In this document: positions 1-55,588 of the stretch, one piece after another
Layout of the letters: every line of letters begins with the position of its first letter
How positions within the stretch are numbered: the stretch's first letter is position 1
From: Candidatus Nanoarchaeia archaeon
GTDB lineage: Archaea; Nanobdellota; Nanobdellia; Woesearchaeales; SKGA01
DNA: 55,588 bases
NCBI GenBank assembly: GCA_028691765.1
Contig: JAQUYS010000001.1
Span: 1-55,588 of the forward strand
Direction of reading: 5' to 3'
Program-made: the position numbers and the translations under genes
Notes under the pieces: generated by a model
Told to the model about the DNA's origin: nothing
The model's input: the letters and a program-made list of their open reading frames with translations, nothing else
Database searches by the model: none

Positions 1-118
1 TCTATCATTTGTGGTCATCTCTATTAACCTAACTATATCTCCTTGAAGAATTATGTTATATCCATCAGGATCTATGTTTGCCATGGACATTAAATCCAAA
101 ATTTGGGTACGTGTTTTT
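1..118. repeat. 118-bp exact direct repeat, copy 1 (identical to 395..512)
   Basis: Base-by-base reading: 1..118 equals 395..512 (tctatcatttgtggtcatctctattaacc...gggtacgtgttttt). The match breaks at 119 versus 513. Confidence 0.9.
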
Positions 119-871
119 GGAAATATCTTCTTCTATTGCAGAAATTTGAGTATTGTGGATTTTTTCATTGTTAACTAATAATGTTTTTTTGTTACGTTTT
201 TTTCGTTCTTCTAACTCTTTAAATTTTAAGGCTTGGTCTCGATCTTTTTTTAATTCTTTTAAGTATGCTTCTCTTTCTACAAGAATGATGTCTGCTTCAT
301 TTATTTTAGTATCAACTCGTTCTAATTCTCTCAAAGCTTTATTTTTTTTATCTTCATAAACATTTATTCCCGCAATTTCTTCAACAATTTGTCGTCTATC
401 ATTTGTGGTCATCTCTATTAACCTAACTATATCTCCTTGAAGAATTATGTTATATCCATCAGGATCTATGTTTGCCATGGACATTAAATCCAAAATTTGG
501 GTACGTGTTTTTACAACATCATTTATTTTATATATTCCTTGTCCAGTAGAACGGATGATACGAGTTAATTTTATTTCTTGTTCAGGATAAAGATCAAATT
601 CTTTTTTAGAGTTATCAAACCAAATAGAAACTTCTCCTTCTTTGGATGGTTTTTTAGTTTTTCCACCATTATAAATTAAATTACTTGATTTTTCAACTCT
701 GAGTCCTTTTGCTCCCGCTTTACCTAAAACAAAACAAAGAGCATCCAATATGTTGCTTTTTCCTGATCCATTTGGTCCTAAAACACAATTAAACTTCTCA
801 CCAAAAACAATTTCTGTTCTATTTGCAAAGGATTTGAAACCTTTCATTTCCATTCTAAGAATTCTCGTCAA
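65..871 (-). CDS. smc: Chromosome segregation protein SMC, N-terminal head fragment (268 aa; truncated where the frame runs into repeat copy 1..118 out of frame)
   Basis: MTRILRMEMKGFKSFANRTEIVFGEKFNCVLGPNGSGKSNILDAL is an SMC head with Walker A GPNGSGKS, followed by the start of a coiled coil. TTG start with GAGGT about 8 nt upstream. A full-length SMC would exceed 1000 aa. Confidence 0.8.
   Translation of the reverse strand: MTRILRMEMKGFKSFANRTEIVFGEKFNCVLGPNGSGKSNILDALCFVLGKAGAKGLRVEKSSNLIYNGGKTKKPSKEGEVSIWFDNSKKEFDLYPEQEIKLTRIIRSTGQGIYKINDVVKTRTQILDLMSMANIDPDGYNIILQGDIVRLIEMTTNDRRQIVEEIAGINVYEDKKNKALRELERVDTKINEADIILVEREAYLKELKKDRDQALKFKELEERKKRNKKTLLVNNEKIHNTQISAIEEDISKNTYPNFGFNVHGKHRS
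395..512. repeat. 118-bp exact direct repeat, copy 2 (in-frame part of the smc head domain)
   Basis: Identical to 1..118. Here it encodes KTRTQILDLMSMANIDPDGYNIILQGDIVRLIEMTTNDR in the smc frame. Confidence 0.9.
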
Positions 872-908
872 TTTAGGACCTCACACTCCTAAAAAAGACC
901 TTAAACGA

Positions 909-916
909 TTTATAAA
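909..916 (-). promoter_or_regulatory. TATA box (TTTATAAA) upstream of smc
   Basis: TTTATAAA lies about 41 nt upstream of the TTG start. This leaves room for a short 5' UTR carrying the GAGGT SD. Confidence 0.4.
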
Positions 917-982
917 GGTTTCGACATAAATCATTAAAATAGTTCAAATAATTAAGAAAGGATTTAATCATTTAAAAACTAA

Positions 983-1867
983 TTAGAAATATCCATCATC
1001 TTTTTTTTCTTTAACTTCTTTTTCTTTAAATGCATTTTGAACATTTTTAAAACTAATTTTACAAAATTCTTTAGGATTCAATTTCAATTCACGAATTTTT
1101 TTTAAAGCTTCAGATACATGTGTCGAACCCATGGGCAATTTAAATCCCGCACGTTCAGATAATGTTTCAAATTGTTCGAGTGCTTTTGCTCTTGCTAAAA
1201 TTGAGGCTGTCGCAACGGCAATATATTTTTTTTCTGCGCCAACTACAGCCACATCTCCTGAATTGCATCCTGGGAATTTATCAACAACATGAACTACGTT
1301 CGGAAATTTTCGTTTTAGAATGTTACCTAAATATGTGTGGGCATCATTTAAAACAGAAGTTAATGTATTTATAGATAAAATATCATTATAATCTTTAGGA
1401 AATAATTCATATATTTGACATTGAGAAGGAAATTCTTCAAGCACTCTTTGAGAGATAAAACTAATTTTTTCATCAGTTAATTCTTTACTATCTTTAACTC
1501 CTAGTTTTTGAAGAAATGCCACATCTTCTTCTTTACAATAAAACGCACCTAAAACTAGTCCTCCGAAAGTGTCTCCTTTTAAAACTTCATCACTACCAAT
1601 TACATTTTGTTTTAATGCCCCTTCTTCTTTATGTGGAAATGCTTCTCGTTCCAAATCTAAAAATTTTGAAAATTCTTTTTCAATTTTTGATTGATCATCT
1701 CCTTTGGCTTGAACAACTAATTTTCCTGAAGAATATAAAATAATTGTAGAATCATTTTTTTTCAATCTTAATAATTCGTAATGACTTTTTGTGGAAGTTT
1801 TAACATAACCAAGATTTTTCAAATGATCTAAATCTGAAATTTTTACTGAAGTATATACTAGCGTCAT
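983..1867 (-). CDS. rnhC: Ribonuclease HIII-like protein
   Basis: N-terminal RNase HIII-type domain (ILYSSGKLVVQAKG). Catalytic-region motifs in canonical order: IGSDEVLKGDTFGGLV, GVKDSKELTDEKI, VVDKFPG, AEKKYIAVATASILARA, KLPMGSTHVSE. Confidence 0.7.
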   Translation of the reverse strand: MTLVYTSVKISDLDHLKNLGYVKTSTKSHYELLRLKKNDSTIILYSSGKLVVQAKGDDQSKIEKEFSKFLDLEREAFPHKEEGALKQNVIGSDEVLKGDTFGGLVLGAFYCKEEDVAFLQKLGVKDSKELTDEKISFISQRVLEEFPSQCQIYELFPKDYNDILSINTLTSVLNDAHTYLGNILKRKFPNVVHVVDKFPGCNSGDVAVVGAEKKYIAVATASILARAKALEQFETLSERAGFKLPMGSTHVSEALKKIRELKLNPKEFCKISFKNVQNAFKEKEVKEKKDDGYF

Positions 1868-1869
1868 AT

Positions 1870-2568
1870 TTAACCCTTGAAAAAATTCACGCCAAAATTA
1901 ATTAAATCAACAAATCCTAATTTAACGTATCCTAAGTAAGGAATTTTGAAAAAACTTTTACCAATTATGTTTTCAGAATAGATGTTTGATTCATCGAGAT
2001 ATCCTCGAACATAAATTGGTTTAACATTGTGATCTCCTTTAGTTACAAAAACTTTTTCTCCATTTTCGTCTTTTATTTGTATTATTCTATGAATTATAGG
2101 ATAAGAATTTAGAGTTTGTGAATTAAATACAATTATGTCTCCCACATTTAATTCATTGATTTTTGCTCTATTTAAAACAATTATGTCTCCTCTTTGAAAA
2201 CCATGTTTGAGTGGAAAACTTAAAAATGTAGCTTTAGATATGTTGTAATTGTTATAAAATTCAGATTGCATGCATTCGTCTTCATCACATAATGCCGGTG
2301 ATCTCCACCATTCATTAAAATCTCCTAAATGATCCATGCTTTCAGATATTACTGCAACTACAGGTAATTCTGTGCCTAAAACCAATCCTAATCCAGGATA
2401 TAATAAAAATTTTATGATGACAAATGCTAAAAGAATGTTTAAAACCCAACTACCTATTGAATCATCATGCCAAATATAATTCCAAGTCTTTTGTATTGCT
2501 CGCTTTATTTTCCAATCTGAGCCATATATCTCCACATTTTGTTTAGAAGGGGCTTTGGATTCAATCAT
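1870..2568 (-). CDS. Signal peptidase I, archaeal/ER Sec11 type (S26B)
   Basis: N-terminal TM segment, then SESM (catalytic Ser box), GDIIVL/GDIIVF, IIHRII (His box) and TKGDHN motifs. Confidence 0.8.
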   Translation of the reverse strand: MIESKAPSKQNVEIYGSDWKIKRAIQKTWNYIWHDDSIGSWVLNILLAFVIIKFLLYPGLGLVLGTELPVVAVISESMDHLGDFNEWWRSPALCDEDECMQSEFYNNYNISKATFLSFPLKHGFQRGDIIVLNRAKINELNVGDIIVFNSQTLNSYPIIHRIIQIKDENGEKVFVTKGDHNVKPIYVRGYLDESNIYSENIIGKSFFKIPYLGYVKLGFVDLINFGVNFFKG

Positions 2569-2615
2569 AACCCTAAAACAAAAAATATTCCTTAATAAAT
2601 GTATCTATAACTAAT

Positions 2616-2623
2616 CTTTATAA
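2616..2623 (+). promoter_or_regulatory. TATA box for the NMD3-like gene (leaderless spacing)
   Basis: TTTATAAA is centred about 27 nt upstream of the ATG at 2647. Confidence 0.45.
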
Positions 2624-2646
2624 ATGCTTTAACTTTCTTATACTTT

Positions 2647-3657
2647 ATGAGACGTTTTTGTCCCAAATGTGGAAAAACAATTACAGAAGGCACATTTTGT
2701 TTAGATTGTACACCAAACAAGTTTAATTTTACCCCTCCTTTAATTCAAGTTTCTGAATTTAATAGAACTTGGCACAAAGGAGTTTGGCATCAATTTGGAG
2801 ACTTAGAAACACTAATAATCTCAAGAGTTAAAGAAGAACTTAAAATGGATGTGCCTATTATTGTTGAACCTTTTGAATTTGAATTTAAGAAAAAAGAAAA
2901 AATTGAATTAATTTGTAAAGCAAACATTGATGGTAAAGAAGTTGAACTTCCTGTAAAAGTATCTTATAGACAATGTGATATGGGTGAAAAAGCGAAATCA
3001 AAATATTTTGAAGGCATATTACAATTAAGAGGAACTAATTCTAGTGCATTTGAATTCATAGAACATGAATTATCTAAAGTTTCAGGGAAAGGCATATTTA
3101 TTTCAAAAACTGAAGATGTTATTAATGGTGTTGATTTATATCTCACCAATAAAAATTATATAAAATTATTAGCTCAGAAATTACATGATAAATTCGGCGC
3201 GTTAGTGAGTATCAACTCACAATTATTTTCTAAAAATCATTTGACTTCTAAAGATATATATAGGATAAATGCGTTAGTTACATTTCTACAATTTGAACAA
3301 GGAGATGTTATTTTTTTCAATTATGAACCTGCTAAACGAACCAAACCTAAAGAATATTTTGTTTTAGTAAAAAAAATGGGAAAATTAATCACTGGACAAG
3401 ATTTAGAAACAAGTAAACCAGTTTCCTTTGAATCAAAATATCTAAAAGAAGCAAAAAAAATAGAAATAATAAAGACAAAAGTAATTTCTGTAGAACCCAA
3501 AATACAAATTTTAAATCCTAAAACATATCAATCAGAAGAAATTGCGAATTCAATTATAAAAAGTTTAGAAATTGATGATGAAATTTTTGTTGTATTGACT
3601 AAAGTTGGAAATTTTATCGTAGGTTATCCTTTTTCTGAAGATAGTGAAGATTTATAA
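2647..3657 (+). CDS. NMD3 family protein (archaeal 60S export factor homologue)
   Basis: N-terminal Zn-ribbon MRRFCPKCGKTITEGTFCLDC. The size and layout are typical of archaeal NMD3-like proteins. Confidence 0.55.
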   Translation: MRRFCPKCGKTITEGTFCLDCTPNKFNFTPPLIQVSEFNRTWHKGVWHQFGDLETLIISRVKEELKMDVPIIVEPFEFEFKKKEKIELICKANIDGKEVELPVKVSYRQCDMGEKAKSKYFEGILQLRGTNSSAFEFIEHELSKVSGKGIFISKTEDVINGVDLYLTNKNYIKLLAQKLHDKFGALVSINSQLFSKNHLTSKDIYRINALVTFLQFEQGDVIFFNYEPAKRTKPKEYFVLVKKMGKLITGQDLETSKPVSFESKYLKEAKKIEIIKTKVISVEPKIQILNPKTYQSEEIANSIIKSLEIDDEIFVVLTKVGNFIVGYPFSEDSEDL

Positions 3658-3681
3658 ATTCAAATTGAAAACTTTGTTTAT

Positions 3682-4152
3682 ATGGACGAATTAAATTTAA
3701 ACCATGATTTAGATACCAATTCAGAAGAATATGGTGAAAAAAGTAAACAACTATGTGATGGTTGTAGTAAGTGTTGTGAATATTTTGCTTTAGAAATAGA
3801 TACTCCTGAAACCGAAGATGAATTTCAGAACATTCGTTGGTATTTATTACATGAAAAGGTTAAATTATTTATAACTGAAGAAATTGATGAAGATGATGAA
3901 ACTCCTGAAGGAGAAGAAGTCGAAGTTACCGAACATTGGTTTTTACAAATATATAATCCTTGTAAAAAATTAGCTCCTGATGGAAAATGTTCCATTTATT
4001 CTACCCGACCTGAAATTTGTAAGGATCATTCTCACGAAAATTGTGAAAAATATGGTGCGGCTGATGATGAAATCGCCTCTTTTACTGATGCAGAAGCATT
4101 TTGGAAATGGGCAGTTGAAACATATGACTTTATAGATGAAAACCCTCAATAA
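3682..4152 (+). CDS. YkgJ/UPF0153 family cysteine-cluster (Zn/Fe-chelating) protein
   Basis: CDGCSKCCEYF (CxxCxxCC) plus a distal C...CSIYSTRPEICKDH motif. Confidence 0.6.
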   Translation: MDELNLNHDLDTNSEEYGEKSKQLCDGCSKCCEYFALEIDTPETEDEFQNIRWYLLHEKVKLFITEEIDEDDETPEGEEVEVTEHWFLQIYNPCKKLAPDGKCSIYSTRPEICKDHSHENCEKYGAADDEIASFTDAEAFWKWAVETYDFIDENPQ

Positions 4153-4233
4153 AAGAAACATTTAAAAATGAGTGGCATTTATAGAAAGATATCATGATTA
4201 TGACGGGGTTAAACCTGTGAGGAAGGTATAAAA

Positions 4234-4497
4234 ATGGCAGAAGACGAAAAAAAATTCTCAAAACAGCTAATTGGAAAAACAGTTGTATCTAAAACTGGAA
4301 AAAGATTTGGAGAAGTCGGAGATATCATATTTGAAACATCATCTGGTGAATTAATACACATTGTATTAAGAGAACCTACAGTTTATACAAAGAAATTAGA
4401 ACTTGAAAAAACTAAAGAAGGAGAATGTTTAATTCCTTTTAGTGCAGTTATTGCTATGGGCGATTTCTTAGTAGTTGCTGAAGAAGACATCATTTAG
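4234..4497 (+). CDS. PRC-barrel domain protein
   Basis: 87 aa. LIGKTVVSKTGKRFGEVGDIIFETSSGELIHIVL is the typical PRC-barrel core. GAGGAAGGT SD-like sequence upstream. Confidence 0.6.
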   Translation: MAEDEKKFSKQLIGKTVVSKTGKRFGEVGDIIFETSSGELIHIVLREPTVYTKKLELEKTKEGECLIPFSAVIAMGDFLVVAEEDII

Positions 4498-4516
4498 TTT
4501 TATTTATTTTCTATTT
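4483..4516. repeat. 34-bp exact direct repeat, copy 1 (3' end plus stop codon of the PRC-barrel gene)
   Basis: gaagacatcatttagttttatttattttctattt occurs at 4483..4516 and again at 4590..4623. Confidence 0.9.
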
Positions 4517-4589
4517 TTTACTTATTCTATTTTTATGTGTATTCAAACTTTAGTTTGATATACGCGACGTTTCGCCTAGTGTGACTGGC

Positions 4590-4623
4590 GAAGACATCAT
4601 TTAGTTTTATTTATTTTCTATTT
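4590..4623. repeat. 34-bp exact direct repeat, copy 2 (contains the stop and last codons of the convergent histidine phosphatase gene)
   Basis: Identical to 4483..4516. The 73 nt between the copies (4517..4589) include a locally GC-rich stretch, tacgcgacgtttcgcctagtgtgactggc. Confidence 0.9.
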
Positions 4624-5134
4624 CTATTATTTGACAATTATTTACTTTAGTTTGAAATGCTTCTTCGTCACTCAACCCATTAAAATACACCAACATCGCT
4701 CGCATAGTATCAAAATGAGAGACAATTAAAACAGTATTTAATTTTAAACTTAATAATTCGTCAAGAAATACTTTAACTCTTTTTTTAACGTCTTGGAAGG
4801 ATTCTCCTCCAGGCAATTTATCAGTTAGTTTGTTTTTTAACAGGGAATGGAAATAATTTAATGATTTTCCTTCACAACCAGAAACGACATCATTTAATCT
4901 TTCGTCAATGATTTGTATTTGATTGGGTACAATTATTTCTGCAGTTTGCCATGTTCTGAATAATGGTGAAACAAAAACTTTATCAAAATGAACCATTTTA
5001 AGTTTTTGATGGGCTTCTTGAGCTTGTTTTATACCCAATTCCGTTAAAAATACTTTTTGAGTTGGAATTTCATTTAATAATCCTAAAACATTATAGTTGC
5101 TTTGACCATGCCTTACTAAGTAGATTCTCATCAA
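4607..5134 (-). CDS. Histidine phosphatase (phosphoglycerate mutase) family protein
   Basis: N-terminal RIYLVRHGQSNYN (RHG catalytic motif) and a distal SH motif (IVSHFDT). Confidence 0.8.
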   Translation of the reverse strand: MMRIYLVRHGQSNYNVLGLLNEIPTQKVFLTELGIKQAQEAHQKLKMVHFDKVFVSPLFRTWQTAEIIVPNQIQIIDERLNDVVSGCEGKSLNYFHSLLKNKLTDKLPGGESFQDVKKRVKVFLDELLSLKLNTVLIVSHFDTMRAMLVYFNGLSDEEAFQTKVNNCQIIEIENK

Positions 5135-5154
5135 AATAAGTACAAAATGTCGTC

Positions 5155-5162
5155 TTTATATA
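5155..5162 (-). promoter_or_regulatory. TATA box for the histidine phosphatase gene
   Basis: TATATAAA (minus-strand reading) is centred about 25 nt upstream of the ATG at 5134. Confidence 0.4.
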
Positions 5163-5177
5163 GCTTTCTAATAAAAC

Positions 5178-5185
5178 TTATAAAG
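5178..5185 (+). promoter_or_regulatory. TATA box for rfcS (leaderless spacing)
   Basis: TTATAAAG is centred about 28 nt upstream of the ATG at 5209. Confidence 0.45.
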
Positions 5186-5208
5186 CTAAAGTTATTTGTT
5201 TAATCACT

Positions 5209-6168
5209 ATGGATGAAGGCGCAATATGGACTGAAAAATATAGACCTAAAGATTTTTCTTCAGTTAAAGGTCAAAAGCACATAATTGACAAAGTTAAGGC
5301 ATTTGTAAATATGAAAAATATGCCTCATTTATTGTTTGCGGGTCCTGCAGGTATTGGAAAAACAACTTTATCGTTAGTCATAGCCAGACAATTGTTTGGA
5401 GATGAATGGCATCAAAATTTTTTAGAATTAAATGCTTCTGATGAACGAGGTATTGATGTTGTTAGAAACAAAGTTAAGGATTTTGCAAGAACTAGAGCGA
5501 TAGGCGATGTACCTTTTAAAATAATTTATTTAGATGAATGTGATGCGTTAACTAAAGAAGCGCAACAAGCCCTACGTAGAACTATGGAAAATTATACTGC
5601 TACTTGCCGATTTATTCTTTCATGTAATTATTCTTCAAAAATAATCGATCCAATTCAATCAAGATGTTTGGTTTTTAAATTTAAACCCCTATCTAAAGAA
5701 GAAATATTTGCAATCATCGAAGTTATTTCTAAAAATGAAAAATTAGAAATTAGTTCTTCTGCCAAAGATGCTTTATTTGAAGCTTGTGGTGGAGATTGTA
5801 GAAGAGTAGAAAACATATTGCAGAGTGCAGCATCTTTAGATAAAAAAATAGACGAAGAAGTAATCTTTACTTTAGCTTCATTAGCTAGACCTAAAGAGAT
5901 AAAACAATTGCTGGAGATTTGTGTTAAAGGTGATTTTTTAGGGGCTAGAAAAATGTTGTTAGATACAATGTTAGAATATGGTTTAAGTGGAACTGATGTA
6001 ATTGTTCAATTACAAAAAGAAATTTGGAACTTGGATATTGATGACAAGGTTAAACTTCAATTTGTAAAAGATTGTGGTGAAGGAGAGTTTCATTTGATTG
6101 AAGGTGCTGATGAATTTATTCAGTTAGAATCTTTGTTAGCGGGTTTTGTTCTTAATTGTAAAAAATAA
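5209..6168 (+). CDS. rfcS: Replication factor C small subunit
   Basis: WTEKYRPKDFSSVKGQ, Walker A GPAGIGKTT, Walker B YLDECDALT, SRC motif (QSRCLVFKF). Confidence 0.93.
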   Translation: MDEGAIWTEKYRPKDFSSVKGQKHIIDKVKAFVNMKNMPHLLFAGPAGIGKTTLSLVIARQLFGDEWHQNFLELNASDERGIDVVRNKVKDFARTRAIGDVPFKIIYLDECDALTKEAQQALRRTMENYTATCRFILSCNYSSKIIDPIQSRCLVFKFKPLSKEEIFAIIEVISKNEKLEISSSAKDALFEACGGDCRRVENILQSAASLDKKIDEEVIFTLASLARPKEIKQLLEICVKGDFLGARKMLLDTMLEYGLSGTDVIVQLQKEIWNLDIDDKVKLQFVKDCGEGEFHLIEGADEFIQLESLLAGFVLNCKK

Positions 6169-6169
6169 A

Positions 6170-7111
6170 TTAAGCAACTTTTCTTAATAATTCTGAGTAT
6201 GAAGAAGATAAAAATTCATCTATGGGTTTATCTTGAAATTCATTTATTGTCCAATCTTTATTTCGATCAGACTTGTATTTTAAATAATCTATATCTTCAT
6301 ACAATCGGGCGAAATTATTTTTATAATCATTAGATACATTTTGAATTTTATTTTGTAATTTAGAATTATCTACATAAAACCAATTATTTACTGCAGTTGT
6401 TGTTGTGATTAAAACGAATCGTTTTTTCATCCCCGGATTTTTAGAATTTTGTAGTTCTGCAGATAGAAGTATGTTAGGATTATTTCTTAAACGAAATACA
6501 AAAAAAGGTCTTCTAAATCTTAGTGATAAAAGTTTTTCAGCTTCAACAAAAAATAGAAATTGATTGTTTTTAGCGTTTGGATGAAATTTATTCATTAATT
6601 CTCTAGGAATAAAGCCTAATTCCAAATCTCTATTTCCAGTATTAACAGAATATTGTAAAATATTTGTATCATATAATTCAATATCTTTTCCTTCATTTTT
6701 TAATAAGTAATAAAAATCTTTTATAGACATGGTTTTATTTCCTTTTTCATCTAAGAAATAAGTATTATTAGCCCAATTATCCGAATTGAATTCCATCAAT
6801 ATTGTAGTATTGGGATTTTTGAATGTGGGGTTCAGTTGTTCTTTTTCAATATGTTTTTTCTGTACTTTAAAATTAGCAGGAGTTTCATATAATTTTTCAA
6901 AATCATTTACTTTTAAATTAGATACATCTAAATATAATTTTAATTGTCGTGTATGTAATATTTGGAATTCTCTTTGTAAATCAACAATTCCTTGGGCGAA
7001 TCCTGAAGGCCTCTTAGAAAGATTTTGTGCAAATAATAATTTATATAATTCAATTATGGAAACTAAGTCTCCAGAAAACCAGCCCCACTTATTGTTTAAT
7101 TCTAAAGCCAT
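6170..7111 (-). CDS. Hypothetical protein (no recognisable motif)
   Basis: 313-aa ORF that fills the gap between flanking genes. No family recognised by eye. Confidence 0.5.
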   Translation of the reverse strand: MALELNNKWGWFSGDLVSIIELYKLLFAQNLSKRPSGFAQGIVDLQREFQILHTRQLKLYLDVSNLKVNDFEKLYETPANFKVQKKHIEKEQLNPTFKNPNTTILMEFNSDNWANNTYFLDEKGNKTMSIKDFYYLLKNEGKDIELYDTNILQYSVNTGNRDLELGFIPRELMNKFHPNAKNNQFLFFVEAEKLLSLRFRRPFFVFRLRNNPNILLSAELQNSKNPGMKKRFVLITTTTAVNNWFYVDNSKLQNKIQNVSNDYKNNFARLYEDIDYLKYKSDRNKDWTINEFQDKPIDEFLSSSYSELLRKVA

Positions 7112-7143
7112 ACTAAAACAAGAAATCTCTAATATTTAAATCT

Positions 7144-8145
7144 TTACTCTACTTTTAAATCAAAACAAACTCTGTAACTTCTTGGAGCGTGTTGACCACA
7201 AAGAACAAAATTCTCTAAAACAACATCATACCCTAATTCCTTACACAATTTTAATGTTTCTTTTTTTGCTTCTTCAAACTTATCTTCGTCATAAAAACCA
7301 TATAAATGTATAATACATCCTTTTTTTGCACTATTTAAAGCGACATCTAAGAATTGTTCTGCTGTTTTAGGTAAAGGCATAATTATTCGATCAAACTTTA
7401 AATTTAATTTTGGAACAACTTCTCGTACATCACCACAATACAATTGAACATTTTTAATTTTGTTTTTAGCAACATTCTTTAAACCGAATTCATGTCCCAC
7501 AGGATTTATTTCTACACCTACCATTGATTTCGCTAAAGTATTTTTAGATAATACGCAAGGATAAGGTGCTGCTCCTGAAAACATAACTAAAATATCTTCT
7601 CCTTCTTGAACTAATTGAGATATTCTTGTTCTTTCTGTGGATAATCTAACTGAAAAATAAACTTCACTAACATTTACTTCTAAATCAACGCCATTTTCTT
7701 TATATTTTGCAATTTGTGTGTCTTCTCCAGCTAAGTAACTTCTTTCTTGAGTTCTAAATACGCCTTCGTGTATAGATGTTTTTCTCAACACAGTTTTTAT
7801 AGTTGGATTTGACTGCAATAAAACTTGAGCAATTTCTTTTGCTTTGTGATTTAATGATTCTGGAATTTCTAATATTGCTATTGTTCCAATTGTATCGAAT
7901 GCAGTTTTTACTTGTTTTAATTCTTCCTTATTCAATATTTTTTCAAGTGCTTTTTTGAAAGGAAGTATTATTTTTTTATTTCTAGAAATTAATTCTTTTT
8001 GTGAATCTCCATCTTGTAAAACTGGAAAATAAATAAATCCTTTTTCTTTTAAGGGATAATATTTGTCGCTCAAAACATTTTTATCTAAAAGCTCTTTCTT
8101 TTTCTTTTGGGCATCCTTTAATGAAACTTTCAAACATTCAACCAT
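7144..8145 (-). CDS. trm5: tRNA (guanine37-N1)-methyltransferase Trm5/Taw22 (Met-10+ like)
   Basis: SAM-binding core VMFSGAAPYP, VGVEINPVGHEF, CGDVREV and FDRIIMPLP. The size is typical of archaeal Trm5. Confidence 0.72.
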   Translation of the reverse strand: MVECLKVSLKDAQKKKKELLDKNVLSDKYYPLKEKGFIYFPVLQDGDSQKELISRNKKIILPFKKALEKILNKEELKQVKTAFDTIGTIAILEIPESLNHKAKEIAQVLLQSNPTIKTVLRKTSIHEGVFRTQERSYLAGEDTQIAKYKENGVDLEVNVSEVYFSVRLSTERTRISQLVQEGEDILVMFSGAAPYPCVLSKNTLAKSMVGVEINPVGHEFGLKNVAKNKIKNVQLYCGDVREVVPKLNLKFDRIIMPLPKTAEQFLDVALNSAKKGCIIHLYGFYDEDKFEEAKKETLKLCKELGYDVVLENFVLCGQHAPRSYRVCFDLKVE

Positions 8146-8178
8146 TTTTAAATGAAACTTAGAAGAGTATATAAATTT

Positions 8179-9765
8179 TTAGAAGAAATCGCCCAATCCT
8201 GCTTGTGAAGTTCCTTTAAATTCTTTTTTTGTTGTTTTTTCTTCAATACCTACTTGTTTTTTAAGTGAGAGCGCTAGAGCAGGACCAATTAAAGATGTTA
8301 ATAAATTCATATCTATTGAAACTATATCGCCAACATCTTTTATTCCTTTATTAAATAAAACTCGGGCCCTTATACGACCTATCCCTTTAAAATTCAACAA
8401 CGGCAATAATTCAGCTTTTACTCCTTCAACTAATCGTTTTCTAGCGTGTTTTAATGATTTTATAATATAATGTAAATTTTCTAATCTGCACAATTCTTCA
8501 GATGCGTAAAGTAACCAATCAACAATATTTAGTTTTGCATGTATTTCTCCAGGCCTTACATTATACTTATCAAACAACTTCTCTTCTGAAATTTCATTTG
8601 CCCAATCACAAAGAAAAAAAGTAGTTTTTATAGTAGAATCATACTCGTCCGTTGAAATTTCGGAAAATTCTTCTTCATTTAACAAAATTTCTTGTTTGTC
8701 GAAATTTAAATGAAATTCATCGTATTCATTTGCTTTAAGAGATAATAGGGGCCTCATTTCCAAGGAACAAGAGATTAAATGAGTTATCGCGAAGAAATTT
8801 TCATCGGAGGTATGATTTTTATTTATTTTTTTAATTGAGTTTATTAATGTATTCGCAGTTAGAGGATCGATATATATTTGAGAAACTCTTTCTCCAAGAG
8901 GAGTTGCTTGAAGAGTTTGATTTTTAGTTTTTAAAAAATCTAAACCGCTAGTGAAAGAATTTGAATTTTTTTCTTCAAATGGGATTAACATGTTCCATTT
9001 TTGTAATTGATTTATTGTTGAATCTAATTTTAAATGTAAACTTCCTTTATCCCCGAACTGAAATGCATAGAATGTAGAGTCAAAAAAAGAATACAATTGA
9101 TTTTTAGACGAAATTTTTTTAGACGAAATTAAACTTAATATGTGCATTCTAAGAACCGGTTCAACAGCTAATTTAGAATATATTTCTTCCACTTTTCCGT
9201 TAATGTAATTTTTAACAAAATAATTTATATGTTCTGTTTCAGACGCAATTATAATTGCTTCACCATATTCTTCTTGTCCAGGTCTTCCAGCTCTTCCACT
9301 CATTTGTTCATATTCTAAAACTGGTATAGGAACCATTCCTCTAGGGCCAAATCTTTTTGTGTCTTTTATTATTGCTCTAAACGCAGGTAAATCTAATCCC
9401 GCGGCCAAAGTCGGAGTCGAACAAATTATTTTTATTTTCCCAGTTCTGAATTGATCTTCTATTAATTCTCTTTGTTTAGAAGTTAATCCTGCGTGATGAA
9501 AAGCGATTCCTGTTTGAACACATTTAGATAATCTTTTGCATTGTTTAGTTGGGGATTGTAGTGAATTTTCAATTTGATAAGCTAGTTTGTCTAAGTCTAA
9601 ATTTGCCTTTTTATTTTTTAATAGAATTATCGCAATTTTTTCTGCAACACTTTCTGCAGATTTTTTACTTGAACAAAAAACTAAAGCTTGTTTATCTAAA
9701 TTTAAAGTATCTAAACATAAAGCAATTGTTGTATCTTTATGTGGGGAGATTTGAACTTTTTTCAT
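8179..9765 (-). CDS. Ski2/Hel308-like helicase, C-terminal portion only (RecA2, WH, ratchet and HhH domains); the RecA1 domain is not encoded here
   Basis: Starts at ALVFCSSKKSAE (beginning of RecA2). Carries GIAFHHAGL, STPTLAAGLDLPA (motif V), QMSGRAGRPG (motif VI) and a C-terminal GIGRIRARVL helix-hairpin-helix. No Walker A or DExH motif is present. Confidence 0.8.
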   Translation of the reverse strand: MKKVQISPHKDTTIALCLDTLNLDKQALVFCSSKKSAESVAEKIAIILLKNKKANLDLDKLAYQIENSLQSPTKQCKRLSKCVQTGIAFHHAGLTSKQRELIEDQFRTGKIKIICSTPTLAAGLDLPAFRAIIKDTKRFGPRGMVPIPVLEYEQMSGRAGRPGQEEYGEAIIIASETEHINYFVKNYINGKVEEIYSKLAVEPVLRMHILSLISSKKISSKNQLYSFFDSTFYAFQFGDKGSLHLKLDSTINQLQKWNMLIPFEEKNSNSFTSGLDFLKTKNQTLQATPLGERVSQIYIDPLTANTLINSIKKINKNHTSDENFFAITHLISCSLEMRPLLSLKANEYDEFHLNFDKQEILLNEEEFSEISTDEYDSTIKTTFFLCDWANEISEEKLFDKYNVRPGEIHAKLNIVDWLLYASEELCRLENLHYIIKSLKHARKRLVEGVKAELLPLLNFKGIGRIRARVLFNKGIKDVGDIVSIDMNLLTSLIGPALALSLKKQVGIEEKTTKKEFKGTSQAGLGDFF

Positions 9766-9783
9766 ATTTTTTGTAAATAGATT

Positions 9784-9795
9784 AAATATATAAAA
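9784..9795 (-). promoter_or_regulatory. TATA box for the helicase fragment gene
   Basis: CTTTTATATATTT (minus-strand reading) is centred about 25 nt upstream of the ATG at 9765. It sits in the 34-nt gap after the tRNA 3' end. Confidence 0.45.
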
Positions 9796-9799
9796 GAAA

Positions 9800-9956
9800 T
9801 GGGTCGGGAGGGACTTTCATTCCAGAACGCAGCTTTCTGAATGCCGCTTTCTGAGCTTTTGAACCCTCGACTTCACCGTTTCATAGAAAACGAATCAATA
9901 TATTTTTCTTCGTAAACTCTTCAGCGGTGCGCTCTGCCGGTCTGAGCTACCAACCC
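9800..9956 (-). tRNA. tRNA-Phe: tRNA-Phe (GAA) with two introns: about 39 nt after position 37 and about 44 nt within the T-loop
   Basis: Minus-strand exon reading: GGGUUGG UA GCUC AGACCGGCA GAGC G CACCG CUGAAG[39 nt]A CGGUG AAGUC GAGGG UUCAAA[44 nt]U CCCUC CCGACCC A. All four stems pair. U8, A14, GG in the D-loop, UUCAA in the T-loop and discriminator A are present. 74 exon nt plus 83 intron nt equals 157 nt. Confidence 0.85.
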
Positions 9957-9981
9957 ATAAAAGTAGTAGAATTAAAAAGCC

Positions 9982-9991
9982 ATTTAAAAAG
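9982..9991 (-). promoter_or_regulatory. TATA-like box upstream of tRNA-Phe
   Basis: CTTTTTAAAT (minus-strand reading) is centred about 30 nt upstream of the tRNA 5' end. Confidence 0.4.
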
Positions 9992-9995
9992 CTTT

Positions 9996-12221
9996 CTAAT
10001 ATAAACCAGACAATATCGAGCCTGAAACTAAGTTAAACAAGATTATTAAAGATACCGCTAATAAAAAGAATATTGATGCAGCTTTATACATGTAATTGCC
10101 TAAGGAAGCTTGTTCTCCTAAGTCATCTGCTCCATTCTCTATGCCATTTGCTAGAACTGTTAAAATATATGCTAATTGTACAACATATAAGCCTACAACT
10201 AAAGTAAAATAATATGTCGGGATTCCTGTGCCAAACATAGTTAAAATTGCACCACCTGCTCCTAAACCGGATGCTTGTCCACCTAATTCGCTTAATTTAT
10301 TTCCCAAAGTTCCCATTATTTTAGTTATTAAAGAAGTAATCGCCACAACTATTGCAGAAATTACAGGGGTTAGAAAGACTAACTGCGATTTCATACTTGC
10401 AATTGTGTCGCCCATTAAATCTTGTAATCTTTCATCAACTCTGTGCATTTGTTTTATGTATTCAGAAACATTCATCATGGCTTGACTTGCAATTATGGGT
10501 CCTTTTCTACTTGCTTCAACTAAAACCTTCATAGAACTTTCAATAATATCAGAAGGGTATTTTGATAGAGCACCTATTTTAGAATCAAATATTGCTTTCT
10601 CAACACTCATTCCTTGTCGAGTTATATTTGAATGAACTAATAAAAAGAATTTTCCAGAGATTGTATCGGTCATTTGACTTCCAACTTTTCCAAAAGCAAT
10701 TTCAGTAGGAATTCCATCACCAATACGACTTCCCAATTGAAATAATGCTGCAGAAAATTCTAATTCTAACGCTTTTGCTTTATCTCTTAATCCAATTATG
10801 TGTTTAGTTCTAGCTTTATTATAAAATCCAATTCCAAATGCAATTCCAAAAGGAATTAATAAACTCAATAATGTAGCAATTAAACCAAAAGGACCAACAT
10901 AAGTTTCCATCACTTCTCCTTCAATAGTTTCTTGCCTATATTCTAAAAATTGAACTTTAATTATATCGGGAGAAGTAAATTCATCTACTTTTTGGATTTT
11001 ATAACCATCATCATTAACTAATGCAAAATCACTTAAACCTACACTATGCCAAATTAAAGGCAAGAATCCAATGAGGCAAAGTATTACTGCCACCGTGATT
11101 GAAAAATATAATGGATTGAAATAATATGTTTTTTTATCACTTACTTTTACAACTATGTTTTGTAATTTAGTTAATTCCGGATTTCGTTTAGTTACATCAA
11201 CATTTCCTGATCCGCCTGGACGAGTAGATAAAATTTTCTTACCTAAATAAAAAACAATCAAAGGTAAAAAAATATTATATATTGCAAATAAATGGTACCA
11301 CCTAAATTCACTCATAAAACTTACAACTAAAGGAAGTATAACTAAGGTTAAAATTGGTAAAACCACACCCAACATATTTAATGTTGTTAATGGACCTTTT
11401 AATCCATGAGCGTAATGAAGCATCTTTTCATAAGTCTCATCCAACATAACATTTAATGATTTATCTAAAGCGGCTAATCTTCTATCTTCTGTATTCTCCA
11501 TCAAAGAAGATTCAATTAAATTCATACTTTCAATAAATTCTAAGTTATGTTTTCTCCAAATATCTAAATAATCATTTAAAGAATCTTTTATAGAATCAAA
11601 TTTTTGTGTTTCCACATTCCAAACGACTTTTCTGAAATCCAAAGATAAGGGAGGAGGTAAATGTTCTGCTGCGAAATTCATTGCTCTTTCTAAGTTTGAT
11701 GTATGACGCATATAAGTAACAAGATAGAAAATTGATAAAACCATTTGATTTGATGCCTTCATACGCCATTTATTTGCGAAGGACATAGGTAAATTTTGTA
11801 AAGGAATCATTATGCCTAATGCAAGAACAACTGAAAAAGCTACGAAAAATAAATTTCCTTCTGAACCTAACATAACAGGCAAAATATAAAAAACAATCAT
11901 TGCTGCCACAATCAAAGCTAAAGGAATTATCATTGCTGCGCTATTAACACCAGTGGGAGTTGTGTTTAAATGACAGGTATTTATTGCTTCTTGTAGTACA
12001 GGTATTTTTTTAGCGTCTGGTGAAATCGGAAGATTTTTTTCTGAAAACTGACAAATTTTTTCATATATTGAAAGATGTTTTGGAAGATATTGGGATTTAA
12101 ATTGAGAATATACTTTAGTTTCGGTTTTTTCTTCTGAAACTAAATCTTCATTCATCTCTTTACTTATTCTTTTTTTAAATAATTTGGACACTTCTTCATA
12201 CTCAATACTTTTTTCATCCAT
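9996..12221 (-). CDS. Type IV pilus/archaellum-type polytopic membrane platform protein (FlaJ/TadC/PilC-like)
   Basis: 741-aa multi-TM protein. Its start overlaps the stop of the upstream secretion ATPase by 8 nt, the canonical ATPase-platform pairing. The call rests mainly on context and topology. Confidence 0.6.
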   Translation of the reverse strand: MDEKSIEYEEVSKLFKKRISKEMNEDLVSEEKTETKVYSQFKSQYLPKHLSIYEKICQFSEKNLPISPDAKKIPVLQEAINTCHLNTTPTGVNSAAMIIPLALIVAAMIVFYILPVMLGSEGNLFFVAFSVVLALGIMIPLQNLPMSFANKWRMKASNQMVLSIFYLVTYMRHTSNLERAMNFAAEHLPPPLSLDFRKVVWNVETQKFDSIKDSLNDYLDIWRKHNLEFIESMNLIESSLMENTEDRRLAALDKSLNVMLDETYEKMLHYAHGLKGPLTTLNMLGVVLPILTLVILPLVVSFMSEFRWYHLFAIYNIFLPLIVFYLGKKILSTRPGGSGNVDVTKRNPELTKLQNIVVKVSDKKTYYFNPLYFSITVAVILCLIGFLPLIWHSVGLSDFALVNDDGYKIQKVDEFTSPDIIKVQFLEYRQETIEGEVMETYVGPFGLIATLLSLLIPFGIAFGIGFYNKARTKHIIGLRDKAKALELEFSAALFQLGSRIGDGIPTEIAFGKVGSQMTDTISGKFFLLVHSNITRQGMSVEKAIFDSKIGALSKYPSDIIESSMKVLVEASRKGPIIASQAMMNVSEYIKQMHRVDERLQDLMGDTIASMKSQLVFLTPVISAIVVAITSLITKIMGTLGNKLSELGGQASGLGAGGAILTMFGTGIPTYYFTLVVGLYVVQLAYILTVLANGIENGADDLGEQASLGNYMYKAASIFFLLAVSLIILFNLVSGSILSGLY

Positions 12222-14514
12222 CGTTTTCGTTTTCCTTAAGTTTCATCTTTTTTATTTCTTTGACTAACCATTCATTCCATTCAAAATAAATTTTATCAGT
12301 ATTTTCATAACCCATTCGTTTAATTATTTTTTCTGTAACTTTGTGATACATATCATTTGAATATATAACAAATTCTGCTTCAAGTAAATTTGGTTCGTTT
12401 TCTTTAACACTTAATTCAACAAGTCTTTGTTTTATTTTTGCTCTTAAATTGATATTTTCCCAAAGTGCATCCCAATTACCCGTCCATTCTTTAACTTTAG
12501 ACGCGATATCTTTTAATATTTCACTTTCTCCATTAAGTAATTCAGCGGTAGGTTCTAAAGAATCTGTTTTAGTGTTATATTTCATCAAGTCTACAAATCC
12601 ACCTTCTAAGTTAGGATCATCTTTCCAATCCTTACGAACTTCAGTTATTTGTAATACTCTACGAATTTTATGTAATCCGTCTGCAGATTTTATTGGATTA
12701 ACGATTACAATTATATCTGTTGCTTTAAATGATGTTTTAGGAATGCCTATGTCATTAACTAATCTATCAAATATACCAAACGGACTATCTCCGTGAATTG
12801 TTCCTGCAACTACATTTGCTGCCGCTCCAACCCTCATAGCCTCGTAAAGTGATTTTGCTTCCCCACTTCTAACTTCTCCAACAATTAAAGCAGAATCTCC
12901 AAGTCTCAATGTACTCCGAATTCCAATCTCCGCACTTAATTCTCCTCCTGATGTGGATAAAGCACTTGCTACTTTTAACGGCTGTATATTGAAGCCTAAT
13001 TCACGCATAGATGAACCTGGCAATTCCAAAGTGTCTTCAACAGTTATGATTCTATGTCTACGCATAATTTCAATCAATAATGATGAAAGAAAACTACTTT
13101 TACCTGAACTTCTTGTTCCACAAATAAGCATCGTTCGAGTTCCATCAATAAAAAAAGAAAGTAAACCCGCAGCCAACGGAGAAATCATTTTATTTTTTAA
13201 GAAAAGTGGTAGAGTCCAAGGTTTGTCCCTGTGTCTTCTAAATGAAAATGCGATTCCAGTCGGATTTAATGGCCTACTTATTACTGAAACCCTAACACTT
13301 GCACCCGGTAATTCTAATTCTGTATCTAAAATGGGATTTGCTTCATCTAAAGGTCTTCCAGAAATCATTCTTAATTTTGAAGCCCAACTTTCAGCATCTC
13401 CTTCTGTTGGAAATATATTTGTTTTACAATCATCATATTCTGCATGAACTATAAATACGGGTAATTTTCCTAAAGGACTGTTAACAGATACATCTTGCAT
13501 TTTTTCATCTTGCAATAAAACTTCAATTAAACCAAATCCAACAGTATACCTTACTAGAATTTTAGATAATTCTTCTAGTTCTTCATCAGACAATCTTAAC
13601 TCCCTGTAATTTGCAAGTTCTTCAATTAAATCTTTACCAACAGAATGAAATATTTCCCTCATTCTTGACGGATCGGTAAATTCTTCTTCGTCTGGCTTGT
13701 GTTCACTTAAAATTCTTCTAGCAGTATCTAATAAATCATATTTTTCTTCAGAAAGTTTAAACTCAGGAGGCATAATGTGATACAAATATTGAACGCTATC
13801 AGGGATATCAAATATTACGACCTCAGTATCTCCAATCATGTAATTATCAAGCTCCGTTCCTCGTTTAGGATATGTTGCCATCAATTTTGTAAAAATAAAA
13901 TCTGGACGAATTAAAGGAGAGAAGATTTTACGATAAACATCTCTTTGATTTAAATCATATCCTTCAAAATAAGGTTTTGCTAAAATTATTAATTTAGTTT
14001 TTTCTAATAAACTTAAAATATGTTCTAGAATTGAAATATAATTTTCTTGTGAAGAAATTATTTCTTTATCGATTTCTTTGTCTAATTGTATTTTTTCTCG
14101 TCTTAAAATTCTTTTTAATTTTACAAAACATGCAAGAGGATCTTTTTTTAAATCTGTAAATAAAACATTGTGTAATTCATTATATCTTGTTGAAATTGTT
14201 GCTGCGGCTAATTTGTTTGAAAGTGCAGGATAACCAAATAAATCTTTGTTTCGAACTAATTTAGAATATAATAAGGCAATTTCTTTCAATAAAGTTATTT
14301 GACTATAATCATATTCATATTCGTGCTTTTGAGAAAAAATCAACTTAGTTGCCATAGGATTTTCTATTAACAACGTTTGTGCTTCAGACATGCAAATTTC
14401 ATCATCTTCGATGGAAGGAACCGTTTGTCTAGCCGAATAATCTACTTTAATTATAGTTTCTTCTCCTTCTCGTATAATTTCACTTAGAATGTCTGATTTT
14501 TTCTTTTCCAGCAT
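12214..14514 (-). CDS. Type II/IV secretion system ATPase (FlaI/PilB/VirB11 family), 766 aa
   Basis: Walker A CGTRSSGKSSFL, ITVEDTLEL, Walker B/Asp box ALIVGEVRSGEA, His box AGTIHGDSP. Confidence 0.9.
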   Translation of the reverse strand: MLEKKKSDILSEIIREGEETIIKVDYSARQTVPSIEDDEICMSEAQTLLIENPMATKLIFSQKHEYEYDYSQITLLKEIALLYSKLVRNKDLFGYPALSNKLAAATISTRYNELHNVLFTDLKKDPLACFVKLKRILRREKIQLDKEIDKEIISSQENYISILEHILSLLEKTKLIILAKPYFEGYDLNQRDVYRKIFSPLIRPDFIFTKLMATYPKRGTELDNYMIGDTEVVIFDIPDSVQYLYHIMPPEFKLSEEKYDLLDTARRILSEHKPDEEEFTDPSRMREIFHSVGKDLIEELANYRELRLSDEELEELSKILVRYTVGFGLIEVLLQDEKMQDVSVNSPLGKLPVFIVHAEYDDCKTNIFPTEGDAESWASKLRMISGRPLDEANPILDTELELPGASVRVSVISRPLNPTGIAFSFRRHRDKPWTLPLFLKNKMISPLAAGLLSFFIDGTRTMLICGTRSSGKSSFLSSLLIEIMRRHRIITVEDTLELPGSSMRELGFNIQPLKVASALSTSGGELSAEIGIRSTLRLGDSALIVGEVRSGEAKSLYEAMRVGAAANVVAGTIHGDSPFGIFDRLVNDIGIPKTSFKATDIIVIVNPIKSADGLHKIRRVLQITEVRKDWKDDPNLEGGFVDLMKYNTKTDSLEPTAELLNGESEILKDIASKVKEWTGNWDALWENINLRAKIKQRLVELSVKENEPNLLEAEFVIYSNDMYHKVTEKIIKRMGYENTDKIYFEWNEWLVKEIKKMKLKENENDG

Positions 14515-14548
14515 GGAGTCGCACCCTTCGATATTTTGTAAGTAAGCG

Positions 14549-14559
14549 CTTATATAAAG
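14549..14559 (-). promoter_or_regulatory. TATA box for the ATPase-platform operon
   Basis: CTTTATATAAG (minus-strand reading) lies about 40 nt upstream of the ATG at 14514, with AAGGGTG SD-like sequence in between. Confidence 0.4.
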
Positions 14560-14606
14560 TTTTTCTTTGCAGAGGGGTAAAATTAAAGTTTTATTTAAAT
14601 ACTAAA

Positions 14607-14615
14607 TTATATAAA
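14607..14615 (+). promoter_or_regulatory. TATA box for the divergent coiled-coil gene (leaderless spacing)
   Basis: TTATATAAA is centred 27 nt upstream of the ATG at 14638. Confidence 0.45.
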
Positions 14616-14637
14616 TGAGGGAATTTTAAAAGAGCTT

Positions 14638-15027
14638 ATGGTTGAACCTGGTTCCGTAGATCCTGCTGAAAGAAGATCCATAGATAGTGAAATGGCAAAT
14701 GTAACTACTCTATCAACTAGATTAAAGATTTTGGAAGAACGATACACTATTTTAAGAAAAAAAATACAAGTAACAGACCAAAACATCATTGAATTGGAGA
14801 AAAACCGATATGCTGAAACTCAATTAATTGACGAAGATGTGTTAGAAATAAAATCTAAATTAAAAGAATTAGTTGAAAAACTTGAATTGTTGAATGATGA
14901 AATGGAACATTTCGCAGATAGGAGGGAATTTACAGTTCTTAAGAAATATATTGAATTCTGGCAACCTATGGATTTCGTGACTAGAAAAGAAGTAAATGAC
15001 TTTCTTAGAAAGAAGTTAAATAAATAA
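14638..15027 (+). CDS. Hypothetical coiled-coil protein
   Basis: 129 aa with heptad-like charged/hydrophobic periodicity. Promoter at canonical spacing. No family recognised. Confidence 0.5.
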   Translation: MVEPGSVDPAERRSIDSEMANVTTLSTRLKILEERYTILRKKIQVTDQNIIELEKNRYAETQLIDEDVLEIKSKLKELVEKLELLNDEMEHFADRREFTVLKKYIEFWQPMDFVTRKEVNDFLRKKLNK

Positions 15028-15029
15028 TT
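15008..15029. repeat. 22-bp exact direct repeat, copy 1 (last codons plus stop of the 14638..15027 gene)
   Basis: gaaagaagttaaataaataatt occurs at 15008..15029 and again at 15122..15143. Confidence 0.9.
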
Positions 15030-15121
15030 GTGAGTTAAACTCAGAGAGTTTATACTCGCTTCCGTCGACGTGTGAAACAACGTTTTGAGAATGCCAATGA
15101 ACACATCATATGGTAATAGAC

Positions 15122-15143
15122 GAAAGAAGTTAAATAAATAATT
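15122..15143. repeat. 22-bp exact direct repeat, copy 2
   Basis: Identical to 15008..15029. The 92 nt between the copies are locally GC-richer (ctcgcttccgtcgacgtgtgaaacaacg). Confidence 0.9.
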
Positions 15144-15182
15144 ATTCACTAAAAATCAAAGATTTGGGTGCACAAGAAATTT

Positions 15183-15596
15183 TTAATTTCTTTGTGTTTT
15201 AACAGATTTTAAATCATCTGTAATTCTTGTCAATTCACTAACATTTTGTATGAATACAGGTAAAACCTTGGCAAAAACTTTTTCCATGGATTGAATTTCT
15301 GCACCTACATCAAGAATATGTTTATCATAATCACCAATTTTTCCAACTATTGCAGTATGTAGTTTATCAAACTCATTTCTTAAATCAACAACTTGTTGTT
15401 CAATTTTACTTATTTTAGATTCTGCAGATGTTTTCCATTCTAGAATTTTAGTTATGTCTTTAACTAATTCATTCCATTTTTCATCAATTATTGCTTCAAT
15501 TAACTCTTCGTTTGTTGTTGTCGGAGCGGTAGGTTGAGGCATAGCCGGACCTCTAGAAGGCATTGGCATCGGAGGCATTTGTTGATCCATATCCAT
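15183..15596 (-). CDS. Hypothetical protein with Pro/Met-rich N-terminus and coiled coil
   Basis: MDMDQQMPPMPMPSRGPAMPQPTAPTTT followed by a helical coiled-coil region. AGGTGAG SD upstream. Last gene of the membrane-paralogue operon. Confidence 0.5.
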   Translation of the reverse strand: MDMDQQMPPMPMPSRGPAMPQPTAPTTTNEELIEAIIDEKWNELVKDITKILEWKTSAESKISKIEQQVVDLRNEFDKLHTAIVGKIGDYDKHILDVGAEIQSMEKVFAKVLPVFIQNVSELTRITDDLKSVKTQRN

Positions 15597-15605
15597 TTAT
15601 CTCAC

Positions 15606-16214
15606 CTATTTTGCTTCTTGTGAATCTGATAGCAACATTATTGTAAACATCCCTATTATTAACATCAATATTAATCCTAAAACTTTTGGATTAATTAAAG
15701 TCATTAAAACGTTATTTCCAAAACTTGATGATGCTGTGGAAGTCGTTGTTACAGGTACTGTTTGATTTGTTACTGTTGTAATCATTCCATCTGTTGTTGT
15801 TTCTGTAACTTGTTCTGCCAATAAGGTTTGACCAAACGTTGATGAAAATGAAGCTAAAACAATTATTATGACAAAAGTTAATATTGTCCACATAACTGAT
15901 TTTTGTTTGATTACTGAACCCCATAAAGTTTCATCTTGATTAAACATTTTGAAAACAAACATTATTAAAAATGTTAACATAATTAAAACTGTAAACCACG
16001 GAATCATAACTGAAATTACAGTCATAGCAGGTTTATACATTAAAAGAAAAAATGAAACGGAGATTGCAATTATTGCAAAAAGAGCGTTTTTTCCTGGTAA
16101 TTTTTCAAAGGCTTTTGTTATTGAAAGGAAAGCATAAACTATTACGAAGACCATTAAAAATAGGAAAATCGGTCCAAAATACGAAAATAGTGATACATCC
16201 ATAAACGTTGCCAT
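15606..16214 (-). CDS. Membrane protein, paralogue 3 of a tandem triplet (Thr-rich extracytoplasmic loop)
   Basis: Multi-TM protein of about 200 aa with the same architecture as the two upstream genes. AAGGTAA SD 8 nt upstream. Confidence 0.6.
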   Translation of the reverse strand: MATFMDVSLFSYFGPIFLFLMVFVIVYAFLSITKAFEKLPGKNALFAIIAISVSFFLLMYKPAMTVISVMIPWFTVLIMLTFLIMFVFKMFNQDETLWGSVIKQKSVMWTILTFVIIIVLASFSSTFGQTLLAEQVTETTTDGMITTVTNQTVPVTTTSTASSSFGNNVLMTLINPKVLGLILMLIIGMFTIMLLSDSQEAK

Positions 16215-16226
16215 TTTATTTTACCT

Positions 16227-16841
16227 TTAGTTTCCTTCCATAGCTTTTCGTATAGCTTCTTCTCTTTTTTTAGCGTTTTCTCGCTCAGTCTTTATACGAT
16301 CTCCTTTAGAAACAGGATCTTCGCCGTCAGAAACTATAAATTTAATTACAATTCCAAATACAAGTATCGCCATTACAAGAGCAATTACATCTTGCGTTAA
16401 TAAATTTCTTAACCAATAAGGTGAATCTATCCAATTCAATGAATTTAAGATTATGAATATTACAATTGCCATAGATGCCCACATAAACCATTTTCCAGGC
16501 CCTTTATCAACACCCATTTTGTCTCCTAACCATAGACCAACAGTTAACAACATCATTACACAAGCAACTAATAATAATCCAATTTGAGGTAACATAGAGT
16601 TAATTATTTCAACAGCATCAAAACCATAATAATATGCTCCAGTTACGTGCGGAGTTATTACTGCAAATGCTATAACTAAAGCCACAACAACTGCATATTT
16701 TTTATTTTTAGCTTCATCTTTTGCCAATATTTTAGCTCGTTCAATAGTTGCGAAAACTATTGTAAAAATTAAAATAAATGGTAAAATTATGTCCATCACA
16801 CCCCAGTTTTGAAGCGCATATATTAAAGTTTCAAATCCCAT
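16227..16841 (-). CDS. Membrane protein, paralogue 2 of a tandem triplet
   Basis: MGFETLIYALQNWGVMDIILPFILIFTIVFATIERAKIL aligns with the paralogue at 16860..17462. Start moved to the ATG at 16841, which is preceded by AGGTGA; the track start at 16850 is a GTG inside that SD. Confidence 0.6.
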   Translation of the reverse strand: MGFETLIYALQNWGVMDIILPFILIFTIVFATIERAKILAKDEAKNKKYAVVVALVIAFAVITPHVTGAYYYGFDAVEIINSMLPQIGLLLVACVMMLLTVGLWLGDKMGVDKGPGKWFMWASMAIVIFIILNSLNWIDSPYWLRNLLTQDVIALVMAILVFGIVIKFIVSDGEDPVSKGDRIKTERENAKKREEAIRKAMEGN

Positions 16842-16859
16842 TATAATCACCTATAACTT

Positions 16860-17462
16860 TTATTCTCCTTCTTTTTTACCATCCTTTTTTTCTCCATCTT
16901 TTTTTGGAGGTGGAGGAGTGGTATTTCCCCACGTAATGAAAACTATAAACCCTACAAAAAATAATACCATTAAAATTGCTGCGACATTAACATCATACCA
17001 AACTCTTTGTAAATAATAGTATAACTTGTCTAACCATCCTAATGCGTTTAACGTAATCAACAAAACACCAATTAAAGCGATTGTGGACAATACGTGTTTG
17101 TACCATCCTTTAACTTCGTATTCTGTTGGACCTGTATGAAATATTCCTGTTGCAAGCATATAAGATAATCCTAGAACTATTAAAATTACTGTGTTAGCTA
17201 AAACTTCACTTATTACTCTAACTAATTGACTTGAAGCAATTACAAAGAAAGCGATTGTAAACGCAACCATGCTATTCATATTTTTACGTGTGAATGATTG
17301 TTCATTTCCTTTTGCATCTTTTAAAACTTCAACTCCAAGAATTTTTGTTTTTTCTAGAAATGCAAAAATCAGTGTAAAAACTAATAAAAATGGTAATACA
17401 ACGTCATATATTCCCAGTTGTCCAATAAAGGTAACTGCGCCACCTAGTAAAGTTTCTGCCAT
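16860..17462 (-). CDS. Membrane protein, paralogue 1 of a tandem triplet
   Basis: MAETLLGGAVTFIGQLGIYDVVLPFLLVFTLIFAFLEKTKIL. Start moved to the ATG at 17462 because the TATA box overlaps the track start codon at 17487..17489. The shorter N-terminus also matches paralogue 2. Confidence 0.55.
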   Translation of the reverse strand: MAETLLGGAVTFIGQLGIYDVVLPFLLVFTLIFAFLEKTKILGVEVLKDAKGNEQSFTRKNMNSMVAFTIAFFVIASSQLVRVISEVLANTVILIVLGLSYMLATGIFHTGPTEYEVKGWYKHVLSTIALIGVLLITLNALGWLDKLYYYLQRVWYDVNVAAILMVLFFVGFIVFITWGNTTPPPPKKDGEKKDGKKEGE

Positions 17463-17488
17463 ATATATCCTATTTGTGGAATAGTTCA

Positions 17489-17496
17489 TTTATAAA
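17489..17496 (-). promoter_or_regulatory. TATA box for the membrane-paralogue operon
   Basis: TTTATAAA is centred about 30 nt upstream of the ATG at 17462. Confidence 0.45.
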
Positions 17497-17522
17497 GCTA
17501 TCGATAAATTTTAAGGATTAAA

Positions 17523-17530
17523 TTTATATA
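17523..17530 (+). promoter_or_regulatory. TATA box for the translin gene (leaderless spacing)
   Basis: TTTATATA is centred 27 nt upstream of the ATG at 17554. Confidence 0.45.
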
Positions 17531-17553
17531 TCTAGACAAAATATTGTAAATTC

Positions 17554-18150
17554 ATGGTATTAAATAAAAATGAAATGAAAACTCAATTTGAAGAATTGGT
17601 TGAAAAATATGATTCAGACGACCAACTAAGAGATAAAATAATAGGTATAACTAGAACTATAACTAAATTGGCAAAACAATCGATTTATGCGACACATAGG
17701 CACGAATTAGAAGATGCAAAAAAATTAATTGATGAAGCTGAAAACGAATTAGAAAAAGCAAATAAGATAATCTCTAGCGCAGAAATGTATTTGATGAATA
17801 CATTAAGGTCCGCAATAGAGGAATATGTTGAAGCTAAGGCATTTTATGAATACATTACTGAAAAAAAATTAATTTTAATAAAAAATTTAAAGTTTGAAAT
17901 TCCTTATGAAACTTACATGGAAGCTTTGTGTGATTTCACAGGGGAGTTGGCTAAATTTAGTGTAACTTTGGCTACAAATAATGATTTAGAAGGAGTTAAG
18001 GAGATTAAAGAAACTATTGAAGAAATATATGGTTTCTTTTTAAAGTTTGATTTTAGATCAAGTGAGTTAAGACGTAAATTTGATAGTCTTAAATATAATT
18101 TAAACAAACTTGAAACAATAATTTATGATTTGGGGTTGAAATTAAAATGA
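17554..18150 (+). CDS. Translin family protein
   Basis: All-helical, about 200 aa, with [15 protein letters not shown] and the surrounding pattern typical of archaeal translin. Confidence 0.65.
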
Positions 18151-18689
18151 GAAAGCATAATCGATTAACTAAACGTGAAAAAATGGGTTTAATTTTTTTA
18201 ATGATTTTGTTGGTTTGTGTTGCTATTTTTAGTTCGGTGATTAAAATGAATTGGAATGAAGAAATTAAAATTGTGGAAATTGAAACTAACAAAGGGAAAA
18301 TCACAGCTGAAATTTATGTTAAAGAAGCACCTATAACTTCTGAAAATTTTCTGAATTTAGTAGAAGAAAAATTTTATGATGGTTTAATTTTTCATAGATA
18401 TGTAGAAGGATTCGTAATTCAAGGCGGAGATCCAAAGGGAACTGGAACTGGTGGAAGTGATAAAACAATTCCTTTAGAAATTAATGAAAACTTAAAACAT
18501 GTTAAAGGAGCTCTTGCAATGGCAAGAACAAATGATCCTAACAGCGCAACAAGTCAGTTTTATATTACTTTAGAACCAACTCCATTTTTAGATGGCTCAT
18601 ATGCTGTATTTGGAAAGGTTATTGAGGGAATGGATGTTGCGTTATCTTTAAGAGAACAAGATAAAATAAATAGTATAAGGATAAAATAA
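18147..18689 (+). CDS. Peptidyl-prolyl cis-trans isomerase, cyclophilin type, with N-terminal membrane anchor
   Basis: [30 protein letters not shown] and [12 protein letters not shown] motifs. TM helix [18 protein letters not shown] at the N-terminus. Confidence 0.9.
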
Positions 18690-18727
18690 ACATCAATTAT
18701 TTAAAGAATGAGTTCTCAATACATTGT

Positions 18728-20692
18728 ATGAACTCTTCAATTCCTTTTCGTTCGATAAATTATAAATGGGAAACTTTTCTTTATAGTCCTAAAATTGAAC
18801 CTAAAAAAAGTTTTGAAAATAAATTTGGTTATCGAGTTCTTAGCAGAAATGATGACGTTGCTGACAAAGTTCAATTTAATGTTTATACTAAAACAGAACA
18901 AGAAATATATATAATTGGAACATTTAATGATTGGGGTAAAAAAGATTTAGAAAAGTACAAGTTGGAATTCGATGAAAAAGGTTTTTCGTTCATTGTTTTA
19001 GACAACATACATCATAAAGATTCTTATTTATATTTGATGGGTGAAAAATTCTTAAGAGATCCTGCAACGATTTTATTTGATGATAAAGGAAATAGTATTT
19101 TTTGGGATTTTGAGGATCCAAGTACATATAAATTAAAACATTCTAAACCCGAAAGACTTCATAGAGCAACTAAAATTTTACAAACTGATATTGCAGGTCT
19201 TGTTTCTAAATGGTTTGAATATGACCAAAATGCGAAAACTTTAGCTCAGAGTAAAGATGATTTATTTACATATATTTGCGAATGTGGTGTGTTGGATAAA
19301 ATTAAAGATTTGGGTTTCAATACATTACAATTTTTGCCTATAACTCAATCTATTGACGGAGATAATTGGAAGCACAGATATTTGGTTACATATCCTTTTG
19401 CAATTCAAAAAAATTTTGGAACACCCGATTCTTTTTTGAGATTGATTGATAAATGTCATGAATTAGGAATAAGTATTATTTTGGATTTAATTTTAAGTCA
19501 TTGTCCATATAAAGATTTTAAATTATTTAATTTTGAAGGAGCCGATGTTGGATTAAATTCTTGGAAAGATTGTTTTGGAAAAGATTTATTTCTTGATGAA
19601 AAAACGTCTTGGGGTACAAAAAGATATAGGTATACTGATGACCACATAAGACAATATTTAATTGAAAGTGGTTTATTATTTTTAACAAAATATGGAATCG
19701 ATGGATTTAGAATAGATAATGTCGATGGTATTTTAAGATTTAATGATAACGGTGATGGTGAAGAACGTCCTGGTGGAAGAAAACTTATGCAAAAACTTAG
19801 TGAAGAATTTTATTTTCACGATCCTTATTGTTTAATTCATCTTGAAGCACATTATTTTTACGGGGACAATGCTAAATTACTAGTCTGTACTAAAAATTTA
19901 TCAAATGCTGCTTTGGAAGCTACAGCATATAATAGTTCTAGGTTGACGTATTTTTTACACAGTGAGTATATGTTGAAAGCAGCACATGAGTTATCTATTT
20001 GGCCAATTGAACACATTAGAAAAGAAAAAGAATGGGGAAATTCAAATAGCACCATGGGTGATTTCCACAATCATGATGCAGCGGCAGGTTTAATGTATGG
20101 TCGGGCAACAGGTTCGTATGCTTTTGATGCAATGACTTTAGGAAAACCTGAGTTGGAAAAACATGCCATTGGAAAAATCCAAGTTATGGAAAGTTTGATT
20201 TCGTTTGGTTTAGAAGGCAGAACTTTAGATTTACTACAAACATTTTTACTTCAAAAAGGTTCTTTTGAACATGACTGTGCTATTGATTGGAAAAAATTAA
20301 ATGAAGAAAAAAGCAAAGAGGTTGTTTATTTTAAAAAACAAGTTAACTTATTATTAAATGATCCTGCATTTTGGCCTGAAAATACGATCAACAGAGAATA
20401 CATAAATGTGGATGATGAAAATAAAGTTTTAATTATTTTGAGAAAAGATACAACTCAAAACACAAATAAAGAATATTATGTTATAATTAATTTTTCAGGA
20501 AAAGCTTTGGAAAACTATAGATTCGGTTTGGAAAAAGAAGGAAAATTAAATTTAATTTTGAGTAATTTTAATGATGAAAAAAACAAAAGCATAAATATAA
20601 CTGAAAGTCATAATTTTGAATTGTTTACAAAAGAAGCTAAGATTCCAGAAATAAATGAGTATGGAATTTTAATTTATATTTTAGAAGAGTGA
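18728..20692 (+). CDS. GH13 alpha-amylase family enzyme, branching-enzyme-like, with N-terminal CBM48/E-set-like module
   Basis: VQFNVYTKTEQEIYIIGTFNDWG (CBM48-like). GH13 regions ILDLILSHC, GIDGFRIDNVDG (nucleophile Asp), HLEAHYF and FHNHDAA. Confidence 0.78.
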   Translation: MNSSIPFRSINYKWETFLYSPKIEPKKSFENKFGYRVLSRNDDVADKVQFNVYTKTEQEIYIIGTFNDWGKKDLEKYKLEFDEKGFSFIVLDNIHHKDSYLYLMGEKFLRDPATILFDDKGNSIFWDFEDPSTYKLKHSKPERLHRATKILQTDIAGLVSKWFEYDQNAKTLAQSKDDLFTYICECGVLDKIKDLGFNTLQFLPITQSIDGDNWKHRYLVTYPFAIQKNFGTPDSFLRLIDKCHELGISIILDLILSHCPYKDFKLFNFEGADVGLNSWKDCFGKDLFLDEKTSWGTKRYRYTDDHIRQYLIESGLLFLTKYGIDGFRIDNVDGILRFNDNGDGEERPGGRKLMQKLSEEFYFHDPYCLIHLEAHYFYGDNAKLLVCTKNLSNAALEATAYNSSRLTYFLHSEYMLKAAHELSIWPIEHIRKEKEWGNSNSTMGDFHNHDAAAGLMYGRATGSYAFDAMTLGKPELEKHAIGKIQVMESLISFGLEGRTLDLLQTFLLQKGSFEHDCAIDWKKLNEEKSKEVVYFKKQVNLLLNDPAFWPENTINREYINVDDENKVLIILRKDTTQNTNKEYYVIINFSGKALENYRFGLEKEGKLNLILSNFNDEKNKSINITESHNFELFTKEAKIPEINEYGILIYILEE

Positions 20693-20698
20693 GATTAA

Positions 20699-21871
20699 AT
20701 GGTATTAATGCATAGTGAAAATAGAACAAATGTACGTCTTCTAGCTATAAAAAAATTAAGTTTTATGGCGTTTTTAGTGGCAAGTAGTTATGGGGCCTTT
20801 GCAACTGCGTGGCCCATTTTGTTAAAAGAGATTATAATTGATAGAGCAAAAATTGGTTTTTTTACTGCAGGACTTTCTATGTTGGGTATGATTTTTTTAA
20901 TTTCTTTGGTACCGTTAATACATAAATTTAAACCTAAACAATTATATTTTATTTCTTTAATAAGCACATCGATATTATTTTTACTTCATGTCTATGTTAA
21001 TAATGTTTATACTTTTTTAATAGTCGCGATTTTAAATATGTTTTTCATGACTGTTCAAATACAGTGTTTTGGGATTTTAATCAGAGATCATAGTTCTCTT
21101 AAAAACATTAATCAAAATGAGAACTTAATATTCATATTGGGGAATTTTGGTTGGTTAATCGGGCCTTTAGCATCTTCGTGGATTGTTTCGCACTACGGGG
21201 TTGATTTAGTTTTTGTTATGGCCTCTTTATTTTTGCTTATGGGCACACATCTTTTTGCATTTACAAAAACAACTGAACATAAAAGCACAGAAGAAAAATT
21301 AAATATTTTCAAAAATTTAATCACATTTATAAAAAAGAAAAAATTGAGAAAAATTTATTTTTTGAATGCAGGATTAGAGATTTGGTGGTGTTTGCCATTT
21401 ATTTTCGTTCCTTTAGAAATTTTAAGAGAAGGATATGCGAGTAAATACATTGGTTTATTTTTATTTTCAGTTATTGTGCCTCTAATATTGACAGAATTGT
21501 TACTCAAAAAAATGAGTAAAAAATTTTCAGAGAAAGTTTTATTGATATGTGGATACAGTATTTTAGCTTTAAGTACATGTGCATGTTTCTTTGCAAATAA
21601 TATAATTCAAATAGCGTTATTTGTAATTGCAGGTAGTTTTGGTTTGGCTTTGATTGAATTCAATGTAGAGAGTCTTTTCTTCAAAACAATAAAAAAATTA
21701 GAGGGAGAAAAATTTTATGGCCCATTCACAACTGCAAAGACTGCGGGATCGTTCATAGGAAAACTAGGAATTGCTTTTTGTTTAAGTTTTTTTACATTCA
21801 AATATATTTTTGTATTTATGTTTTTTGTAATGATTAGTTTAATGACTCTTGCCACTCAAATTAAAAAATGA
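20699..21871 (+). CDS. MFS-type transporter
   Basis: 390 aa with about 12 predicted TM helices in two halves joined by a basic loop (KKKKLRK). Confidence 0.55.
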   Translation: MVLMHSENRTNVRLLAIKKLSFMAFLVASSYGAFATAWPILLKEIIIDRAKIGFFTAGLSMLGMIFLISLVPLIHKFKPKQLYFISLISTSILFLLHVYVNNVYTFLIVAILNMFFMTVQIQCFGILIRDHSSLKNINQNENLIFILGNFGWLIGPLASSWIVSHYGVDLVFVMASLFLLMGTHLFAFTKTTEHKSTEEKLNIFKNLITFIKKKKLRKIYFLNAGLEIWWCLPFIFVPLEILREGYASKYIGLFLFSVIVPLILTELLLKKMSKKFSEKVLLICGYSILALSTCACFFANNIIQIALFVIAGSFGLALIEFNVESLFFKTIKKLEGEKFYGPFTTAKTAGSFIGKLGIAFCLSFFTFKYIFVFMFFVMISLMTLATQIKK

Positions 21872-21872
21872 A

Positions 21873-22490
21873 TTATTCTCCAGTGCCTTTTAATTCTGTA
21901 AAATACTCTTTAGGTCCTGTTTGAGGTATAATTCCTGTATACATTTGTATGTAATTATACATCTCATCAGAATATTTAGCTAATTCTCCTTTGCACGCTT
22001 TTATTGGAACAGGGTTTATTCTTTTCCAGAATTTATGTTTAAAGAATTTCAAGGTTTTATTTGTGTTCCATTCACTTTTTTCACCCGTATCTGCATCTCG
22101 TTCTTCTGCAAACCAAAAAGTAGTTGTAAATTTGAATTCTCCATTATCTAATTTAATTTTATTTCCTTTATGCATAACTTCTTTTGTTTGTACTCTTGTT
22201 GTTTGCATATCCATTTTAAAATATAATTTTAAGTATCCTGCTCCTCCTCCAAGAGGAAATTTTGAAGCTCTAAACCAATAAAGTTGATTTTTAGTTCCAT
22301 CTGGATTTTCAACATCTGAATGAAAAGTTTCATAATTGTCTTTTCCCGTTTGTAAATCCCCCCAACCATTCTCATCTAAATAATAATGAATCCATTGATA
22401 TAATTTCATCCAAGAAAAAGTAGTGTTTTTAGCCGTAAGTTGCCATTCTAGTTTGAATCCCTTGTTAGGAGAGGGTATTTTTTCAATCAT
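21873..22490 (-). CDS. Hypothetical protein
   Basis: 205-aa soluble-looking ORF with a tight fit to its neighbours. No family recognised. Confidence 0.45.
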   Translation of the reverse strand: MIEKIPSPNKGFKLEWQLTAKNTTFSWMKLYQWIHYYLDENGWGDLQTGKDNYETFHSDVENPDGTKNQLYWFRASKFPLGGGAGYLKLYFKMDMQTTRVQTKEVMHKGNKIKLDNGEFKFTTTFWFAEERDADTGEKSEWNTNKTLKFFKHKFWKRINPVPIKACKGELAKYSDEMYNYIQMYTGIIPQTGPKEYFTELKGTGE

Positions 22491-22512
22491 AGTTTATTTA
22501 ACTTAACCTCCT

Positions 22513-23946
22513 TTATAATTTTTGCTTTTCTGCAAACAAGACTAAAACAAAATTCAAAGGCACAATTAATAAAAGCAAAACGAGAACCATTAATTTAAAT
22601 AAAGCCATCAAACCATAGAATTGAGCAAATATAGCGCCCAATGGAACTAAAATTAAATATGGAATTAATGAAAAAAGACCAAATAAATGTATTCCGGCAT
22701 TTTCATCATTATTGTTCATTAATTTGGTGAGCATTTCATTTTGCGATATGCTGATCATGCTTAATCCAATTATAGCTAAAGCGTTAGCGACCAAAATTGC
22801 GTATATGTATTGATTAAAAACAAGTGTTAAAGGCATTAATGTGAATAATAAAGCGCCAAAAACAAATAAGGGAGTAACACCAACTTTATTTTTAAGATAC
22901 ACTATGAATTTTTGCGAAATTAAAGAACACAGCATTGCAAAAACAAATATTAGTGCAATATTTGTAAAAGAACCGAAATATAAATTTTTAAATTTAGAAA
23001 ATAAAAAATATCCATAATATGAATTTCCAAGAGTTTGTATAGTAGCGACCAAAACTCCACTTAGAAGAATACACAATAAACGTTTATCTTTTACAAATAA
23101 ACCCATGTGGTTCTTCATTTTATAAAAATATAAATTTAGTACACAAGCACAAGGTTTGGTTTTATTTATGTCAGGAGAGGAAATTTTAAATAACATATGT
23201 GCTGAAAGAATTAAAGCAAAAGCAGTAAATTCAAATATTATTAAATATCCTGTTAATGGAAGAGAGATGAAATAATTAAAAAAATTAAATGAAAAAACTT
23301 TTTCAGTCATACCAAATTTATCTAAAATAAATCCCGACAAGATGAAGAATAAAGAAGTTATTAGTAAACCATAATGCGTTATGTTTTTTAAGAAAAAACT
23401 TCTTTTTTCTGGTTTTAATGACTGTTTTAATAAACATGAATAAAGTTCACCATATGTAACTATACCTAATCCACTAATCAATAAGGCAACAGAAAATAAA
23501 GGCAAATTTTTAGATTTTATGGCCAACCCCATGAATAAAAACGAAAATCCAAATATTAATCCGGAAATGACAATTATTTTTAAACTCACTTTCCTGACGT
23601 TCGTATAAAATCTTAGAAAGCTCGAAAACATCAATGAAAGGGCTTCTTTCAAACCATTTATTACTCCAACCAAAAAAGTAGATCCCCCAATCATGAAGAA
23701 AAAGATATTTATGAACTGATGTGCCGTTAAACCAAATCCAATTCTATCAAATAGTTCTTTTAATGAAAATAAACAATTTAATTTTTTTTGTTTTGTTTTT
23801 AAGTGAGATGTCTCTATAGAGCTTGATTCTTGAGAATTGATAACGCAACTATCGGAATACGTACTATTTAAAGCCTCTTCTGTAGCCAATTCATTTAGAT
23901 TTTGGTCTGAAATGAGTCCTGTATTGGTTTTTTTAGTAGAGGGCAT
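22513..23946 (-). CDS. Polytopic membrane transporter, MFS-like
   Basis: 477 aa with about 12 TM helices after a 60-aa polar N-terminus. Confidence 0.45.
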   Translation of the reverse strand: MPSTKKTNTGLISDQNLNELATEEALNSTYSDSCVINSQESSSIETSHLKTKQKKLNCLFSLKELFDRIGFGLTAHQFINIFFFMIGGSTFLVGVINGLKEALSLMFSSFLRFYTNVRKVSLKIIVISGLIFGFSFLFMGLAIKSKNLPLFSVALLISGLGIVTYGELYSCLLKQSLKPEKRSFFLKNITHYGLLITSLFFILSGFILDKFGMTEKVFSFNFFNYFISLPLTGYLIIFEFTAFALILSAHMLFKISSPDINKTKPCACVLNLYFYKMKNHMGLFVKDKRLLCILLSGVLVATIQTLGNSYYGYFLFSKFKNLYFGSFTNIALIFVFAMLCSLISQKFIVYLKNKVGVTPLFVFGALLFTLMPLTLVFNQYIYAILVANALAIIGLSMISISQNEMLTKLMNNNDENAGIHLFGLFSLIPYLILVPLGAIFAQFYGLMALFKLMVLVLLLLIVPLNFVLVLFAEKQKL

Positions 23947-24043
23947 GTTCTTATTTAAATATACCCATATTTAAAGGTTTTTAGAAATTAATTTCAAGTT
24001 TTGTAACAGGAAAGATTATAAATAAATAAATATAACAAAAATC

Positions 24044-25273
24044 ATGAGTTTTTCAATCCCCTTAAAAAGAGCAATAGAAGTCGATAAATTTACTGTCGGT
24101 CAAAAAGCAATTAATTTTGCAGTTGTAGAAAATTATATGAATATTCCTTTTAGTATGGTTATAACTACAGAAGCATTTGATGAGTTTGTAACGTATAATC
24201 AATTGGGGCCTGAATTGGATTGGTTCAAAAAAGCAACAAATTTACAAGACAAAGTTGCTAGTTTCGAAAGATTAGTTACTCATTTTAAGAATTCACAATT
24301 TCCACAGTATGTAGTCGACGCACTTCAAGAATGTTACGAGCTTGTAAGTTTAGATACAAATAATTTACACAATCTTTCTGTTAAAAACCAATCTCAAGGT
24401 CTGTTGATGTTAACTCGAAGTTTAAATCAAGATGAAGATTTGGCTTCAACACCTAAAACGTTTTTTACTAAAGAAACATTTAAACAATTTATAGAAACTA
24501 TCAAAAAGACCTATATTAGTGCATTTACACCTGATGCTGTTTTGCAAGAGGATTCTAAAATTGCAGTAATTGTATCTAGAGTTCCTGCATTAAAAACAAC
24601 TATTGAAACAGAATATGATTTAAACAAATCTAAAATTTATGTACGAACTTATTATGGTTTTCCTGATTTTTCAGAAGTTGTTGAAAAAGATGAATTTATT
24701 GTAAATGGAGAATTTTTAAAAATTGAGAAAAGTGGAATTCAAAGTCAAAAAAGGGCTTCTGTTTTCGATTCAACAAAAAATATGTTATCTGTTGGTGAAT
24801 TTAAACAAGAAAACTCCTCCCAAAATGTTGCAGACTCAGTTATTTTAGAGGTTGCTAGATTAACAAAAACAATAAGTAAAACTATGGGTGCAAGTTTTGT
24901 TAGAGCAAGATTTTTTGCAGCCGAAAGAATAGAATGTGTTGATATTGATTGTATTTTTGGAGAAACGGATTTTGAAGAAAAAACTATTGAAGAAACAGTT
25001 GTAGAAGATTCAAAAATCGATTTAGATTCTCTTGGAGTAAAACTAGACTCATTTGAAAAGAAAGAAAAACTTCATGAAAATATAAATGAATTTGAATTTA
25101 AAAACTTCTTGGAAGCTTTAAAAATGTTTATGGAAAAATACAAATCTAAAGAATTGGCTTCAAGCGTACCTATTTTAGTTAGGTCATTAGAACAACCAAA
25201 TAAAAACTCCATACATCAAAGTTTAGAAATATGTAAAGAAATTATTTCAAATTTTAATGAAGACGAAGAATAG
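24044..25273 (+). CDS. Hypothetical protein with weak PEP/pyruvate-binding (PPDK N-terminal, ATP-grasp-like) resemblance
   Basis: GQKAINFAVVENYMNIPFSMVITTEAFDEF resembles the GGKaxnL...vPxGFviTtxAf motif. Otherwise unassigned. Confidence 0.3.
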   Translation: MSFSIPLKRAIEVDKFTVGQKAINFAVVENYMNIPFSMVITTEAFDEFVTYNQLGPELDWFKKATNLQDKVASFERLVTHFKNSQFPQYVVDALQECYELVSLDTNNLHNLSVKNQSQGLLMLTRSLNQDEDLASTPKTFFTKETFKQFIETIKKTYISAFTPDAVLQEDSKIAVIVSRVPALKTTIETEYDLNKSKIYVRTYYGFPDFSEVVEKDEFIVNGEFLKIEKSGIQSQKRASVFDSTKNMLSVGEFKQENSSQNVADSVILEVARLTKTISKTMGASFVRARFFAAERIECVDIDCIFGETDFEEKTIEETVVEDSKIDLDSLGVKLDSFEKKEKLHENINEFEFKNFLEALKMFMEKYKSKELASSVPILVRSLEQPNKNSIHQSLEICKEIISNFNEDEE

Positions 25274-26186
25274 TTATTTCTCGCGTCATTGTTTTATGAA
25301 CATAAATTTTGAACGATTTTTCTTTTTTCCAATGGGTTTTAGATATTAGTTTTTTAACATTTAATGAATCTAGATGACCAATAACCATATTCTTAGTTAT
25401 ATTTTGAGAGTTCAATAGGAATTGCTGAACCAACTTATCTGAATCTTGTGATATGAATGAGTTTTTTCCAAATGGCAAATCCGTTACTATGGCTTCATGT
25501 TTTTTACTAATATTTAACGCATCTTTTACTTCTAAATTCGCATTTAATTTAAATTGATTTAAATTTTCTTTGGCTTGAAAAATCATTTTTTTAGATATGT
25601 CTGAACCATTAACTTTTAGTTTCATTAAACCTCCTTCAATCAATAAACCTCCTGAACCACAAAAAGGATCCAAAAATTCTTTTTTAGAAACTAAATTAAT
25701 CATGGCTTTAGCATATTTAGGGTTAATTGACGTTGGATGATTAAATTTTCTTAAATGAGCTCTTCTATTAAATGGGTCATCTTGATTTGTATAAATTAAT
25801 TTTGTTAAATACCAAAAAGAATTTATTTTTAGAATAATATATGTGTTTTTGGGGGACGATAAATTCACAACTGGATTTTTTAGAGATGTAAAGATATTGT
25901 TGGATAATTCTTTTGTATCGCTTTTTTCCGTTGTAGGTAAGATATATTTTAATTTATAATTTTTTTGTATGCATTTTTGAAAATTTAAGTTTTGAAACTG
26001 TTTATTTTTATCTAGTATTTGGTATACTTCTCTTGTAAACGCAAGTCTTGGAATAAGTTTGATTGAAAAGGAATCTTTTGAAAGAAATATCTTTTCAGTG
26101 TATTTAAATAATGTTACATCTAATAATTTTTCTACTTCATATTTTGCTAAAGAAAGATTTTCTTTGGATAATTGGAAAAAAAACAT
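25254..26186 (-). CDS. THUMP-domain RNA methyltransferase, aTrm11/Trm-G10-like (tRNA guanine-N2)
   Basis: The N-terminus MFFFQLSKENLSLAKYEVEKLL is typical of this family. SAM motif I FLDPFCGSGGLLIEGG and catalytic VTDLPFG. Confidence 0.68.
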   Translation of the reverse strand: MFFFQLSKENLSLAKYEVEKLLDVTLFKYTEKIFLSKDSFSIKLIPRLAFTREVYQILDKNKQFQNLNFQKCIQKNYKLKYILPTTEKSDTKELSNNIFTSLKNPVVNLSSPKNTYIILKINSFWYLTKLIYTNQDDPFNRRAHLRKFNHPTSINPKYAKAMINLVSKKEFLDPFCGSGGLLIEGGLMKLKVNGSDISKKMIFQAKENLNQFKLNANLEVKDALNISKKHEAIVTDLPFGKNSFISQDSDKLVQQFLLNSQNITKNMVIGHLDSLNVKKLISKTHWKKEKSFKIYVHKTMTREITILRLH

Positions 26187-26192
26187 TTTAAT

Positions 26193-26693
26193 CTAGACTT
26201 TTTCCCAGCCCGCATCCATTTCGTCTTTGTATTTTTTCTTAGCATATTCGCCAAGCATAGTCACAACAAATTTGAAAAATTCTCTTTGAAATTCAAAATA
26301 TTGTGTTAAAATATCGATATTTATTGTTTCTTCTCTACCTTCAATTGTTGTAAGTAAAGCAACATTTCGTCTATATTCTTGCTCTGTTTGATATGGTGAA
26401 CGAGTTATTTTTCTTAAAAGTAAATATAAATCCAAATTATCTTGAATTTCTTGTCGACCATATAATTTTTTAACAATATTTACTTTTGCGAGAGGAGTTT
26501 GAGGATCTTCTTGTAAATTTTTTGTATCTTTTGCATACAGTATGAGTGCATCAACTAATAACGAGTATGCATCAATCATTCTGTTCAATGAATTTAATAA
26601 AACATCTCCTGTTCGAGTATATTTCAAACTAACGTAGATTAAGTGTTCTGCTCGTTTAAGTTCTTCTCCTGCATCTTCTATTATTTCAAGCAT
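26193..26693 (-). CDS. Hypothetical helical protein
   Basis: 166-aa ORF separated from flanking genes by 2-6 nt. No family recognised. Confidence 0.45.
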   Translation of the reverse strand: MLEIIEDAGEELKRAEHLIYVSLKYTRTGDVLLNSLNRMIDAYSLLVDALILYAKDTKNLQEDPQTPLAKVNIVKKLYGRQEIQDNLDLYLLLRKITRSPYQTEQEYRRNVALLTTIEGREETINIDILTQYFEFQREFFKFVVTMLGEYAKKKYKDEMDAGWEKV

Positions 26694-26695
26694 AT

Positions 26696-27145
26696 TTAAT
26701 CACCTTTTATATTCATCAACAATTCTGCAATTATTTTTTTTGATATTTGTAAATATTCATTTAAATTTTGGATTGACAATGTGTGTAAACTAAATTGATG
26801 GTCTGCAATTATAAATTTATCTTTTCTAGCGAACTCCACAGGACTATCTTGATGTTCCTGTATCAAATTTCTTAATAAAGTTAAAAATTCAAAATCAGTT
26901 TCAGTTAAATTCAAATTTTTACTTTCTTCACGCAATAAACTAATTTTAGACAAAAATGTGTTTCTGCTTCCAATTTTTTGATTTAAAAAGGCATTTAAGG
27001 AGGATTCCAACGCGGAATGTAATTTCAATAAAATACTTAACAAAACTTTTTGATCTTTTGTGATGGAATATGTTGAATTTAAAAGATATTCTGCTTCTTT
27101 TATGTGCTTTTGAGATTCTAGTGAATATTCTTGTGCTGTTTTCAT
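26696..27145 (-). CDS. Hypothetical helical protein
   Basis: 149-aa ORF in the same transcription unit as NAC. No family recognised. Confidence 0.45.
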   Translation of the reverse strand: MKTAQEYSLESQKHIKEAEYLLNSTYSITKDQKVLLSILLKLHSALESSLNAFLNQKIGSRNTFLSKISLLREESKNLNLTETDFEFLTLLRNLIQEHQDSPVEFARKDKFIIADHQFSLHTLSIQNLNEYLQISKKIIAELLMNIKGD

Positions 27146-27150
27146 TAAAT

Positions 27151-27504
27151 TTACTCCTCTTCTTTTTTAAGAGACATTATAGCTTGAGCCAAATCTCCTT
27201 CAGCATCATTTATTGCATCAATTGCATCTTCTCTTGAAACGCTTGTTTGTGAAATGACTGTTTGTATGTCTTCTTCATCTATTTGAGGAGCAGTATCTCT
27301 TAACTCTTCACGAGCTTCACCTATTATTTGATAAGTTTCTTGTCCCATCATATTTACTTTAGCTACGTCTGGTGAATCTATTATTATGTCTCTATCGTGC
27401 AAACGAATTATTACTTTTTCTGCATCGAGATTATTTTGAGTTATACCCATTTTCTTCATCGCTTGCTTCATTTGACTTGAATTCATATTCATTCCTGGAA
27501 ACAT
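27151..27504 (-). CDS. nac: Nascent polypeptide-associated complex protein (NAC, with C-terminal UBA)
   Basis: QMKQAMKKMGI, the NAC beta-barrel region VIIRLHDRDIIIDSPDVAKVNMMGQETYQIIGEA, and the UBA-like tail VSREDAIDAINDAEGDLAQAIMSL. GAGGTGG SD upstream. Confidence 0.9.
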   Translation of the reverse strand: MFPGMNMNSSQMKQAMKKMGITQNNLDAEKVIIRLHDRDIIIDSPDVAKVNMMGQETYQIIGEAREELRDTAPQIDEEDIQTVISQTSVSREDAIDAINDAEGDLAQAIMSLKKEEE

Positions 27505-27519
27505 AAAACCACCTCGAGT

Positions 27520-27672
27520 TTAAAGAGAATTTAAAATTATAATTAATATTACTATTAGCGCAGAAAGGGCTAAAACCATTTGTGGCGAAATAGATATTTT
27601 GGATTTAGTTTCATTATAATATTGAGTTATACCTGCTCCACTTGAAGGCATACTTATTCTATCTTGTGCCAT
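27520..27672 (-). CDS. Preprotein translocase subunit Sec61-beta (50 aa; below the ORF-track size cut-off)
   Basis: My translation is MAQDRISMPSSGAGITQYYNETKSKISISPQMVLALSALIVILIIILNSL. It shows the archaeal Sec61-beta signature (SGAGlxxYyxE...isP..Vl plus a C-terminal TM). TATA box 28 nt upstream of the ATG. Confidence 0.8.
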   Translation of the reverse strand: MAQDRISMPSSGAGITQYYNETKSKISISPQMVLALSALIVILIIILNSL

Positions 27673-27695
27673 ATTAACTTGGAACAATAAAGACA

Positions 27696-27703
27696 TTTAT
27701 AAA
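27696..27703 (-). promoter_or_regulatory. TATA box for the sec61-beta/nac unit (leaderless spacing)
   Basis: TTTATAAA is centred 28 nt upstream of the ATG at 27672. Confidence 0.5.
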
Positions 27704-27728
27704 CATTTCTTTATATATTAAAAGAAAA

Positions 27729-28024
27729 AGTGTAGAATTACAATAAGCCACCTTTTGTAAAGGTCAAACAAAAAAAGATTTTGCGATACCTTTTGGCAGT
27801 ATTTGACTAAGCGTCTTACGACTTGCATCAACCAGGTGCTCAAATTTCATCCTTTCTTTTGGCGAAGTCAGTTTTTCACATCATTCCATAAACCAAAAAA
27901 GGTGTATTTCTGTACGGTTTACCAATCATATTCTGATTCTTGACTTTCATCAAGTGGTCTTGCACAAAGCATAGATGGGCGGACTTTCCTAAGGATTTAA
28001 CCCTAAACTACCTAGTAATCCTAC
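27729..28024 (-). ncRNA. rnpB: RNase P RNA
   Basis: Minus-strand reading: the 5' GUAGGAUUAC pairs with the 3' GUAAUUCUAC (P1). CR-I is UUAGGAAAGUCCGCCCAU. CR-V-like is ACAAAAGGUGGCUUAU, with GGUGGCUU able to pair with AAGUCCGCC (P4, one bulged nucleotide). TATA box at -27 and an oligo-U run (UUUUUCUUU) directly after the 3' end. Locally GC-rich. Confidence 0.88.
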
Positions 28025-28046
28025 AATAAATTGAAAACTTATTGGA

Positions 28047-28054
28047 TTTATAAA
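28047..28054 (-). promoter_or_regulatory. TATA box for RNase P RNA
   Basis: TTTATAAA is centred 27 nt upstream of the first P1 nucleotide (28024). Confidence 0.6.
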
Positions 28055-28091
28055 GTTGATGTGTAAAATTTTCGGTTTAAATACCCATACA

Positions 28092-28099
28092 TTTATAAA
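28092..28099 (+). promoter_or_regulatory. TATA box for the ABC transporter operon
   Basis: TTTATAAA is centred about 29 nt upstream of the TTG start at 28125. Confidence 0.45.
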
Positions 28100-28124
28100 T
28101 GAAATATTTTAAATTAGAGTTAAA

Positions 28125-29111
28125 TTGGCAGATCCTATTTTTAAAATAAACAAATTATGCAAGTCTTATTCAGGTAAAACTGTTTTAAAGAACATTGATT
28201 TAGAAATAATGCCTGGTGAAATAATAGGAATAATAGGTGCGAGTGGTAGTGGTAAAACTACATTATTAAACACCATGATAGGATTTGTAAGGCCGGATTC
28301 AGGAGATGTTCAGTTTCGATTGAACCATTTATTAACGTTTAAAGATAATTGCATTTATAGATCAGTTTATGAAAAAGTTGAAACTGCAAAAAAAGTTTAT
28401 GGTTTTGCGTCACAAATTCCTTCAGTATATGAAGAATTGACTGTTAAAGAAAATTTAGAATATTTTGGAATATTACATAATTTAAGTACAGATGCAATTA
28501 AAGCTAATACTGATACATTACTTTCTTTAATGAATTTACAATATGCAACAAACATACAAGCTAAAAATCTTTCAGGGGGAATGAAAAGAAGATTAGATAT
28601 TGCGTGTTCATTGATGCATGATCCTGAAGTTTTAATTTTAGACGAGCCAACATCTGATTTAGATCCTATAAATAGAATAGATATTTGGTCTTTAATAAAA
28701 AAAATCAATAAAAAAGGAACAACAATCATTTTATCAAGCCACCATTTAAATGAATTAGAAACATTATGTGATCGTATTGCAATTTTAAAAGATTCTCAAT
28801 TTGCAGCAGTTGATAAAACTGAGAATTTGAAAAAAATGTTTGTAAAAAAACAAGAAATAATTTTTGAGAGTGAACCTGGCAATTATAAAAAAATTATGCG
28901 TTCCATGCCTAAAAAATATTCAGACAGATTTAAAATATTTGAAAATGAATCAAGAATAGGCACGGATGATAATTCAGAAACAATTAAAGATTTGTTAAGC
29001 GCAATAAAAGATAACGAAGAAAAAATATTATCTATAAATGTGGTTAAACCGTCTTTAGATGACGTTTTCTTATCAATATTAGAACACAAAGAGAGGGAAG
29101 ATGTAGAATGA
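28125..29111 (+). CDS. ABC transporter ATP-binding protein
   Basis: Walker A GASGSGKTT, signature LSGGMKRRL, Walker B VLILDEPTSDLD, H-loop SSHHL. TTG start as in the track. Confidence 0.9.
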   Translation: MADPIFKINKLCKSYSGKTVLKNIDLEIMPGEIIGIIGASGSGKTTLLNTMIGFVRPDSGDVQFRLNHLLTFKDNCIYRSVYEKVETAKKVYGFASQIPSVYEELTVKENLEYFGILHNLSTDAIKANTDTLLSLMNLQYATNIQAKNLSGGMKRRLDIACSLMHDPEVLILDEPTSDLDPINRIDIWSLIKKINKKGTTIILSSHHLNELETLCDRIAILKDSQFAAVDKTENLKKMFVKKQEIIFESEPGNYKKIMRSMPKKYSDRFKIFENESRIGTDDNSETIKDLLSAIKDNEEKILSINVVKPSLDDVFLSILEHKEREDVE

Positions 29112-31168
29112 AGATTTTTAAAGTGTTACAAAAGAATTTTAAAATACTTTTTAGAAAGAAAACTTCATTTTTTACAATATTTCTAGGACCATTATTTGTT
29201 ATTTTACTTATGAGTTTTACATTTAGTTCTAATTCAGAAATGCAAATGTCAATCGGATACATTTCTCCAGATGATAGTCCTTTAACTAATGAATTTGTTA
29301 CTAATTTAAAAACAAACTATCTTGCAAAACAATTTTGGGAAAAAGATACTTGTGTTCATGAATTAGAGAGTGGTTTAATGCATGCATGTATATTATTTCC
29401 GGAAAATTTTGAAATAGAAAATAATAAAACAAACAACATTATTTTTGTAGTGGATAAATCTCGTATTAGTTTAGTTTATTCAGTTATTGAAAGTATTTCT
29501 TCAGATATTGATGTGAAAACAGAAGAACTTAGTAAAGATTTAACTGATAAAATAGTTTCAACTTTAACGAATATAAACACTAAATTAGATTCAACATTGG
29601 CAATAGTAATTAAAACTAAAGCAAAGACAACTGAACAAGAAGGTTCTGCAACTGAAATTGGAAACGATATGAAAGAAATCAGCGATGATTTGAAAGATGT
29701 TGATTTTACAAATTTAGATACTAGTATTGATTCACTTCATCAATACACTAAAAACATTTATGATGGAGTTTATTCTGAAGCAGGAGATTGTTTAGATATT
29801 GTAGAAACTTCTGAAATGGATGCTACTTTAGCTGCAGAACTAGAAGATGAATTAACGGCCATAAGAAATGTTACCAAAACAAACTATGACAACAGTTCTT
29901 CTAAAATAACTGATATTGCTACTTTAGTAGATAGTGCAATTTCGACAATAGAAAAGATAGAAACATTAAGTAGCGAACAATCTAGCAGTTTAACAAAGAT
30001 GAAAACAGATTTATCCCAAATGACTATTGATCTTGGAACTGTAAAAAGCAATATTGAATCAATGCAAAATGAAATAAATAATATTCAAGTGACATCTACA
30101 GAGAACATTGTTAATCCAATAACAACTTCAATTGAAACAACTTCTTCAGCAGGAAATAACAAATTAGCTTTAATTTTCCCATATTTATTAATTTTATTAA
30201 TTATGTTCACAAGTTTACTTTTATCAAGCACATTAGTTGTTGTTGAAAAAGAATCAAATGCCGCATTTAGAACATTCACCACTCCAACAAGAGATGAATT
30301 TTTTGTATTTACAACATTTTTAACAGCATTTATGGTTGTAATAATTCAATTAATAATAATTTTAGCAGCTGTGAGTTATTTCTTATTTGATTTTATATTA
30401 GCAAATATTTATGTGAATATTACACTTATACTTTTAGCAACCGCATTATTCATTATGTTAGGAATGATGATTGGATACTTATTGAAAACTCAACAAGCTA
30501 CAAATATGGCTACAATCTTCTTAGGAACTATACTTTTATTCATATCGAACATAGTATTTCCAATAGAAACAATTTCTCCGAGTTTAAAACTGATTGCACA
30601 ATATAATCCATTTGTAATTACATCTGAATTACTTAGACAATCCATTGTGTTTAATACAGGATTTTCCGAGATGGCACTTCAATTAGCAATAATATTTTTT
30701 TACAGCATCATATTTTTAGTGTTAATTTTGATGTTTCAAAAGATTTCAAAATCAAATTACTTTAATAAATTTGCACACATGAGAAGTGGAATTAATAAGT
30801 TTGTTCCTGAATCAATATTAATTGATGCGGTAGAAATTAAAAGTAAAGAAGAATTGGTTTCTAAATTAGAAAATATTGACGATGAAAAGTACGATAAATT
30901 CAAAAAAGATAGTTATAAACAATTCAAAGAATTTTTGGAAGTTAAATTAGATGAAGACAAACTTGGAAATCTTAAAAAAATGACTAGAGAACAATTAATA
31001 ACCAAGTTAAAAAATAGAATTCAAAAAAATGAAGAGTTAATTAAAAACGACTCCACTGTTTTTGATGGAAAATATTTATCTGAAGAAGAACAACACAAAA
31101 AGAAATCTAAAAAAGATAAGAAAAAGGAAGAAGTTATAGAAGAAGATCCTTCAGAAGAAGAACAATAA
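29108..31168 (+). CDS. ABC-2 type permease with large extracytoplasmic coiled-coil domain (YhgE/Pip-like) and a Lys/Glu-rich C-terminal tail
   Basis: 4-nt overlap with the ATPase gene. One N-terminal TM, about 330 aa of extracytoplasmic region, five clustered TMs (residues about 345-545), then a charged tail of about 140 aa. Confidence 0.62.
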   Translation: MKIFKVLQKNFKILFRKKTSFFTIFLGPLFVILLMSFTFSSNSEMQMSIGYISPDDSPLTNEFVTNLKTNYLAKQFWEKDTCVHELESGLMHACILFPENFEIENNKTNNIIFVVDKSRISLVYSVIESISSDIDVKTEELSKDLTDKIVSTLTNINTKLDSTLAIVIKTKAKTTEQEGSATEIGNDMKEISDDLKDVDFTNLDTSIDSLHQYTKNIYDGVYSEAGDCLDIVETSEMDATLAAELEDELTAIRNVTKTNYDNSSSKITDIATLVDSAISTIEKIETLSSEQSSSLTKMKTDLSQMTIDLGTVKSNIESMQNEINNIQVTSTENIVNPITTSIETTSSAGNNKLALIFPYLLILLIMFTSLLLSSTLVVVEKESNAAFRTFTTPTRDEFFVFTTFLTAFMVVIIQLIIILAAVSYFLFDFILANIYVNITLILLATALFIMLGMMIGYLLKTQQATNMATIFLGTILLFISNIVFPIETISPSLKLIAQYNPFVITSELLRQSIVFNTGFSEMALQLAIIFFYSIIFLVLILMFQKISKSNYFNKFAHMRSGINKFVPESILIDAVEIKSKEELVSKLENIDDEKYDKFKKDSYKQFKEFLEVKLDEDKLGNLKKMTREQLITKLKNRIQKNEELIKNDSTVFDGKYLSEEEQHKKKSKKDKKKEEVIEEDPSEEEQ

Positions 31169-31618
31169 ATCTTTAATTAAAAAAATAATTAAACCTGAAG
31201 ATAAAATCAACATAACTAAATTAACTATTTTTTCTGTGAAGCTACCAACTACTAAAGGACCACTAATTTTAAACCCGAGCATAAATAAATCTATTCCGGA
31301 TTTTGTAAACATGTCTTCAATTAAATGCAATATATATCCTAATGAAAAAAATATTGCTATAGAGACATTAAAAAAATTCAAAATATATGCTGAAATCAAA
31401 ACTGAATAGATTGAATGAAAAAATCCTCTGTGTGTAAAGAAAAAACCTATAATTTTAAATTTTCGACCTATTATTGAATTCATTTTATCTATGTCTGGAA
31501 ACAAAATTCCAATTAGAAAAACTATTGATAGAAAAATTGTTTTTGTAGATATTCCTAAAAGGAATAAAGAGATTAATGAAATTAAAATTCCTGTATTAAG
31601 GTGTGTTTTACCTTCCAT
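31151..31618 (-). CDS. Membrane-bound metal-dependent hydrolase, YdjM/DUF457 family
   Basis: MEGKTHLNTG, LFPDIDK, THRGFFHS and HLIEDMFTKSG motifs on a 4-5 TM scaffold. Confidence 0.68.
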   Translation of the reverse strand: MEGKTHLNTGILISLISLFLLGISTKTIFLSIVFLIGILFPDIDKMNSIIGRKFKIIGFFFTHRGFFHSIYSVLISAYILNFFNVSIAIFFSLGYILHLIEDMFTKSGIDLFMLGFKISGPLVVGSFTEKIVNLVMLILSSGLIIFLIKDLLFFF

Positions 31619-32339
31619 ATTTAGTCTCCAAATAAGCTATGTGTGTGATTTTATTTGAATCTTTATTAATTAGCGTTTGTTCAAACTCCAAAGGATATTG
31701 CATTATTACGTGTGGATGAAATGAATAACTTTTATACTTAAATGGATAATTGTTAAGAAGTTTGAAATAAAATTCGGGGGATAGATGAAAAACTTCCAAG
31801 GATAAATAATCATCTAAAGGAAAAATCAAATATGAACTTGTACTTATTTCAGTTATGGGGCTTGGAAAAAACATATTTCTAAAAATTGAGAAAACTGAAG
31901 CGTCGTAAGTATAATCATATTTCTTTAGTGAAAATAAAGTATTTAAATTAATCATCCTATATGGTGCTCTAAATCCTTTAATAGTTATGTTGTATTGTTC
32001 TTCTAAAATTTGTTTACATCCCTGAAGTTCATATTCTTTTAAAGATTTATTTGCGAAAGGCAATATTGAATGATTTTGTGTGTGACAAGAAATTTCATGT
32101 CCTTGTTCTAACATTAGGGGAATCATATTCGGAAGATTTTTTTGAAATTCAATAGTTACAAAAAACGTTGCTTTGGTATTGGTTTTTTCTAAAATAGATA
32201 ATAATTCTAACATTACTGTTTCATTGTCAGGAGATTCTGTATCGAAACTAATTAACAACACATCTTGAGAGAAAATATAAACACATGTAGAAAAAAATAA
32301 AAATAAAAGTAATATTAAACCATATTTATTAAGATTCAT
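31608..32339 (-). CDS. Secreted polysaccharide deacetylase (CE4 / NodB homology domain)
   Basis: Signal peptide MNLNKYGLILLLFLFFSTCVYIFSQ. CE4 motifs LISFDTES (variant of TFDDG), HEISCHTQNH (HxxxH) and FRAPY (RxPY). Confidence 0.72.
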   Translation of the reverse strand: MNLNKYGLILLLFLFFSTCVYIFSQDVLLISFDTESPDNETVMLELLSILEKTNTKATFFVTIEFQKNLPNMIPLMLEQGHEISCHTQNHSILPFANKSLKEYELQGCKQILEEQYNITIKGFRAPYRMINLNTLFSLKKYDYTYDASVFSIFRNMFFPSPITEISTSSYLIFPLDDYLSLEVFHLSPEFYFKLLNNYPFKYKSYSFHPHVIMQYPLEFEQTLINKDSNKITHIAYLETKYGR

Positions 32340-33429
32340 CTTCCAAATCTTCTATATCAAAAATTTCTTCTTCACCCATCATTTCTTCTGTTGTTGATGA
32401 GGTTGGTTGAGAAGCTTCTTCAGAAGCTTTTTTTGACTCCTTATTTGGAGTTAAGATTATTGGTTTTTCTTCAGTTGGTTGAGGATTTGAATCGATTTTA
32501 TAGACAACCAATTCTAATTGATTAAAAGCTTCGTTATTTTTTACTTTCGCTCTAATTTTAACTATTTTTCCTAATAAGTCATTTTTAATTTCTTCAATTT
32601 TAGAAGCATCGTCTTTTAATTTTATTATTTCCTCATCAGAAAGATTTAGTAATTGTTGTATTTGTTCTTTCCAAAGAGTTGCTCTAACATTATCACTACC
32701 ATCATCTAGAAATATATTCATTACATAATTAAAGGATGGTTCTTGGATACCATGTTCTGCGCAAGAAAATTTGCCTTCATTTGCTATTTGCATTCTTTTG
32801 TTACAAGTTGGGCAAGTTTCGAAGAATCTCGGATCATAAACTTGAACTATTGTGGCCATTACATCAACATATGTGTCGTTGGCAGTTATTTCTTTTATTC
32901 TTTTTATTTCTTCTTTGTATTCTTGTTTTTGTGCAACTACGATTGATTTTCCTTCTGGATTAATTATACAATTTGAAGAATTACCCATGTGAAGTTCAAC
33001 ACGACCATTATTTTCTTTGGCATATGCATTTTGAACTTCAATTATGTCTCCTTCTTCTATTTGATCAAAATATTGACATTTGTCATTCCAAAAAGTTAAA
33101 CGAGAAAGGCCTGTTTCATCACCCATCAATAAACTTCCAACTTTTCCAGCATGATCTTCACCAAATATTCGTAGTTCATATTTTTTTAATACTTTTCCAA
33201 ACACATGTACGCTTTTCATAGTTGGCGTTAAATCCTTTAATTTTACTTCTGCGTTAGATGATGTTGTTCTATCAGTTTGTATGCCTAATTCGCCTGCAAC
33301 AATATGTGCGGCACCTTCTTGAGATATTAAACCTGAAAGTGCTTTCATTTTTTCTTTTATTTTTTTGTCAAGTTCTTCTTGAGTAATTTTTCCAGAATCG
33401 AGAATTTGTTGTAGTATTTCATTAGCCAT
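32329..33429 (-). CDS. Replication protein A-like ssDNA-binding protein (OB folds plus Zn ribbon)
   Basis: The N-terminal helical module ELDKKIKEKMKALSGLISQEGAAHIVAGELGI is typical of archaeal RPA. OB-fold regions are followed by CPTCNKRM...FSCAEHG. Acidic C-terminal tail. Confidence 0.68.
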   Translation of the reverse strand: MANEILQQILDSGKITQEELDKKIKEKMKALSGLISQEGAAHIVAGELGIQTDRTTSSNAEVKLKDLTPTMKSVHVFGKVLKKYELRIFGEDHAGKVGSLLMGDETGLSRLTFWNDKCQYFDQIEEGDIIEVQNAYAKENNGRVELHMGNSSNCIINPEGKSIVVAQKQEYKEEIKRIKEITANDTYVDVMATIVQVYDPRFFETCPTCNKRMQIANEGKFSCAEHGIQEPSFNYVMNIFLDDGSDNVRATLWKEQIQQLLNLSDEEIIKLKDDASKIEEIKNDLLGKIVKIRAKVKNNEAFNQLELVVYKIDSNPQPTEEKPIILTPNKESKKASEEASQPTSSTTEEMMGEEEIFDIEDLEDES

Positions 33430-33560
33430 AATATCCCTCTATCGATATGAAAACTTTTGAAGTTTCAATATTTACAAAGTAAACCCTAAGGGCTTTTTAA
33501 GTGTTGTGTTATGCTGTCCAGTGTGACCATTGTTTTTTAAACTATATGTTTAAGAATATA

Positions 33561-34190
33561 TTATTTTAAGGCTTGAAAGATTTGTTCTATTTCTTTTTGA
33601 GGATATCCTTGGGAGATTAGATTGTTTTTTATATCTACTTGGGAATAACCTTGAGAAAGTAAAGATCGAACATATTCTTTTAATTGAAGGTTTATAGTGG
33701 GTTGTTTTTTATTGAGTTTAAATAATTTAAATAATAAAAATATTAAAAGAAGTATTAAAATAGATAATGTAGTCATTAATAGAATATTTGTTGTTTTTAA
33801 CTCAGTTGTTGGTTGGTTGTAAGTTTGTGTTTGCTCTTCTATATCTTGATTAGTTGTGATGGATAGTTGATTATTTGCGATTAATATTTCTTCTATTGAT
33901 TGTATTAATTCAGTTAAAAGAATGTCTTGTTCTATTTGTTCTATGTTTTGATTGAAATATTCTTTTAAATTGAGTATTTGAATTGGAGATAAGTAGTTAT
34001 TTGATTGTGTAATTTGTAATGAATTTTGTTCTATGTCCAAATATATCCAATTTGTAGTTTTAGGTTGTTCTAACGAATATATTGTTAAAGGAGAATCTAG
34101 AAAATCAATTTCACATTTAGTTGCATTTATTGATGATGCTGAAATTATTATAAGTATTAACCACATTAAACTATATGAGAATTGGTTCAT
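33561..34190 (-). CDS. Type I membrane protein (signal peptide, ectodomain, TM, 45-aa cytoplasmic module); last gene of the pilin-like operon
   Basis: Signal peptide MWLILIIISASSINA and TM ILLMTTLSILILLLIFLLF. The C-terminal TINLQLKEYVRSLLSQGYSQVDIKNNLISQGYPQKEIEQIF is shared with the C-terminus of 48963..52259. 20-nt overlap with the upstream gene. Confidence 0.6.
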   Translation of the reverse strand: MNQFSYSLMWLILIIISASSINATKCEIDFLDSPLTIYSLEQPKTTNWIYLDIEQNSLQITQSNNYLSPIQILNLKEYFNQNIEQIEQDILLTELIQSIEEILIANNQLSITTNQDIEEQTQTYNQPTTELKTTNILLMTTLSILILLLIFLLFKLFKLNKKQPTINLQLKEYVRSLLSQGYSQVDIKNNLISQGYPQKEIEQIFQALK

Positions 34191-37100
34191 TTAATTTCAC
34201 CTCTTTTACATATCTTTTACAACAGCCTCCTAAAATATTCAAAGCTTGTGTATTTATGGTGTTTGTTTCTAAGATTGAAGATTCGCCACAAATTAAATCC
34301 ATTGCATTTTGTATTGAATCTGGATCTGAAATTCCTAACGAGGACAAATAAGCATTAATTTGAGTTTGAGCTAAATTGAATGAGTCTTTTATTTCTATGG
34401 CTTTTATAGTTATTTGTTGTTCATCAAGTTTATTTGTATTGTTGAATTGGTCTGTTGTTGTTATAGTGATCTGATAATTTTTATCTTTTTCAAATTTTAA
34501 ATCATTCATTCCATCAGTCATGACATAATATTGTTTTGTTTGATTATTGTAATATAATTTATTTAGTTTTAAAGGATATAAAGATGTTAATAACAAATTG
34601 CTTGAAAATTCTTCTTTTTCATCAAGTCGTAATAGTATGAATTCATTTTGAGCAAAATCATTTTCAGTTAAGTAAAGATTGAAAGCATAAATATCTTCAT
34701 TTAAATTTTCGAAATTGAAAGACACTAAAACTGCTTCTGTATTTATGCATTTTAATTGCTCTTCAATATTTAAATTTAATTTTGACCATGTTGGCGGAAT
34801 CTTATCTTCAACATAAGCTGTAAATGAAACATTTTGATGGTCTTTAAATGATGTGATGAATCTTTGATTCTTTTTGTTGGAATAACAAATTGGAGGATCT
34901 GTTTCTTTGTCTTGGTAATAATACCAAGCAACATTGTTTTTATCTGTTTTGTAGAGGGCAAATAAATTGTTGGACACATCCCAAGACTGGATTAAATTGC
35001 CAGTTAATGAATTTGGATTTAGGATATCTGGAAGTTGATATATTTCAAAGTCCATATATGAATTTACCTTATTTTGGTTATTTGTAAATTTAAAAGTTAA
35101 TGATGTGGCTAGATTTGTTTCACTGCTGGAATCAATGAATTTTAAAGGATTAAATTCTAAAGCCAAATCTGGATACGAAGGATTAGTTTTACTTAAACCT
35201 TTAACGTTAATTAAATTTTTAACATAATAATTTCCCTCGAAATCTGGGAGAATTTGAAACATTTCTCCTTCAGGATTCATATGTAAGGTGTCTAAATAAA
35301 TTGGACATATACACCCTTCTTGTTCGTTTTTTTGGCAATCAATCATTTGATCTACGAATGAACTTCTAAATGAATCTATTTGTTTGAAGACAAGCCATTC
35401 TTTTACTTCTCCTGAAAGTTGTTCAAAATTACCTTGAACTAAGTTGGAGAAGAAACCAATTGTTTGTTGTAGTTGTAAATCCTTCATTTTTTCTGGATGG
35501 ATGTATGTGTAATCACTTGTGTGAATTATTTTGGAATTTGTGTTTGAAAATTTGGTTATTGCTTTGTCTATGCATTCTGTTTGACTTAACATTAAGCAAT
35601 CGTTGGCTAAGTAGGATATGAATTGTTCTAATACGTCGTATTTTTTTAAATCTATGTTTGCTGTTGTGGCGTAAGAAGATGTTATGGATATATGATTTTG
35701 AGAGTATGGTTGATTCTTTAAATAAATTGCTTGTGGTACAGAATCACATTGTTCAGAAAGTCCTTTGCCCATTAAATGAGGGTATCCCCAAGATTCTTCA
35801 ACTTTATTTTGCAAAGTAGTTAAATTTGTAATTGATTTTGACCATACTTCGAAAAAATCAAGTTTAGTTAAATCAGACCATTCAATAGATTCTTTTGGTT
35901 TTTTCAAACGTTTACTCGCTTCATTAATTATTTTTTTAGCATTACCTGGTCCAGAATTATAACAAATAGCGGTAAAATAAAAATTGGGATTCTCTTTAGC
36001 CATATATCCTGCATCAATTAAATAATTTTGGCACCACTTTAAATATTGTGCTCCCGATTCTATTCCTAGCTGAAGATAATTTATAGTAGTTCCATCCACC
36101 ACCTTAGATTCTTTATTAACTAAACTATCCCATTTACAAATAGTTTTAACATCATTACATGCATTCGGACTGATTTGCATTAAACCACAAAAATTATTGT
36201 TTCTACATGCAACTTCTCCAGACAAATACTTTGAAAGAGATGCTCCACCTGTTTCCGCATAAATTATGGCTTTAATAAATTCGGAAGGCAATTTTGTTCT
36301 TGAAGAACTACGAAGTATCGAGTTCGTTATAGCTCCATTATTTTTTAAATCATATTCATTTAATTGTTGTGTAAATTCATAATAATTAATTTCTTGTTGT
36401 CCTTTTCTAATTTGATCTTGAAGCCAAGCAGTAGAATCAAAATAAATTGAACAACTTTTCTCGGTTTCTTCGACTACAACTTCTTCTGTTTGTTCAGTTT
36501 GAACATTCTCTCCAAGAGGCAAATACCTTACGATTGCAGAGATTTGAGGATATAATGAATATGTTTGTGAATTTCGTATAGGTTCTTTTACTAAACCAAC
36601 ACCACCGAAAGAATGTATCACTTCATTGTTTCCAACATAAACCATCACATGTCCCATTGTTGTTTGATGATCTTTTTTTGTGAAGATTATGTCTCCGGGT
36701 TTTGCTAGTTTTAAAAGCTCTTGAGGCGTCATGGCTTTATTTGTTTTCTCCCATACTACTTCATTATTGGATTCTTTAAATTGCTCATAAAGTGCATGTG
36801 CACTTAATCTCACATCGGCTATTTGAGAAATATTTGCATGTTTACCAACCCACCAAACCCAACCTGAACAATCAAAACCAGGAATCATTAAATCTGTCGA
36901 CCCTGGAATGTTTCTTGGAGGATAATTTTCTTCAAACATATTTGAACATTTACCTCCTTCAGTTGAATCTGCGAAAGCGTAAGGGGACATTCCTCCCCAA
37001 ACGTAAGGATATTTATTGCCTGCATACATATATGTATTATAAAGTTTTATAGCTACGTCTGCAATGCAATCATTTGTTTGACAATTAACGATTTTTTCTT

Positions 37101-37695
37101 CACCACAACCACCTAATGGTCCAACTGGATAAGACATCGTTTCAACTAAATATTGAAATTCTCGACCAACAATGGGAACTTGTATAGGTGTTTGAGGAAT
37201 TAATTTTATATTTAATTTTGGATTTGCATTTGTTTGTTGATTTTCATAAGTTTGCGTTAAATCAAAACTATATTGAAAATTCATTAAAGAAATTGATTTG
37301 AATTTAGATAAATGTGTTTGAAGTTTATCATCTAATGTTTGTTTAAAGAATAATTCAAAATCAGGAACACATATTTGTTTATCTTTAGATAGATAAATTT
37401 GGTGTACGTGTTCACCACAGGAAGTCTGTTGTTTCTGAAGGTCAAATTGAAATTCAGAGACTGTGCTTTTTGTTGAACTTTTTAAAGATTGGTCAATGTA
37501 AGATGCTACTTCTTCCGCGTTTTGGTTTGATTGTAAAATAGATTGTACATTTTCTCCAACAATGATGTTTATATCTGATTTTTGAGTATAATTTAAAATG
37601 AATATGAACAAAGCCATAAATATAAATATCGCAATAAAACTAAGTCCGAGCGCTTTTCTTGATTTTTTTAAGACCTTGCCAGTATAATTTTTCAT
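34171..37695 (-). CDS. Large surface protein with pilin-like/anchor N-terminus, NlpC/P60 cysteine endopeptidase domain and SLT lytic transglycosylase domain (peptidoglycan hydrolase)
   Basis: N-terminus KKSRKA then LGLSFIAIFIFMALFIFIL. NlpC/P60 (about aa 205-375): YPYVWGG, GFDCSGWVWWV (Cys276), AKPGDIIFT, GHVMVYVG, EVIHS. SLT (about aa 465-595): FIKAIIYAETGG (catalytic Glu), FCGLMQISP, AICYNSGPGN. The remaining roughly 580 C-terminal aa are unassigned. Confidence 0.85.
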   Translation of the reverse strand: MKNYTGKVLKKSRKALGLSFIAIFIFMALFIFILNYTQKSDINIIVGENVQSILQSNQNAEEVASYIDQSLKSSTKSTVSEFQFDLQKQQTSCGEHVHQIYLSKDKQICVPDFELFFKQTLDDKLQTHLSKFKSISLMNFQYSFDLTQTYENQQTNANPKLNIKLIPQTPIQVPIVGREFQYLVETMSYPVGPLGGCGEEKIVNCQTNDCIADVAIKLYNTYMYAGNKYPYVWGGMSPYAFADSTEGGKCSNMFEENYPPRNIPGSTDLMIPGFDCSGWVWWVGKHANISQIADVRLSAHALYEQFKESNNEVVWEKTNKAMTPQELLKLAKPGDIIFTKKDHQTTMGHVMVYVGNNEVIHSFGGVGLVKEPIRNSQTYSLYPQISAIVRYLPLGENVQTEQTEEVVVEETEKSCSIYFDSTAWLQDQIRKGQQEINYYEFTQQLNEYDLKNNGAITNSILRSSSRTKLPSEFIKAIIYAETGGASLSKYLSGEVACRNNNFCGLMQISPNACNDVKTICKWDSLVNKESKVVDGTTINYLQLGIESGAQYLKWCQNYLIDAGYMAKENPNFYFTAICYNSGPGNAKKIINEASKRLKKPKESIEWSDLTKLDFFEVWSKSITNLTTLQNKVEESWGYPHLMGKGLSEQCDSVPQAIYLKNQPYSQNHISITSSYATTANIDLKKYDVLEQFISYLANDCLMLSQTECIDKAITKFSNTNSKIIHTSDYTYIHPEKMKDLQLQQTIGFFSNLVQGNFEQLSGEVKEWLVFKQIDSFRSSFVDQMIDCQKNEQEGCICPIYLDTLHMNPEGEMFQILPDFEGNYYVKNLINVKGLSKTNPSYPDLALEFNPLKFIDSSSETNLATSLTFKFTNNQNKVNSYMDFEIYQLPDILNPNSLTGNLIQSWDVSNNLFALYKTDKNNVAWYYYQDKETDPPICYSNKKNQRFITSFKDHQNVSFTAYVEDKIPPTWSKLNLNIEEQLKCINTEAVLVSFNFENLNEDIYAFNLYLTENDFAQNEFILLRLDEKEEFSSNLLLTSLYPLKLNKLYYNNQTKQYYVMTDGMNDLKFEKDKNYQITITTTDQFNNTNKLDEQQITIKAIEIKDSFNLAQTQINAYLSSLGISDPDSIQNAMDLICGESSILETNTINTQALNILGGCCKRYVKEVKLNEPILI

Positions 37696-38231
37696 TTCAG
37701 ACCTGTAGGTATTTTCTTTTTATTTGAAGGTATGACTTCACAATATTCATAAATTAATTCAATTCTTGACTCTGTTTCTTCATTTGAAGATAAAGATATT
37801 TTGGATAACTCAGAACACTTACGAAAATCTTCAATACCATAAATATATTGATTTATATCTAGTTTTAAAGATTTTATAACTAAAGTTACTCTACTATTTG
37901 GAATCTGAGAGAAATATTTTTGAGCAGAATTTAAAATTATTTCTTTAGTTATAGTATCGATTTCAAAAATATTTTTATACGTTAGATCTGATAACAATTC
38001 GGCATTAGTTATGTGTTTGTTGTAATGTATTGAAGTTAATTGCGAGTATGTTGTTAAATGTTTTTGTGCAAAATAAGATGTACTATTTAGAGAAGTGATG
38101 CCTTCACTTTGACTTGTTTTTATAGAAGATATAAATACTATTAATAAAATAGAAATTATCATTGCCCCAACCACTATAACTAATTCTAACCAATCTGAAG
38201 GCGAAAATACTCCTTTCTTAGAGAATTTCAC
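37692..38231 (-). CDS. Pilin-like (class III signal) protein
   Basis: Proposed GTG start at 38231 forms a GTGA overlap with the upstream stop. This gives (M)KFSKKG then VFSPSDWLELVIVVGAMIISILLIVFI. The track start at 38288 would overlap the upstream gene by 60 nt. Confidence 0.55.
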   Translation of the reverse strand: MKFSKKGVFSPSDWLELVIVVGAMIISILLIVFISSIKTSQSEGITSLNSTSYFAQKHLTTYSQLTSIHYNKHITNAELLSDLTYKNIFEIDTITKEIILNSAQKYFSQIPNSRVTLVIKSLKLDINQYIYGIEDFRKCSELSKISLSSNEETESRIELIYEYCEVIPSNKKKIPTGLK

Positions 38232-38680
38232 TGTATCACCCTTATTGATGCAGGAATAACCTCTCCTGAATTTAATCTTAAAGCGCATGGTTGAGTTATT
38301 TCTTGATTCGTTATTTGTCCGGAAAGTTGAGCGGACATAGTTTTAACATTTTCCTCTTTTGGGTAAACAATTACTTCTATTTGTTTAATTAATTCATTAG
38401 AAGTAAAACAAGCTTTCAAGGTTTCATCATTTATTTTATTTACATCTAAAATATTTTGGTAAACTCGATCTGTATTGATATCTTGATATGCAAAACAATT
38501 ATTAGTTATTGCCTCATATGTTAAAATTATATCTAAATTATCTGGAAGGGGATATTTTTTTTCAGCAGAATTTTGCATTGTGGCGGCTTGTAATGGAACA
38601 TAAACCGAAAGTAAAATTATTAAAATAATGTATAATGGCACATCGTCAGATATATTTGATTTTTTGCCTAGTCTCAACAT
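38228..38680 (-). CDS. Secreted/pilin-like protein
   Basis: MLRLGKKS then NISDDVPLYIILIILLSVYV. Own TATA box 27 nt upstream of the ATG. Confidence 0.5.
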   Translation of the reverse strand: MLRLGKKSNISDDVPLYIILIILLSVYVPLQAATMQNSAEKKYPLPDNLDIILTYEAITNNCFAYQDINTDRVYQNILDVNKINDETLKACFTSNELIKQIEVIVYPKEENVKTMSAQLSGQITNQEITQPCALRLNSGEVIPASIRVIQ

Positions 38681-38702
38681 ATACTTATTTTAAGCTTAAT
38701 TC

Positions 38703-38710
38703 TTTATAAA
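38703..38710 (-). promoter_or_regulatory. Internal TATA box within the pilin-like operon
   Basis: TTTATAAA is centred about 27 nt upstream of the ATG at 38680, inside the 41-nt gap after the stop at 38722. Confidence 0.45.
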
Positions 38711-38721
38711 TATTGAGATTT

Positions 38722-39570
38722 TCACTCAAAAATAGATGTAATTGATGCCCCTAACAGTTCTTCAAGTTCATTTGTTGTTTCTTGTTTAAATTTCTTTTCT
38801 AATTCAATAATTATTTCGTTTGAATTGCAATTAGTGCACATAAAAGGAATATCGTATAATGAGAAGGAATTAGGAATGTCTAAATTTAATTGATTTAATT
38901 TTTGATTTAGTTTTGTTGCTAGAGGTCCCAATAACTCTTGATTAGATGATGAATATTTAATAGTGGTCTTATCTAAATTAGAAACATTAAATATTATGTG
39001 AACTTTTGCAGATTCTTTAGTTTCGGATTTTATCAAAGGAGTAGCAATTTTATTGAATGAAATTAAAATTTCATTTATGTTTGGATCATTTATGGAAACG
39101 TACAAATATTTTTCTGTAAATTGTTGCGATAAAGAAATTGTTTGTGAAGGGTTTGAAGTTCCTTTTGAAAAAGATAGTTTATTGTATGTACGATCTATGG
39201 TTAATTGTGAATAAGGTATTTGTTTGTCTTCTGAATAGATAATTAAACCTAGGGGTGCAATTATATTTTGATCTCGATCATATGCTTGACTATATGCATT
39301 ATAATCACATAAAACTGCAGAAATAGAATTTTCATCAAATTTCATACAACGATTTTCAACATCTAATTGAGGATTAAAATAAATGTTGAAATTATTGGGT
39401 AAATAAGTAATTGTTTTAGTTGTGAAAGTTGTATCTAAAACAAGAGCTCTACTTACGGCCCCTTCATAAGAGACTTTACTAGGAGCGTATAATATTGCAG
39501 ACCCGATAATTATTGCAAATATGATGAACCCTAAGACGCTTAACATATCTCCTTTTTTATTATGAAACAA
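38722..39570 (-). CDS. Pilin-like (class III signal) protein
   Basis: MFHNKKG then DMLSVLGFIIFAIIIGSAILYA. 11-nt overlap with the upstream gene. Confidence 0.6.
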   Translation of the reverse strand: MFHNKKGDMLSVLGFIIFAIIIGSAILYAPSKVSYEGAVSRALVLDTTFTTKTITYLPNNFNIYFNPQLDVENRCMKFDENSISAVLCDYNAYSQAYDRDQNIIAPLGLIIYSEDKQIPYSQLTIDRTYNKLSFSKGTSNPSQTISLSQQFTEKYLYVSINDPNINEILISFNKIATPLIKSETKESAKVHIIFNVSNLDKTTIKYSSSNQELLGPLATKLNQKLNQLNLDIPNSFSLYDIPFMCTNCNSNEIIIELEKKFKQETTNELEELLGASITSIFE

Positions 39571-40915
39571 TTTCTTCTACCTTTTTTATTTCGAAAAAGT
39601 TTTCTTGATTCCAAGATATTTTATGTTTATCTCCGGTTTCGCATTCAATTAAAATTAAATCTTGAGTCACATATTCATAATCATCAAAACAAAAATTAGT
39701 TTGATTTGGCAATTCAAATAACAAATCAGTTTCAAATTTTTCTCTCCACCCCCCCATGTATGTCGACATCAAATAAGTTCCTTCTAAAAAATCAATGTTA
39801 ATTTTTATTTTTTGACCAACTTCTTCCGCAGATTCAAAAGGTTTTACAAAATGCCATGGATTAAAATCAGAAGATTTGGAATAATATTCTTTAACTTCTG
39901 ATTGACCAAATTGATTGAGGGGTTTAAAATCCCTAAAATAAACAACGATTAATTCAAACGCACGTTCATCAATGATTGAATCTAGGAAATCCTTATTTGC
40001 AGAATAGAGTGAATTTATAGTTACACCGATAAAATTGGAATATTTTTTATCTTGCAAATTATATTTTGTTAAATAAATTTGTACGGGCCATTTATCAAAA
40101 CCATATTCTATGGAATGTAATGAAGATGCTCCAAATCCTCCTAAAACCAAACCACCTGTCCAAAATTGCTCAAATTGTAATCTTTGTGCAATTTGCTCAT
40201 TATGTATTTTTGAAAATTGTTTAAAAAAATAATCATCATTATCCAATATATTAAATACTTTTAAAGACAATATTTCGAGAGAAATAGGATATTTATTTAC
40301 ATTTGACTTAAATTCAGATGTAACTTGTTGAAAATATTCTAATTTTCCTCGTCCATCTATAAATTGTGAATTTTGATTAGGAGCAGTGATACAATACGGT
40401 TCATTCAAACTAATTCCTTCAAAAACATTTTCATCTAGTAAATTTAATTTAGGTTCGTTATTTTCTTTTATAATATCCCATAATTTTAAATCATCTACAT
40501 AACAAATACATGCTCGATCATAACATGATGAAAGTTCAGGTCTTATGAAGTAAATATATGAATTGGTTGCTTTATCCGTTAAACGTATATCTCCTCTACC
40601 TTTTGAAAAAAACAAAATATATTCATTTTCTAAAAACGAAATTTCATCGGTTCTAAGCCATTCTGCATTTGAATAAACATCAACATCATAATACTCTCCT
40701 AAAAATTCTTCTTTAAAAGAAATCCCTTTATTCAAATCTAAATCAACTAATTTTTGCTCTATTTGGGACAACATCATGACGTTATTAACAAATTCTGTTT
40801 TGGTTGTTTGACGAGCATATAAACTTCCTTGAGTAAATAAAAAGTAAAGAAGTATAACTACGATAAGTATGCTCACCATGTGTTCCCAAAGTAACTCAAA
40901 TCCTTTTTTATTCAT
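39560..40915 (-). CDS. Pilin-like (class III signal) protein, 451 aa
   Basis: The start at ATG 40915 forms an ATGA overlap with the upstream stop. MNKKG then FELLWEHMVSILIVVILLYFLF. Confidence 0.6.
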   Translation of the reverse strand: MNKKGFELLWEHMVSILIVVILLYFLFTQGSLYARQTTKTEFVNNVMMLSQIEQKLVDLDLNKGISFKEEFLGEYYDVDVYSNAEWLRTDEISFLENEYILFFSKGRGDIRLTDKATNSYIYFIRPELSSCYDRACICYVDDLKLWDIIKENNEPKLNLLDENVFEGISLNEPYCITAPNQNSQFIDGRGKLEYFQQVTSEFKSNVNKYPISLEILSLKVFNILDNDDYFFKQFSKIHNEQIAQRLQFEQFWTGGLVLGGFGASSLHSIEYGFDKWPVQIYLTKYNLQDKKYSNFIGVTINSLYSANKDFLDSIIDERAFELIVVYFRDFKPLNQFGQSEVKEYYSKSSDFNPWHFVKPFESAEEVGQKIKINIDFLEGTYLMSTYMGGWREKFETDLLFELPNQTNFCFDDYEYVTQDLILIECETGDKHKISWNQENFFEIKKVEEIVS

Positions 40916-41445
40916 GATGATTTTTCCTCTTTGGGTTGGCATTTTATAATATAATAAACCTCCTCTTCATTTTCACCTGTTAATGTATTTAAAACGGAAG
41001 GATTTGAATCTATTTGCAGAATAAATCTTTTCAAATCATTTATTTTAGCATCTAAAGGAATTTTGCTTTTTAAACATGTTATTTGTTCGCATAAGATTTT
41101 TTGTGCGTCAGATGGACTTTTACTACATACGCCTGAATCATCTAATAAAACATATTGTTCCCACAAATATTTCGGAATAAAATCGGTTGATGTGTACCAA
41201 AATAAGAGTTTATTTGAAGTTAAATATTTATCCTTACACTCTTCGAAAATTTCTTCATTTAATATATATCCTTCCGTACCATTACATCCTATGGTGGGAA
41301 TTAAATCCATATATGCTGCAGTTGCTTTAGGATAAAAATCGTTTGAGAAGCCAATCAATAAAAACACAATTATGCCCCCCATTATTACAACTATTAAAAG
41401 TTCCATTAAAAAACTTATACCTTTTTTATCATTCATAATATTCAC
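40912..41445 (-). CDS. Pilin-like (class III signal) protein
   Basis: (MNI)MNDKKG then ISFLMELLIVVIMGGIIVFLLIG. The GTG at 41445 overlaps the upstream TGA (GTGA); the ATG at 41436 is an alternative start. Confidence 0.6.
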   Translation of the reverse strand: MNIMNDKKGISFLMELLIVVIMGGIIVFLLIGFSNDFYPKATAAYMDLIPTIGCNGTEGYILNEEIFEECKDKYLTSNKLLFWYTSTDFIPKYLWEQYVLLDDSGVCSKSPSDAQKILCEQITCLKSKIPLDAKINDLKRFILQIDSNPSVLNTLTGENEEEVYYIIKCQPKEEKSS

Positions 41446-42521
41446 CTACAAAAGTCAAGCCACCTTATTAAATATGAAACAGATTCAACATTTGGAAACC
41501 CAATTCCTTCAACGTTGAATAAAGGATTGTATTGATCTAAACTTAAAATAAATTCCTTATCTTCATCACCTAATTTTTCGATACTTGGGAAAAAAACAAA
41601 AAATTCAGATTCCTCAACGTTAGTGTTTGGGAGTTTGGTTTTTAACTCATTTGCAAGTATTTGATTTTCTGTAGAATCTAATCTCAATAATAAATGTCCA
41701 TTAATAGAAATCATGCGCCTATATTCTAAATCACTTACAGAATTTATATTTTTATCATGTTTAAACCAATATAACTCCGGAACGAATTCCTCGTTAATTT
41801 TATTATTTGATGGTGAAATGCCAATTAGTGACAAAGGATAAAAATGCTTAATTCCTTCAGTTATTCTATTATATGTTCCATAAATACTTTGATATTCTAA
41901 AAAATGTTCTTCAGTATCTCCAATAATATTTACTTTCGAACCACAATAATCTTTTAAAGTCCAAATCATGGCAAATTCAGGAATTCCTGCAGTTTCTACA
42001 GTCCATTCATTGGGATTTCCTGCAATTATGGCTACATGTTTATTTTTTAAAAAGGGTAGATTTTCATACGTCGCATATTGATACACGTTATTTAATTCTG
42101 TACGAACATATACTTTTAATCCAATACCATCATCTATTAATTGAATGGAATATCTTTTATCGACTGGGAAAGTATCATAATAAATTAAATGCTTATCTTT
42201 ATTTGAATAATACGGATCTCCTTGTTTAGAATATCGTATGTATGTTGAATTAAACATTTGACTCAACATTAAATCGAGATACTCTCTAAATTCTTGATCT
42301 AATTCGGATATTGCATTATATCTTATTTCAGTAGTTCCTGTTTCTAAATCAATCCCAAAATAATTTCCTAAATTAGTTTTATCAGTTAATTGGTTTGTTG
42401 AATCCGTTGCTTTATCTTTAAAAAGCCCAATAAAATCTAAAAAAATCAATCCTAAAATAACTGAAACTACGACTACGGCCACTATTGAGACTAATTGTTG
42501 GTTTGCTTTTTTATTAAACAT
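41442..42521 (-). CDS. Pilin-like (class III signal) protein, 359 aa
   Basis: MFNKKA then NQQLVSIVAVVVVSVILGLIFL. The start codon overlaps the stop of the 52-aa ORF by 1 nt (TGATG). Confidence 0.6.
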   Translation of the reverse strand: MFNKKANQQLVSIVAVVVVSVILGLIFLDFIGLFKDKATDSTNQLTDKTNLGNYFGIDLETGTTEIRYNAISELDQEFREYLDLMLSQMFNSTYIRYSKQGDPYYSNKDKHLIYYDTFPVDKRYSIQLIDDGIGLKVYVRTELNNVYQYATYENLPFLKNKHVAIIAGNPNEWTVETAGIPEFAMIWTLKDYCGSKVNIIGDTEEHFLEYQSIYGTYNRITEGIKHFYPLSLIGISPSNNKINEEFVPELYWFKHDKNINSVSDLEYRRMISINGHLLLRLDSTENQILANELKTKLPNTNVEESEFFVFFPSIEKLGDEDKEFILSLDQYNPLFNVEGIGFPNVESVSYLIRWLDFCR

Positions 42522-42679
42522 CAGTCTCCTCCAGGAATTAACGAATCAGATTTAGTATAAAGCAAGTAAGATAAATATAATACTACACATATAGTTACCA
42601 GCGTTATAATTATTGTCAAAAGAGATTGTCCTTTTTTATTAAATTTTAAATTTAGGATATTTATAATTTCTTTAATCAT
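42521..42679 (-). CDS. Mini pilin-like protein, 52 aa (not in the ORF track)
   Basis: My translation is MIKEIINILNLKFNKKGQSLLTIIITLVTICVVLYLSYLLYTKSDSLIPGGD. ATGA overlap with the upstream stop and TGATG overlap with the downstream start. It exactly fills the apparent gap between the two ORFs. Confidence 0.6.
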   Translation of the reverse strand: MIKEIINILNLKFNKKGQSLLTIIITLVTICVVLYLSYLLYTKSDSLIPGGD

Positions 42680-43674
42680 TCTAAATCACCAAAATATATT
42701 TTTCTACACATTAATCTTTCTGAAATATCTAATGGGGAAATCAAAATAAAAGATACTTGTTTATCAAAAACTTCCTTCGAGATATCTCCGTAAGAAATTC
42801 CTTCAAATTGACTTAAACCATTTACTAATCTTTGGGAAGTTTCGACCCATTTTTTTATATTACTATTTACTGTTATTATATCTGAACCAACTTTAATGGG
42901 ATTGTATATGAACGGCGGATTGAACATATATCCTCCTATTATTTGAAAATTTAGTAATGCGGTTTCAGTAGTTGTTGGATCTTTAGGAGGTTGAAATAAG
43001 GAGATAGTATATTTTTGATTCGGGATGTATTCTGTAGGAATGAATAAAATTTTCCCAGTATCTATGCCTGCATAAGCGGTAAGGTAATCATAATACGTCA
43101 TCACTGTTTTTAAACCATCTTTAGTTACAGCATAATCTGTTTTTTTAAGAAAATCATATAATTCAAATGAATTTAAAGGTGTTTCGGGAAGATATGTCGA
43201 ATCTTCAATTTCAAATTCCAATAAAGTTACACATTCAGGTTTATATTGAGGAAATTTAGATGTAAGATAATTTCTAAAAACAGATTTATCTGCCCAAATA
43301 TCAGTTATTGTTCCTGCGCCCGACATCCACCAAACTTTTGCCATTTTATCGGCGATTTTTTTAGCGACTGCAAATTTTTTATTTGACTCGTTAGAAATCG
43401 GTTCAGGAACATTTTTTCTAGAAATATCTATTGTTTCATATATTGTTGAACATTTTTGAGTAAATAAAGAGACTTCTGCAGAAACATCTCCAATTCCTAT
43501 TTCACCACTAGTTCCAGTTTGTAATTTTAGTGAAGCTAAACATAATGCCCCACTTGAAGATGTTTTATCAACTATAAATAGTTCTTTTTGTAATAATTGA
43601 AAAAGTAATAATGCTGAAACTAATAAAACTATTAAAATTCCTATGTATTTAATTCCTGAGCTTGCTTTTTTCAT
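42676..43674 (-). CDS. Pilin-like (class III signal) protein, 332 aa
   Basis: Internal start at ATG 43674 gives MKKA then SSGIKYIGILIVLLVSALLLF, matching the sibling N-termini. The track extension MGQICIICCLVCSNFYHNKKIYISLK looks non-coding. Confidence 0.55.
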   Translation of the reverse strand: MKKASSGIKYIGILIVLLVSALLLFQLLQKELFIVDKTSSSGALCLASLKLQTGTSGEIGIGDVSAEVSLFTQKCSTIYETIDISRKNVPEPISNESNKKFAVAKKIADKMAKVWWMSGAGTITDIWADKSVFRNYLTSKFPQYKPECVTLLEFEIEDSTYLPETPLNSFELYDFLKKTDYAVTKDGLKTVMTYYDYLTAYAGIDTGKILFIPTEYIPNQKYTISLFQPPKDPTTTETALLNFQIIGGYMFNPPFIYNPIKVGSDIITVNSNIKKWVETSQRLVNGLSQFEGISYGDISKEVFDKQVSFILISPLDISERLMCRKIYFGDLE

Positions 43675-43782
43675 TTTTAAGGAAATATATATTTTTTTGT
43701 TATGATAAAAATTGCTGCAAACAAGGCAACATATAATGCATATTTGACCCATTCCTGCATCTGTGCTTTTTTGAATTTCATT

Positions 43783-45222
43783 TTATTTATTTACACAATC
43801 TCCATTCCAATCGTTCCAAGATGGTTCAACATATTTACATCCGCCTTTAATTCCACAAGCATTTGCTAAACATTCATCTCGATCGTCACTATAATTTGAG
43901 CAGGAATTTATTTTTGAACAAGATAAACATTCATTTACATTTTTATAATCCCAATAACATTTGGTACCTATACAATCATTAGAATTACATGTGAACAGAG
44001 TTTTATAACTTGAACAATCCACAATCCCCTCATCACAAGCTTGACAAGAACCATCATCTAAATAACATTTTGTACTTTCAGATGTTCTTTTAGTTATATC
44101 CAAACAAGCATTCGCAGAATATTCTGAACAAGATTTTATTGGTTGGTTCTTAATCACTATGATTGAATCGCAATCTTTTAATTCAACATCATATGGTTTA
44201 GAAAATGCAGTTTGATTTTTTTTCAAATAAACACATAAATGATCAGTTTTTAAATCCAATAAATCTATAGGAGTATTAAAATTAAATTGAGTCAACAAAA
44301 GAGAATTTCCTTGTTGAGGAACGTAATTCACACAACTTTCTGAATAAACTATTCTATAATTGCCTTGCGAAAAAGTCTCTCCTAAAACTTTGAGTACACA
44401 ATAATTTTTATTTAATATTTTGGTTGTTGAAAAATAAACCTCTTCAGAATTTGGTTGGGAATCAAAGGTATATTTTATTTGTGTAGGTGTCGTTGAAGAA
44501 GATGCATCTGCACTCATTTTAATACTTACAATGGACGTTTCTTTTTCAGTTGAATAATCTTTTTTTTGCTTAACTGTGAATTTTACTTCATAAATTTGGG
44601 AAGGAAGTCCTTTAAAATCTTTTAACATATATGCTTTATTTGAACAATCAGTCCATTCTCTAGTTAACGCAGTCAACTCTTGTGAATTGCTGCTAACCAT
44701 TAATTTACAATAATCTCCATCCTCGTAGGCATTTGCAAATTCTAATCTAAAAGGACCATTATTGAAATTATCAATTACATGATAAGTTGAAATCAATGTA
44801 TCGTTGTATTTTATATAAATTTTATTCGAATCTTTTACAAATCCATCATTAGGTGGAATCCAAGAAGATTGTCCGATTGTTGCTTTTACACCAAAATGAC
44901 TTCTTTGAACAGAAGATGCTTCTTCCTTATATTTTTCAAATTCTTCTTCTTTTCCTGAGATACTTTTACAACATTTCATATCAACATCATCGACGTTTTT
45001 ATTAAAAAAAGACATTTCTTTAGATAATGTTAAATCACATTTTCCTGGAACAAGAACGCCTCCAAAAGTTTCACATGCGCTTAATTTATTTAGTAGATTT
45101 CCTGATGGCAAAATTGCTCCTCGTAATCCCATAAATAAAACTAATATTCCTAATACTGCAATAACTACAAAAGACATTGGTAAGCCAGACCCTTTTCTAG
45201 AATTAAATAGTTTCATCATCAC
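43783..45222 (-). CDS. Pilin-like (class III signal) protein with Cys-rich C-terminal module, 479 aa
   Basis: MMMKLFNSRKG then SGLPMSFVVIAVLGILVLFMGL. The last roughly 110 aa contain more than 20 Cys (CSEYSANACLD...CQACDEGIVDCSSYKTLFTCNSNDCIGTKCYWD...). GAGGT SD upstream. Confidence 0.65.
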   Translation of the reverse strand: MMMKLFNSRKGSGLPMSFVVIAVLGILVLFMGLRGAILPSGNLLNKLSACETFGGVLVPGKCDLTLSKEMSFFNKNVDDVDMKCCKSISGKEEEFEKYKEEASSVQRSHFGVKATIGQSSWIPPNDGFVKDSNKIYIKYNDTLISTYHVIDNFNNGPFRLEFANAYEDGDYCKLMVSSNSQELTALTREWTDCSNKAYMLKDFKGLPSQIYEVKFTVKQKKDYSTEKETSIVSIKMSADASSSTTPTQIKYTFDSQPNSEEVYFSTTKILNKNYCVLKVLGETFSQGNYRIVYSESCVNYVPQQGNSLLLTQFNFNTPIDLLDLKTDHLCVYLKKNQTAFSKPYDVELKDCDSIIVIKNQPIKSCSEYSANACLDITKRTSESTKCYLDDGSCQACDEGIVDCSSYKTLFTCNSNDCIGTKCYWDYKNVNECLSCSKINSCSNYSDDRDECLANACGIKGGCKYVEPSWNDWNGDCVNK

Positions 45223-45238
45223 AGTACCTCATCGTTTG

Positions 45239-45257
45239 AAAAAGAAAAAAAATAAAA
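45239..45257 (-). terminator. Oligo-U tract directly after the small pilin gene (candidate archaeal terminator/attenuator)
   Basis: The minus-strand RNA reads UUUUAUUUUUUUUCUUUUU, starting 3 nt after the stop at 45260..45262. Confidence 0.45.
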
Positions 45258-45259
45258 TT

Positions 45260-45523
45260 TTAACCTAGAGGAATACAACAGTATCCTTTATCTGAACCTA
45301 ATTTAGTTTTACAGCCTGAATCTGGTTTAGGAACATCTGTACCTTCACATGCAGATATTGAATCTTCACAATATCCTCCCATTCCTTCACAACTTGTTGA
45401 TTCAGCTAAATTTCCGCCTTGTTTCATTAACAAAACTGCTAAAATTACCAAAACCAAAAGAGCGATAGCTGCTATGATTATGATGTTCATAGACATTTCC
45501 GAGCCTTTTTTATTCCAAAACAT
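45260..45523 (-). CDS. Small Cys-rich pilin (candidate major pilin), 87 aa
   Basis: MFWNKKG then SEMSMNIIIIAAIALLVLVILAVLLM, followed by a 45-aa head with 6 Cys. GAGGTG SD 6 nt upstream. 85-nt AT-rich promoter-like gap upstream and an oligo-U tract downstream. Confidence 0.7.
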   Translation of the reverse strand: MFWNKKGSEMSMNIIIIAAIALLVLVILAVLLMKQGGNLAESTSCEGMGGYCEDSISACEGTDVPKPDSGCKTKLGSDKGYCCIPLG

Positions 45524-45608
45524 TAATTACACCTCATTAAATATTAAATATGTTAGTATACATTAACCACAACTAGTATTTAAATGTTTCCCCAAAAATC
45601 AAATTCAT

Positions 45609-46343
45609 TTATAAAGAAGTTTTCATGCTTTCTAGGCTTTCTTTTAGCCTCAGAAGAAGCTTAGGAGTTATTTTGGATGTAGAGGTTTCCAAGCTTTTTT
45701 GATTTAAGTTTAAATAAGACATTATTTCTCGGGCTTGATTTTTTGTTTTTCCTTTAAAAGAATTGATTAAAGCGTTCTTTATTTTGCCTTTGTGTTTGAA
45801 AACTGAAACTAAAATGTCTTCAATTATGGAAAGTTTTCTTTTCTTGAATGAAATTAACCAAGAATCGACTCGAGGGGGTGGAGAAAATGATTTTTTTAAA
45901 ACTTTTTGTTCAAACTTAATCTTATAACATATATTTGATATTAAACTTATTGTTGATTTGTTCTCTTCTAAATTTTCTTTAAAGTTTTCACCAACTATTA
46001 AAATTAATTCTTCAATATCCTCAATTATTGCTTTTTTCATTATTTGATCAGATAAATGATAAGGTATGTTTGAAACTATTTTGTAACCTTTCCAAGAATG
46101 TTTTAAGGCATCATCAAATACTATTTTAGCATTATTTATTTGATTTAAAGAAGAATATCTTTTGTCTATTTCAAAAGCTAAAACTTCACATTGTTTAACT
46201 AATTCTTTTGTTAAAACTCCTTCTCCTGCACCTATTTCAATAACTTTGTCAGTTTTAGAAAGATTTGCGATGTGAATTTCTTTTTTTAAAACTTCTTCAT
46301 CTATTAAGAAATGTTGTCCTTTGTCAAGATTTTTCTTTTCCAT
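45609..46343 (-). CDS. ksgA: 16S rRNA (adenine1518/1519-N6)-dimethyltransferase KsgA/Dim1
   Basis: GQHFLIDEEVL, SAM motif VIEIGAGEGVLTKEL, EIDKRY, and IVSNIPYHLS (the NxPY catalytic motif, NIPY). Confidence 0.88.
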   Translation of the reverse strand: MEKKNLDKGQHFLIDEEVLKKEIHIANLSKTDKVIEIGAGEGVLTKELVKQCEVLAFEIDKRYSSLNQINNAKIVFDDALKHSWKGYKIVSNIPYHLSDQIMKKAIIEDIEELILIVGENFKENLEENKSTISLISNICYKIKFEQKVLKKSFSPPPRVDSWLISFKKRKLSIIEDILVSVFKHKGKIKNALINSFKGKTKNQAREIMSYLNLNQKSLETSTSKITPKLLLRLKESLESMKTSL

Positions 46344-46832
46344 TTAACTCACACAAATTCCTAATTCAACCATAGCAGTACCAGGATATAAAGATATTGG
46401 TTGTCTTCCAGGAGGATATTTTCCTTTGATTTGTCCGCCAGGCATGCAATCTTCTGTAGCGTTAGTATAATTCGTAAAAGAATTATATTCAATAACTAAA
46501 CCGTATGGAACTTGCCAAAGTATTAAAGTGTCTTCTAAAATTTGTTCTGCAACTTCTTCTACTTGCTCGCAGGATGTTTTTGAATCACAACGAATTTGTT
46601 TTGACTTAGCACAATCTACAATTAATTCTTGTATGTTAGTACCACAAGTAGATGTGTCTAGAAAGACTTCTATAAAACTCATAGATAATTCACTGTTAGC
46701 ATATGTTTTAAATTGATCAATACCTGGATTAAGGTCATCTTTAACTGAATTAGAAACGTAAAAAAGCATAGCAATAGTTACAATTAAAACAATGAATATT
46801 AAACCCATAATTTCTATTTGTGCTTTTTTCAT
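46344..46832 (-). CDS. Class III signal peptide (MKKAQ-type) pilin-like protein
   Basis: MKKA then QIEIMGLIFIVLIVTIAMLF. Its stop codon abuts the ksgA ATG (TAAATG). Confidence 0.62.
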   Translation of the reverse strand: MKKAQIEIMGLIFIVLIVTIAMLFYVSNSVKDDLNPGIDQFKTYANSELSMSFIEVFLDTSTCGTNIQELIVDCAKSKQIRCDSKTSCEQVEEVAEQILEDTLILWQVPYGLVIEYNSFTNYTNATEDCMPGGQIKGKYPPGRQPISLYPGTAMVELGICVS

Positions 46833-47335
46833 TTTCTCACATACCTCGTTACATAAAGTACGCCAAAAGCATATTGATTTGTTACAGGATCATATATTGA
46901 AGTTGGAATCTTAACAGGAGTTCCAAAACTCATAACTACATCATTTACATCAAAGTCATTAAGATATATTTCAATAGGTTCAGCTTCAGTTTCAGGATAA
47001 ATTTGTTCTATTATAATTTCTACGTTACCTAGTTTGTCAAAATAATATTCTCTAGAAAGTTCAGGATATTCATCAATTAATTTTTGAAAGGCTTGAATTT
47101 TGGATTTGTCAAACGATGATTGTTGTTTAACGCTACCTGGAGAATAAATTAATTCAGGAAGGTTTGCAACTACTTGTGCTAGGGCAGCAGCATCCAAGTT
47201 TCCCAAAGTATCTACTTTTTCTTCTATGGTCGCTTTCTCACCTCTGAACGCAAAAATCAATCCCATCATTATTAATAAAATTATTATGATTAATGCAAAG
47301 ATTGTTTCTCCCATTTCAAGTTGTGCTTTTTTCAT
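46829..47335 (-). CDS. Class III signal peptide (MKKAQ-type) pilin-like protein
   Basis: The start at ATG 47335, 2 nt after the upstream stop, gives MKKA then QLEMGETIFALIIIILLIMMGLIF. The track start at 47356 overlaps the upstream gene. Confidence 0.6.
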   Translation of the reverse strand: MKKAQLEMGETIFALIIIILLIMMGLIFAFRGEKATIEEKVDTLGNLDAAALAQVVANLPELIYSPGSVKQQSSFDKSKIQAFQKLIDEYPELSREYYFDKLGNVEIIIEQIYPETEAEPIEIYLNDFDVNDVVMSFGTPVKIPTSIYDPVTNQYAFGVLYVTRYVRK

Positions 47336-47337
47336 TT

Positions 47338-48423
47338 TTAATATAGTTCTATGCAATTCTTTTCTAAAGCTAATGCCTGGTTTCGTTTTTGGATTTGATT
47401 TAATACCGATGATATTTCGTTAATTTTATTAAACGGATTGTCTAGATGGGGAGTTTCTCCTTCGAACAATTGTGGTAACCAATCATGTGGTCCTTCTAAA
47501 ACAATTAATCCTAAATAGTTTTTACAGGATGTGCTTAATGAATTTGCATCATTCAATAAATTAATTTTCTCATATTGAAGTATTGAAGTTATTTTTAATT
47601 TGTCAAAAGCTTTATTCATCATACATTCATAAAAATCTTTGTCGTCAGAAAATAAAGCGGCGTAAAGACTTGCAGAACCTAAATATTGTGTATTGGTGCA
47701 TTTTCCATCTGGATAATCACTTGCAGTTTCACAATAATAAACTGTTCCGCTTTTGAAAATGTTTGAGTTATCGTTTGGTTTGATAAAAATATGTTTTGAA
47801 TTTTCTCCAGCCACAACATAATCGCCCTCACCACAATCTTCTCCTTCGCATAATTTTATAAATGTTGAAAATTTATAATTCGCTCTTGTGTTGATTTGGT
47901 TTAATTGAACTGCATCTCCTAAATGAACACTTAAATTTTTTGGAAACTGTGAATACAATAACTCAAAATTATATGAAGACTCATTGTAAAAGAAATAACC
48001 TTGATTTTTGTTAGTAACGTAAAGAAATGTTGTAATAGATAATCCTTGTTCATCAGGAAGTTCCCATTCTTTAGTCCAAGTATATATGTTGTTTCCAATT
48101 AATTCTTTGGGTGCGAAGATTACATCATATTTTATGTCTGCTGCTTTAATACCATTTAATTTGTAATTAAATAAATTCTGAGTTGAATCACATTGAAACT
48201 CTAAATTAAAACCAGAAGGTAAAACATATTCTTTTACGGTTCCTGATTTTTGTGCTGTGGAATCTAAAATAGAACTTAAAGTTCTAGCTAAACTCATTGA
48301 AATGGAAGTATCTGACTTTTGAGATTGTGAAGATATCATCATGAAGAAAAATCCCAATAAAACTGCACCCACAATTAATACAAACACCCAATTAAATTGT
48401 ATTTCTACTTGTGCTTTTTTCAT
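47338..48423 (-). CDS. Class III signal peptide (MKKAQ-type) pilin-like protein, 361 aa
   Basis: MKKA then QVEIQFNWVFVLIVGAVLLGFFFMMI. Confidence 0.62.
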   Translation of the reverse strand: MKKAQVEIQFNWVFVLIVGAVLLGFFFMMISSQSQKSDTSISMSLARTLSSILDSTAQKSGTVKEYVLPSGFNLEFQCDSTQNLFNYKLNGIKAADIKYDVIFAPKELIGNNIYTWTKEWELPDEQGLSITTFLYVTNKNQGYFFYNESSYNFELLYSQFPKNLSVHLGDAVQLNQINTRANYKFSTFIKLCEGEDCGEGDYVVAGENSKHIFIKPNDNSNIFKSGTVYYCETASDYPDGKCTNTQYLGSASLYAALFSDDKDFYECMMNKAFDKLKITSILQYEKINLLNDANSLSTSCKNYLGLIVLEGPHDWLPQLFEGETPHLDNPFNKINEISSVLNQIQKRNQALALEKNCIELY

Positions 48424-48443
48424 TTTAGACCTTGTTTAAAGCG

Positions 48444-48953
48444 TTAATTTGTTGATGGATGTGCGGTATCTGATTCCTCTTCTTCTTTAACTTGTATTTT
48501 TACAGTTCTTCCTTGTCCTTCAGTTATGAATGTAAATCTGCTTGCTTTTCTTTCAATACAAAAATAATCTGAATCCATAACTATTTCTTCCATGTAACCA
48601 ACCAATTTAACTTCTTTCCCATCATAAATAAATATGTTGTTAGTTCCAATTGAATTTTCCATAACGGTGTTTAGATCATCGTAGGGAGTTTTTGAGTCTA
48701 GTGAATCTACTTGTGATGAAACAAAACAAAGATAAGTATAATCGCATGGTGCAAAGGGATTGTGTTTTAACAAAGAACCATAATCTTTTGAATCTGAAAT
48801 TGTTTTTTTCAACTCTGAAGCAAACGCAGCATAATCTGCAGTACATTTGTTGTCAAGCAAATTACCTATCCCTTTTGTTGCAAATAACACTATTGTTGCC
48901 ATTATAATAAGGGCGAATATTATTGTAAAAACTTGGCTTGTTTGTGCTTTCAT
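48444..48953 (-). CDS. Class III signal peptide (MKAQ-type) pilin-like protein
   Basis: MKA then QTSQVFTIIFALIIMATIVLF. The GAGGT SD overlaps the upstream stop. Confidence 0.6.
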   Translation of the reverse strand: MKAQTSQVFTIIFALIIMATIVLFATKGIGNLLDNKCTADYAAFASELKKTISDSKDYGSLLKHNPFAPCDYTYLCFVSSQVDSLDSKTPYDDLNTVMENSIGTNNIFIYDGKEVKLVGYMEEIVMDSDYFCIERKASRFTFITEGQGRTVKIQVKEEEESDTAHPSTN

Positions 48954-48962
48954 ATTTTAACC

Positions 48963-51900
48963 TCAAAGATGATGTATTTGTTCTTCTTTAATCAATCCTT
49001 TCTGTAATAATTTATAAATTATGTCATTTTTAGTCAAAGGATCTAATTTTCCATCATCTTGAAGCATTTTGAAAAGTGTTTTTAGGTTAGAAACTTCTAA
49101 ATTAATTGTTTTATTTTTATTAGGATTATTCTTTACAGCGTTATTGTATACTTCTTCAACAAATGAATCTACATCTAATTTTTTAAGTGATGGATTTTTG
49201 GAATTAATTAAAGTTTTTCCTTTTAATCTTTCTTGTAATGATTTTAAATCAAGAGATTGATTTAATTGAGCTAGTTTTGAAAAGGTATCATTTTTAGGAG
49301 TGGATTGTGGTTTTTCTTCTAAATGAGGAACTTTAATTGCTTTTTTAGGAATTGGTTTTTTAGTGCTTGAGGAAGATAGATTTCTTAAATGAGTGAATGG
49401 GTCGTCATCAACACCAGAATACTCAGATAAGTCAAGATATTCTTCATCCATTCCTTCATCTAGTTTTCCATGATTTTTTAATCTAGCTTTACGAGCTAAA
49501 TCATCCGCATCTAATGAAATATCTTGATCGCCTAATTCATCTGTTTTAGAAGAAATCTCTGTTTCTGGAACTTCATCCTCAACATTGAAAGCATCCAATA
49601 AACCTTTTCTTGATTTTAATCTATCTTCAACAATTTTTCCTCGTTTCTTTTCTCCTTCTTCTTTACGTTTTTTTAATTCAGCTAATTTCTTTCTTCTTTC
49701 TTCTGCCGACATTAAACTTAATTGTTGCTGTCTTTCTTGTTCAGCTTGTTGTTGCATTCTTTGGTTTTGAATTTCTTCTTCGGCTTTATTGTTTCTCCAG
49801 TAATAAATGAAATAAGATCCGCCACCAATTGAAATTAAACCTAATATGATTAAAATTATAGCTAAAATGGATGAACTTCCATAGTCTTCATAAACGGGTT
49901 CTTCTTCAGACTCGAATTCAGATTTTAAAACGCATTCACCGTAATAATTACATTCTTCATTAGTTGCACAATCTGCATCAGTGTCGCATGAAATAAAGTT
50001 TGATGAACATATGTCATCGACACATTTTAAAGAAGATTTACAATCTGAATCTCTAACACAATCTTCTCCTTCTGCTTTCTTTAAATCTTCAGGGTCAGTA
50101 CAAATACTTTGGTGACAAACTAAATCGCTAAAACAATCTGAGTTTACAGTACAGTTCTCTCCTTCAGCATTTGGTGTTTGACCACAAACACTTATGTAGG
50201 CACAACTTCCTCCACAATCAATTCCTTCTTCATCTGAATCTTTTATTTTGTTAAAACAATGTGGAACATAAGTTACTATTTTTGAAAGAGTGTTATAATT
50301 ATTATTTAGATCTGAAAATTTGAAACATAATGTTTTAGTTTGATTTACAATTATATTTTGAGTTGAATATGCCGCTGTGTTAGTTTCATAGTCTTCTGGT
50401 TTACATGAACCGAATGAACCAAAACCATATTTAAAATCAGTTGCACAACCAACATTATCTGTGCATGTTAATGTTGCTTTAATGCCTGTAGTTGCAAGAC
50501 TTAAATTTACTTTTCCTTGAGGTTTTTGAATATCACAACGAGTGTCTGTACTTTGCACTACAAGAATGTTAAAAACTTTTTCTGTTCCTTTGTTACCTGC
50601 ATAGTCTATGGGGAAAACTGTCCATTTGAATGTTGACCCGATAGGCGCTTTTAAACCTGATTTAGTTGCTGAATTCGAAGGTGATTGTTGTGCATAGATT
50701 ATGTTGTTGGTTGAATTTACGAGTGTGAAATTGTAATACTTTACGTCTGTACTATTACTTTCAACGGATAATGTTAGGGAAGATATTTCTTTATCTGTAC
50801 AAGCGAATAAGGATGATGTTGCTTCGACTGGAGATGGAAGAGTCTTATCGACAATATATTCAAAAGTATACAAAGATATTCCTGTGGTAGCACTAAATTC
50901 AGTTCCGATATAGTATGTTCCTTCTTCCGTTTTTGAAGTGGTTAAAGTGTGTTCAGTTTTATCTGTAGGTATGGAAGTTAAATTACAAAAATCATTTGAT
51001 TGATTTTTTAAACAATAACTCATTTCAGATAAAATATTTGAAGTGAATTCATGATTTTGAGTATTTGTATTAAAATATTTTGTTTTTTGAATTACTGAAA
51101 TTGTTTTGTTTAGTAATAATTCGAATGAAACATCTTTAGTGGTTACTATTCCTGGCAAATTTAAACAATTTAATTTTAAAGAATATGTCAAAGGATCTTG
51201 ATTGAAAAAATTTGTAACGCCATAATAATTTGGTTCAGACATAAAATTAAATAGAAAATTTAAATTCTTAACGTATGCTTCAGTAACGGATGTATCTTCA
51301 GTTATCCAATCTGATGTAGGGGTATAAGAAGGAAAACCATCTTGATTTGGATTTTGTACAAATGAGTAATTACAAATAACTGGATCTGAAGAAATTATAT
51401 TCAATGATGTAGAAATTTGTTTAGGATCAATTATTTTTAAAGGATCAATATTTACTTCTATTGAAGCAGGTGTTAAATCATACCCTATTGCAAATTCTTC
51501 TGCAAAAAAATAATCATTATCTCCTTCTGAAGCTTTACATCCAACAACATATTTTCTCATACCTAATTCATCAGAAGAATATATTTGTAATTCATTTTGT
51601 GATTGAGGAACTAAGTTGGTTGCAATGATCTTGTGTTTGTTATCGCTTTCTGTCAAAAATTGCGTTGTTAATTGATTATATGAATATAAATTATTTTGAT
51701 ATTCATTACCATTAGATAAATATCCGATTTTACATACGGCAGGTATTTCTGTTTGAAACGTTACATTATATGGAACATAATTTTGATACACTAATCTCGA
51801 AGCAAACGGATTTAAAGGTTCAACAACTTTTATCCATGGTTGAGTTGCATTAAGAACTGCATTTACTTTAATTAATTGAGTGTTTCCATCACCATCTTGA

Positions 51901-52259
51901 GCAGGAACTTCTAAAACATAATACCCATTAAATAAATGTATTTTATTGCCTTGTGAATCTACAGGGAAAAAAGTCATATTTGAACTAGTTATTGTTTGAT
52001 TTAAATTGTAAGATTTATATAATTCTCCGGCAAAGGAAGTTGTGGAATATAATAATGGGGAATTGATTAAAGTTACAGGTTGATCTGAAGAGTCAAACTT
52101 TAAAATAAATTCAGGTTTTGAAATAGTTAGATGATCTGGAAAGGTTAAGTTACGTTCATAATAATCATCAAACTCATTTGGCAAATAATAAGATACAGTT
52201 AGAGAAGAAACTAATAGAATAAAAATAAAACTTATAAATAAAATAAATACTTGTCTCAT
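48963..52259 (-). CDS. 1098-aa type I membrane surface protein: signal peptide, roughly 775-aa ectodomain ending in Cys-rich repeats, TM, 277-aa charged cytoplasmic tail
   Basis: Signal peptide MRQVFILFISFIFILLVSSLTVS. Three C-x(5-6)-DC-x(5)-C-x(4-5)-C repeats: EGENCTVNSDCFSDLVCHQSICT, EGEDCVRDSDCKSSLKCVDDICS, SCDTDADCATNEECNYYGECV. TM ILAIILIILGLISIGGGSYFIYYW. The tail has a Q/E/K-rich coiled coil and a terminal TINLEVSNLKTLFKMLQDDGKLDPLTKNDIIYKLLQKGLIKEEQI module. Confidence 0.7.
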   Translation of the reverse strand: MRQVFILFISFIFILLVSSLTVSYYLPNEFDDYYERNLTFPDHLTISKPEFILKFDSSDQPVTLINSPLLYSTTSFAGELYKSYNLNQTITSSNMTFFPVDSQGNKIHLFNGYYVLEVPAQDGDGNTQLIKVNAVLNATQPWIKVVEPLNPFASRLVYQNYVPYNVTFQTEIPAVCKIGYLSNGNEYQNNLYSYNQLTTQFLTESDNKHKIIATNLVPQSQNELQIYSSDELGMRKYVVGCKASEGDNDYFFAEEFAIGYDLTPASIEVNIDPLKIIDPKQISTSLNIISSDPVICNYSFVQNPNQDGFPSYTPTSDWITEDTSVTEAYVKNLNFLFNFMSEPNYYGVTNFFNQDPLTYSLKLNCLNLPGIVTTKDVSFELLLNKTISVIQKTKYFNTNTQNHEFTSNILSEMSYCLKNQSNDFCNLTSIPTDKTEHTLTTSKTEEGTYYIGTEFSATTGISLYTFEYIVDKTLPSPVEATSSLFACTDKEISSLTLSVESNSTDVKYYNFTLVNSTNNIIYAQQSPSNSATKSGLKAPIGSTFKWTVFPIDYAGNKGTEKVFNILVVQSTDTRCDIQKPQGKVNLSLATTGIKATLTCTDNVGCATDFKYGFGSFGSCKPEDYETNTAAYSTQNIIVNQTKTLCFKFSDLNNNYNTLSKIVTYVPHCFNKIKDSDEEGIDCGGSCAYISVCGQTPNAEGENCTVNSDCFSDLVCHQSICTDPEDLKKAEGEDCVRDSDCKSSLKCVDDICSSNFISCDTDADCATNEECNYYGECVLKSEFESEEEPVYEDYGSSSILAIILIILGLISIGGGSYFIYYWRNNKAEEEIQNQRMQQQAEQERQQQLSLMSAEERRKKLAELKKRKEEGEKKRGKIVEDRLKSRKGLLDAFNVEDEVPETEISSKTDELGDQDISLDADDLARKARLKNHGKLDEGMDEEYLDLSEYSGVDDDPFTHLRNLSSSSTKKPIPKKAIKVPHLEEKPQSTPKNDTFSKLAQLNQSLDLKSLQERLKGKTLINSKNPSLKKLDVDSFVEEVYNNAVKNNPNKNKTINLEVSNLKTLFKMLQDDGKLDPLTKNDIIYKLLQKGLIKEEQIHHL

Positions 52260-52278
52260 AGTTCCTCTTCTTTAATTT

Positions 52279-55200
52279 TTAAGGCCAATTTGGATATGGA
52301 ATAACTACATCCGTTTCTTCAACTGAACCTTTGATTATTAATTGTGGTCTTATAAAGCCCATATCTCTAACCCTCGGATCAACAATAGTCCAATGAATTG
52401 GTTTGTTTCCTCCATTATCCTCGGAGTAATACGCAATATTACAACCATCACAAAGACGATAGCCTTGTTTAAATGATGATGATAAAGCAATATCTGTTTG
52501 ATTGTTTTGGATTGAAGTAAATGTGTTTCCTTGACATATTGTTCTATTAGTAACAAAATAATCTAATGAAGAGTTATAACTTGCACCACTAACAATACAA
52601 TAATTAATTTTACTGCAACCAAACCATTTAGTTGAATAATCTTGTATGTCGCTACATCTTAATCTTAACGTTCTTTGATTTTTCCAAAGGAACGTAAATA
52701 ATTGATCAGTATATGGTAATTCTACGTTATTGATTACATCAAATATGTTTGTCATTGGAGGTTTTTGATCAATAGTTAATGAAATTGCATCCATGGTATC
52801 TTTTTCTGTTATTTCTCCCGAATCTGTGAAATTACATGATGTATAAATATAATATGTTTTATTTTCTGGGTGTATTTTTAATCGATCCATTGCTTCATCG
52901 AAATTTATTGTATGAACTATGTTGTCAGATGTTATAAATTCTCCTCGTGATTCACCATATGCTGGAATTTCACCAGTAGATAAATTCAATATGTCAAATC
53001 TACACTCTGCATCATATTGATTTTCAATAGATAATTCAACATCTAAAACATTAGATAAACCTGATTTGGGTTGAGCATTTCTAATACTTTGATCTCCTTC
53101 AATAGAAATCTCTATTTGAGCTTCAACTTTGTTTTTATACACGTCCTCGCAATGTATTGTATACAGATATAAATCGTCCTGTAAATTAATATACTCTCTG
53201 CTGAATGAAGTTTCCATTACTCCCGATATATCCCACATTTCTATTTCCGGGCTTACTCCTGAAATTGTTTGCGATCTAAGTTTTGCATAACAAATAGCAT
53301 TTTCGGACGTATTGAAAGAAACGGATAGATTAGAACGATATTCGTCATTGTTTGTTTTGAATGTTATTATACTTGGCTCAGCAACAGTTATATTTGGAGA
53401 AGTCATGTCTATGAAGATTGTTTGGTTTTTTACGACTTCCATATTTTTTGCAAAGTCTTGACTAAAATAACGTAAAACATATTCTCCGTCTGCAACAAAT
53501 TTAATTTCATCTAATTCCTCTGGGAAAAGATATTTTGGATATGTTGAAGTTATGGTTGTGTTGTTTGGATTTGGAACCGGAGGTAAACTGCTTCCTTTTT
53601 GAGAGGAATCATCTTCCAAATATTCAAATGAAACCATCGTTATCAATTCACGATTCGCATCGGAATTAACAACGTTATCTTCAACAACAAAAGGTAAATT
53701 TATTAATTCGTTTATGCCGTAAGTTAAATCCTCTCTCAAAGTTAAATTTGTAGTTGGAGGCATAAAATCAAGTAAACAAATATTAGTTAATTCTAATCCT
53801 GCATTTGATGTGGCAAAAGATACACAATCATCTTTGAATTTATTGGAGGCATTATCTAAAACATTTGTTTCAATTAAATCGTCTGAATCTTTAAAACAGT
53901 AAGTATTTTCAGATTCCCATTTACAAACACCTAATGAAAAAAAATCATTGGAAAGAGTGGGCAAATTATTTCCTAACCAATATGCCGGTGTACGAATTAA
54001 ATCTAATGAGTGATTCGTCCCATTTATACAATCCAATTCACTTGAATATAAATAACAAGATGTATCTCTTTTAGCAATACATGATGGAATTAGATTTGTT
54101 CTACTTGGAGGAACAATTGCACTTTCTAATGCTAGAGTGAATGGAGATGTAATGTGATTTTCTCCAACATAATAACATGTTCCATAAACATCTTGACACA
54201 TTGTTTCGTCACAAAAACCTAATGGAGAGTCAGTATCACAAAGAACGCAATTTTGTTGTTCTTCATTTTGAGGTCGGCAAACACCAATACCTAATTCTTC
54301 ATCATAGTAATTCCACTCGCATAGGTCACTTTCGTTTTGGAATTTATAACAAGGATCATTACTACAAGCGTATTCGCTTTCGTATGAATAACAAGAATCT
54401 ACATCCTCACAAGCTTGGAATTTTGGTGCGAGTGTAACTTGTTCATCTTTATAACAAATACCAATTAAATTATCTGCTGTTGGAGTGGTTAAACCTGAAA
54501 ATTGATTTTCTAAGCAATTGAAATCAATTTCTTCATTTGACAAAGTATATGCTTTCACGTTAAAATTATTATCTGAGAATAAACCGAATAAACCATTACA
54601 TTTTTCACAAGGTAATTTCTCTTTACACGTTGCACCTGTTGTGGTTTCAACACAAAACTCTCCAGGAGATGAACAAGCTTTAGTTTGATTATATATTAAA
54701 TTGGTGTATGTTTGTTGTGTTCCATAATATTGACAACCACCATATGAGTTTGTTGATGAATGACAGTTATCTCCCGCTTCATGAGGTAACAAACAATAAT
54801 CATTTACAGGGGTTTTTATACAGAATCCTGAAGAGTATTCTCCTTGCGAAAGATCACCAAAATTACAAAGTAAGTCATCTGAATCTTCATTTTTAACGCA
54901 AACATCAAAACAATAGGTTGTGTCGGGTTTTAATAAATTTTCAAAAACATAATTTTTTTGAGTTGTTCTACGAATAAATTTATTTTCTTCTAAACAGTCA
55001 TCGTCTGAATTTATTTCGCATGCAGATACTTCGTAATAATAAACTTTATCTTCACAGTCTTCAGCATAATGCCAATTTAATTGAACATTATTGGTTCCTT
55101 CTTGGAATTTTATTCCTGCAAAAAGTACATCTCCATAAATATTTGCAGATGAATTAATGTTGTTATATAAATTAAAAACATTTGTTAAAGGATTCATTAT

Positions 55201-55588
55201 AGTTCCAATTCCTTGACTACCATCGAAAGTATATTGAGTTATATCATTTGATAAAAATATCGGATGTTTATTTTCACAAGAATCTAAATAAGCAGGATTG
55301 TCAATACAAGCATCACAACCACATTCCCAAGGCATTCCACCACAAGAATCAGTGCATGTTTGATAACAAGAACTTAAATCATATTTACAATAGGGCGTAC
55401 AAACTACTTCATCTTCATTCATAAAATTAAAATCCAGACAAGTTAAATTATCTGTAAATCCACTTCCATCTCTAAGAGAAAAATTAGTTCCGTCACATTC
55501 TTCACCCATATCTACAATTCCATCACCACACGTAGATGAAAAATCTACATAACATTGTTGTACTAAATCACCTAAAGAATAATTATAT
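52279..55588 (-). CDS. Giant Cys-rich secreted/surface protein (5' end lies beyond the window; more than 1100 aa)
   Basis: The reading frame stays open upstream of the track ATG to the window edge (YNYSLGDLVQQCYVDFSSTCGDGIVDMGEECDG...). CGDGIVDxGEECDG matches the Myxococcus-type cysteine-rich repeat. Cys is dense through the first roughly 550 residues, followed by beta-rich, Cys-poor modules. Confidence 0.7.
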   Translation of the reverse strand, partial: YNYSLGDLVQQCYVDFSSTCGDGIVDMGEECDGTNFSLRDGSGFTDNLTCLDFNFMNEDEVVCTPYCKYDLSSCYQTCTDSCGGMPWECGCDACIDNPAYLDSCENKHPIFLSNDITQYTFDGSQGIGTIMNPLTNVFNLYNNINSSANIYGDVLFAGIKFQEGTNNVQLNWHYAEDCEDKVYYYEVSACEINSDDDCLEENKFIRRTTQKNYVFENLLKPDTTYCFDVCVKNEDSDDLLCNFGDLSQGEYSSGFCIKTPVNDYCLLPHEAGDNCHSSTNSYGGCQYYGTQQTYTNLIYNQTKACSSPGEFCVETTTGATCKEKLPCEKCNGLFGLFSDNNFNVKAYTLSNEEIDFNCLENQFSGLTTPTADNLIGICYKDEQVTLAPKFQACEDVDSCYSYESEYACSNDPCYKFQNESDLCEWNYYDEELGIGVCRPQNEEQQNCVLCDTDSPLGFCDETMCQDVYGTCYYVGENHITSPFTLALESAIVPPSRTNLIPSCIAKRDTSCYLYSSELDCINGTNHSLDLIRTPAYWLGNNLPTLSNDFFSLGVCKWESENTYCFKDSDDLIETNVLDNASNKFKDDCVSFATSNAGLELTNICLLDFMPPTTNLTLREDLTYGINELINLPFVVEDNVVNSDANRELITMVSFEYLEDDSSQKGSSLPPVPNPNNTTITSTYPKYLFPEELDEIKFVADGEYVLRYFSQDFAKNMEVVKNQTIFIDMTSPNITVAEPSIITFKTNNDEYRSNLSVSFNTSENAICYAKLRSQTISGVSPEIEMWDISGVMETSFSREYINLQDDLYLYTIHCEDVYKNKVEAQIEISIEGDQSIRNAQPKSGLSNVLDVELSIENQYDAECRFDILNLSTGEIPAYGESRGEFITSDNIVHTINFDEAMDRLKIHPENKTYYIYTSCNFTDSGEITEKDTMDAISLTIDQKPPMTNIFDVINNVELPYTDQLFTFLWKNQRTLRLRCSDIQDYSTKWFGCSKINYCIVSGASYNSSLDYFVTNRTICQGNTFTSIQNNQTDIALSSSFKQGYRLCDGCNIAYYSEDNGGNKPIHWTIVDPRVRDMGFIRPQLIIKGSVEETDVVIPYPNWP

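Follow-up and report, generated by a model that had tools for sequence, protein, structure and literature searches.

The minus-strand region at 33561-55588 of the window (the whole 55,588-nucleotide stretch analyzed here) is likely the pilin and accessory cluster of a lineage-specific type IV filament (TFF) system in a Woesearchaeota-type DPANN archaeon, driven by an ATPase and a platform protein encoded at 9996-14514. It appears to be an archaeal type IV filament system of a kind not annotated so far, and is probably a device for contact with a bacterial host.

A conserved core and a variable module

Nineteen ORFs (W01 to W19) run from 55588 to 33561, all on the minus strand (Table 1). Eighteen are complete; the other, a giant, runs off the end of the window. 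The spacing between neighbors varies from -61 to +108 nt, and 14 of the 18 junctions overlap or are at most 20 nt long. The -61 nt overlap shrinks to about -1 when W17 is read from its likely internal GTG. ORF listing and translation thus confirm the tightly packed, co-directional genes of the preliminary description. The region is not one homogeneous operon, however, and comprises a conserved core (Module A), a lineage-variable Module B, an inserted KsgA gene and the lineage-specific W19. The same-strand gene run extends beyond 33561, to 31151.

Module A combines giant proteins that resemble adhesins with four pilin-like proteins whose K-[AGS]/Q sites are of the Epd/EppA type; it also includes a candidate major pilin of 87 aa. 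Module B holds nine pilin-like proteins, followed at its end by the hydrolase scaffold W18. W07 (KsgA) occupies its cluster position only in the window and in a close relative, L004; it is absent there from L001/L005, L003 and others. W07 is a housekeeping gene, an unrelated insertion outside the system. W19 has no counterpart between the hydrolase gene and RPA in L001 or L003. It is lineage-specific, and its membership in the cluster is doubtful.

Table 1. Features of the window; a slash marks the putative processing site.
Feature	Coordinates	Strand	Description	N-terminus or other detail
W01	52279..55588	-	Giant Cys-rich secreted/surface protein, at least 1102 aa	Frame open at window end
W02	48963..52259	-	1098-aa type I membrane protein	Sec-like signal, TM 798-820
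W03	48444..48953	-	Module A pilin-like protein 1, 169 aa	MKA/QTSQVF
W04	47338..48423	-	Module A pilin-like protein 2, 361 aa	MKKA/QVEIQFNWVF
W05	46829..47335	-	Module A pilin-like protein 3, 168 aa (ATG 47335)	MKKA/QLEMGETIF
W06	46344..46832	-	Module A pilin-like protein 4, 162 aa	MKKA/QIEIMG
W07	45609..46343	-	KsgA/Dim1 rRNA adenine dimethylase	Pfam RrnaAD 1.5e-30
W08	45260..45523	-	Candidate major pilin, 87 aa	MFWNKKG/SEMSMNIIIIAAIALLVLVIL
W09	43783..45222	-	Module B pilin-like protein, 479 aa, 26 Cys	FNSRKG/SGLPMSF; orthologues in L001, L003, L004
W10	42676..43674	-	Module B pilin-like protein, 332 aa (ATG 43674)	MKKA/SSGIKYIGIL
W11	42521..42679	-	Helix-only pilin-like protein, 52 aa	FNKKG/QSLLTIIITLV
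W12	41442..42521	-	Module B pilin-like protein, 359 aa	MFNKKA/NQQLVSIVAV
W13	40912..41436	-	Module B pilin-like protein, 174 aa (ATG 41436)	MNDKKG/ISFLMELLIVV
W14	39560..40915	-	Module B pilin-like protein, 451 aa (ATG 40915)	MNKKG/FELLWEHMVSIL
W15	38722..39570	-	Module B pilin-like protein, 282 aa	FHNKKG/DMLSVLGFII
W16	38228..38680	-	Module B pilin-like protein, 150 aa	LGKKS/NISDDVPLYIIL
W17	37692..38231	-	Module B pilin-like protein, ~179 aa (GTG 38231)	(M)KFSKKG/VFSPSDWLELVIVV
W18	34171..37695	-	Pilin-like peptidoglycan hydrolase, 1174 aa	KKSRKA/LGLSFIAIF
W18 conserved N-domain	37096-37695	-	Residues 1-200
W18 NlpC/P60	36577-37008	-	Residues 230-373	Pfam 1.1e-10; C276, H349, H361
W18 SLT	35899-36309	-	Residues 463-599	Pfam 3.4e-5, above gathering score; E481, GLMQ 504, YNSG 579
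W18 C-terminal region			~570 aa
W19	33561..34190	-	209-aa ORF	Sec-like signal + C-terminal TM
Accessory, coiled-coil-like	14638-15027; 15183-15596	+; -	Two small soluble proteins	Probable accessory genes
Accessory, 5-TM	15606-17489	-	Three paralogous ~205-aa 5-TM proteins	Probable accessory genes
ATPase	12214..14514	-	Type IV filament assembly ATPase, 766 aa, core ~290-700	Pfam T2SSE 3.3e-12
Platform	9996..12221	-	Platform protein, 741 aa, polytopic, internally duplicated	TadC/FlaJ/PilC class

The cluster was compared with 95 related loci from Woesearchaeota/Nanoarchaeota MAGs and metagenomes (related loci are numbered L001 onward). A one-genome-per-species collection contains 13 related loci. 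Gene order is shared by a Woesearchaeota MAG and a 1.07-Mb contig (ERZ26052130 ctg19821c), and the order W04, W05, W06 is kept in 51 of 61 loci. Downstream of W06, 181 of 269 same-strand ORFs have class III-like N-termini, compared with 8 of 117 on the opposite strand. The order is conserved among related DPANN loci. Public records carry no pilin annotation for them, in line with the earlier remark that the gene order was not recognized as any described pilus, archaellum or secretion locus.

Class III-type N-termini mark 15 of the 19 proteins

Fifteen proteins (W03-W06 and W08-W18) begin with [N/S]-K-K-[G/A/S] followed by a helix of ~26 residues without charge. All 15 N-termini quoted in the preliminary description are present in the translations, including the K-S site of W16. 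Five (W05, W10, W13, W14 and W17) must be read from internal starts, for which their orthologues provide support. Of the four ORFs without the motif, W01 has its N-terminus beyond the window, W02 and W19 carry Sec-like signals and W07 is KsgA. None of the 33 remaining window ORFs has the motif (Fisher p = 8.6e-10).

Conservation was scored in 592 motif N-termini from the window and related loci, at positions outside the search pattern. K stands at position -3 in 78% of them, and 56% have N, S or M at -4; D/E falls within +1 to +8 in 61%, and the uncharged span has a median of 26 residues. The pattern is conserved across the 95 loci. Every motif-bearing orthologue has G, A or S at -1, with K/R at -2/-3, and the acidic residues at +3/+6 are conserved. 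The +1 residue is Gln in 65/65 W05, 51/54 W06 and 23/27 W03 orthologues, and is mixed in W04. The motif is kept while the remainder of the protein diverges to 22-48% identity. These features agree with the class III (prepilin) pattern originally proposed. Experimentally mapped sites are KG/Q and RA/Q for Epd and KA/I and RA/L for PibD (PMC4371748); the cluster's K-[AGS]/Q and related sites match these Epd (EppA) and PibD sites.

These N-termini could instead be uncleaved signal anchors. The 15 would then be bitopic (type II) membrane proteins that make up a membrane-bound surface coat or complex, neither processed by a peptidase nor assembled by the ATPase and platform. A search for an A24 prepilin peptidase (PibD/FlaK/EppA) found none among the cluster ORFs, 21 ORFs at 6170-33429 of the window and the related loci that were examined. 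Archaellin and FlaF/G/H, likewise unrecognized at the outset, matched nothing in the cluster or in 21 of the 33 other window ORFs. The pilin searches that the preliminary description suggested also came back negative: curated pilin and class III HMMs (PF04021, PF07790, NCBIfam) had zero matches among the proteins and small-pilin orthologues, and Foldseek searches of the PDB gave no match for a W06 model and no significant match for a W18 N-domain model. The pilin fold is therefore not demonstrated. These negatives favor anchors, as do the TM-length uncharged span and a Lys-rich n-region that would also satisfy the positive-inside rule in an AT-rich, Lys-rich proteome. However, a plain anchor offers no rationale for the small -1 residue, near-invariant +1 Gln and acidic +3/+6 residues, and every other membrane or secreted protein of the window lacks the motif. 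The genes also co-localize with the TFF ATPase or its neighbor genes in related loci, and the helix-only W11 and the small W08, with its very large family, are hard to explain as anchors. We consider the anchor reading distinctly unlikely and favor class III substrates of a filament system.

A type IV filament ATPase and platform lie 19 kb away

The pair at 9996-14514, noted earlier as an assembly ATPase and platform, proves to be made up of genuine TFF components. The ATPase has its best PDB matches in A. fulgidus GspE (2OAP, 6.5e-25), CpaF and FlaI; matches to NCBIfam FlaI/TadA are under the cut-offs. The platform protein has no direct Pfam, NCBIfam or PDB match. At E<=1e-3 its family has 961 representatives, many of which align as two separate halves; full-length homologues match Pfam T2SSF (P0123 at 40.5 bits, above gathering score, in two stretches). 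By this transitive homology, the 741-aa membrane protein is assigned as a TadC/FlaJ-type platform.

Although the pair is 19 kb from the pilin cluster in the window, an ATPase orthologue (59% identical) abuts Module A in L014, and in L021 and L025 Module A adjoins the genes that neighbor the ATPase. The genes at 14638..17489 are probable machinery accessories: in these three loci their homologues immediately adjoin Module A or the ATPase. The accessory proteins have no family or PDB match, and no GxGD motif was seen in the three 5-TM sequences.

Giant proteins, minor pilin-like proteins and a candidate major pilin

The two giants contain 58 (W01) and 28 Cys, as the description of giant Cys-rich surface proteins had it. 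W01 lacks a C-terminal TM and has weak matches to fn3 and Cys-rich repeats; in L005, L011, L014 and many metagenome loci, a homologue of it stands ahead of Module A. The ectodomain of W02 spans ~770 aa and contains Cys-rich repeats (680-780); the cytoplasmic tail is K/E-rich and ~280 aa long. Related loci carry homologues of W02 (972-1749 aa; Big_13, TSP3 or CarboxypepD_reg) immediately upstream of W03/W04.

Class III-like N-termini occur in 27 of 30 complete W03 orthologues, 80 of 82 W04 relatives and all 65 W05 orthologues. W04 has 196 relatives in JGI metagenomes, and alignments show conserved Cys in its globular part. The 45 W06 homologues are all hypothetical and without Pfam domains, and the family Cys are conserved. 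The AF2 model of W06 (pLDDT 85.9) has an N-terminal helix of ~58 residues, two short helices and a 4-stranded sheet. Type IV pilins are typically alike only in their N-terminal part, and a profile comparison of W04 with W06 finds only the N-terminal ~41 columns in common (90% probability).

W08 has a small Cys-rich C-terminal knob after its helix, which is highly conserved in the family alignment. At E<=1e-3 the family counts at least 3,113 clusters of proteins from Woesearchaeota/Nanoarchaeota/DPANN, all hypothetical or mis-named, and paralogue pairs occur in L005 and L007. The size of the family and its conserved helix make W08 a candidate major pilin. W08 may have its own promoter, to judge by a strong SD and, in the 85-nt gap upstream, a TATA-like TTTAAATA.

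The same proteins could be class III substrates that build no long pilus, forming either a short T2SS-like pseudopilus, which secretes the giants and releases the hydrolase, or a bindosome-like surface assembly that keeps the cargo proteins on the cell envelope. Many pilin-like proteins here are large and only one is small, and the cytoplasmic tail of W02 marks an envelope-resident component. In the Sulfolobus bindosome, class III cargo proteins function without a visible pilus, and archaeal TFF systems with non-pilus roles are being found (bioRxiv 10.64898/2026.04.22.720090). Yet a conserved, abundant small pilin family with paralogues resembles a shaft-forming major pilin. The cluster also lacks substrate-binding-protein domains and ABC transporter linkage, and NCBIfam BasE scores 51 bits against a cut-off of 1000. 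We therefore regard an assembly of this kind as unlikely. The preliminary description pointed to the bindosome, but it is not the closest analogue: the filament system that we favor more nearly resembles the Epd (System 1) pilus and the minor-pilin tip complexes of bacteria.

Variable putative cargo and a predicted wall-cutting pilin-like protein

Module B sites recur in orthologues with altered residues. The L001 orthologues of W10 and W16 begin MKKA/NVGMGVV and FNKKG/SASEKVGVYVV, and those of W17 begin MRNKKA/MFFLDW (L001) and MNKKG/SQTINW (L003). The W17 GTG start is preceded by an SD-like GGGTGAT. W11, with a mature size of ~35 aa, is Flp/EpdE-like in size; proteins of 52-64 aa take its place in L001, L003 and L004.

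W18 bears out the murein hydrolase call. Pfam detects both NlpC/P60 and SLT, and the catalytic motifs are intact: Cys/His/His, aligned to LytE, and E...GLMQ...YNSG. All nine homologues have a [KR][GA]-plus-helix N-terminus and their hydrolase modules differ. In L008, L009 and L016, orthologues at the same position have no hydrolase, and nearly identical strains differ by a swap of the SLT domain. The W18 family thus fits the earlier idea of functional cargo on a pilin stem. The AF2 model of its N-domain is only moderately confident (pLDDT 71.6) and has a TM helix, a long helix, with a break between the two, and a beta-sheet.

Could the enzyme instead remodel the archaeon's own wall for filament passage, like the VirB1, FlgJ and BfpH-type transglycosylases of bacterial machines, or the cluster be an acquired conjugation-type (monoderm T4SS-like) module? 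Bifunctional membrane-anchored SLT + NlpC/P60 (CHAP-like) hydrolases are typical of Gram-positive conjugation systems, and W18 has the same pairing. Its PDB matches (E 5e-3 to 0.4) include Tn916-like/CTn cell wall hydrolases as well as 4FDY. The cluster has no VirB4/VirD4/VirB6-type gene, however, and the sole nearby ATPase is of the GspE/FlaI type. The hydrolase-free orthologues indicate that the enzyme is not needed for assembly, and the SLT swap fits target-driven diversification, not housekeeping. Murein synthesis is not known in these archaea. The literature describes large murein transglycosylase proteins as a hallmark of those Woese- and Pacearchaeota that have small genomes, and reads such enzymes as bacteria-directed and as evidence of bacterial hosts (PMC8204110, PMC9723730). 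Both versions of this alternative are highly improbable.

A proposed filament for bacterial contact

In the filament system that we propose, a prepilin peptidase encoded elsewhere would cleave off the short basic leader, after which the ATPase and platform would pull the hydrophobic N-terminal helices out of the membrane. W03-W06 may form an initiation or tip complex, like bacterial minor pilins and Epd minor pilins, possibly docking W01 and W02. W08 would polymerize into the shaft, and Module B proteins would be minor subunits bearing cargo. W18 would position a DL-endopeptidase-type domain and a lytic transglycosylase on the filament or at its base, and so make a local breach in the murein of a bacterial partner or prey where the two cells touch.

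Module B and the SLT domain are replaced at the level of strains, which suggests that a shifting target specificity is under selection. That one pilin-like protein bears two enzyme domains predicted to cut bacterial walls suggests that these archaea use a filament to grip and breach bacteria, and the system may be the penetration apparatus of an episymbiont that the preliminary description proposed.

Class III-like N-termini in a co-directional cluster

The cluster reads downwards from 55588 to 33561 and holds 18 complete ORFs and one giant ORF open at the window end (W01-W19, numbered in that order). All 19 lie on the minus strand. Intergenic gaps run from -61 to +108 nt, the majority ≤20 nt or overlapping, which bears out the tight co-directional run of the preliminary description. 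A sigma-70 promoter and terminator scan was uninformative for this archaeal host. Many related loci carry a further class III-like gene 5' of the giant, K[KR][SGA]↓QV[ST].F.I.G (164-660 aa; the arrow marks the predicted cut), so the cluster probably runs on beyond the window edge (>55588). W19 had no counterpart in the related loci compared. W07, a KsgA/Dim1 rRNA dimethylase (Pfam RrnaAD, 1.5e-30), sits between W06 and W08 and abuts W06 with zero gap. Only the window and its closest relative, locus L004, have it within the cluster; it is not there in L001/L005, L003 or the other loci.

We scored class III-like N-termini with our own motif rule (basic leader, small residue at -1, ~20-residue hydrophobic helix) rather than with FlaFind. 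The 15 N-termini quoted in the preliminary description are all present. Five of them need an internal start codon, and orthologues back those starts; the GTG start of W17 is preceded by an SD-like GGGTGAT. The motif-free ORFs are W01 (N-terminus outside the window), W02 and W19 (Sec-type signals) and W07. A class III-like site is found in 15/19 cluster ORFs versus 0/33 other window ORFs (Fisher p = 8.6e-10), none of the latter joining a K/R-[GAS] site to a hydrophobic helix.

Related loci came from homologues of the hydrolase W18, from a W06-family scan with one genome per species (13 loci) and from a W04-family metagenome scan (196 relatives, 80 loci kept). Of the 592 N-termini passing the rule, 78% have K at -3, which the rule leaves free, and 56% have N, S or M at -4. 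An acidic residue falls within +1 to +8 in 61%, and the uncharged span has a median of 26 residues. Each orthologous family keeps its own signature (table) while the remainder of the protein falls to 22-48% identity. In the metagenome loci the site is class III-like in 65/65 W05, 54/56 W06, 80/82 W04 and 27/30 W03 orthologues. The +1 residue is Gln in 65/65 W05, 51/54 W06 and 23/27 W03 orthologues, and mixed in W04. By profile-profile comparison the W04 and W06 families are related solely over their first ~41 columns (90% probability). Homology confined to the N-terminal part is usual for type IV pilins.

A less probable reading is that these N-termini are plain signal anchors. Curated pilin and class III models (PF04021, PF07790, NCBIfam) gave no match even at E≤1-10, so the PF04021 and archaeal pilin models named in the preliminary description lend no support. 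Wider searches for a curated family (Pfam to E=10, and NCBIfam) returned noise: Col_cuticle_N, EB1 and DUF948. On the other side stand the family-specific signatures and their likeness to known cleavage sites. In published mapping (PMC4371748), EppA cuts Epd pilins at KG↓Q or RA↓Q and requires the +1 Gln, and PibD cuts its substrates at KA↓I or RA↓L. At the level of motifs, the predicted sites of the cluster match these experimentally mapped archaeal sites.

Structure models bear on the same question. The AF2 model of W06 (pLDDT 85.9) has a ~58-residue N-terminal helix (H2-59), two short helices and four strands; that of the W18 N-domain (pLDDT 71.6) shows a TM helix separated by a break from a 46-residue helix, followed by a sheet. 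Both models are compatible with a pilin-like 'lollipop'. The pilin-fold match that had been anticipated did not appear: Foldseek against the PDB returned nothing at E≤0.001 for either, the top matches being ribosomal or COMMD proteins. The globular parts therefore look like new folds, or are too divergent.

Features of the window and of related loci
Feature	Sequence	Coordinates	Strand	Details
tRNA	window	9800-9956	-	157 nt; 38.8 bits (Rfam)
Assembly ATPase ORF	window	12214-14514		GspE/CpaF/FlaI-type
Small soluble protein	window	14638-15027
Small soluble protein	window	15183-15596
Three paralogous proteins	window	15606-17489		~205 aa each, 5-TM
RNase P RNA	window	27733-28023		archaeal (Rfam)
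YdjM-like membrane protein	window	31151-31618
Polysaccharide deacetylase homologue	window	31608-32339		hydrophobic signal-like N-terminus
RPA	window	32329-33429
Hypervariable segment, W18 SLT region	window	35750-36500
Hypervariable cassette, W09-W17	window	37692-45222
Hypervariable cassette	L004	2145-9816
W07	window	45609-46343	-	KsgA/Dim1
W02	window	48963-52259	-	1098 aa; type I membrane protein, Cys-rich ectodomain
W01	window		-	giant, at least 1102 aa, 58 Cys
W03	window		-	family signature K(A/G/S)↓Q...Q(I/V)F
W04	window		-	family signature K(G/A)↓.(V/I)E(I/V)QFNW(I/L)F
W05	window		-	family signature K(A/S)↓Q.QM.ET
W06	window		-	family signature KKA↓QTEI(I/M)G
W11	window		-	52-aa helix-only protein, Module B
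Extra upstream class III-like gene	L007	1849-2343
Extra upstream class III-like gene	L008	1023-2699
Extra upstream class III-like gene	L009	1769-2998
Extra upstream class III-like gene	L015	41-841
Extra upstream class III-like gene	L013	1-1983	-

A conserved core and its setting

Comparison of loci divides the cluster into a conserved core, Module A (W01-W06 and W08), and a second block, Module B (W09-W18). Module A has one or two giants per locus, followed by W03, W04, W05 and W06 in fixed order. The synteny check proposed earlier held, with W04-W05-W06 in this order in 51/61 related loci. W02 has a TM segment at 798-820 and then a ~280-aa Lys/Glu-rich tail predicted to be cytoplasmic. A protein so placed would cross the membrane and might connect the assembly outside to components in the cytoplasm. 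Its homologues bear Big_13, TSP3 or CarboxypepD_reg domains. W08 (87 aa) combines a helix of extreme conservation, S(M/I)N.III.AAIAL.VLV, with a small Cys knob. Its family counts at least 3,113 protein clusters in Woesearchaeota, Nanoarchaeota and DPANN, each annotated as hypothetical or under a wrong name, and paralogues stand in tandem or nearby in L005 and L007. We infer that W08 is the major pilin.

The window has a GC content of ~29%. Over about 30 kb, including RPA, ABC transporter, NAC and methyltransferase genes, it shares synteny with a 'Candidatus Woesearchaeota' MAG (GCA_050187915.1) at 44-88% protein identity. Together with the archaeal RNase P RNA, this marks the window as part of a Woesearchaeota-type DPANN genome (in newer taxonomies Nanoarchaeota/Nanobdellota). 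Cluster proteins are 25-48% identical to their L001 orthologues, whereas the RPA next to them reaches 64% and ORF 26193-26693 reaches 88%; on these comparisons the cluster proteins evolve far faster than neighbouring genes. The deacetylase homologue and the YdjM-like protein come after RPA, and both are syntenic in L001, where the deacetylase orthologue matches Pfam Polysacc_deac_1. The deacetylase homologue could also work on murein or chitin. The 157-nt span of the Rfam tRNA implies a long intron, and ARAGORN reported no tRNA in the window. An exact-sequence look-up of one window protein found no match. MAG records titled 'uncultured Methanosarcinales archaeon' (L004, L006, L012-L014 and L016; binchicken/SRP co-assemblies) hold a Woesearchaeota-type locus, and their titles are probably wrong.

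Linkage to an assembly ATPase and platform

The ATPase ORF matches the GspE/CpaF/FlaI type (Pfam T2SSE, 3.3e-12; PDB 2OAP, 6.5e-25, with CpaF and FlaI), which places it in the GspE/VirB11 family of assembly ATPases that the TFF superfamily calls for. A 741-aa polytopic ORF overlaps its gene. A direct family match for this ORF was not found. An exhaustive search gave 961 relatives, many aligning in two halves, and full-length relatives (E≤1e-60) carry PF00482 T2SSF, one of them above the gathering score, in two stretches. By transitive homology, we take it to be a fused, internally duplicated platform protein, supplying the T2SSF repeats of a GspF/PilC/TadC/FlaJ-type platform.

In the window, 19 kb separate this region from the pilin-like cluster. 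Module A in L014 is directly followed by a 59%-identical ATPase and by homologues of the two small soluble proteins. In L025 and L021, a homologue of the 15183 gene adjoins Module A, in L025 together with three 5-TM paralogues. Linkage in these three loci ties the cluster to the ATPase region despite the gap. The proteins of 14638-17489 had no family or PDB match. They are likely to be unrecognised parts of the machinery, since they travel with the ATPase or Module A in the same loci.

The window ORFs scanned and the neighbourhoods examined in related loci yielded no A24 peptidase (PibD/FlaK/EppA). Polytopic ORFs near Module A in other loci proved to be Vut_1, LGT or, by eye, SpoIIM-like. The three 5-TM paralogues, read by eye, showed no GxGD and matched nothing in the PDB or Pfam; they were rejected as A24 candidates.

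A predicted murein hydrolase on a pilin-like scaffold

W18 (1174 aa) carries NlpC/P60 at residues 230-373 (Pfam, 1.1e-10) and SLT at 463-599 (Pfam, 23.8 bits against a gathering score of 21.3). Two of its stretches, GFDCSGWVWWV and GHVMVYVGNNEVIHS, correspond in alignment to the catalytic motifs of LytE (NlpC/P60 Cys and His), and C276, H349 and H361 are in place. With a D-C-S-G Cys, a His and a third polar residue, it is a predicted NlpC/P60 (C40) endopeptidase. SLT family motifs are the catalytic Glu (E-S/T), GLMQ and YNxG. W18 has E481-T, GLMQ 504 and YNSG 579, so by its motifs it is also a putative family 1 lytic transglycosylase (GH23); a pairwise PDB match for the SLT domain was not found.

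All nine W18 homologues start with [KR][GA] and a helix, and a conserved N-domain of ~200 aa is common to all. Their enzymatic modules vary (SLT, PF11860 muramidase and, by eye, a second NlpC/P60 and an M15-like domain). In L008, L009 and L016, the gene at the W18 position, directly before RPA, encodes the N-domain without hydrolase, and L016 has a separate pilin-like SLT protein. The constant N-domain and the varying or absent hydrolase modules argue that W18 is a pilin-like scaffold with inserted murein hydrolase domains.

That such a hydrolase serves the cell's own wall, or conjugation, is an improbable alternative. A monoderm conjugative T4SS was rejected, VirB4/VirD4/VirB6-like domains being absent from the cluster ORFs and flanking window genes scanned. 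On the bacterial side of the question, the large SLT proteins of small-genome Woese-/Pacearchaeota have been proposed to bind or degrade bacterial walls and taken as evidence for interaction with bacteria (PMC8204110, PMC9723730). The proteins in question, from Woesearchaeota/Pacearchaeota, are described as large murein-like lytic transglycosylases (fam00969, 'Module 98'; Castelle et al. 2021; Vigneron et al. 2022), and W18 resembles them in being a large extracellular SLT protein of the same lineage. Unlike W18, they are not described there with an NlpC/P60 domain or in a conserved pilin-like operon, and the terms pili, pilins and class III signals occur zero times in the two papers.

Module B and strain mosaicism

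Module B consists of pilin-like proteins with a variable +1 residue and larger C-terminal parts, plus W11. The same gene order is found in L001/L005, L003 and L004; it is partial in L008, L009 and L016, and absent or replaced in L011-L015. Among ORFs 3' of W06 in the metagenome loci, 181/269 on the same strand are class III-like versus 8/117 on the opposite strand.

The window and L004 share 95-96% DNA identity over W04-W08. Over W09-W17 this drops to 67-73% or the DNA cannot be aligned, with protein identities of 34-48%; W18 returns to 94% identity over its first 383 aa. The flanks of this hypervariable cassette are 94-98% identical. Against the homologue P0001, W18 is 98-100% identical save for residues ~400-650 (SLT domain), at 40-60%. 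Divergence of W09-W17 and the SLT region points to recombinational replacement between strains, and such replacements would fit diversifying selection on a host-contact device.

Discussion

A type IV filament system is the best-supported reading of the cluster: a predicted ATPase, a predicted platform and motif-level signals together make it a probable member of the TFF superfamily. Among the closest comparisons is the Methanococcus maripaludis Epd pilus (System 1, ATPase clade 1), whose complexity is called 'on par with bacterial T4P' (PMC4858521). Both have a multi-gene cluster with several minor pilins and a very small major pilin (putative ones here), K/R-G/A↓Q sites (here in Module A; in Epd the +1 Gln is required) and duplicated platform modules. 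Epd has two platform genes, whereas here there is one fused 741-aa protein. It also has a dedicated 9-TM EppA encoded in its locus, FleN/MinD and a transglutaminase gene, none of them seen here. Unlike in Epd, the pilin-like families here do not match curated models, and Module B, with its non-Gln +1, large cargo and PG hydrolase, lacks an Epd counterpart. Censuses of archaeal TFF systems report Epd/System 1 from some DPANN, and subsystem 4A from 'some Nanoarchaeota' (PMC4858521; bioRxiv 10.64898/2026.04.22.720090). The census text consulted and the public annotations contain no account of such a gene order, of these families or of a murein hydrolase borne by a pilin. Database matches are all 'hypothetical', in keeping with the earlier impression of an undescribed locus.

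Bacterial tip complexes offer an analogy. Like GspH-I-J-K or FimU-PilV-W-X with PilY1, W03-W06 are four pilin-like proteins of unequal size in fixed order. They stand beside a very large non-pilin adhesin-like protein, ahead of the putative major pilin, and their families show conserved acidic residues near the predicted mature N-terminus, as in bacterial minor pilins. They show no sequence or Foldseek similarity to such pilins. W02 was rejected as a PilY1 analogue: its topology is that of a type I membrane protein whose tail lies in the cytoplasm, its homologues have Ig-like/TSP3 domains, and no Pfam model for a PilY1-type domain matched W02 or the five homologues scanned.

A pseudopilus or a bindosome-like assembly is another, less probable reading. 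W18 recalls the Sulfolobus bindosome, as it does Streptococcus sanguinis PilB/PilC, in grafting a module onto a class III signal and pilin-like N-module. As in modular pilins, its N-terminus is constant and its cargo changes; its cargo is two murein hydrolase domains, whereas theirs are adhesion or sugar-binding modules. The bindosome (Bas) itself was rejected, since SBP domains are absent from the cluster and the BasE model scored 51 bits against a cut-off of 1000. A bindosome would link class III substrate-binding proteins to ABC transporters and add BasE/BasF. For a type IV filament, the small, highly conserved W08 would provide a shaft.

In that filament, an unlinked peptidase would remove the leader, and the ATPase and platform would extract and polymerise the subunits. 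W03-W06 might form an initiation and tip set, by analogy with Epd minor pilins and GspH-K/FimU-PilVWX. Module B would contribute cargo-bearing minor subunits and display the murein hydrolase W18 among them. On this view the cluster would work as a type IV pilus does, with modular pilins and a set of minor pilins at the tip. We offer tentatively, as possible rather than probable, that Woesearchaeota-type DPANN use a type IV filament with giant adhesins and a bifunctional murein hydrolase pilin at the tip or in minor subunits. It would attach to bacteria and locally breach their walls, in cross-domain episymbiosis or predation, with swaps of Module B and SLT regions retuning host range. Saccharibacteria (CPR) are likewise ultrasmall putative episymbionts with T4P proposed or shown for host binding. 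Their system is bacterial, with canonical PilA/B/C/D, and the accounts available do not describe a pilin-borne murein hydrolase.

Earlier literature noted only isolated 'large murein transglycosylase' proteins and a block of lineage-specific families of unassigned function. Our analysis sets the hydrolase in a mechanistic context: its gene closes a conserved pilin-like cluster, and the protein has a prepilin-type leader like its neighbours, sits on a scaffold that occurs with and without hydrolase domains, and belongs to a cluster linked to a type IV filament ATPase. If the reading is true, mature N-termini at the predicted site, a defined filament composition, murein cleavage by W18 and bacterial rather than archaeal hosts are expected. 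For metagenomes, usable markers are the small-pilin family and two N-termini, AQTEI(I/M)G and EIQFNW(I/L)F, and thousands of small 'hypothetical' or mis-named 'DUF948' proteins would gain a function. Few uncultured archaea are as widespread as Woesearchaeota and their relatives, and the finding bears on the identity of their hosts and on how they attach to them.

Follow-up and report, generated by a model that had tools for sequence, protein, structure and literature searches.

Gene organization and archaeal setting

The window analysed here is the whole 55,588-nt stretch, not the hydrolase gene alone, and it carries on its minus strand an ORF predicted to encode a 1174-aa multi-module murein hydrolase (Table 1). 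An earlier sequence-only reading had located this ORF exactly, and every motif it quoted was found in the translation. The gene is the last large one of a conserved, collinear operon, and its ends overlap the neighbouring genes by 4 nt (upstream) and 20 nt (downstream). All nine upstream ORFs are positionally homologous to genes at the loci of relatives, and a homologue of the downstream 209-aa ORF is kept after the hydrolase at the relatives' loci L004, L005, and L088. In this window the KsgA gene lies between the operon and a second cluster of four ORFs; in relatives, the operon is directly preceded by homologues of that cluster's 162- and 175-aa members.

The contig proved to be archaeal, as had been claimed. 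The window contains an RNaseP_arch match (114.8 bits) and encodes archaeal RFC, NMD3, and RPA as well as an archaeal helicase domain, and the archaeal RNase P RNA and replication and translation genes flank the hydrolase on both sides. It is collinear with Woesearchaeota MAGs, and the same gene order was found in several independent assemblies, including a 1.07-Mb contig. Collinear, sequence-homologous operons also occur at loci whose hydrolase orthologue is just 24–35% identical, with RPA following in every case, and the GC content of the hydrolase gene (28–30%) equals that of the window. Uniform composition and the collinear locus around such divergent orthologues thus uphold the earlier view that the gene was not acquired recently by transfer. 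Full-length relatives of the hydrolase were found in archaeal MAGs only. Matches in bacterial genomes (Gaiellaceae, Thermoleophilia, Clostridia) are ~30% identical and confined to the NlpC/P60 domain; they would favor a bacterial or chimeric contig bearing an ordinary bacterial wall hydrolase, an explanation that is refuted, to near certainty, by the archaeal markers on either side, the uniform GC, the gene order conserved in independent assemblies, and the archaeal-only full-length relatives.

Table 1. Features of the hydrolase locus and of the hydrolase ORF.
Feature	Residues (aa)	Position (nt)	Strand	Details
T2SSE-family ATPase and adjacent 741-aa protein		9996..14514	(-)	ATPase at 12214..14514; 741-aa protein with ~10 TM helices
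209-aa ORF downstream of hydrolase		33561..34190	(-)	N-terminal signal, C-terminal TM helix
Hydrolase ORF, putative multi-module murein hydrolase	1-1174	34171..37695	(-)	Whole ORF
N-terminus, class III (prepilin-type) signal-like or membrane anchor	1-37	37585..37695	(-)	Basic KKSRK, Ala15, single hydrophobic helix (AF2 helix 13-37)
N-module, conserved	38-195	37111..37584	(-)	IGxxQ, CG..Y, CxP motifs; long helix 46-85, helix 113-130, beta-hairpin 142-167
NlpC/P60 cysteine peptidase module	196-392	36520..37110	(-)	Cys276 (36868-36870), His349 (36649-36651), His361 (36613-36615)
SLT/GH23 lytic-transglycosylase module	425-637	35786..36423	(-)	Glu481 (36253-36255), GLMQ, YNSG
Cys-rich helical scaffold module, conserved	650-800	35296..35748	(-)	C700, C708, C787, C795, C797
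All-beta region, conserved	801-1100	34396..35295	(-)	F958, D964, P968, Y1074, D1082, N1086
Nine co-directional ORFs upstream of hydrolase		37692..45523	(-)	87, 479, 358, 359, 177, 460, 282, 150, 198 aa
87-aa ORF, first in operon		45260..45523	(-)	Short, highly conserved
KsgA gene		45609..46343
Second cluster, four ORFs		46344..48953	(-)	162, 175, 361, 169 aa; (K)KAQ + hydrophobic N-termini

Catalytic modules and their exchange within the family

Pfam searches placed an NLPC_P60 domain at aa 230–373 (E = 1.1e-10, 41.9 bits against a gathering cutoff of 23) and an SLT domain at aa 463–599 (E = 3.4e-5, 23.8 bits against 21.3). The latter is a marginal pass, and a score so barely over the cutoff counts against our main reading of the protein. 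The NlpC/P60 motifs are YPYVWGG (aa 229–235), GFDCSGWVWWV (aa 273–283, with the nucleophile Cys276), GHVMVYVG (aa 348–355, with His349), and EVIHS (aa 358–362, with His361), and those of SLT are AIIYAETGG (aa 476–484, with Glu481), GLMQISP (aa 504–510), and CYNSGPGN (aa 578–585). In a PDB sequence search, the catalytic Cys and His of B. subtilis LytE aligned with GFDCSG and H..Y.GN..IH. A profile of 47 related proteins lacking NlpC/P60, 33 of which carry the Pfam SLT domain, matched the hydrolase end to end (E = 2e-80), with Glu481 and YNSG aligned to QES and YNxG of the profile. The HMM search and catalytic alignment proposed earlier as a check thus recovered both domains with complete signatures and Cys, His, and Glu in register, and both catalytic sites are, judging from these alignments, intact in the 1174-aa protein. 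Foldseek searches with its AlphaFold model (pLDDT 75.6) returned MepS (probability 1.00), T. vaginalis NlpC1 (1.0), and g-type lysozyme (GH23; 0.99). The suggested likeness to conjugation wall hydrolases and phage tail lysins was also borne out: the Tn916-like CTn7-Orf16 and CTn1-Orf17 were among the PDB sequence matches, the PHROG match was 'minor tail protein' (E = 3e-9), and the top viral fold match (BFVD) was a Bacillus phage tail lysin (E = 1.9e-8).

In relatives, the same genomic slot is occupied by orthologues with M23, amidases, muramidase, glucosaminidase, VanY/M15, or YkuD. Same-slot orthologues without NlpC/P60 carry M23 plus SLT or SLT alone, and relative to them the NlpC/P60 module is an insertion. 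A Pfam census covered 82 family members in sets of 35 and 47. The set of 35 contained NLPC_P60 (32), SLT (14), GDSL (4), Muramidase (3), CHAP, VanY, and M15 (2 each), and Amidase_2, YkuD, and Glucosaminidase (1 each); the set of 47 contained SLT (33), M23 (13), Amidase_2 (9), Glucosaminidase and YkuD (2 each), and Amidase_3, M15_4, and 3D (1 each). All modules in the census are murein-directed. Because orthologues in the same slot carry exclusively murein-specific modules, the predicted substrate is bacterial peptidoglycan, the target proposed earlier and now strongly supported.

Another target, such as methanogen pseudomurein or the organism's own envelope (an autolysin or remodelling enzyme), is very improbable. 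NlpC/P60 enzymes cleave gamma-glutamyl bonds, which speaks for such a target insofar as pseudomurein contains such bonds too. However, the family modules SLT/GH23, PF11860 muramidase, Amidase_2/3, M23, VanY/M15, and YkuD need MurNAc or D-amino-acid stems, and pseudomurein has neither. No genes for murein or pseudomurein synthesis were found in the window. A Woesearchaeota–methanogen partnership, proposed in work cited within PMC9723730, would fit a pseudomurein target, whereas classes that make pseudomurein seldom carry archaeal peptidoglycan hydrolases (PMC12352652).

In two near-identical strains (96–98% DNA identity), the sole difference lies in the SLT module (45% aa identity), indicating that this module was swapped as a cassette. 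Catalytic residues also vary. Ser, Ala, or Gly occupies the NlpC/P60 Cys position in 11 of 35 family representatives and His349 is missing in six, while Ser or Gln replaces the SLT Glu in some orthologues. The fold motifs GFD.SG, WW, and GD are invariant despite these nucleophile losses. With about one-third of the family lacking the nucleophile Cys, an observation that counts against our main reading, the conserved role of NlpC/P60 may be binding and not catalysis. The protein could then be mainly an adhesin whose hydrolase-like modules bind peptidoglycan for attachment, with catalysis secondary or absent, and an attachment role was also suggested by Castelle et al. (PMC8204110). We regard this as improbable for the 1174-aa protein, in which the Cys-His-His triad and the SLT Glu, GLMQ, and YNSG are all intact; most orthologues, moreover, retain at least one intact catalytic module.

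The N-terminus and the operon

The hydrolase N-terminus reads KKSRKA/LGLSFIAIF..., as quoted earlier. At the position following the dibasic pair, 39 of 39 aligned relatives have G or A, and 106 of 109 scored representatives have G, A, or S. Nearly every operon product starts with [KR][KR]-[G/A/S] and then a hydrophobic helix, an arrangement typical of class III signals. The same motif begins 13 neighbouring ORFs, comprising each of the nine upstream in the operon and the four of the second cluster (MKKAQxE in three, MKAQTS in the 169-aa ORF), and all operon genes of relatives. However, no operon protein matched the Pfam archaeal pilin or class III models, even at E ≤ 10. The N-module model (pLDDT 80.7) gave no pilin match and no fold match in the PDB, and the module had no match among PDB sequences; a loop intervenes between its TM helix and the following one, whereas the alpha-1 helix of pilins runs uninterrupted. 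The description of the protein as pilin-like therefore holds only as far as the N-terminal motif, as these searches did not confirm pilin homology.

The lack of a pilin model or fold match is also what a plain membrane-anchored surface enzyme would predict, with an uncleaved signal-anchor and individually anchored operon proteins but no filament or pseudopilus, which would still cut murein on contact. The sole PDB sequence match to the hydrolase N-terminus is the S. aureus SagB anchor, the membrane anchor of a bacterial glucosaminidase. The T2SSE ATPase gene lies ~20 kb from the operon and not beside it, and no prepilin peptidase was found within the 55,588-nt window. Nonetheless, we give this arrangement perhaps a one-in-several chance, as the near-invariant G/A/S at the basic/hydrophobic junction, seen in more than 100 divergent proteins and in all operon members, is predicted by a peptidase site and not by a generic anchor. 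The short, highly conserved 87-aa member, a candidate major subunit, opens the operon as in filament loci, and the genome does encode the T2SSE ATPase, which with the adjacent 741-aa protein is a candidate filament-assembly ATPase and putative platform. A basic stretch followed by a TM helix is equally typical of ordinary signal-anchors; this, the distance of the ATPase, the absence of a prepilin peptidase from the window, and the missing pilin match count against our main reading.

The hydrolase has just one TM helix, at its N-terminus, and 25 Cys including conserved pairs, which fits an extracellular location. The all-beta region, with weak Ig/fn3/macroglobulin-like fold matches in the predicted model, is presumed to be a stalk or binding region. 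Such an enzyme might alternatively serve scavenging, digesting free or dead-cell peptidoglycan to supply a metabolically poor archaeon with amino sugars and amino acids, without attack on a specific host. Across orthologues, glycosidase, endopeptidase, amidase, and carboxypeptidase would fully dismantle murein; a secreted polysaccharide deacetylase, an ABC transporter, and MFS transporters are encoded nearby, and murein-derived amino acids have been discussed as a supply for Pacearchaeota (PMC11537232). We consider this unlikely: the enzyme is predicted to be anchored and not freely secreted, its gene is part of a conserved structural operon in which no muropeptide uptake or catabolic genes were identified, and the exchange of the SLT module alone between strains is more suggestive of adaptation to particular targets.

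Comparison with known systems and proposed role

Gram-positive conjugation wall hydrolases, such as CwlT (ICEBs1), Tn916 Orf14-type proteins, PrgK, and TraG (pIP501), are membrane-anchored, join a glycan-strand cleaver to an NlpC/P60 or CHAP endopeptidase, and are encoded in surface-apparatus operons. The present protein likewise combines both enzyme types behind one predicted anchor, in an operon that may encode a surface apparatus. In contrast, its domain order is reversed (peptidase first), it has an additional N-module and a ~540-aa C-terminal scaffold, and no conjugation genes were found near it; conjugation hydrolases open the producer's own wall, whereas the archaeal producer here lacks murein. 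Phage tail-associated lysins share the multi-module murein-hydrolase design and breach a foreign wall from outside, but they are virion-borne, whereas the hydrolase gene sits beside RPA in a vertically inherited chromosomal locus where no phage genes were found. In the Sulfolobus bindosome, substrate-binding proteins carry class III signals. As in the modular type IV pilins (Streptococcus sanguinis PilB, PMC8179133), the shared idea is a functional module on a prepilin-type N-terminus, here among like-signalled neighbours; however, no pilin fold or homology was detected for the hydrolase N-module, and the published descriptions consulted mention no hydrolase cargo.

The closest published proteins are the large SLT proteins of Woese- and Pacearchaeota (Castelle et al. 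2021, PMC8204110) and the GH23 proteins of Lake A Woesearchaeota (Vigneron et al. 2022, PMC9723730), for which binding or degradation of the bacterial wall was proposed. They share with the hydrolase the clade, the large size, the predicted extracellular location, and the SLT/GH23 domain, and relatives without NlpC/P60, of the kind in the 47-protein profile, fill the same genomic slot. It differs in the intact NlpC/P60 inserted ahead of SLT, a comparison made with fam00969 by description only; the published descriptions consulted mention no NlpC/P60, prepilin-like N-terminus, conserved operon, or module swapping. Archaeal peptidoglycan hydrolases are especially frequent in Nanoarchaeota and kill bacteria in experiments (PMC12352652). 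Woldo and Danwoldo of Halogranum salarium (PMC12352652) are exported murein hydrolases aimed at bacteria, as proposed here, but are small, soluble, and Tat-secreted with separate binding domains, whereas the present hydrolase is large, apparently anchored, and operon-encoded, with another kind of N-terminus.

We favor, as the probable though far from certain explanation, a multi-module murein hydrolase that sits outside the cell, anchored at its N-terminus, and acts within a surface assembly to open the bacterial wall; its producer is a tiny archaeon of the symbiotic type (DPANN, Woesearchaeota-like). The protein, which would be secreted and processed, begins with the prepilin-like (class III-type) signal or anchor, followed by the conserved N-module. 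The NlpC/P60 cysteine endopeptidase would cut stem peptides and the GH23/SLT lytic transglycosylase MurNAc-GlcNAc bonds, with the Cys-rich helical part and a presumed beta-sandwich stalk completing the C-terminal portion. The operon products may assemble at the cell surface into a single structure, either a filament of the type IV kind or a pseudopilus resembling the bindosome. Bacterial hosts or prey have already been proposed for Woese- and Pacearchaeota from their SLT proteins (PMC8204110, PMC9723730), and similar archaeal proteins are known; apparently new here are the operon context and the exchange of enzyme modules. Held at the contact site, the hydrolase would make a local opening in the peptidoglycan of a bacterium, whether partner or prey.

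Enzyme modules and archaeal context of the hydrolase

Both enzyme modules that an earlier sequence-only reading had assigned to the 1174-aa hydrolase passed their Pfam models with the catalytic residues aligned, and every motif it had quoted was found in its place. In the NlpC/P60 module, Cys276 (GFDCSGWVWWV), His349 (GHVMVYVG) and His361 (EVIHS) aligned with the matching motifs of LytE (PDB 8i2d) in a search of PDB sequences. Using Foldseek on an AlphaFold model (mean pLDDT 75.6, with region 420-650 mostly >90), this fold was matched to MepS (probability 1.00, target-normalised TM-score 0.53-0.59) and to T. vaginalis NlpC1 (probability 1.0). The SLT module contained Glu481 (AIIYAETGG), GLMQ at 504-507 and YNSG at 579-582. 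Its marginal Pfam score was backed by two independent results. Against a profile built from 47 related proteins, of which 33 have a Pfam SLT domain, Glu481 aligned with the Glu of QES, GLMQ with GLmQ and YNSG with YNgG, and Foldseek matched the region to g-type lysozyme 3gxk (probability 0.99, target-normalised TM-score 0.55), a GH23 enzyme. The same full-length profile recovered the hydrolase at E=2e-80. We base the SLT assignment on Pfam, on this family profile and on the fold, since PDB sequence searches gave weak matches only for the whole hydrolase and no match for the SLT segment alone.

NCBIfam returned nothing meaningful for the hydrolase, PHROGs labelled it "minor tail protein", and its top viral fold match was a Bacillus phage tail lysin (E=1.9e-8). 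A single N-terminal transmembrane or hydrophobic helix was present, and no paralogue was found elsewhere in the window. The protein has 25 cysteines, several of them in conserved pairs, a pattern in the sequence that fits an extracellular location.

Coordinates of features in the window and of domains within the hydrolase
Feature	Position	Strand	Remarks
Hydrolase ORF	34171..37695	-	1174 aa
NLPC_P60 (PF00877; MEROPS C40)	aa 230-373 of hydrolase		Pfam E=1.1e-10, 41.9 bits, cutoff 23
SLT (PF01464)	aa 463-599 of hydrolase		Pfam E=3.4e-5, 23.8 bits, cutoff 21.3 (marginal pass)
Divergent 638-nt segment (SLT module)	35786..36423 (aa 425-637); 6094..6716 in L088		No BLASTN match between window and L088, the contig of a close relative
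tRNA match, 157 nt	9800..9956	-	Rfam; whole 71-position model covered
T2SSE-family ATPase	12214..14514	-	Adjoins a 741-aa protein with ~10 TM helices; in region 9996..17489
Three 202-209-aa proteins	15606..17489	-	5-6 TM helices each; upstream of the T2SSE ATPase pair
Archaeal RNase P RNA, complete	27733..28023	-	Rfam, 114.8 bits
Polysaccharide deacetylase (Polysacc_deac_1)	31608..32339	-	E=8.5e-20; signal-like hydrophobic N-terminus
209-aa ORF	33561..34190	-	Overlaps hydrolase stop by 20 nt; N-terminal signal, C-terminal TM helix
87-aa ORF, operon head	45260..45523	-	Starts MFWNKKGSEMSMNIIIIAAIALLVLVIL; C-terminal half Cys-rich
KsgA-type rRNA adenine dimethylase	45609..46343	-	Between the window's two prepilin-signal-like clusters
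Four further ORFs, same N-terminal type	46344..48953	-	Three MKKAQxE, fourth MKAQTS; beyond KsgA
Two very large Cys-rich proteins	48963..55509	-	Directly upstream of the locus

The contig was archaeal and not chimeric, as had been presumed, judging by its archaeal RNAs and genes, its even GC and the Woesearchaeota-type relatives of the hydrolase. Besides the RNase P RNA, the window encoded RFC, NMD3, RNase HII, a Trm5/TYW2 methyltransferase and an archaeal-type helicase, and the gene for RPA lay directly downstream of the hydrolase locus. GC was 26-32% across the window, hydrolase gene included. The nearest named relatives were "C40 family peptidase [Candidatus Woesearchaeota archaeon]" and "NlpC/P60 family protein [Nanoarchaeota archaeon]". 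When one genome per prokaryotic species was scanned, relatives with both the N-module (the conserved part at aa 38-195) and NlpC/P60 were found in Woesearchaeota-type MAGs only, and Gaiellaceae, Thermoleophilia and Clostridia matched in the NlpC/P60 domain alone at ~30% identity. With bacterial matches just ~30% identical, no donor lineage of the NlpC/P60 insert was nameable. A bacterial or chimeric contig is almost certainly the wrong explanation, given the uniform GC, the archaeal RNase P RNA and the collinear loci of relatives. Recent horizontal transfer of the hydrolase gene, already doubted from its AT-richness by eye, was rejected on the uniform composition and deep synteny.

The 157-nt tRNA match was absent from ARAGORN output, and an intron is the presumed reason for its length. 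Hydrolase homologues were also carried by MAGs titled "uncultured Methanosarcinales archaeon" or "Euryarchaeota archaeon SM23-78", the homologous part being the N-module plus NlpC/P60 at three loci (L009-L011) and the NlpC/P60 region at two (L013, L014). These titles probably mislabel DPANN genomes.

A scaffold with variable enzyme modules

A hydrolase profile searched against 1.84 billion representative proteins gave 4160 matches at E<=1e-3 and 93 at E<=1e-30, and architectures were mapped for the best 155 of the 4160. A constant scaffold carried variable inserts; it comprised the N-module, a helical module rich in Cys (aa ~650-800) and a C-module rich in beta structure (aa ~900-1090). Among these 155, the full architecture of the window protein was found in 26 representatives, 23 lacked NlpC/P60 and kept the middle, SLT-region part, and 17 consisted of the three scaffold modules only. 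Relative to the profile of members without NlpC/P60, this domain of the window protein was an insertion of ~250 aa. Two such members were placed on contigs, P0061 (M23 and SLT) and P0077 (SLT), and both occupied the slot immediately before RPA and YdjM. Because this is the same genomic slot, they are orthologues and not unrelated paralogues.

The cargo of the family was surveyed with Pfam. The 35 members with NlpC/P60 contained NLPC_P60 (32), SLT (14), GDSL (4), PF11860 muramidase (3), CHAP, VanY and M15 (2 each), and Amidase_2, YkuD and Glucosaminidase (1 each). In the 47 members without NlpC/P60, the matches were to SLT (33), M23 (13), Amidase_2 (9), Glucosaminidase and YkuD (2 each), and Amidase_3, M15_4, 3D and polysaccharide deacetylase (1 each). 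Leaving aside a small number of Ig/fn3-type repeats and isolated weak or one-off matches such as LRAT and a TPM domain, the cargo that could be identified in both censuses consisted of enzymes that act in bacterial peptidoglycan metabolism. Nothing else argues as strongly for murein, over pseudomurein or an archaeal polymer, as the substrate, and the result bears out the target proposed from the motifs. Given peptidoglycan-directed cargo in the orthologues, action of this archaeal enzyme on pseudomurein or on its producer's own envelope is highly improbable.

The NlpC/P60 nucleophile was kept in 24 of 35 family representatives; in the remaining 11, the Cys276 column held Ser (8), Ala (1) or Gly (2) (alignment A2). 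His349 was kept in 29 of the 35 and replaced in six. Despite these losses, the flanking fold motifs GFD.SG, WW, GD and Y.G were invariant. The SLT catalytic Glu was present in 27 of 29 aligned relatives. The nucleophile-less modules were probably kept for binding or structure, as pseudo-enzyme versions. For the window protein itself, in which the Cys-His-His triad is intact, a mainly adhesive function of that kind is very unlikely.

Variation in the SLT module was also seen between near-identical strains. The window and the contig L088, which encodes the homologue P0001, shared 98.4% and 96.5% DNA identity over flanks of 5.7 and 6.1 kb, and every 50-aa window wholly outside the SLT segment was 96-100% identical between the two proteins. 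Within the segment, identity fell to 59% at the nucleotide and 45% at the amino acid level, a divergence equal to that from a 35%-identical orthologue. Both alleles had ~30% GC and kept the catalytic Glu. In the AlphaFold model, the segment sits between low-confidence linkers at residues 395-411 and 661-665. The replacement is precise to the module, and recombination with another DPANN allele is its simplest explanation. No further SLT-cassette alleles were found in JGI metagenomes, by exact flank sequence or by protein.

The operon and its prepilin-signal-like N-termini

The hydrolase gene was the last large gene in a compact run of co-directional genes between 45523 and 33561, and its ORF overlapped both neighbours (by 4 nt upstream). 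Nine ORFs lay upstream, of 87, 479, 358, 359, 177, 460, 282, 150 and 198 aa, each with a short basic start, usually ending in KKG or KKA, followed by one hydrophobic helix. No significant Pfam match was obtained for these nine or for the four further ORFs beyond KsgA; for the nine, Pfam remained empty both at full length (E<=0.01) and with the N-terminal 75 aa (E<=10). Four loci of relatives, L001, L003 (on a 1.07-Mb contig), L004 and L005, showed the same gene order, similar sizes and the same N-terminal motif, with hydrolase homologues just 24-35% identical to the window protein. In each of them RPA came next after the hydrolase, and YdjM and an ABC transporter usually came after RPA. The operon neighbours were homologous position for position across loci by phmmer, and the proteins of 87, 150, 162 and 175 aa were the most conserved. 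The 87-aa ORF had strongly conserved counterparts in L003, L004 and, as two copies, L001, and its product is a candidate major subunit. Neither it nor its homologues matched Pfam, PDB sequences held nothing relevant to the 87-aa or 162-aa proteins, and a homologue search with the latter found two unnamed proteins only.

The homologous clusters were contiguous in L001, L003 and L004, whereas KsgA splits them in the window. Since homologues of the 162- and 175-aa proteins lay directly upstream of the 87-aa homologue in relatives, the two window clusters represent one ancestral locus. The 209-aa ORF after the hydrolase was kept in L004, L005 and L088 and absent in L001, L003, L086 and L087. The polysaccharide deacetylase, two genes downstream of the hydrolase, had the same place in L001 and L088 and could modify peptidoglycan or chitin. 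Of the two Cys-rich proteins upstream of the locus, the 1098-aa one combined a signal-like N-terminus with a TM helix around residue 791 and an extended charged tail, and the 1076-aa one matched fn3 weakly; a surface or adhesion role is possible for both.

The N-terminus of the hydrolase itself reads KKSRKA|LGLSFIAIFIFMALFIFIL, a short basic leader with Ala at position -1 and then a hydrophobic stretch. The residue between the dibasic pair and the helix was G/A in 39 of 39 aligned N-modules, in an alignment built from N-terminal segments. At the same position G (55), A (38) or S (13) accounted for 106 of the 109 scored among 115 representatives, and the motif of basic residues, small residue and helix was common to all operon neighbours. 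A class III (prepilin-type) signal is cut behind a small residue by its peptidase, which leaves the hydrophobic helix on the mature protein; a generic signal-anchor does not demand an invariant small residue. Judged from the sequences, the invariant G/A/S layout is that of a class III signal, and Ala15 is the predicted processing site, with the cut after it.

Comparisons with pilins themselves were negative. Pilin_N and Class_IIIsignal gave no match at E<=10 in the hydrolase and 15 other locus proteins (10 from the window, 4 from relatives). A profile of the N-module found no solved pilin among PDB sequences, its sole match being a bacterial membrane anchor (E=1.9). In a model of aa 1-195 (pLDDT 80.7), TM helix 15-39 was followed by a loop, helix 46-85, a third helix and a beta-hairpin. 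The TM helix was thus broken from helix 46-85, in contrast to the long continuous N-terminal helix of pilins, which lies on a beta-sheet. Foldseek against PDB gave no credible match (best E>0.8; PilX E=5, probability 0.04). Consequently, we call the N-terminus prepilin-signal-like and do not file the protein as a pilin; pilin family membership is claimed neither for the hydrolase nor for its neighbours. From the sequence-only reading, the shared N-terminal motif was retained, and the pilin-like character was not borne out by Pfam pilin models, PDB profile or fold.

A T2SSE-family ATPase and a protein with ~10 TM helices were encoded in the window 20 kb from the operon, and the genes of this region may form the assembly machinery for the filament-like locus. 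Two of the three 202-209-aa proteins beside them begin similarly, and none had a significant Pfam assignment. No A24 prepilin peptidase was found in the window, and its polytopic proteins contained no G.GD-type motif. The main rival explanation is a plain anchored surface enzyme with the same enzymology and no filament. The single N-terminal helix and the negative pilin comparisons agree with it, the invariant small residue speaks for a class III signal, and we consider this rival unlikely.

Proposed role and significance

The hydrolase would be exported and held or assembled via its N-terminal helix, and would act together with other operon products as part of a single surface structure, perhaps a type-IV-filament-like fibre with the 87-aa member as major subunit, or a bindosome-like pseudopilus. 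There the hydrolase would cut the glycan strands and stem peptides of a bacterium touched by the archaeon; as nothing suggests that the producer makes murein itself, the target would have to be foreign. We favour this overall picture with moderate confidence, and within it a true filament is the less probable form. Scavenging of wall debris is a further rival reading, which we regard as decidedly unlikely.

The closest functional analogues of the hydrolase are the bifunctional wall hydrolases of Gram-positive conjugation and phage tail lysins. The former open the producer's own wall, and the latter open the host wall from the virion. Large, predicted extracellular proteins with an SLT domain have been described from Woese- and Pacearchaeota alone and read as tools for binding or degrading bacterial walls (PMC8204110, PMC9723730), and GH23 genes have been discussed with a "vampiristic" lifestyle (PMC9723730). 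One such family, fam00969, belongs to a module of 51 co-occurring families, mostly of unknown function (PMC8204110). Compared by published description, the hydrolase resembles fam00969 in being large and confined to Woesearchaeota-type genomes, with one N-terminal TM helix and an SLT domain. As such proteins have already been reported, it is a variant within a known kind. Archaeal peptidoglycan hydrolases kill bacteria experimentally and are frequent in Nanoarchaeota, and only 32% of them carry Sec/Tat signals (PMC12352652). Hydrolases do not figure in a 2026 survey of archaeal type IV filament systems, and a full-text literature search for DPANN with NlpC and peptidoglycan returned no paper. 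Within the searchable literature, the NlpC/P60 insert, the prepilin-signal-like N-terminus that recurs throughout a collinear operon, the exchange of murein-hydrolase modules in an orthologous slot and the strain-level SLT cassette swap appear to be new.

A more far-reaching proposal, possible if doubtful, is that Woesearchaeota-type DPANN archaea have a dedicated, vertically inherited, type-IV-filament-like wall-breaching apparatus. It would consist of a 12-16-gene prepilin-signal operon with a swappable terminal hydrolase, whose cassettes (SLT, NlpC/P60, M23, amidase, muramidase and others) are recombined even between near-identical strains, in step with the defences or wall chemistry that bacterial hosts or prey present. 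If true, it would provide a molecular basis for archaeon-on-bacterium episymbiosis or predation, and would account for the lack of Sec/Tat signals in most DPANN peptidoglycan hydrolases. The locus also suggests why Sec/Tat-based surveys found most archaeal peptidoglycan hydrolases "signal-less". The enzyme pair offers a handle on partners, as a peptidoglycan chemotype preference could narrow candidate hosts; the predicted site after Ala15, the conserved operon and the strain-variable SLT cassette, set against co-occurring bacteria, offer others. Were scavenging its only role, the hydrolase would still be part of the carbon recycling proposed for DPANN archaea. The locus bears on the partners of Woese- and Pacearchaeota, which are among the most abundant uncultured archaea, and on the question of whether archaea that live on bacteria or prey on them exist at all.
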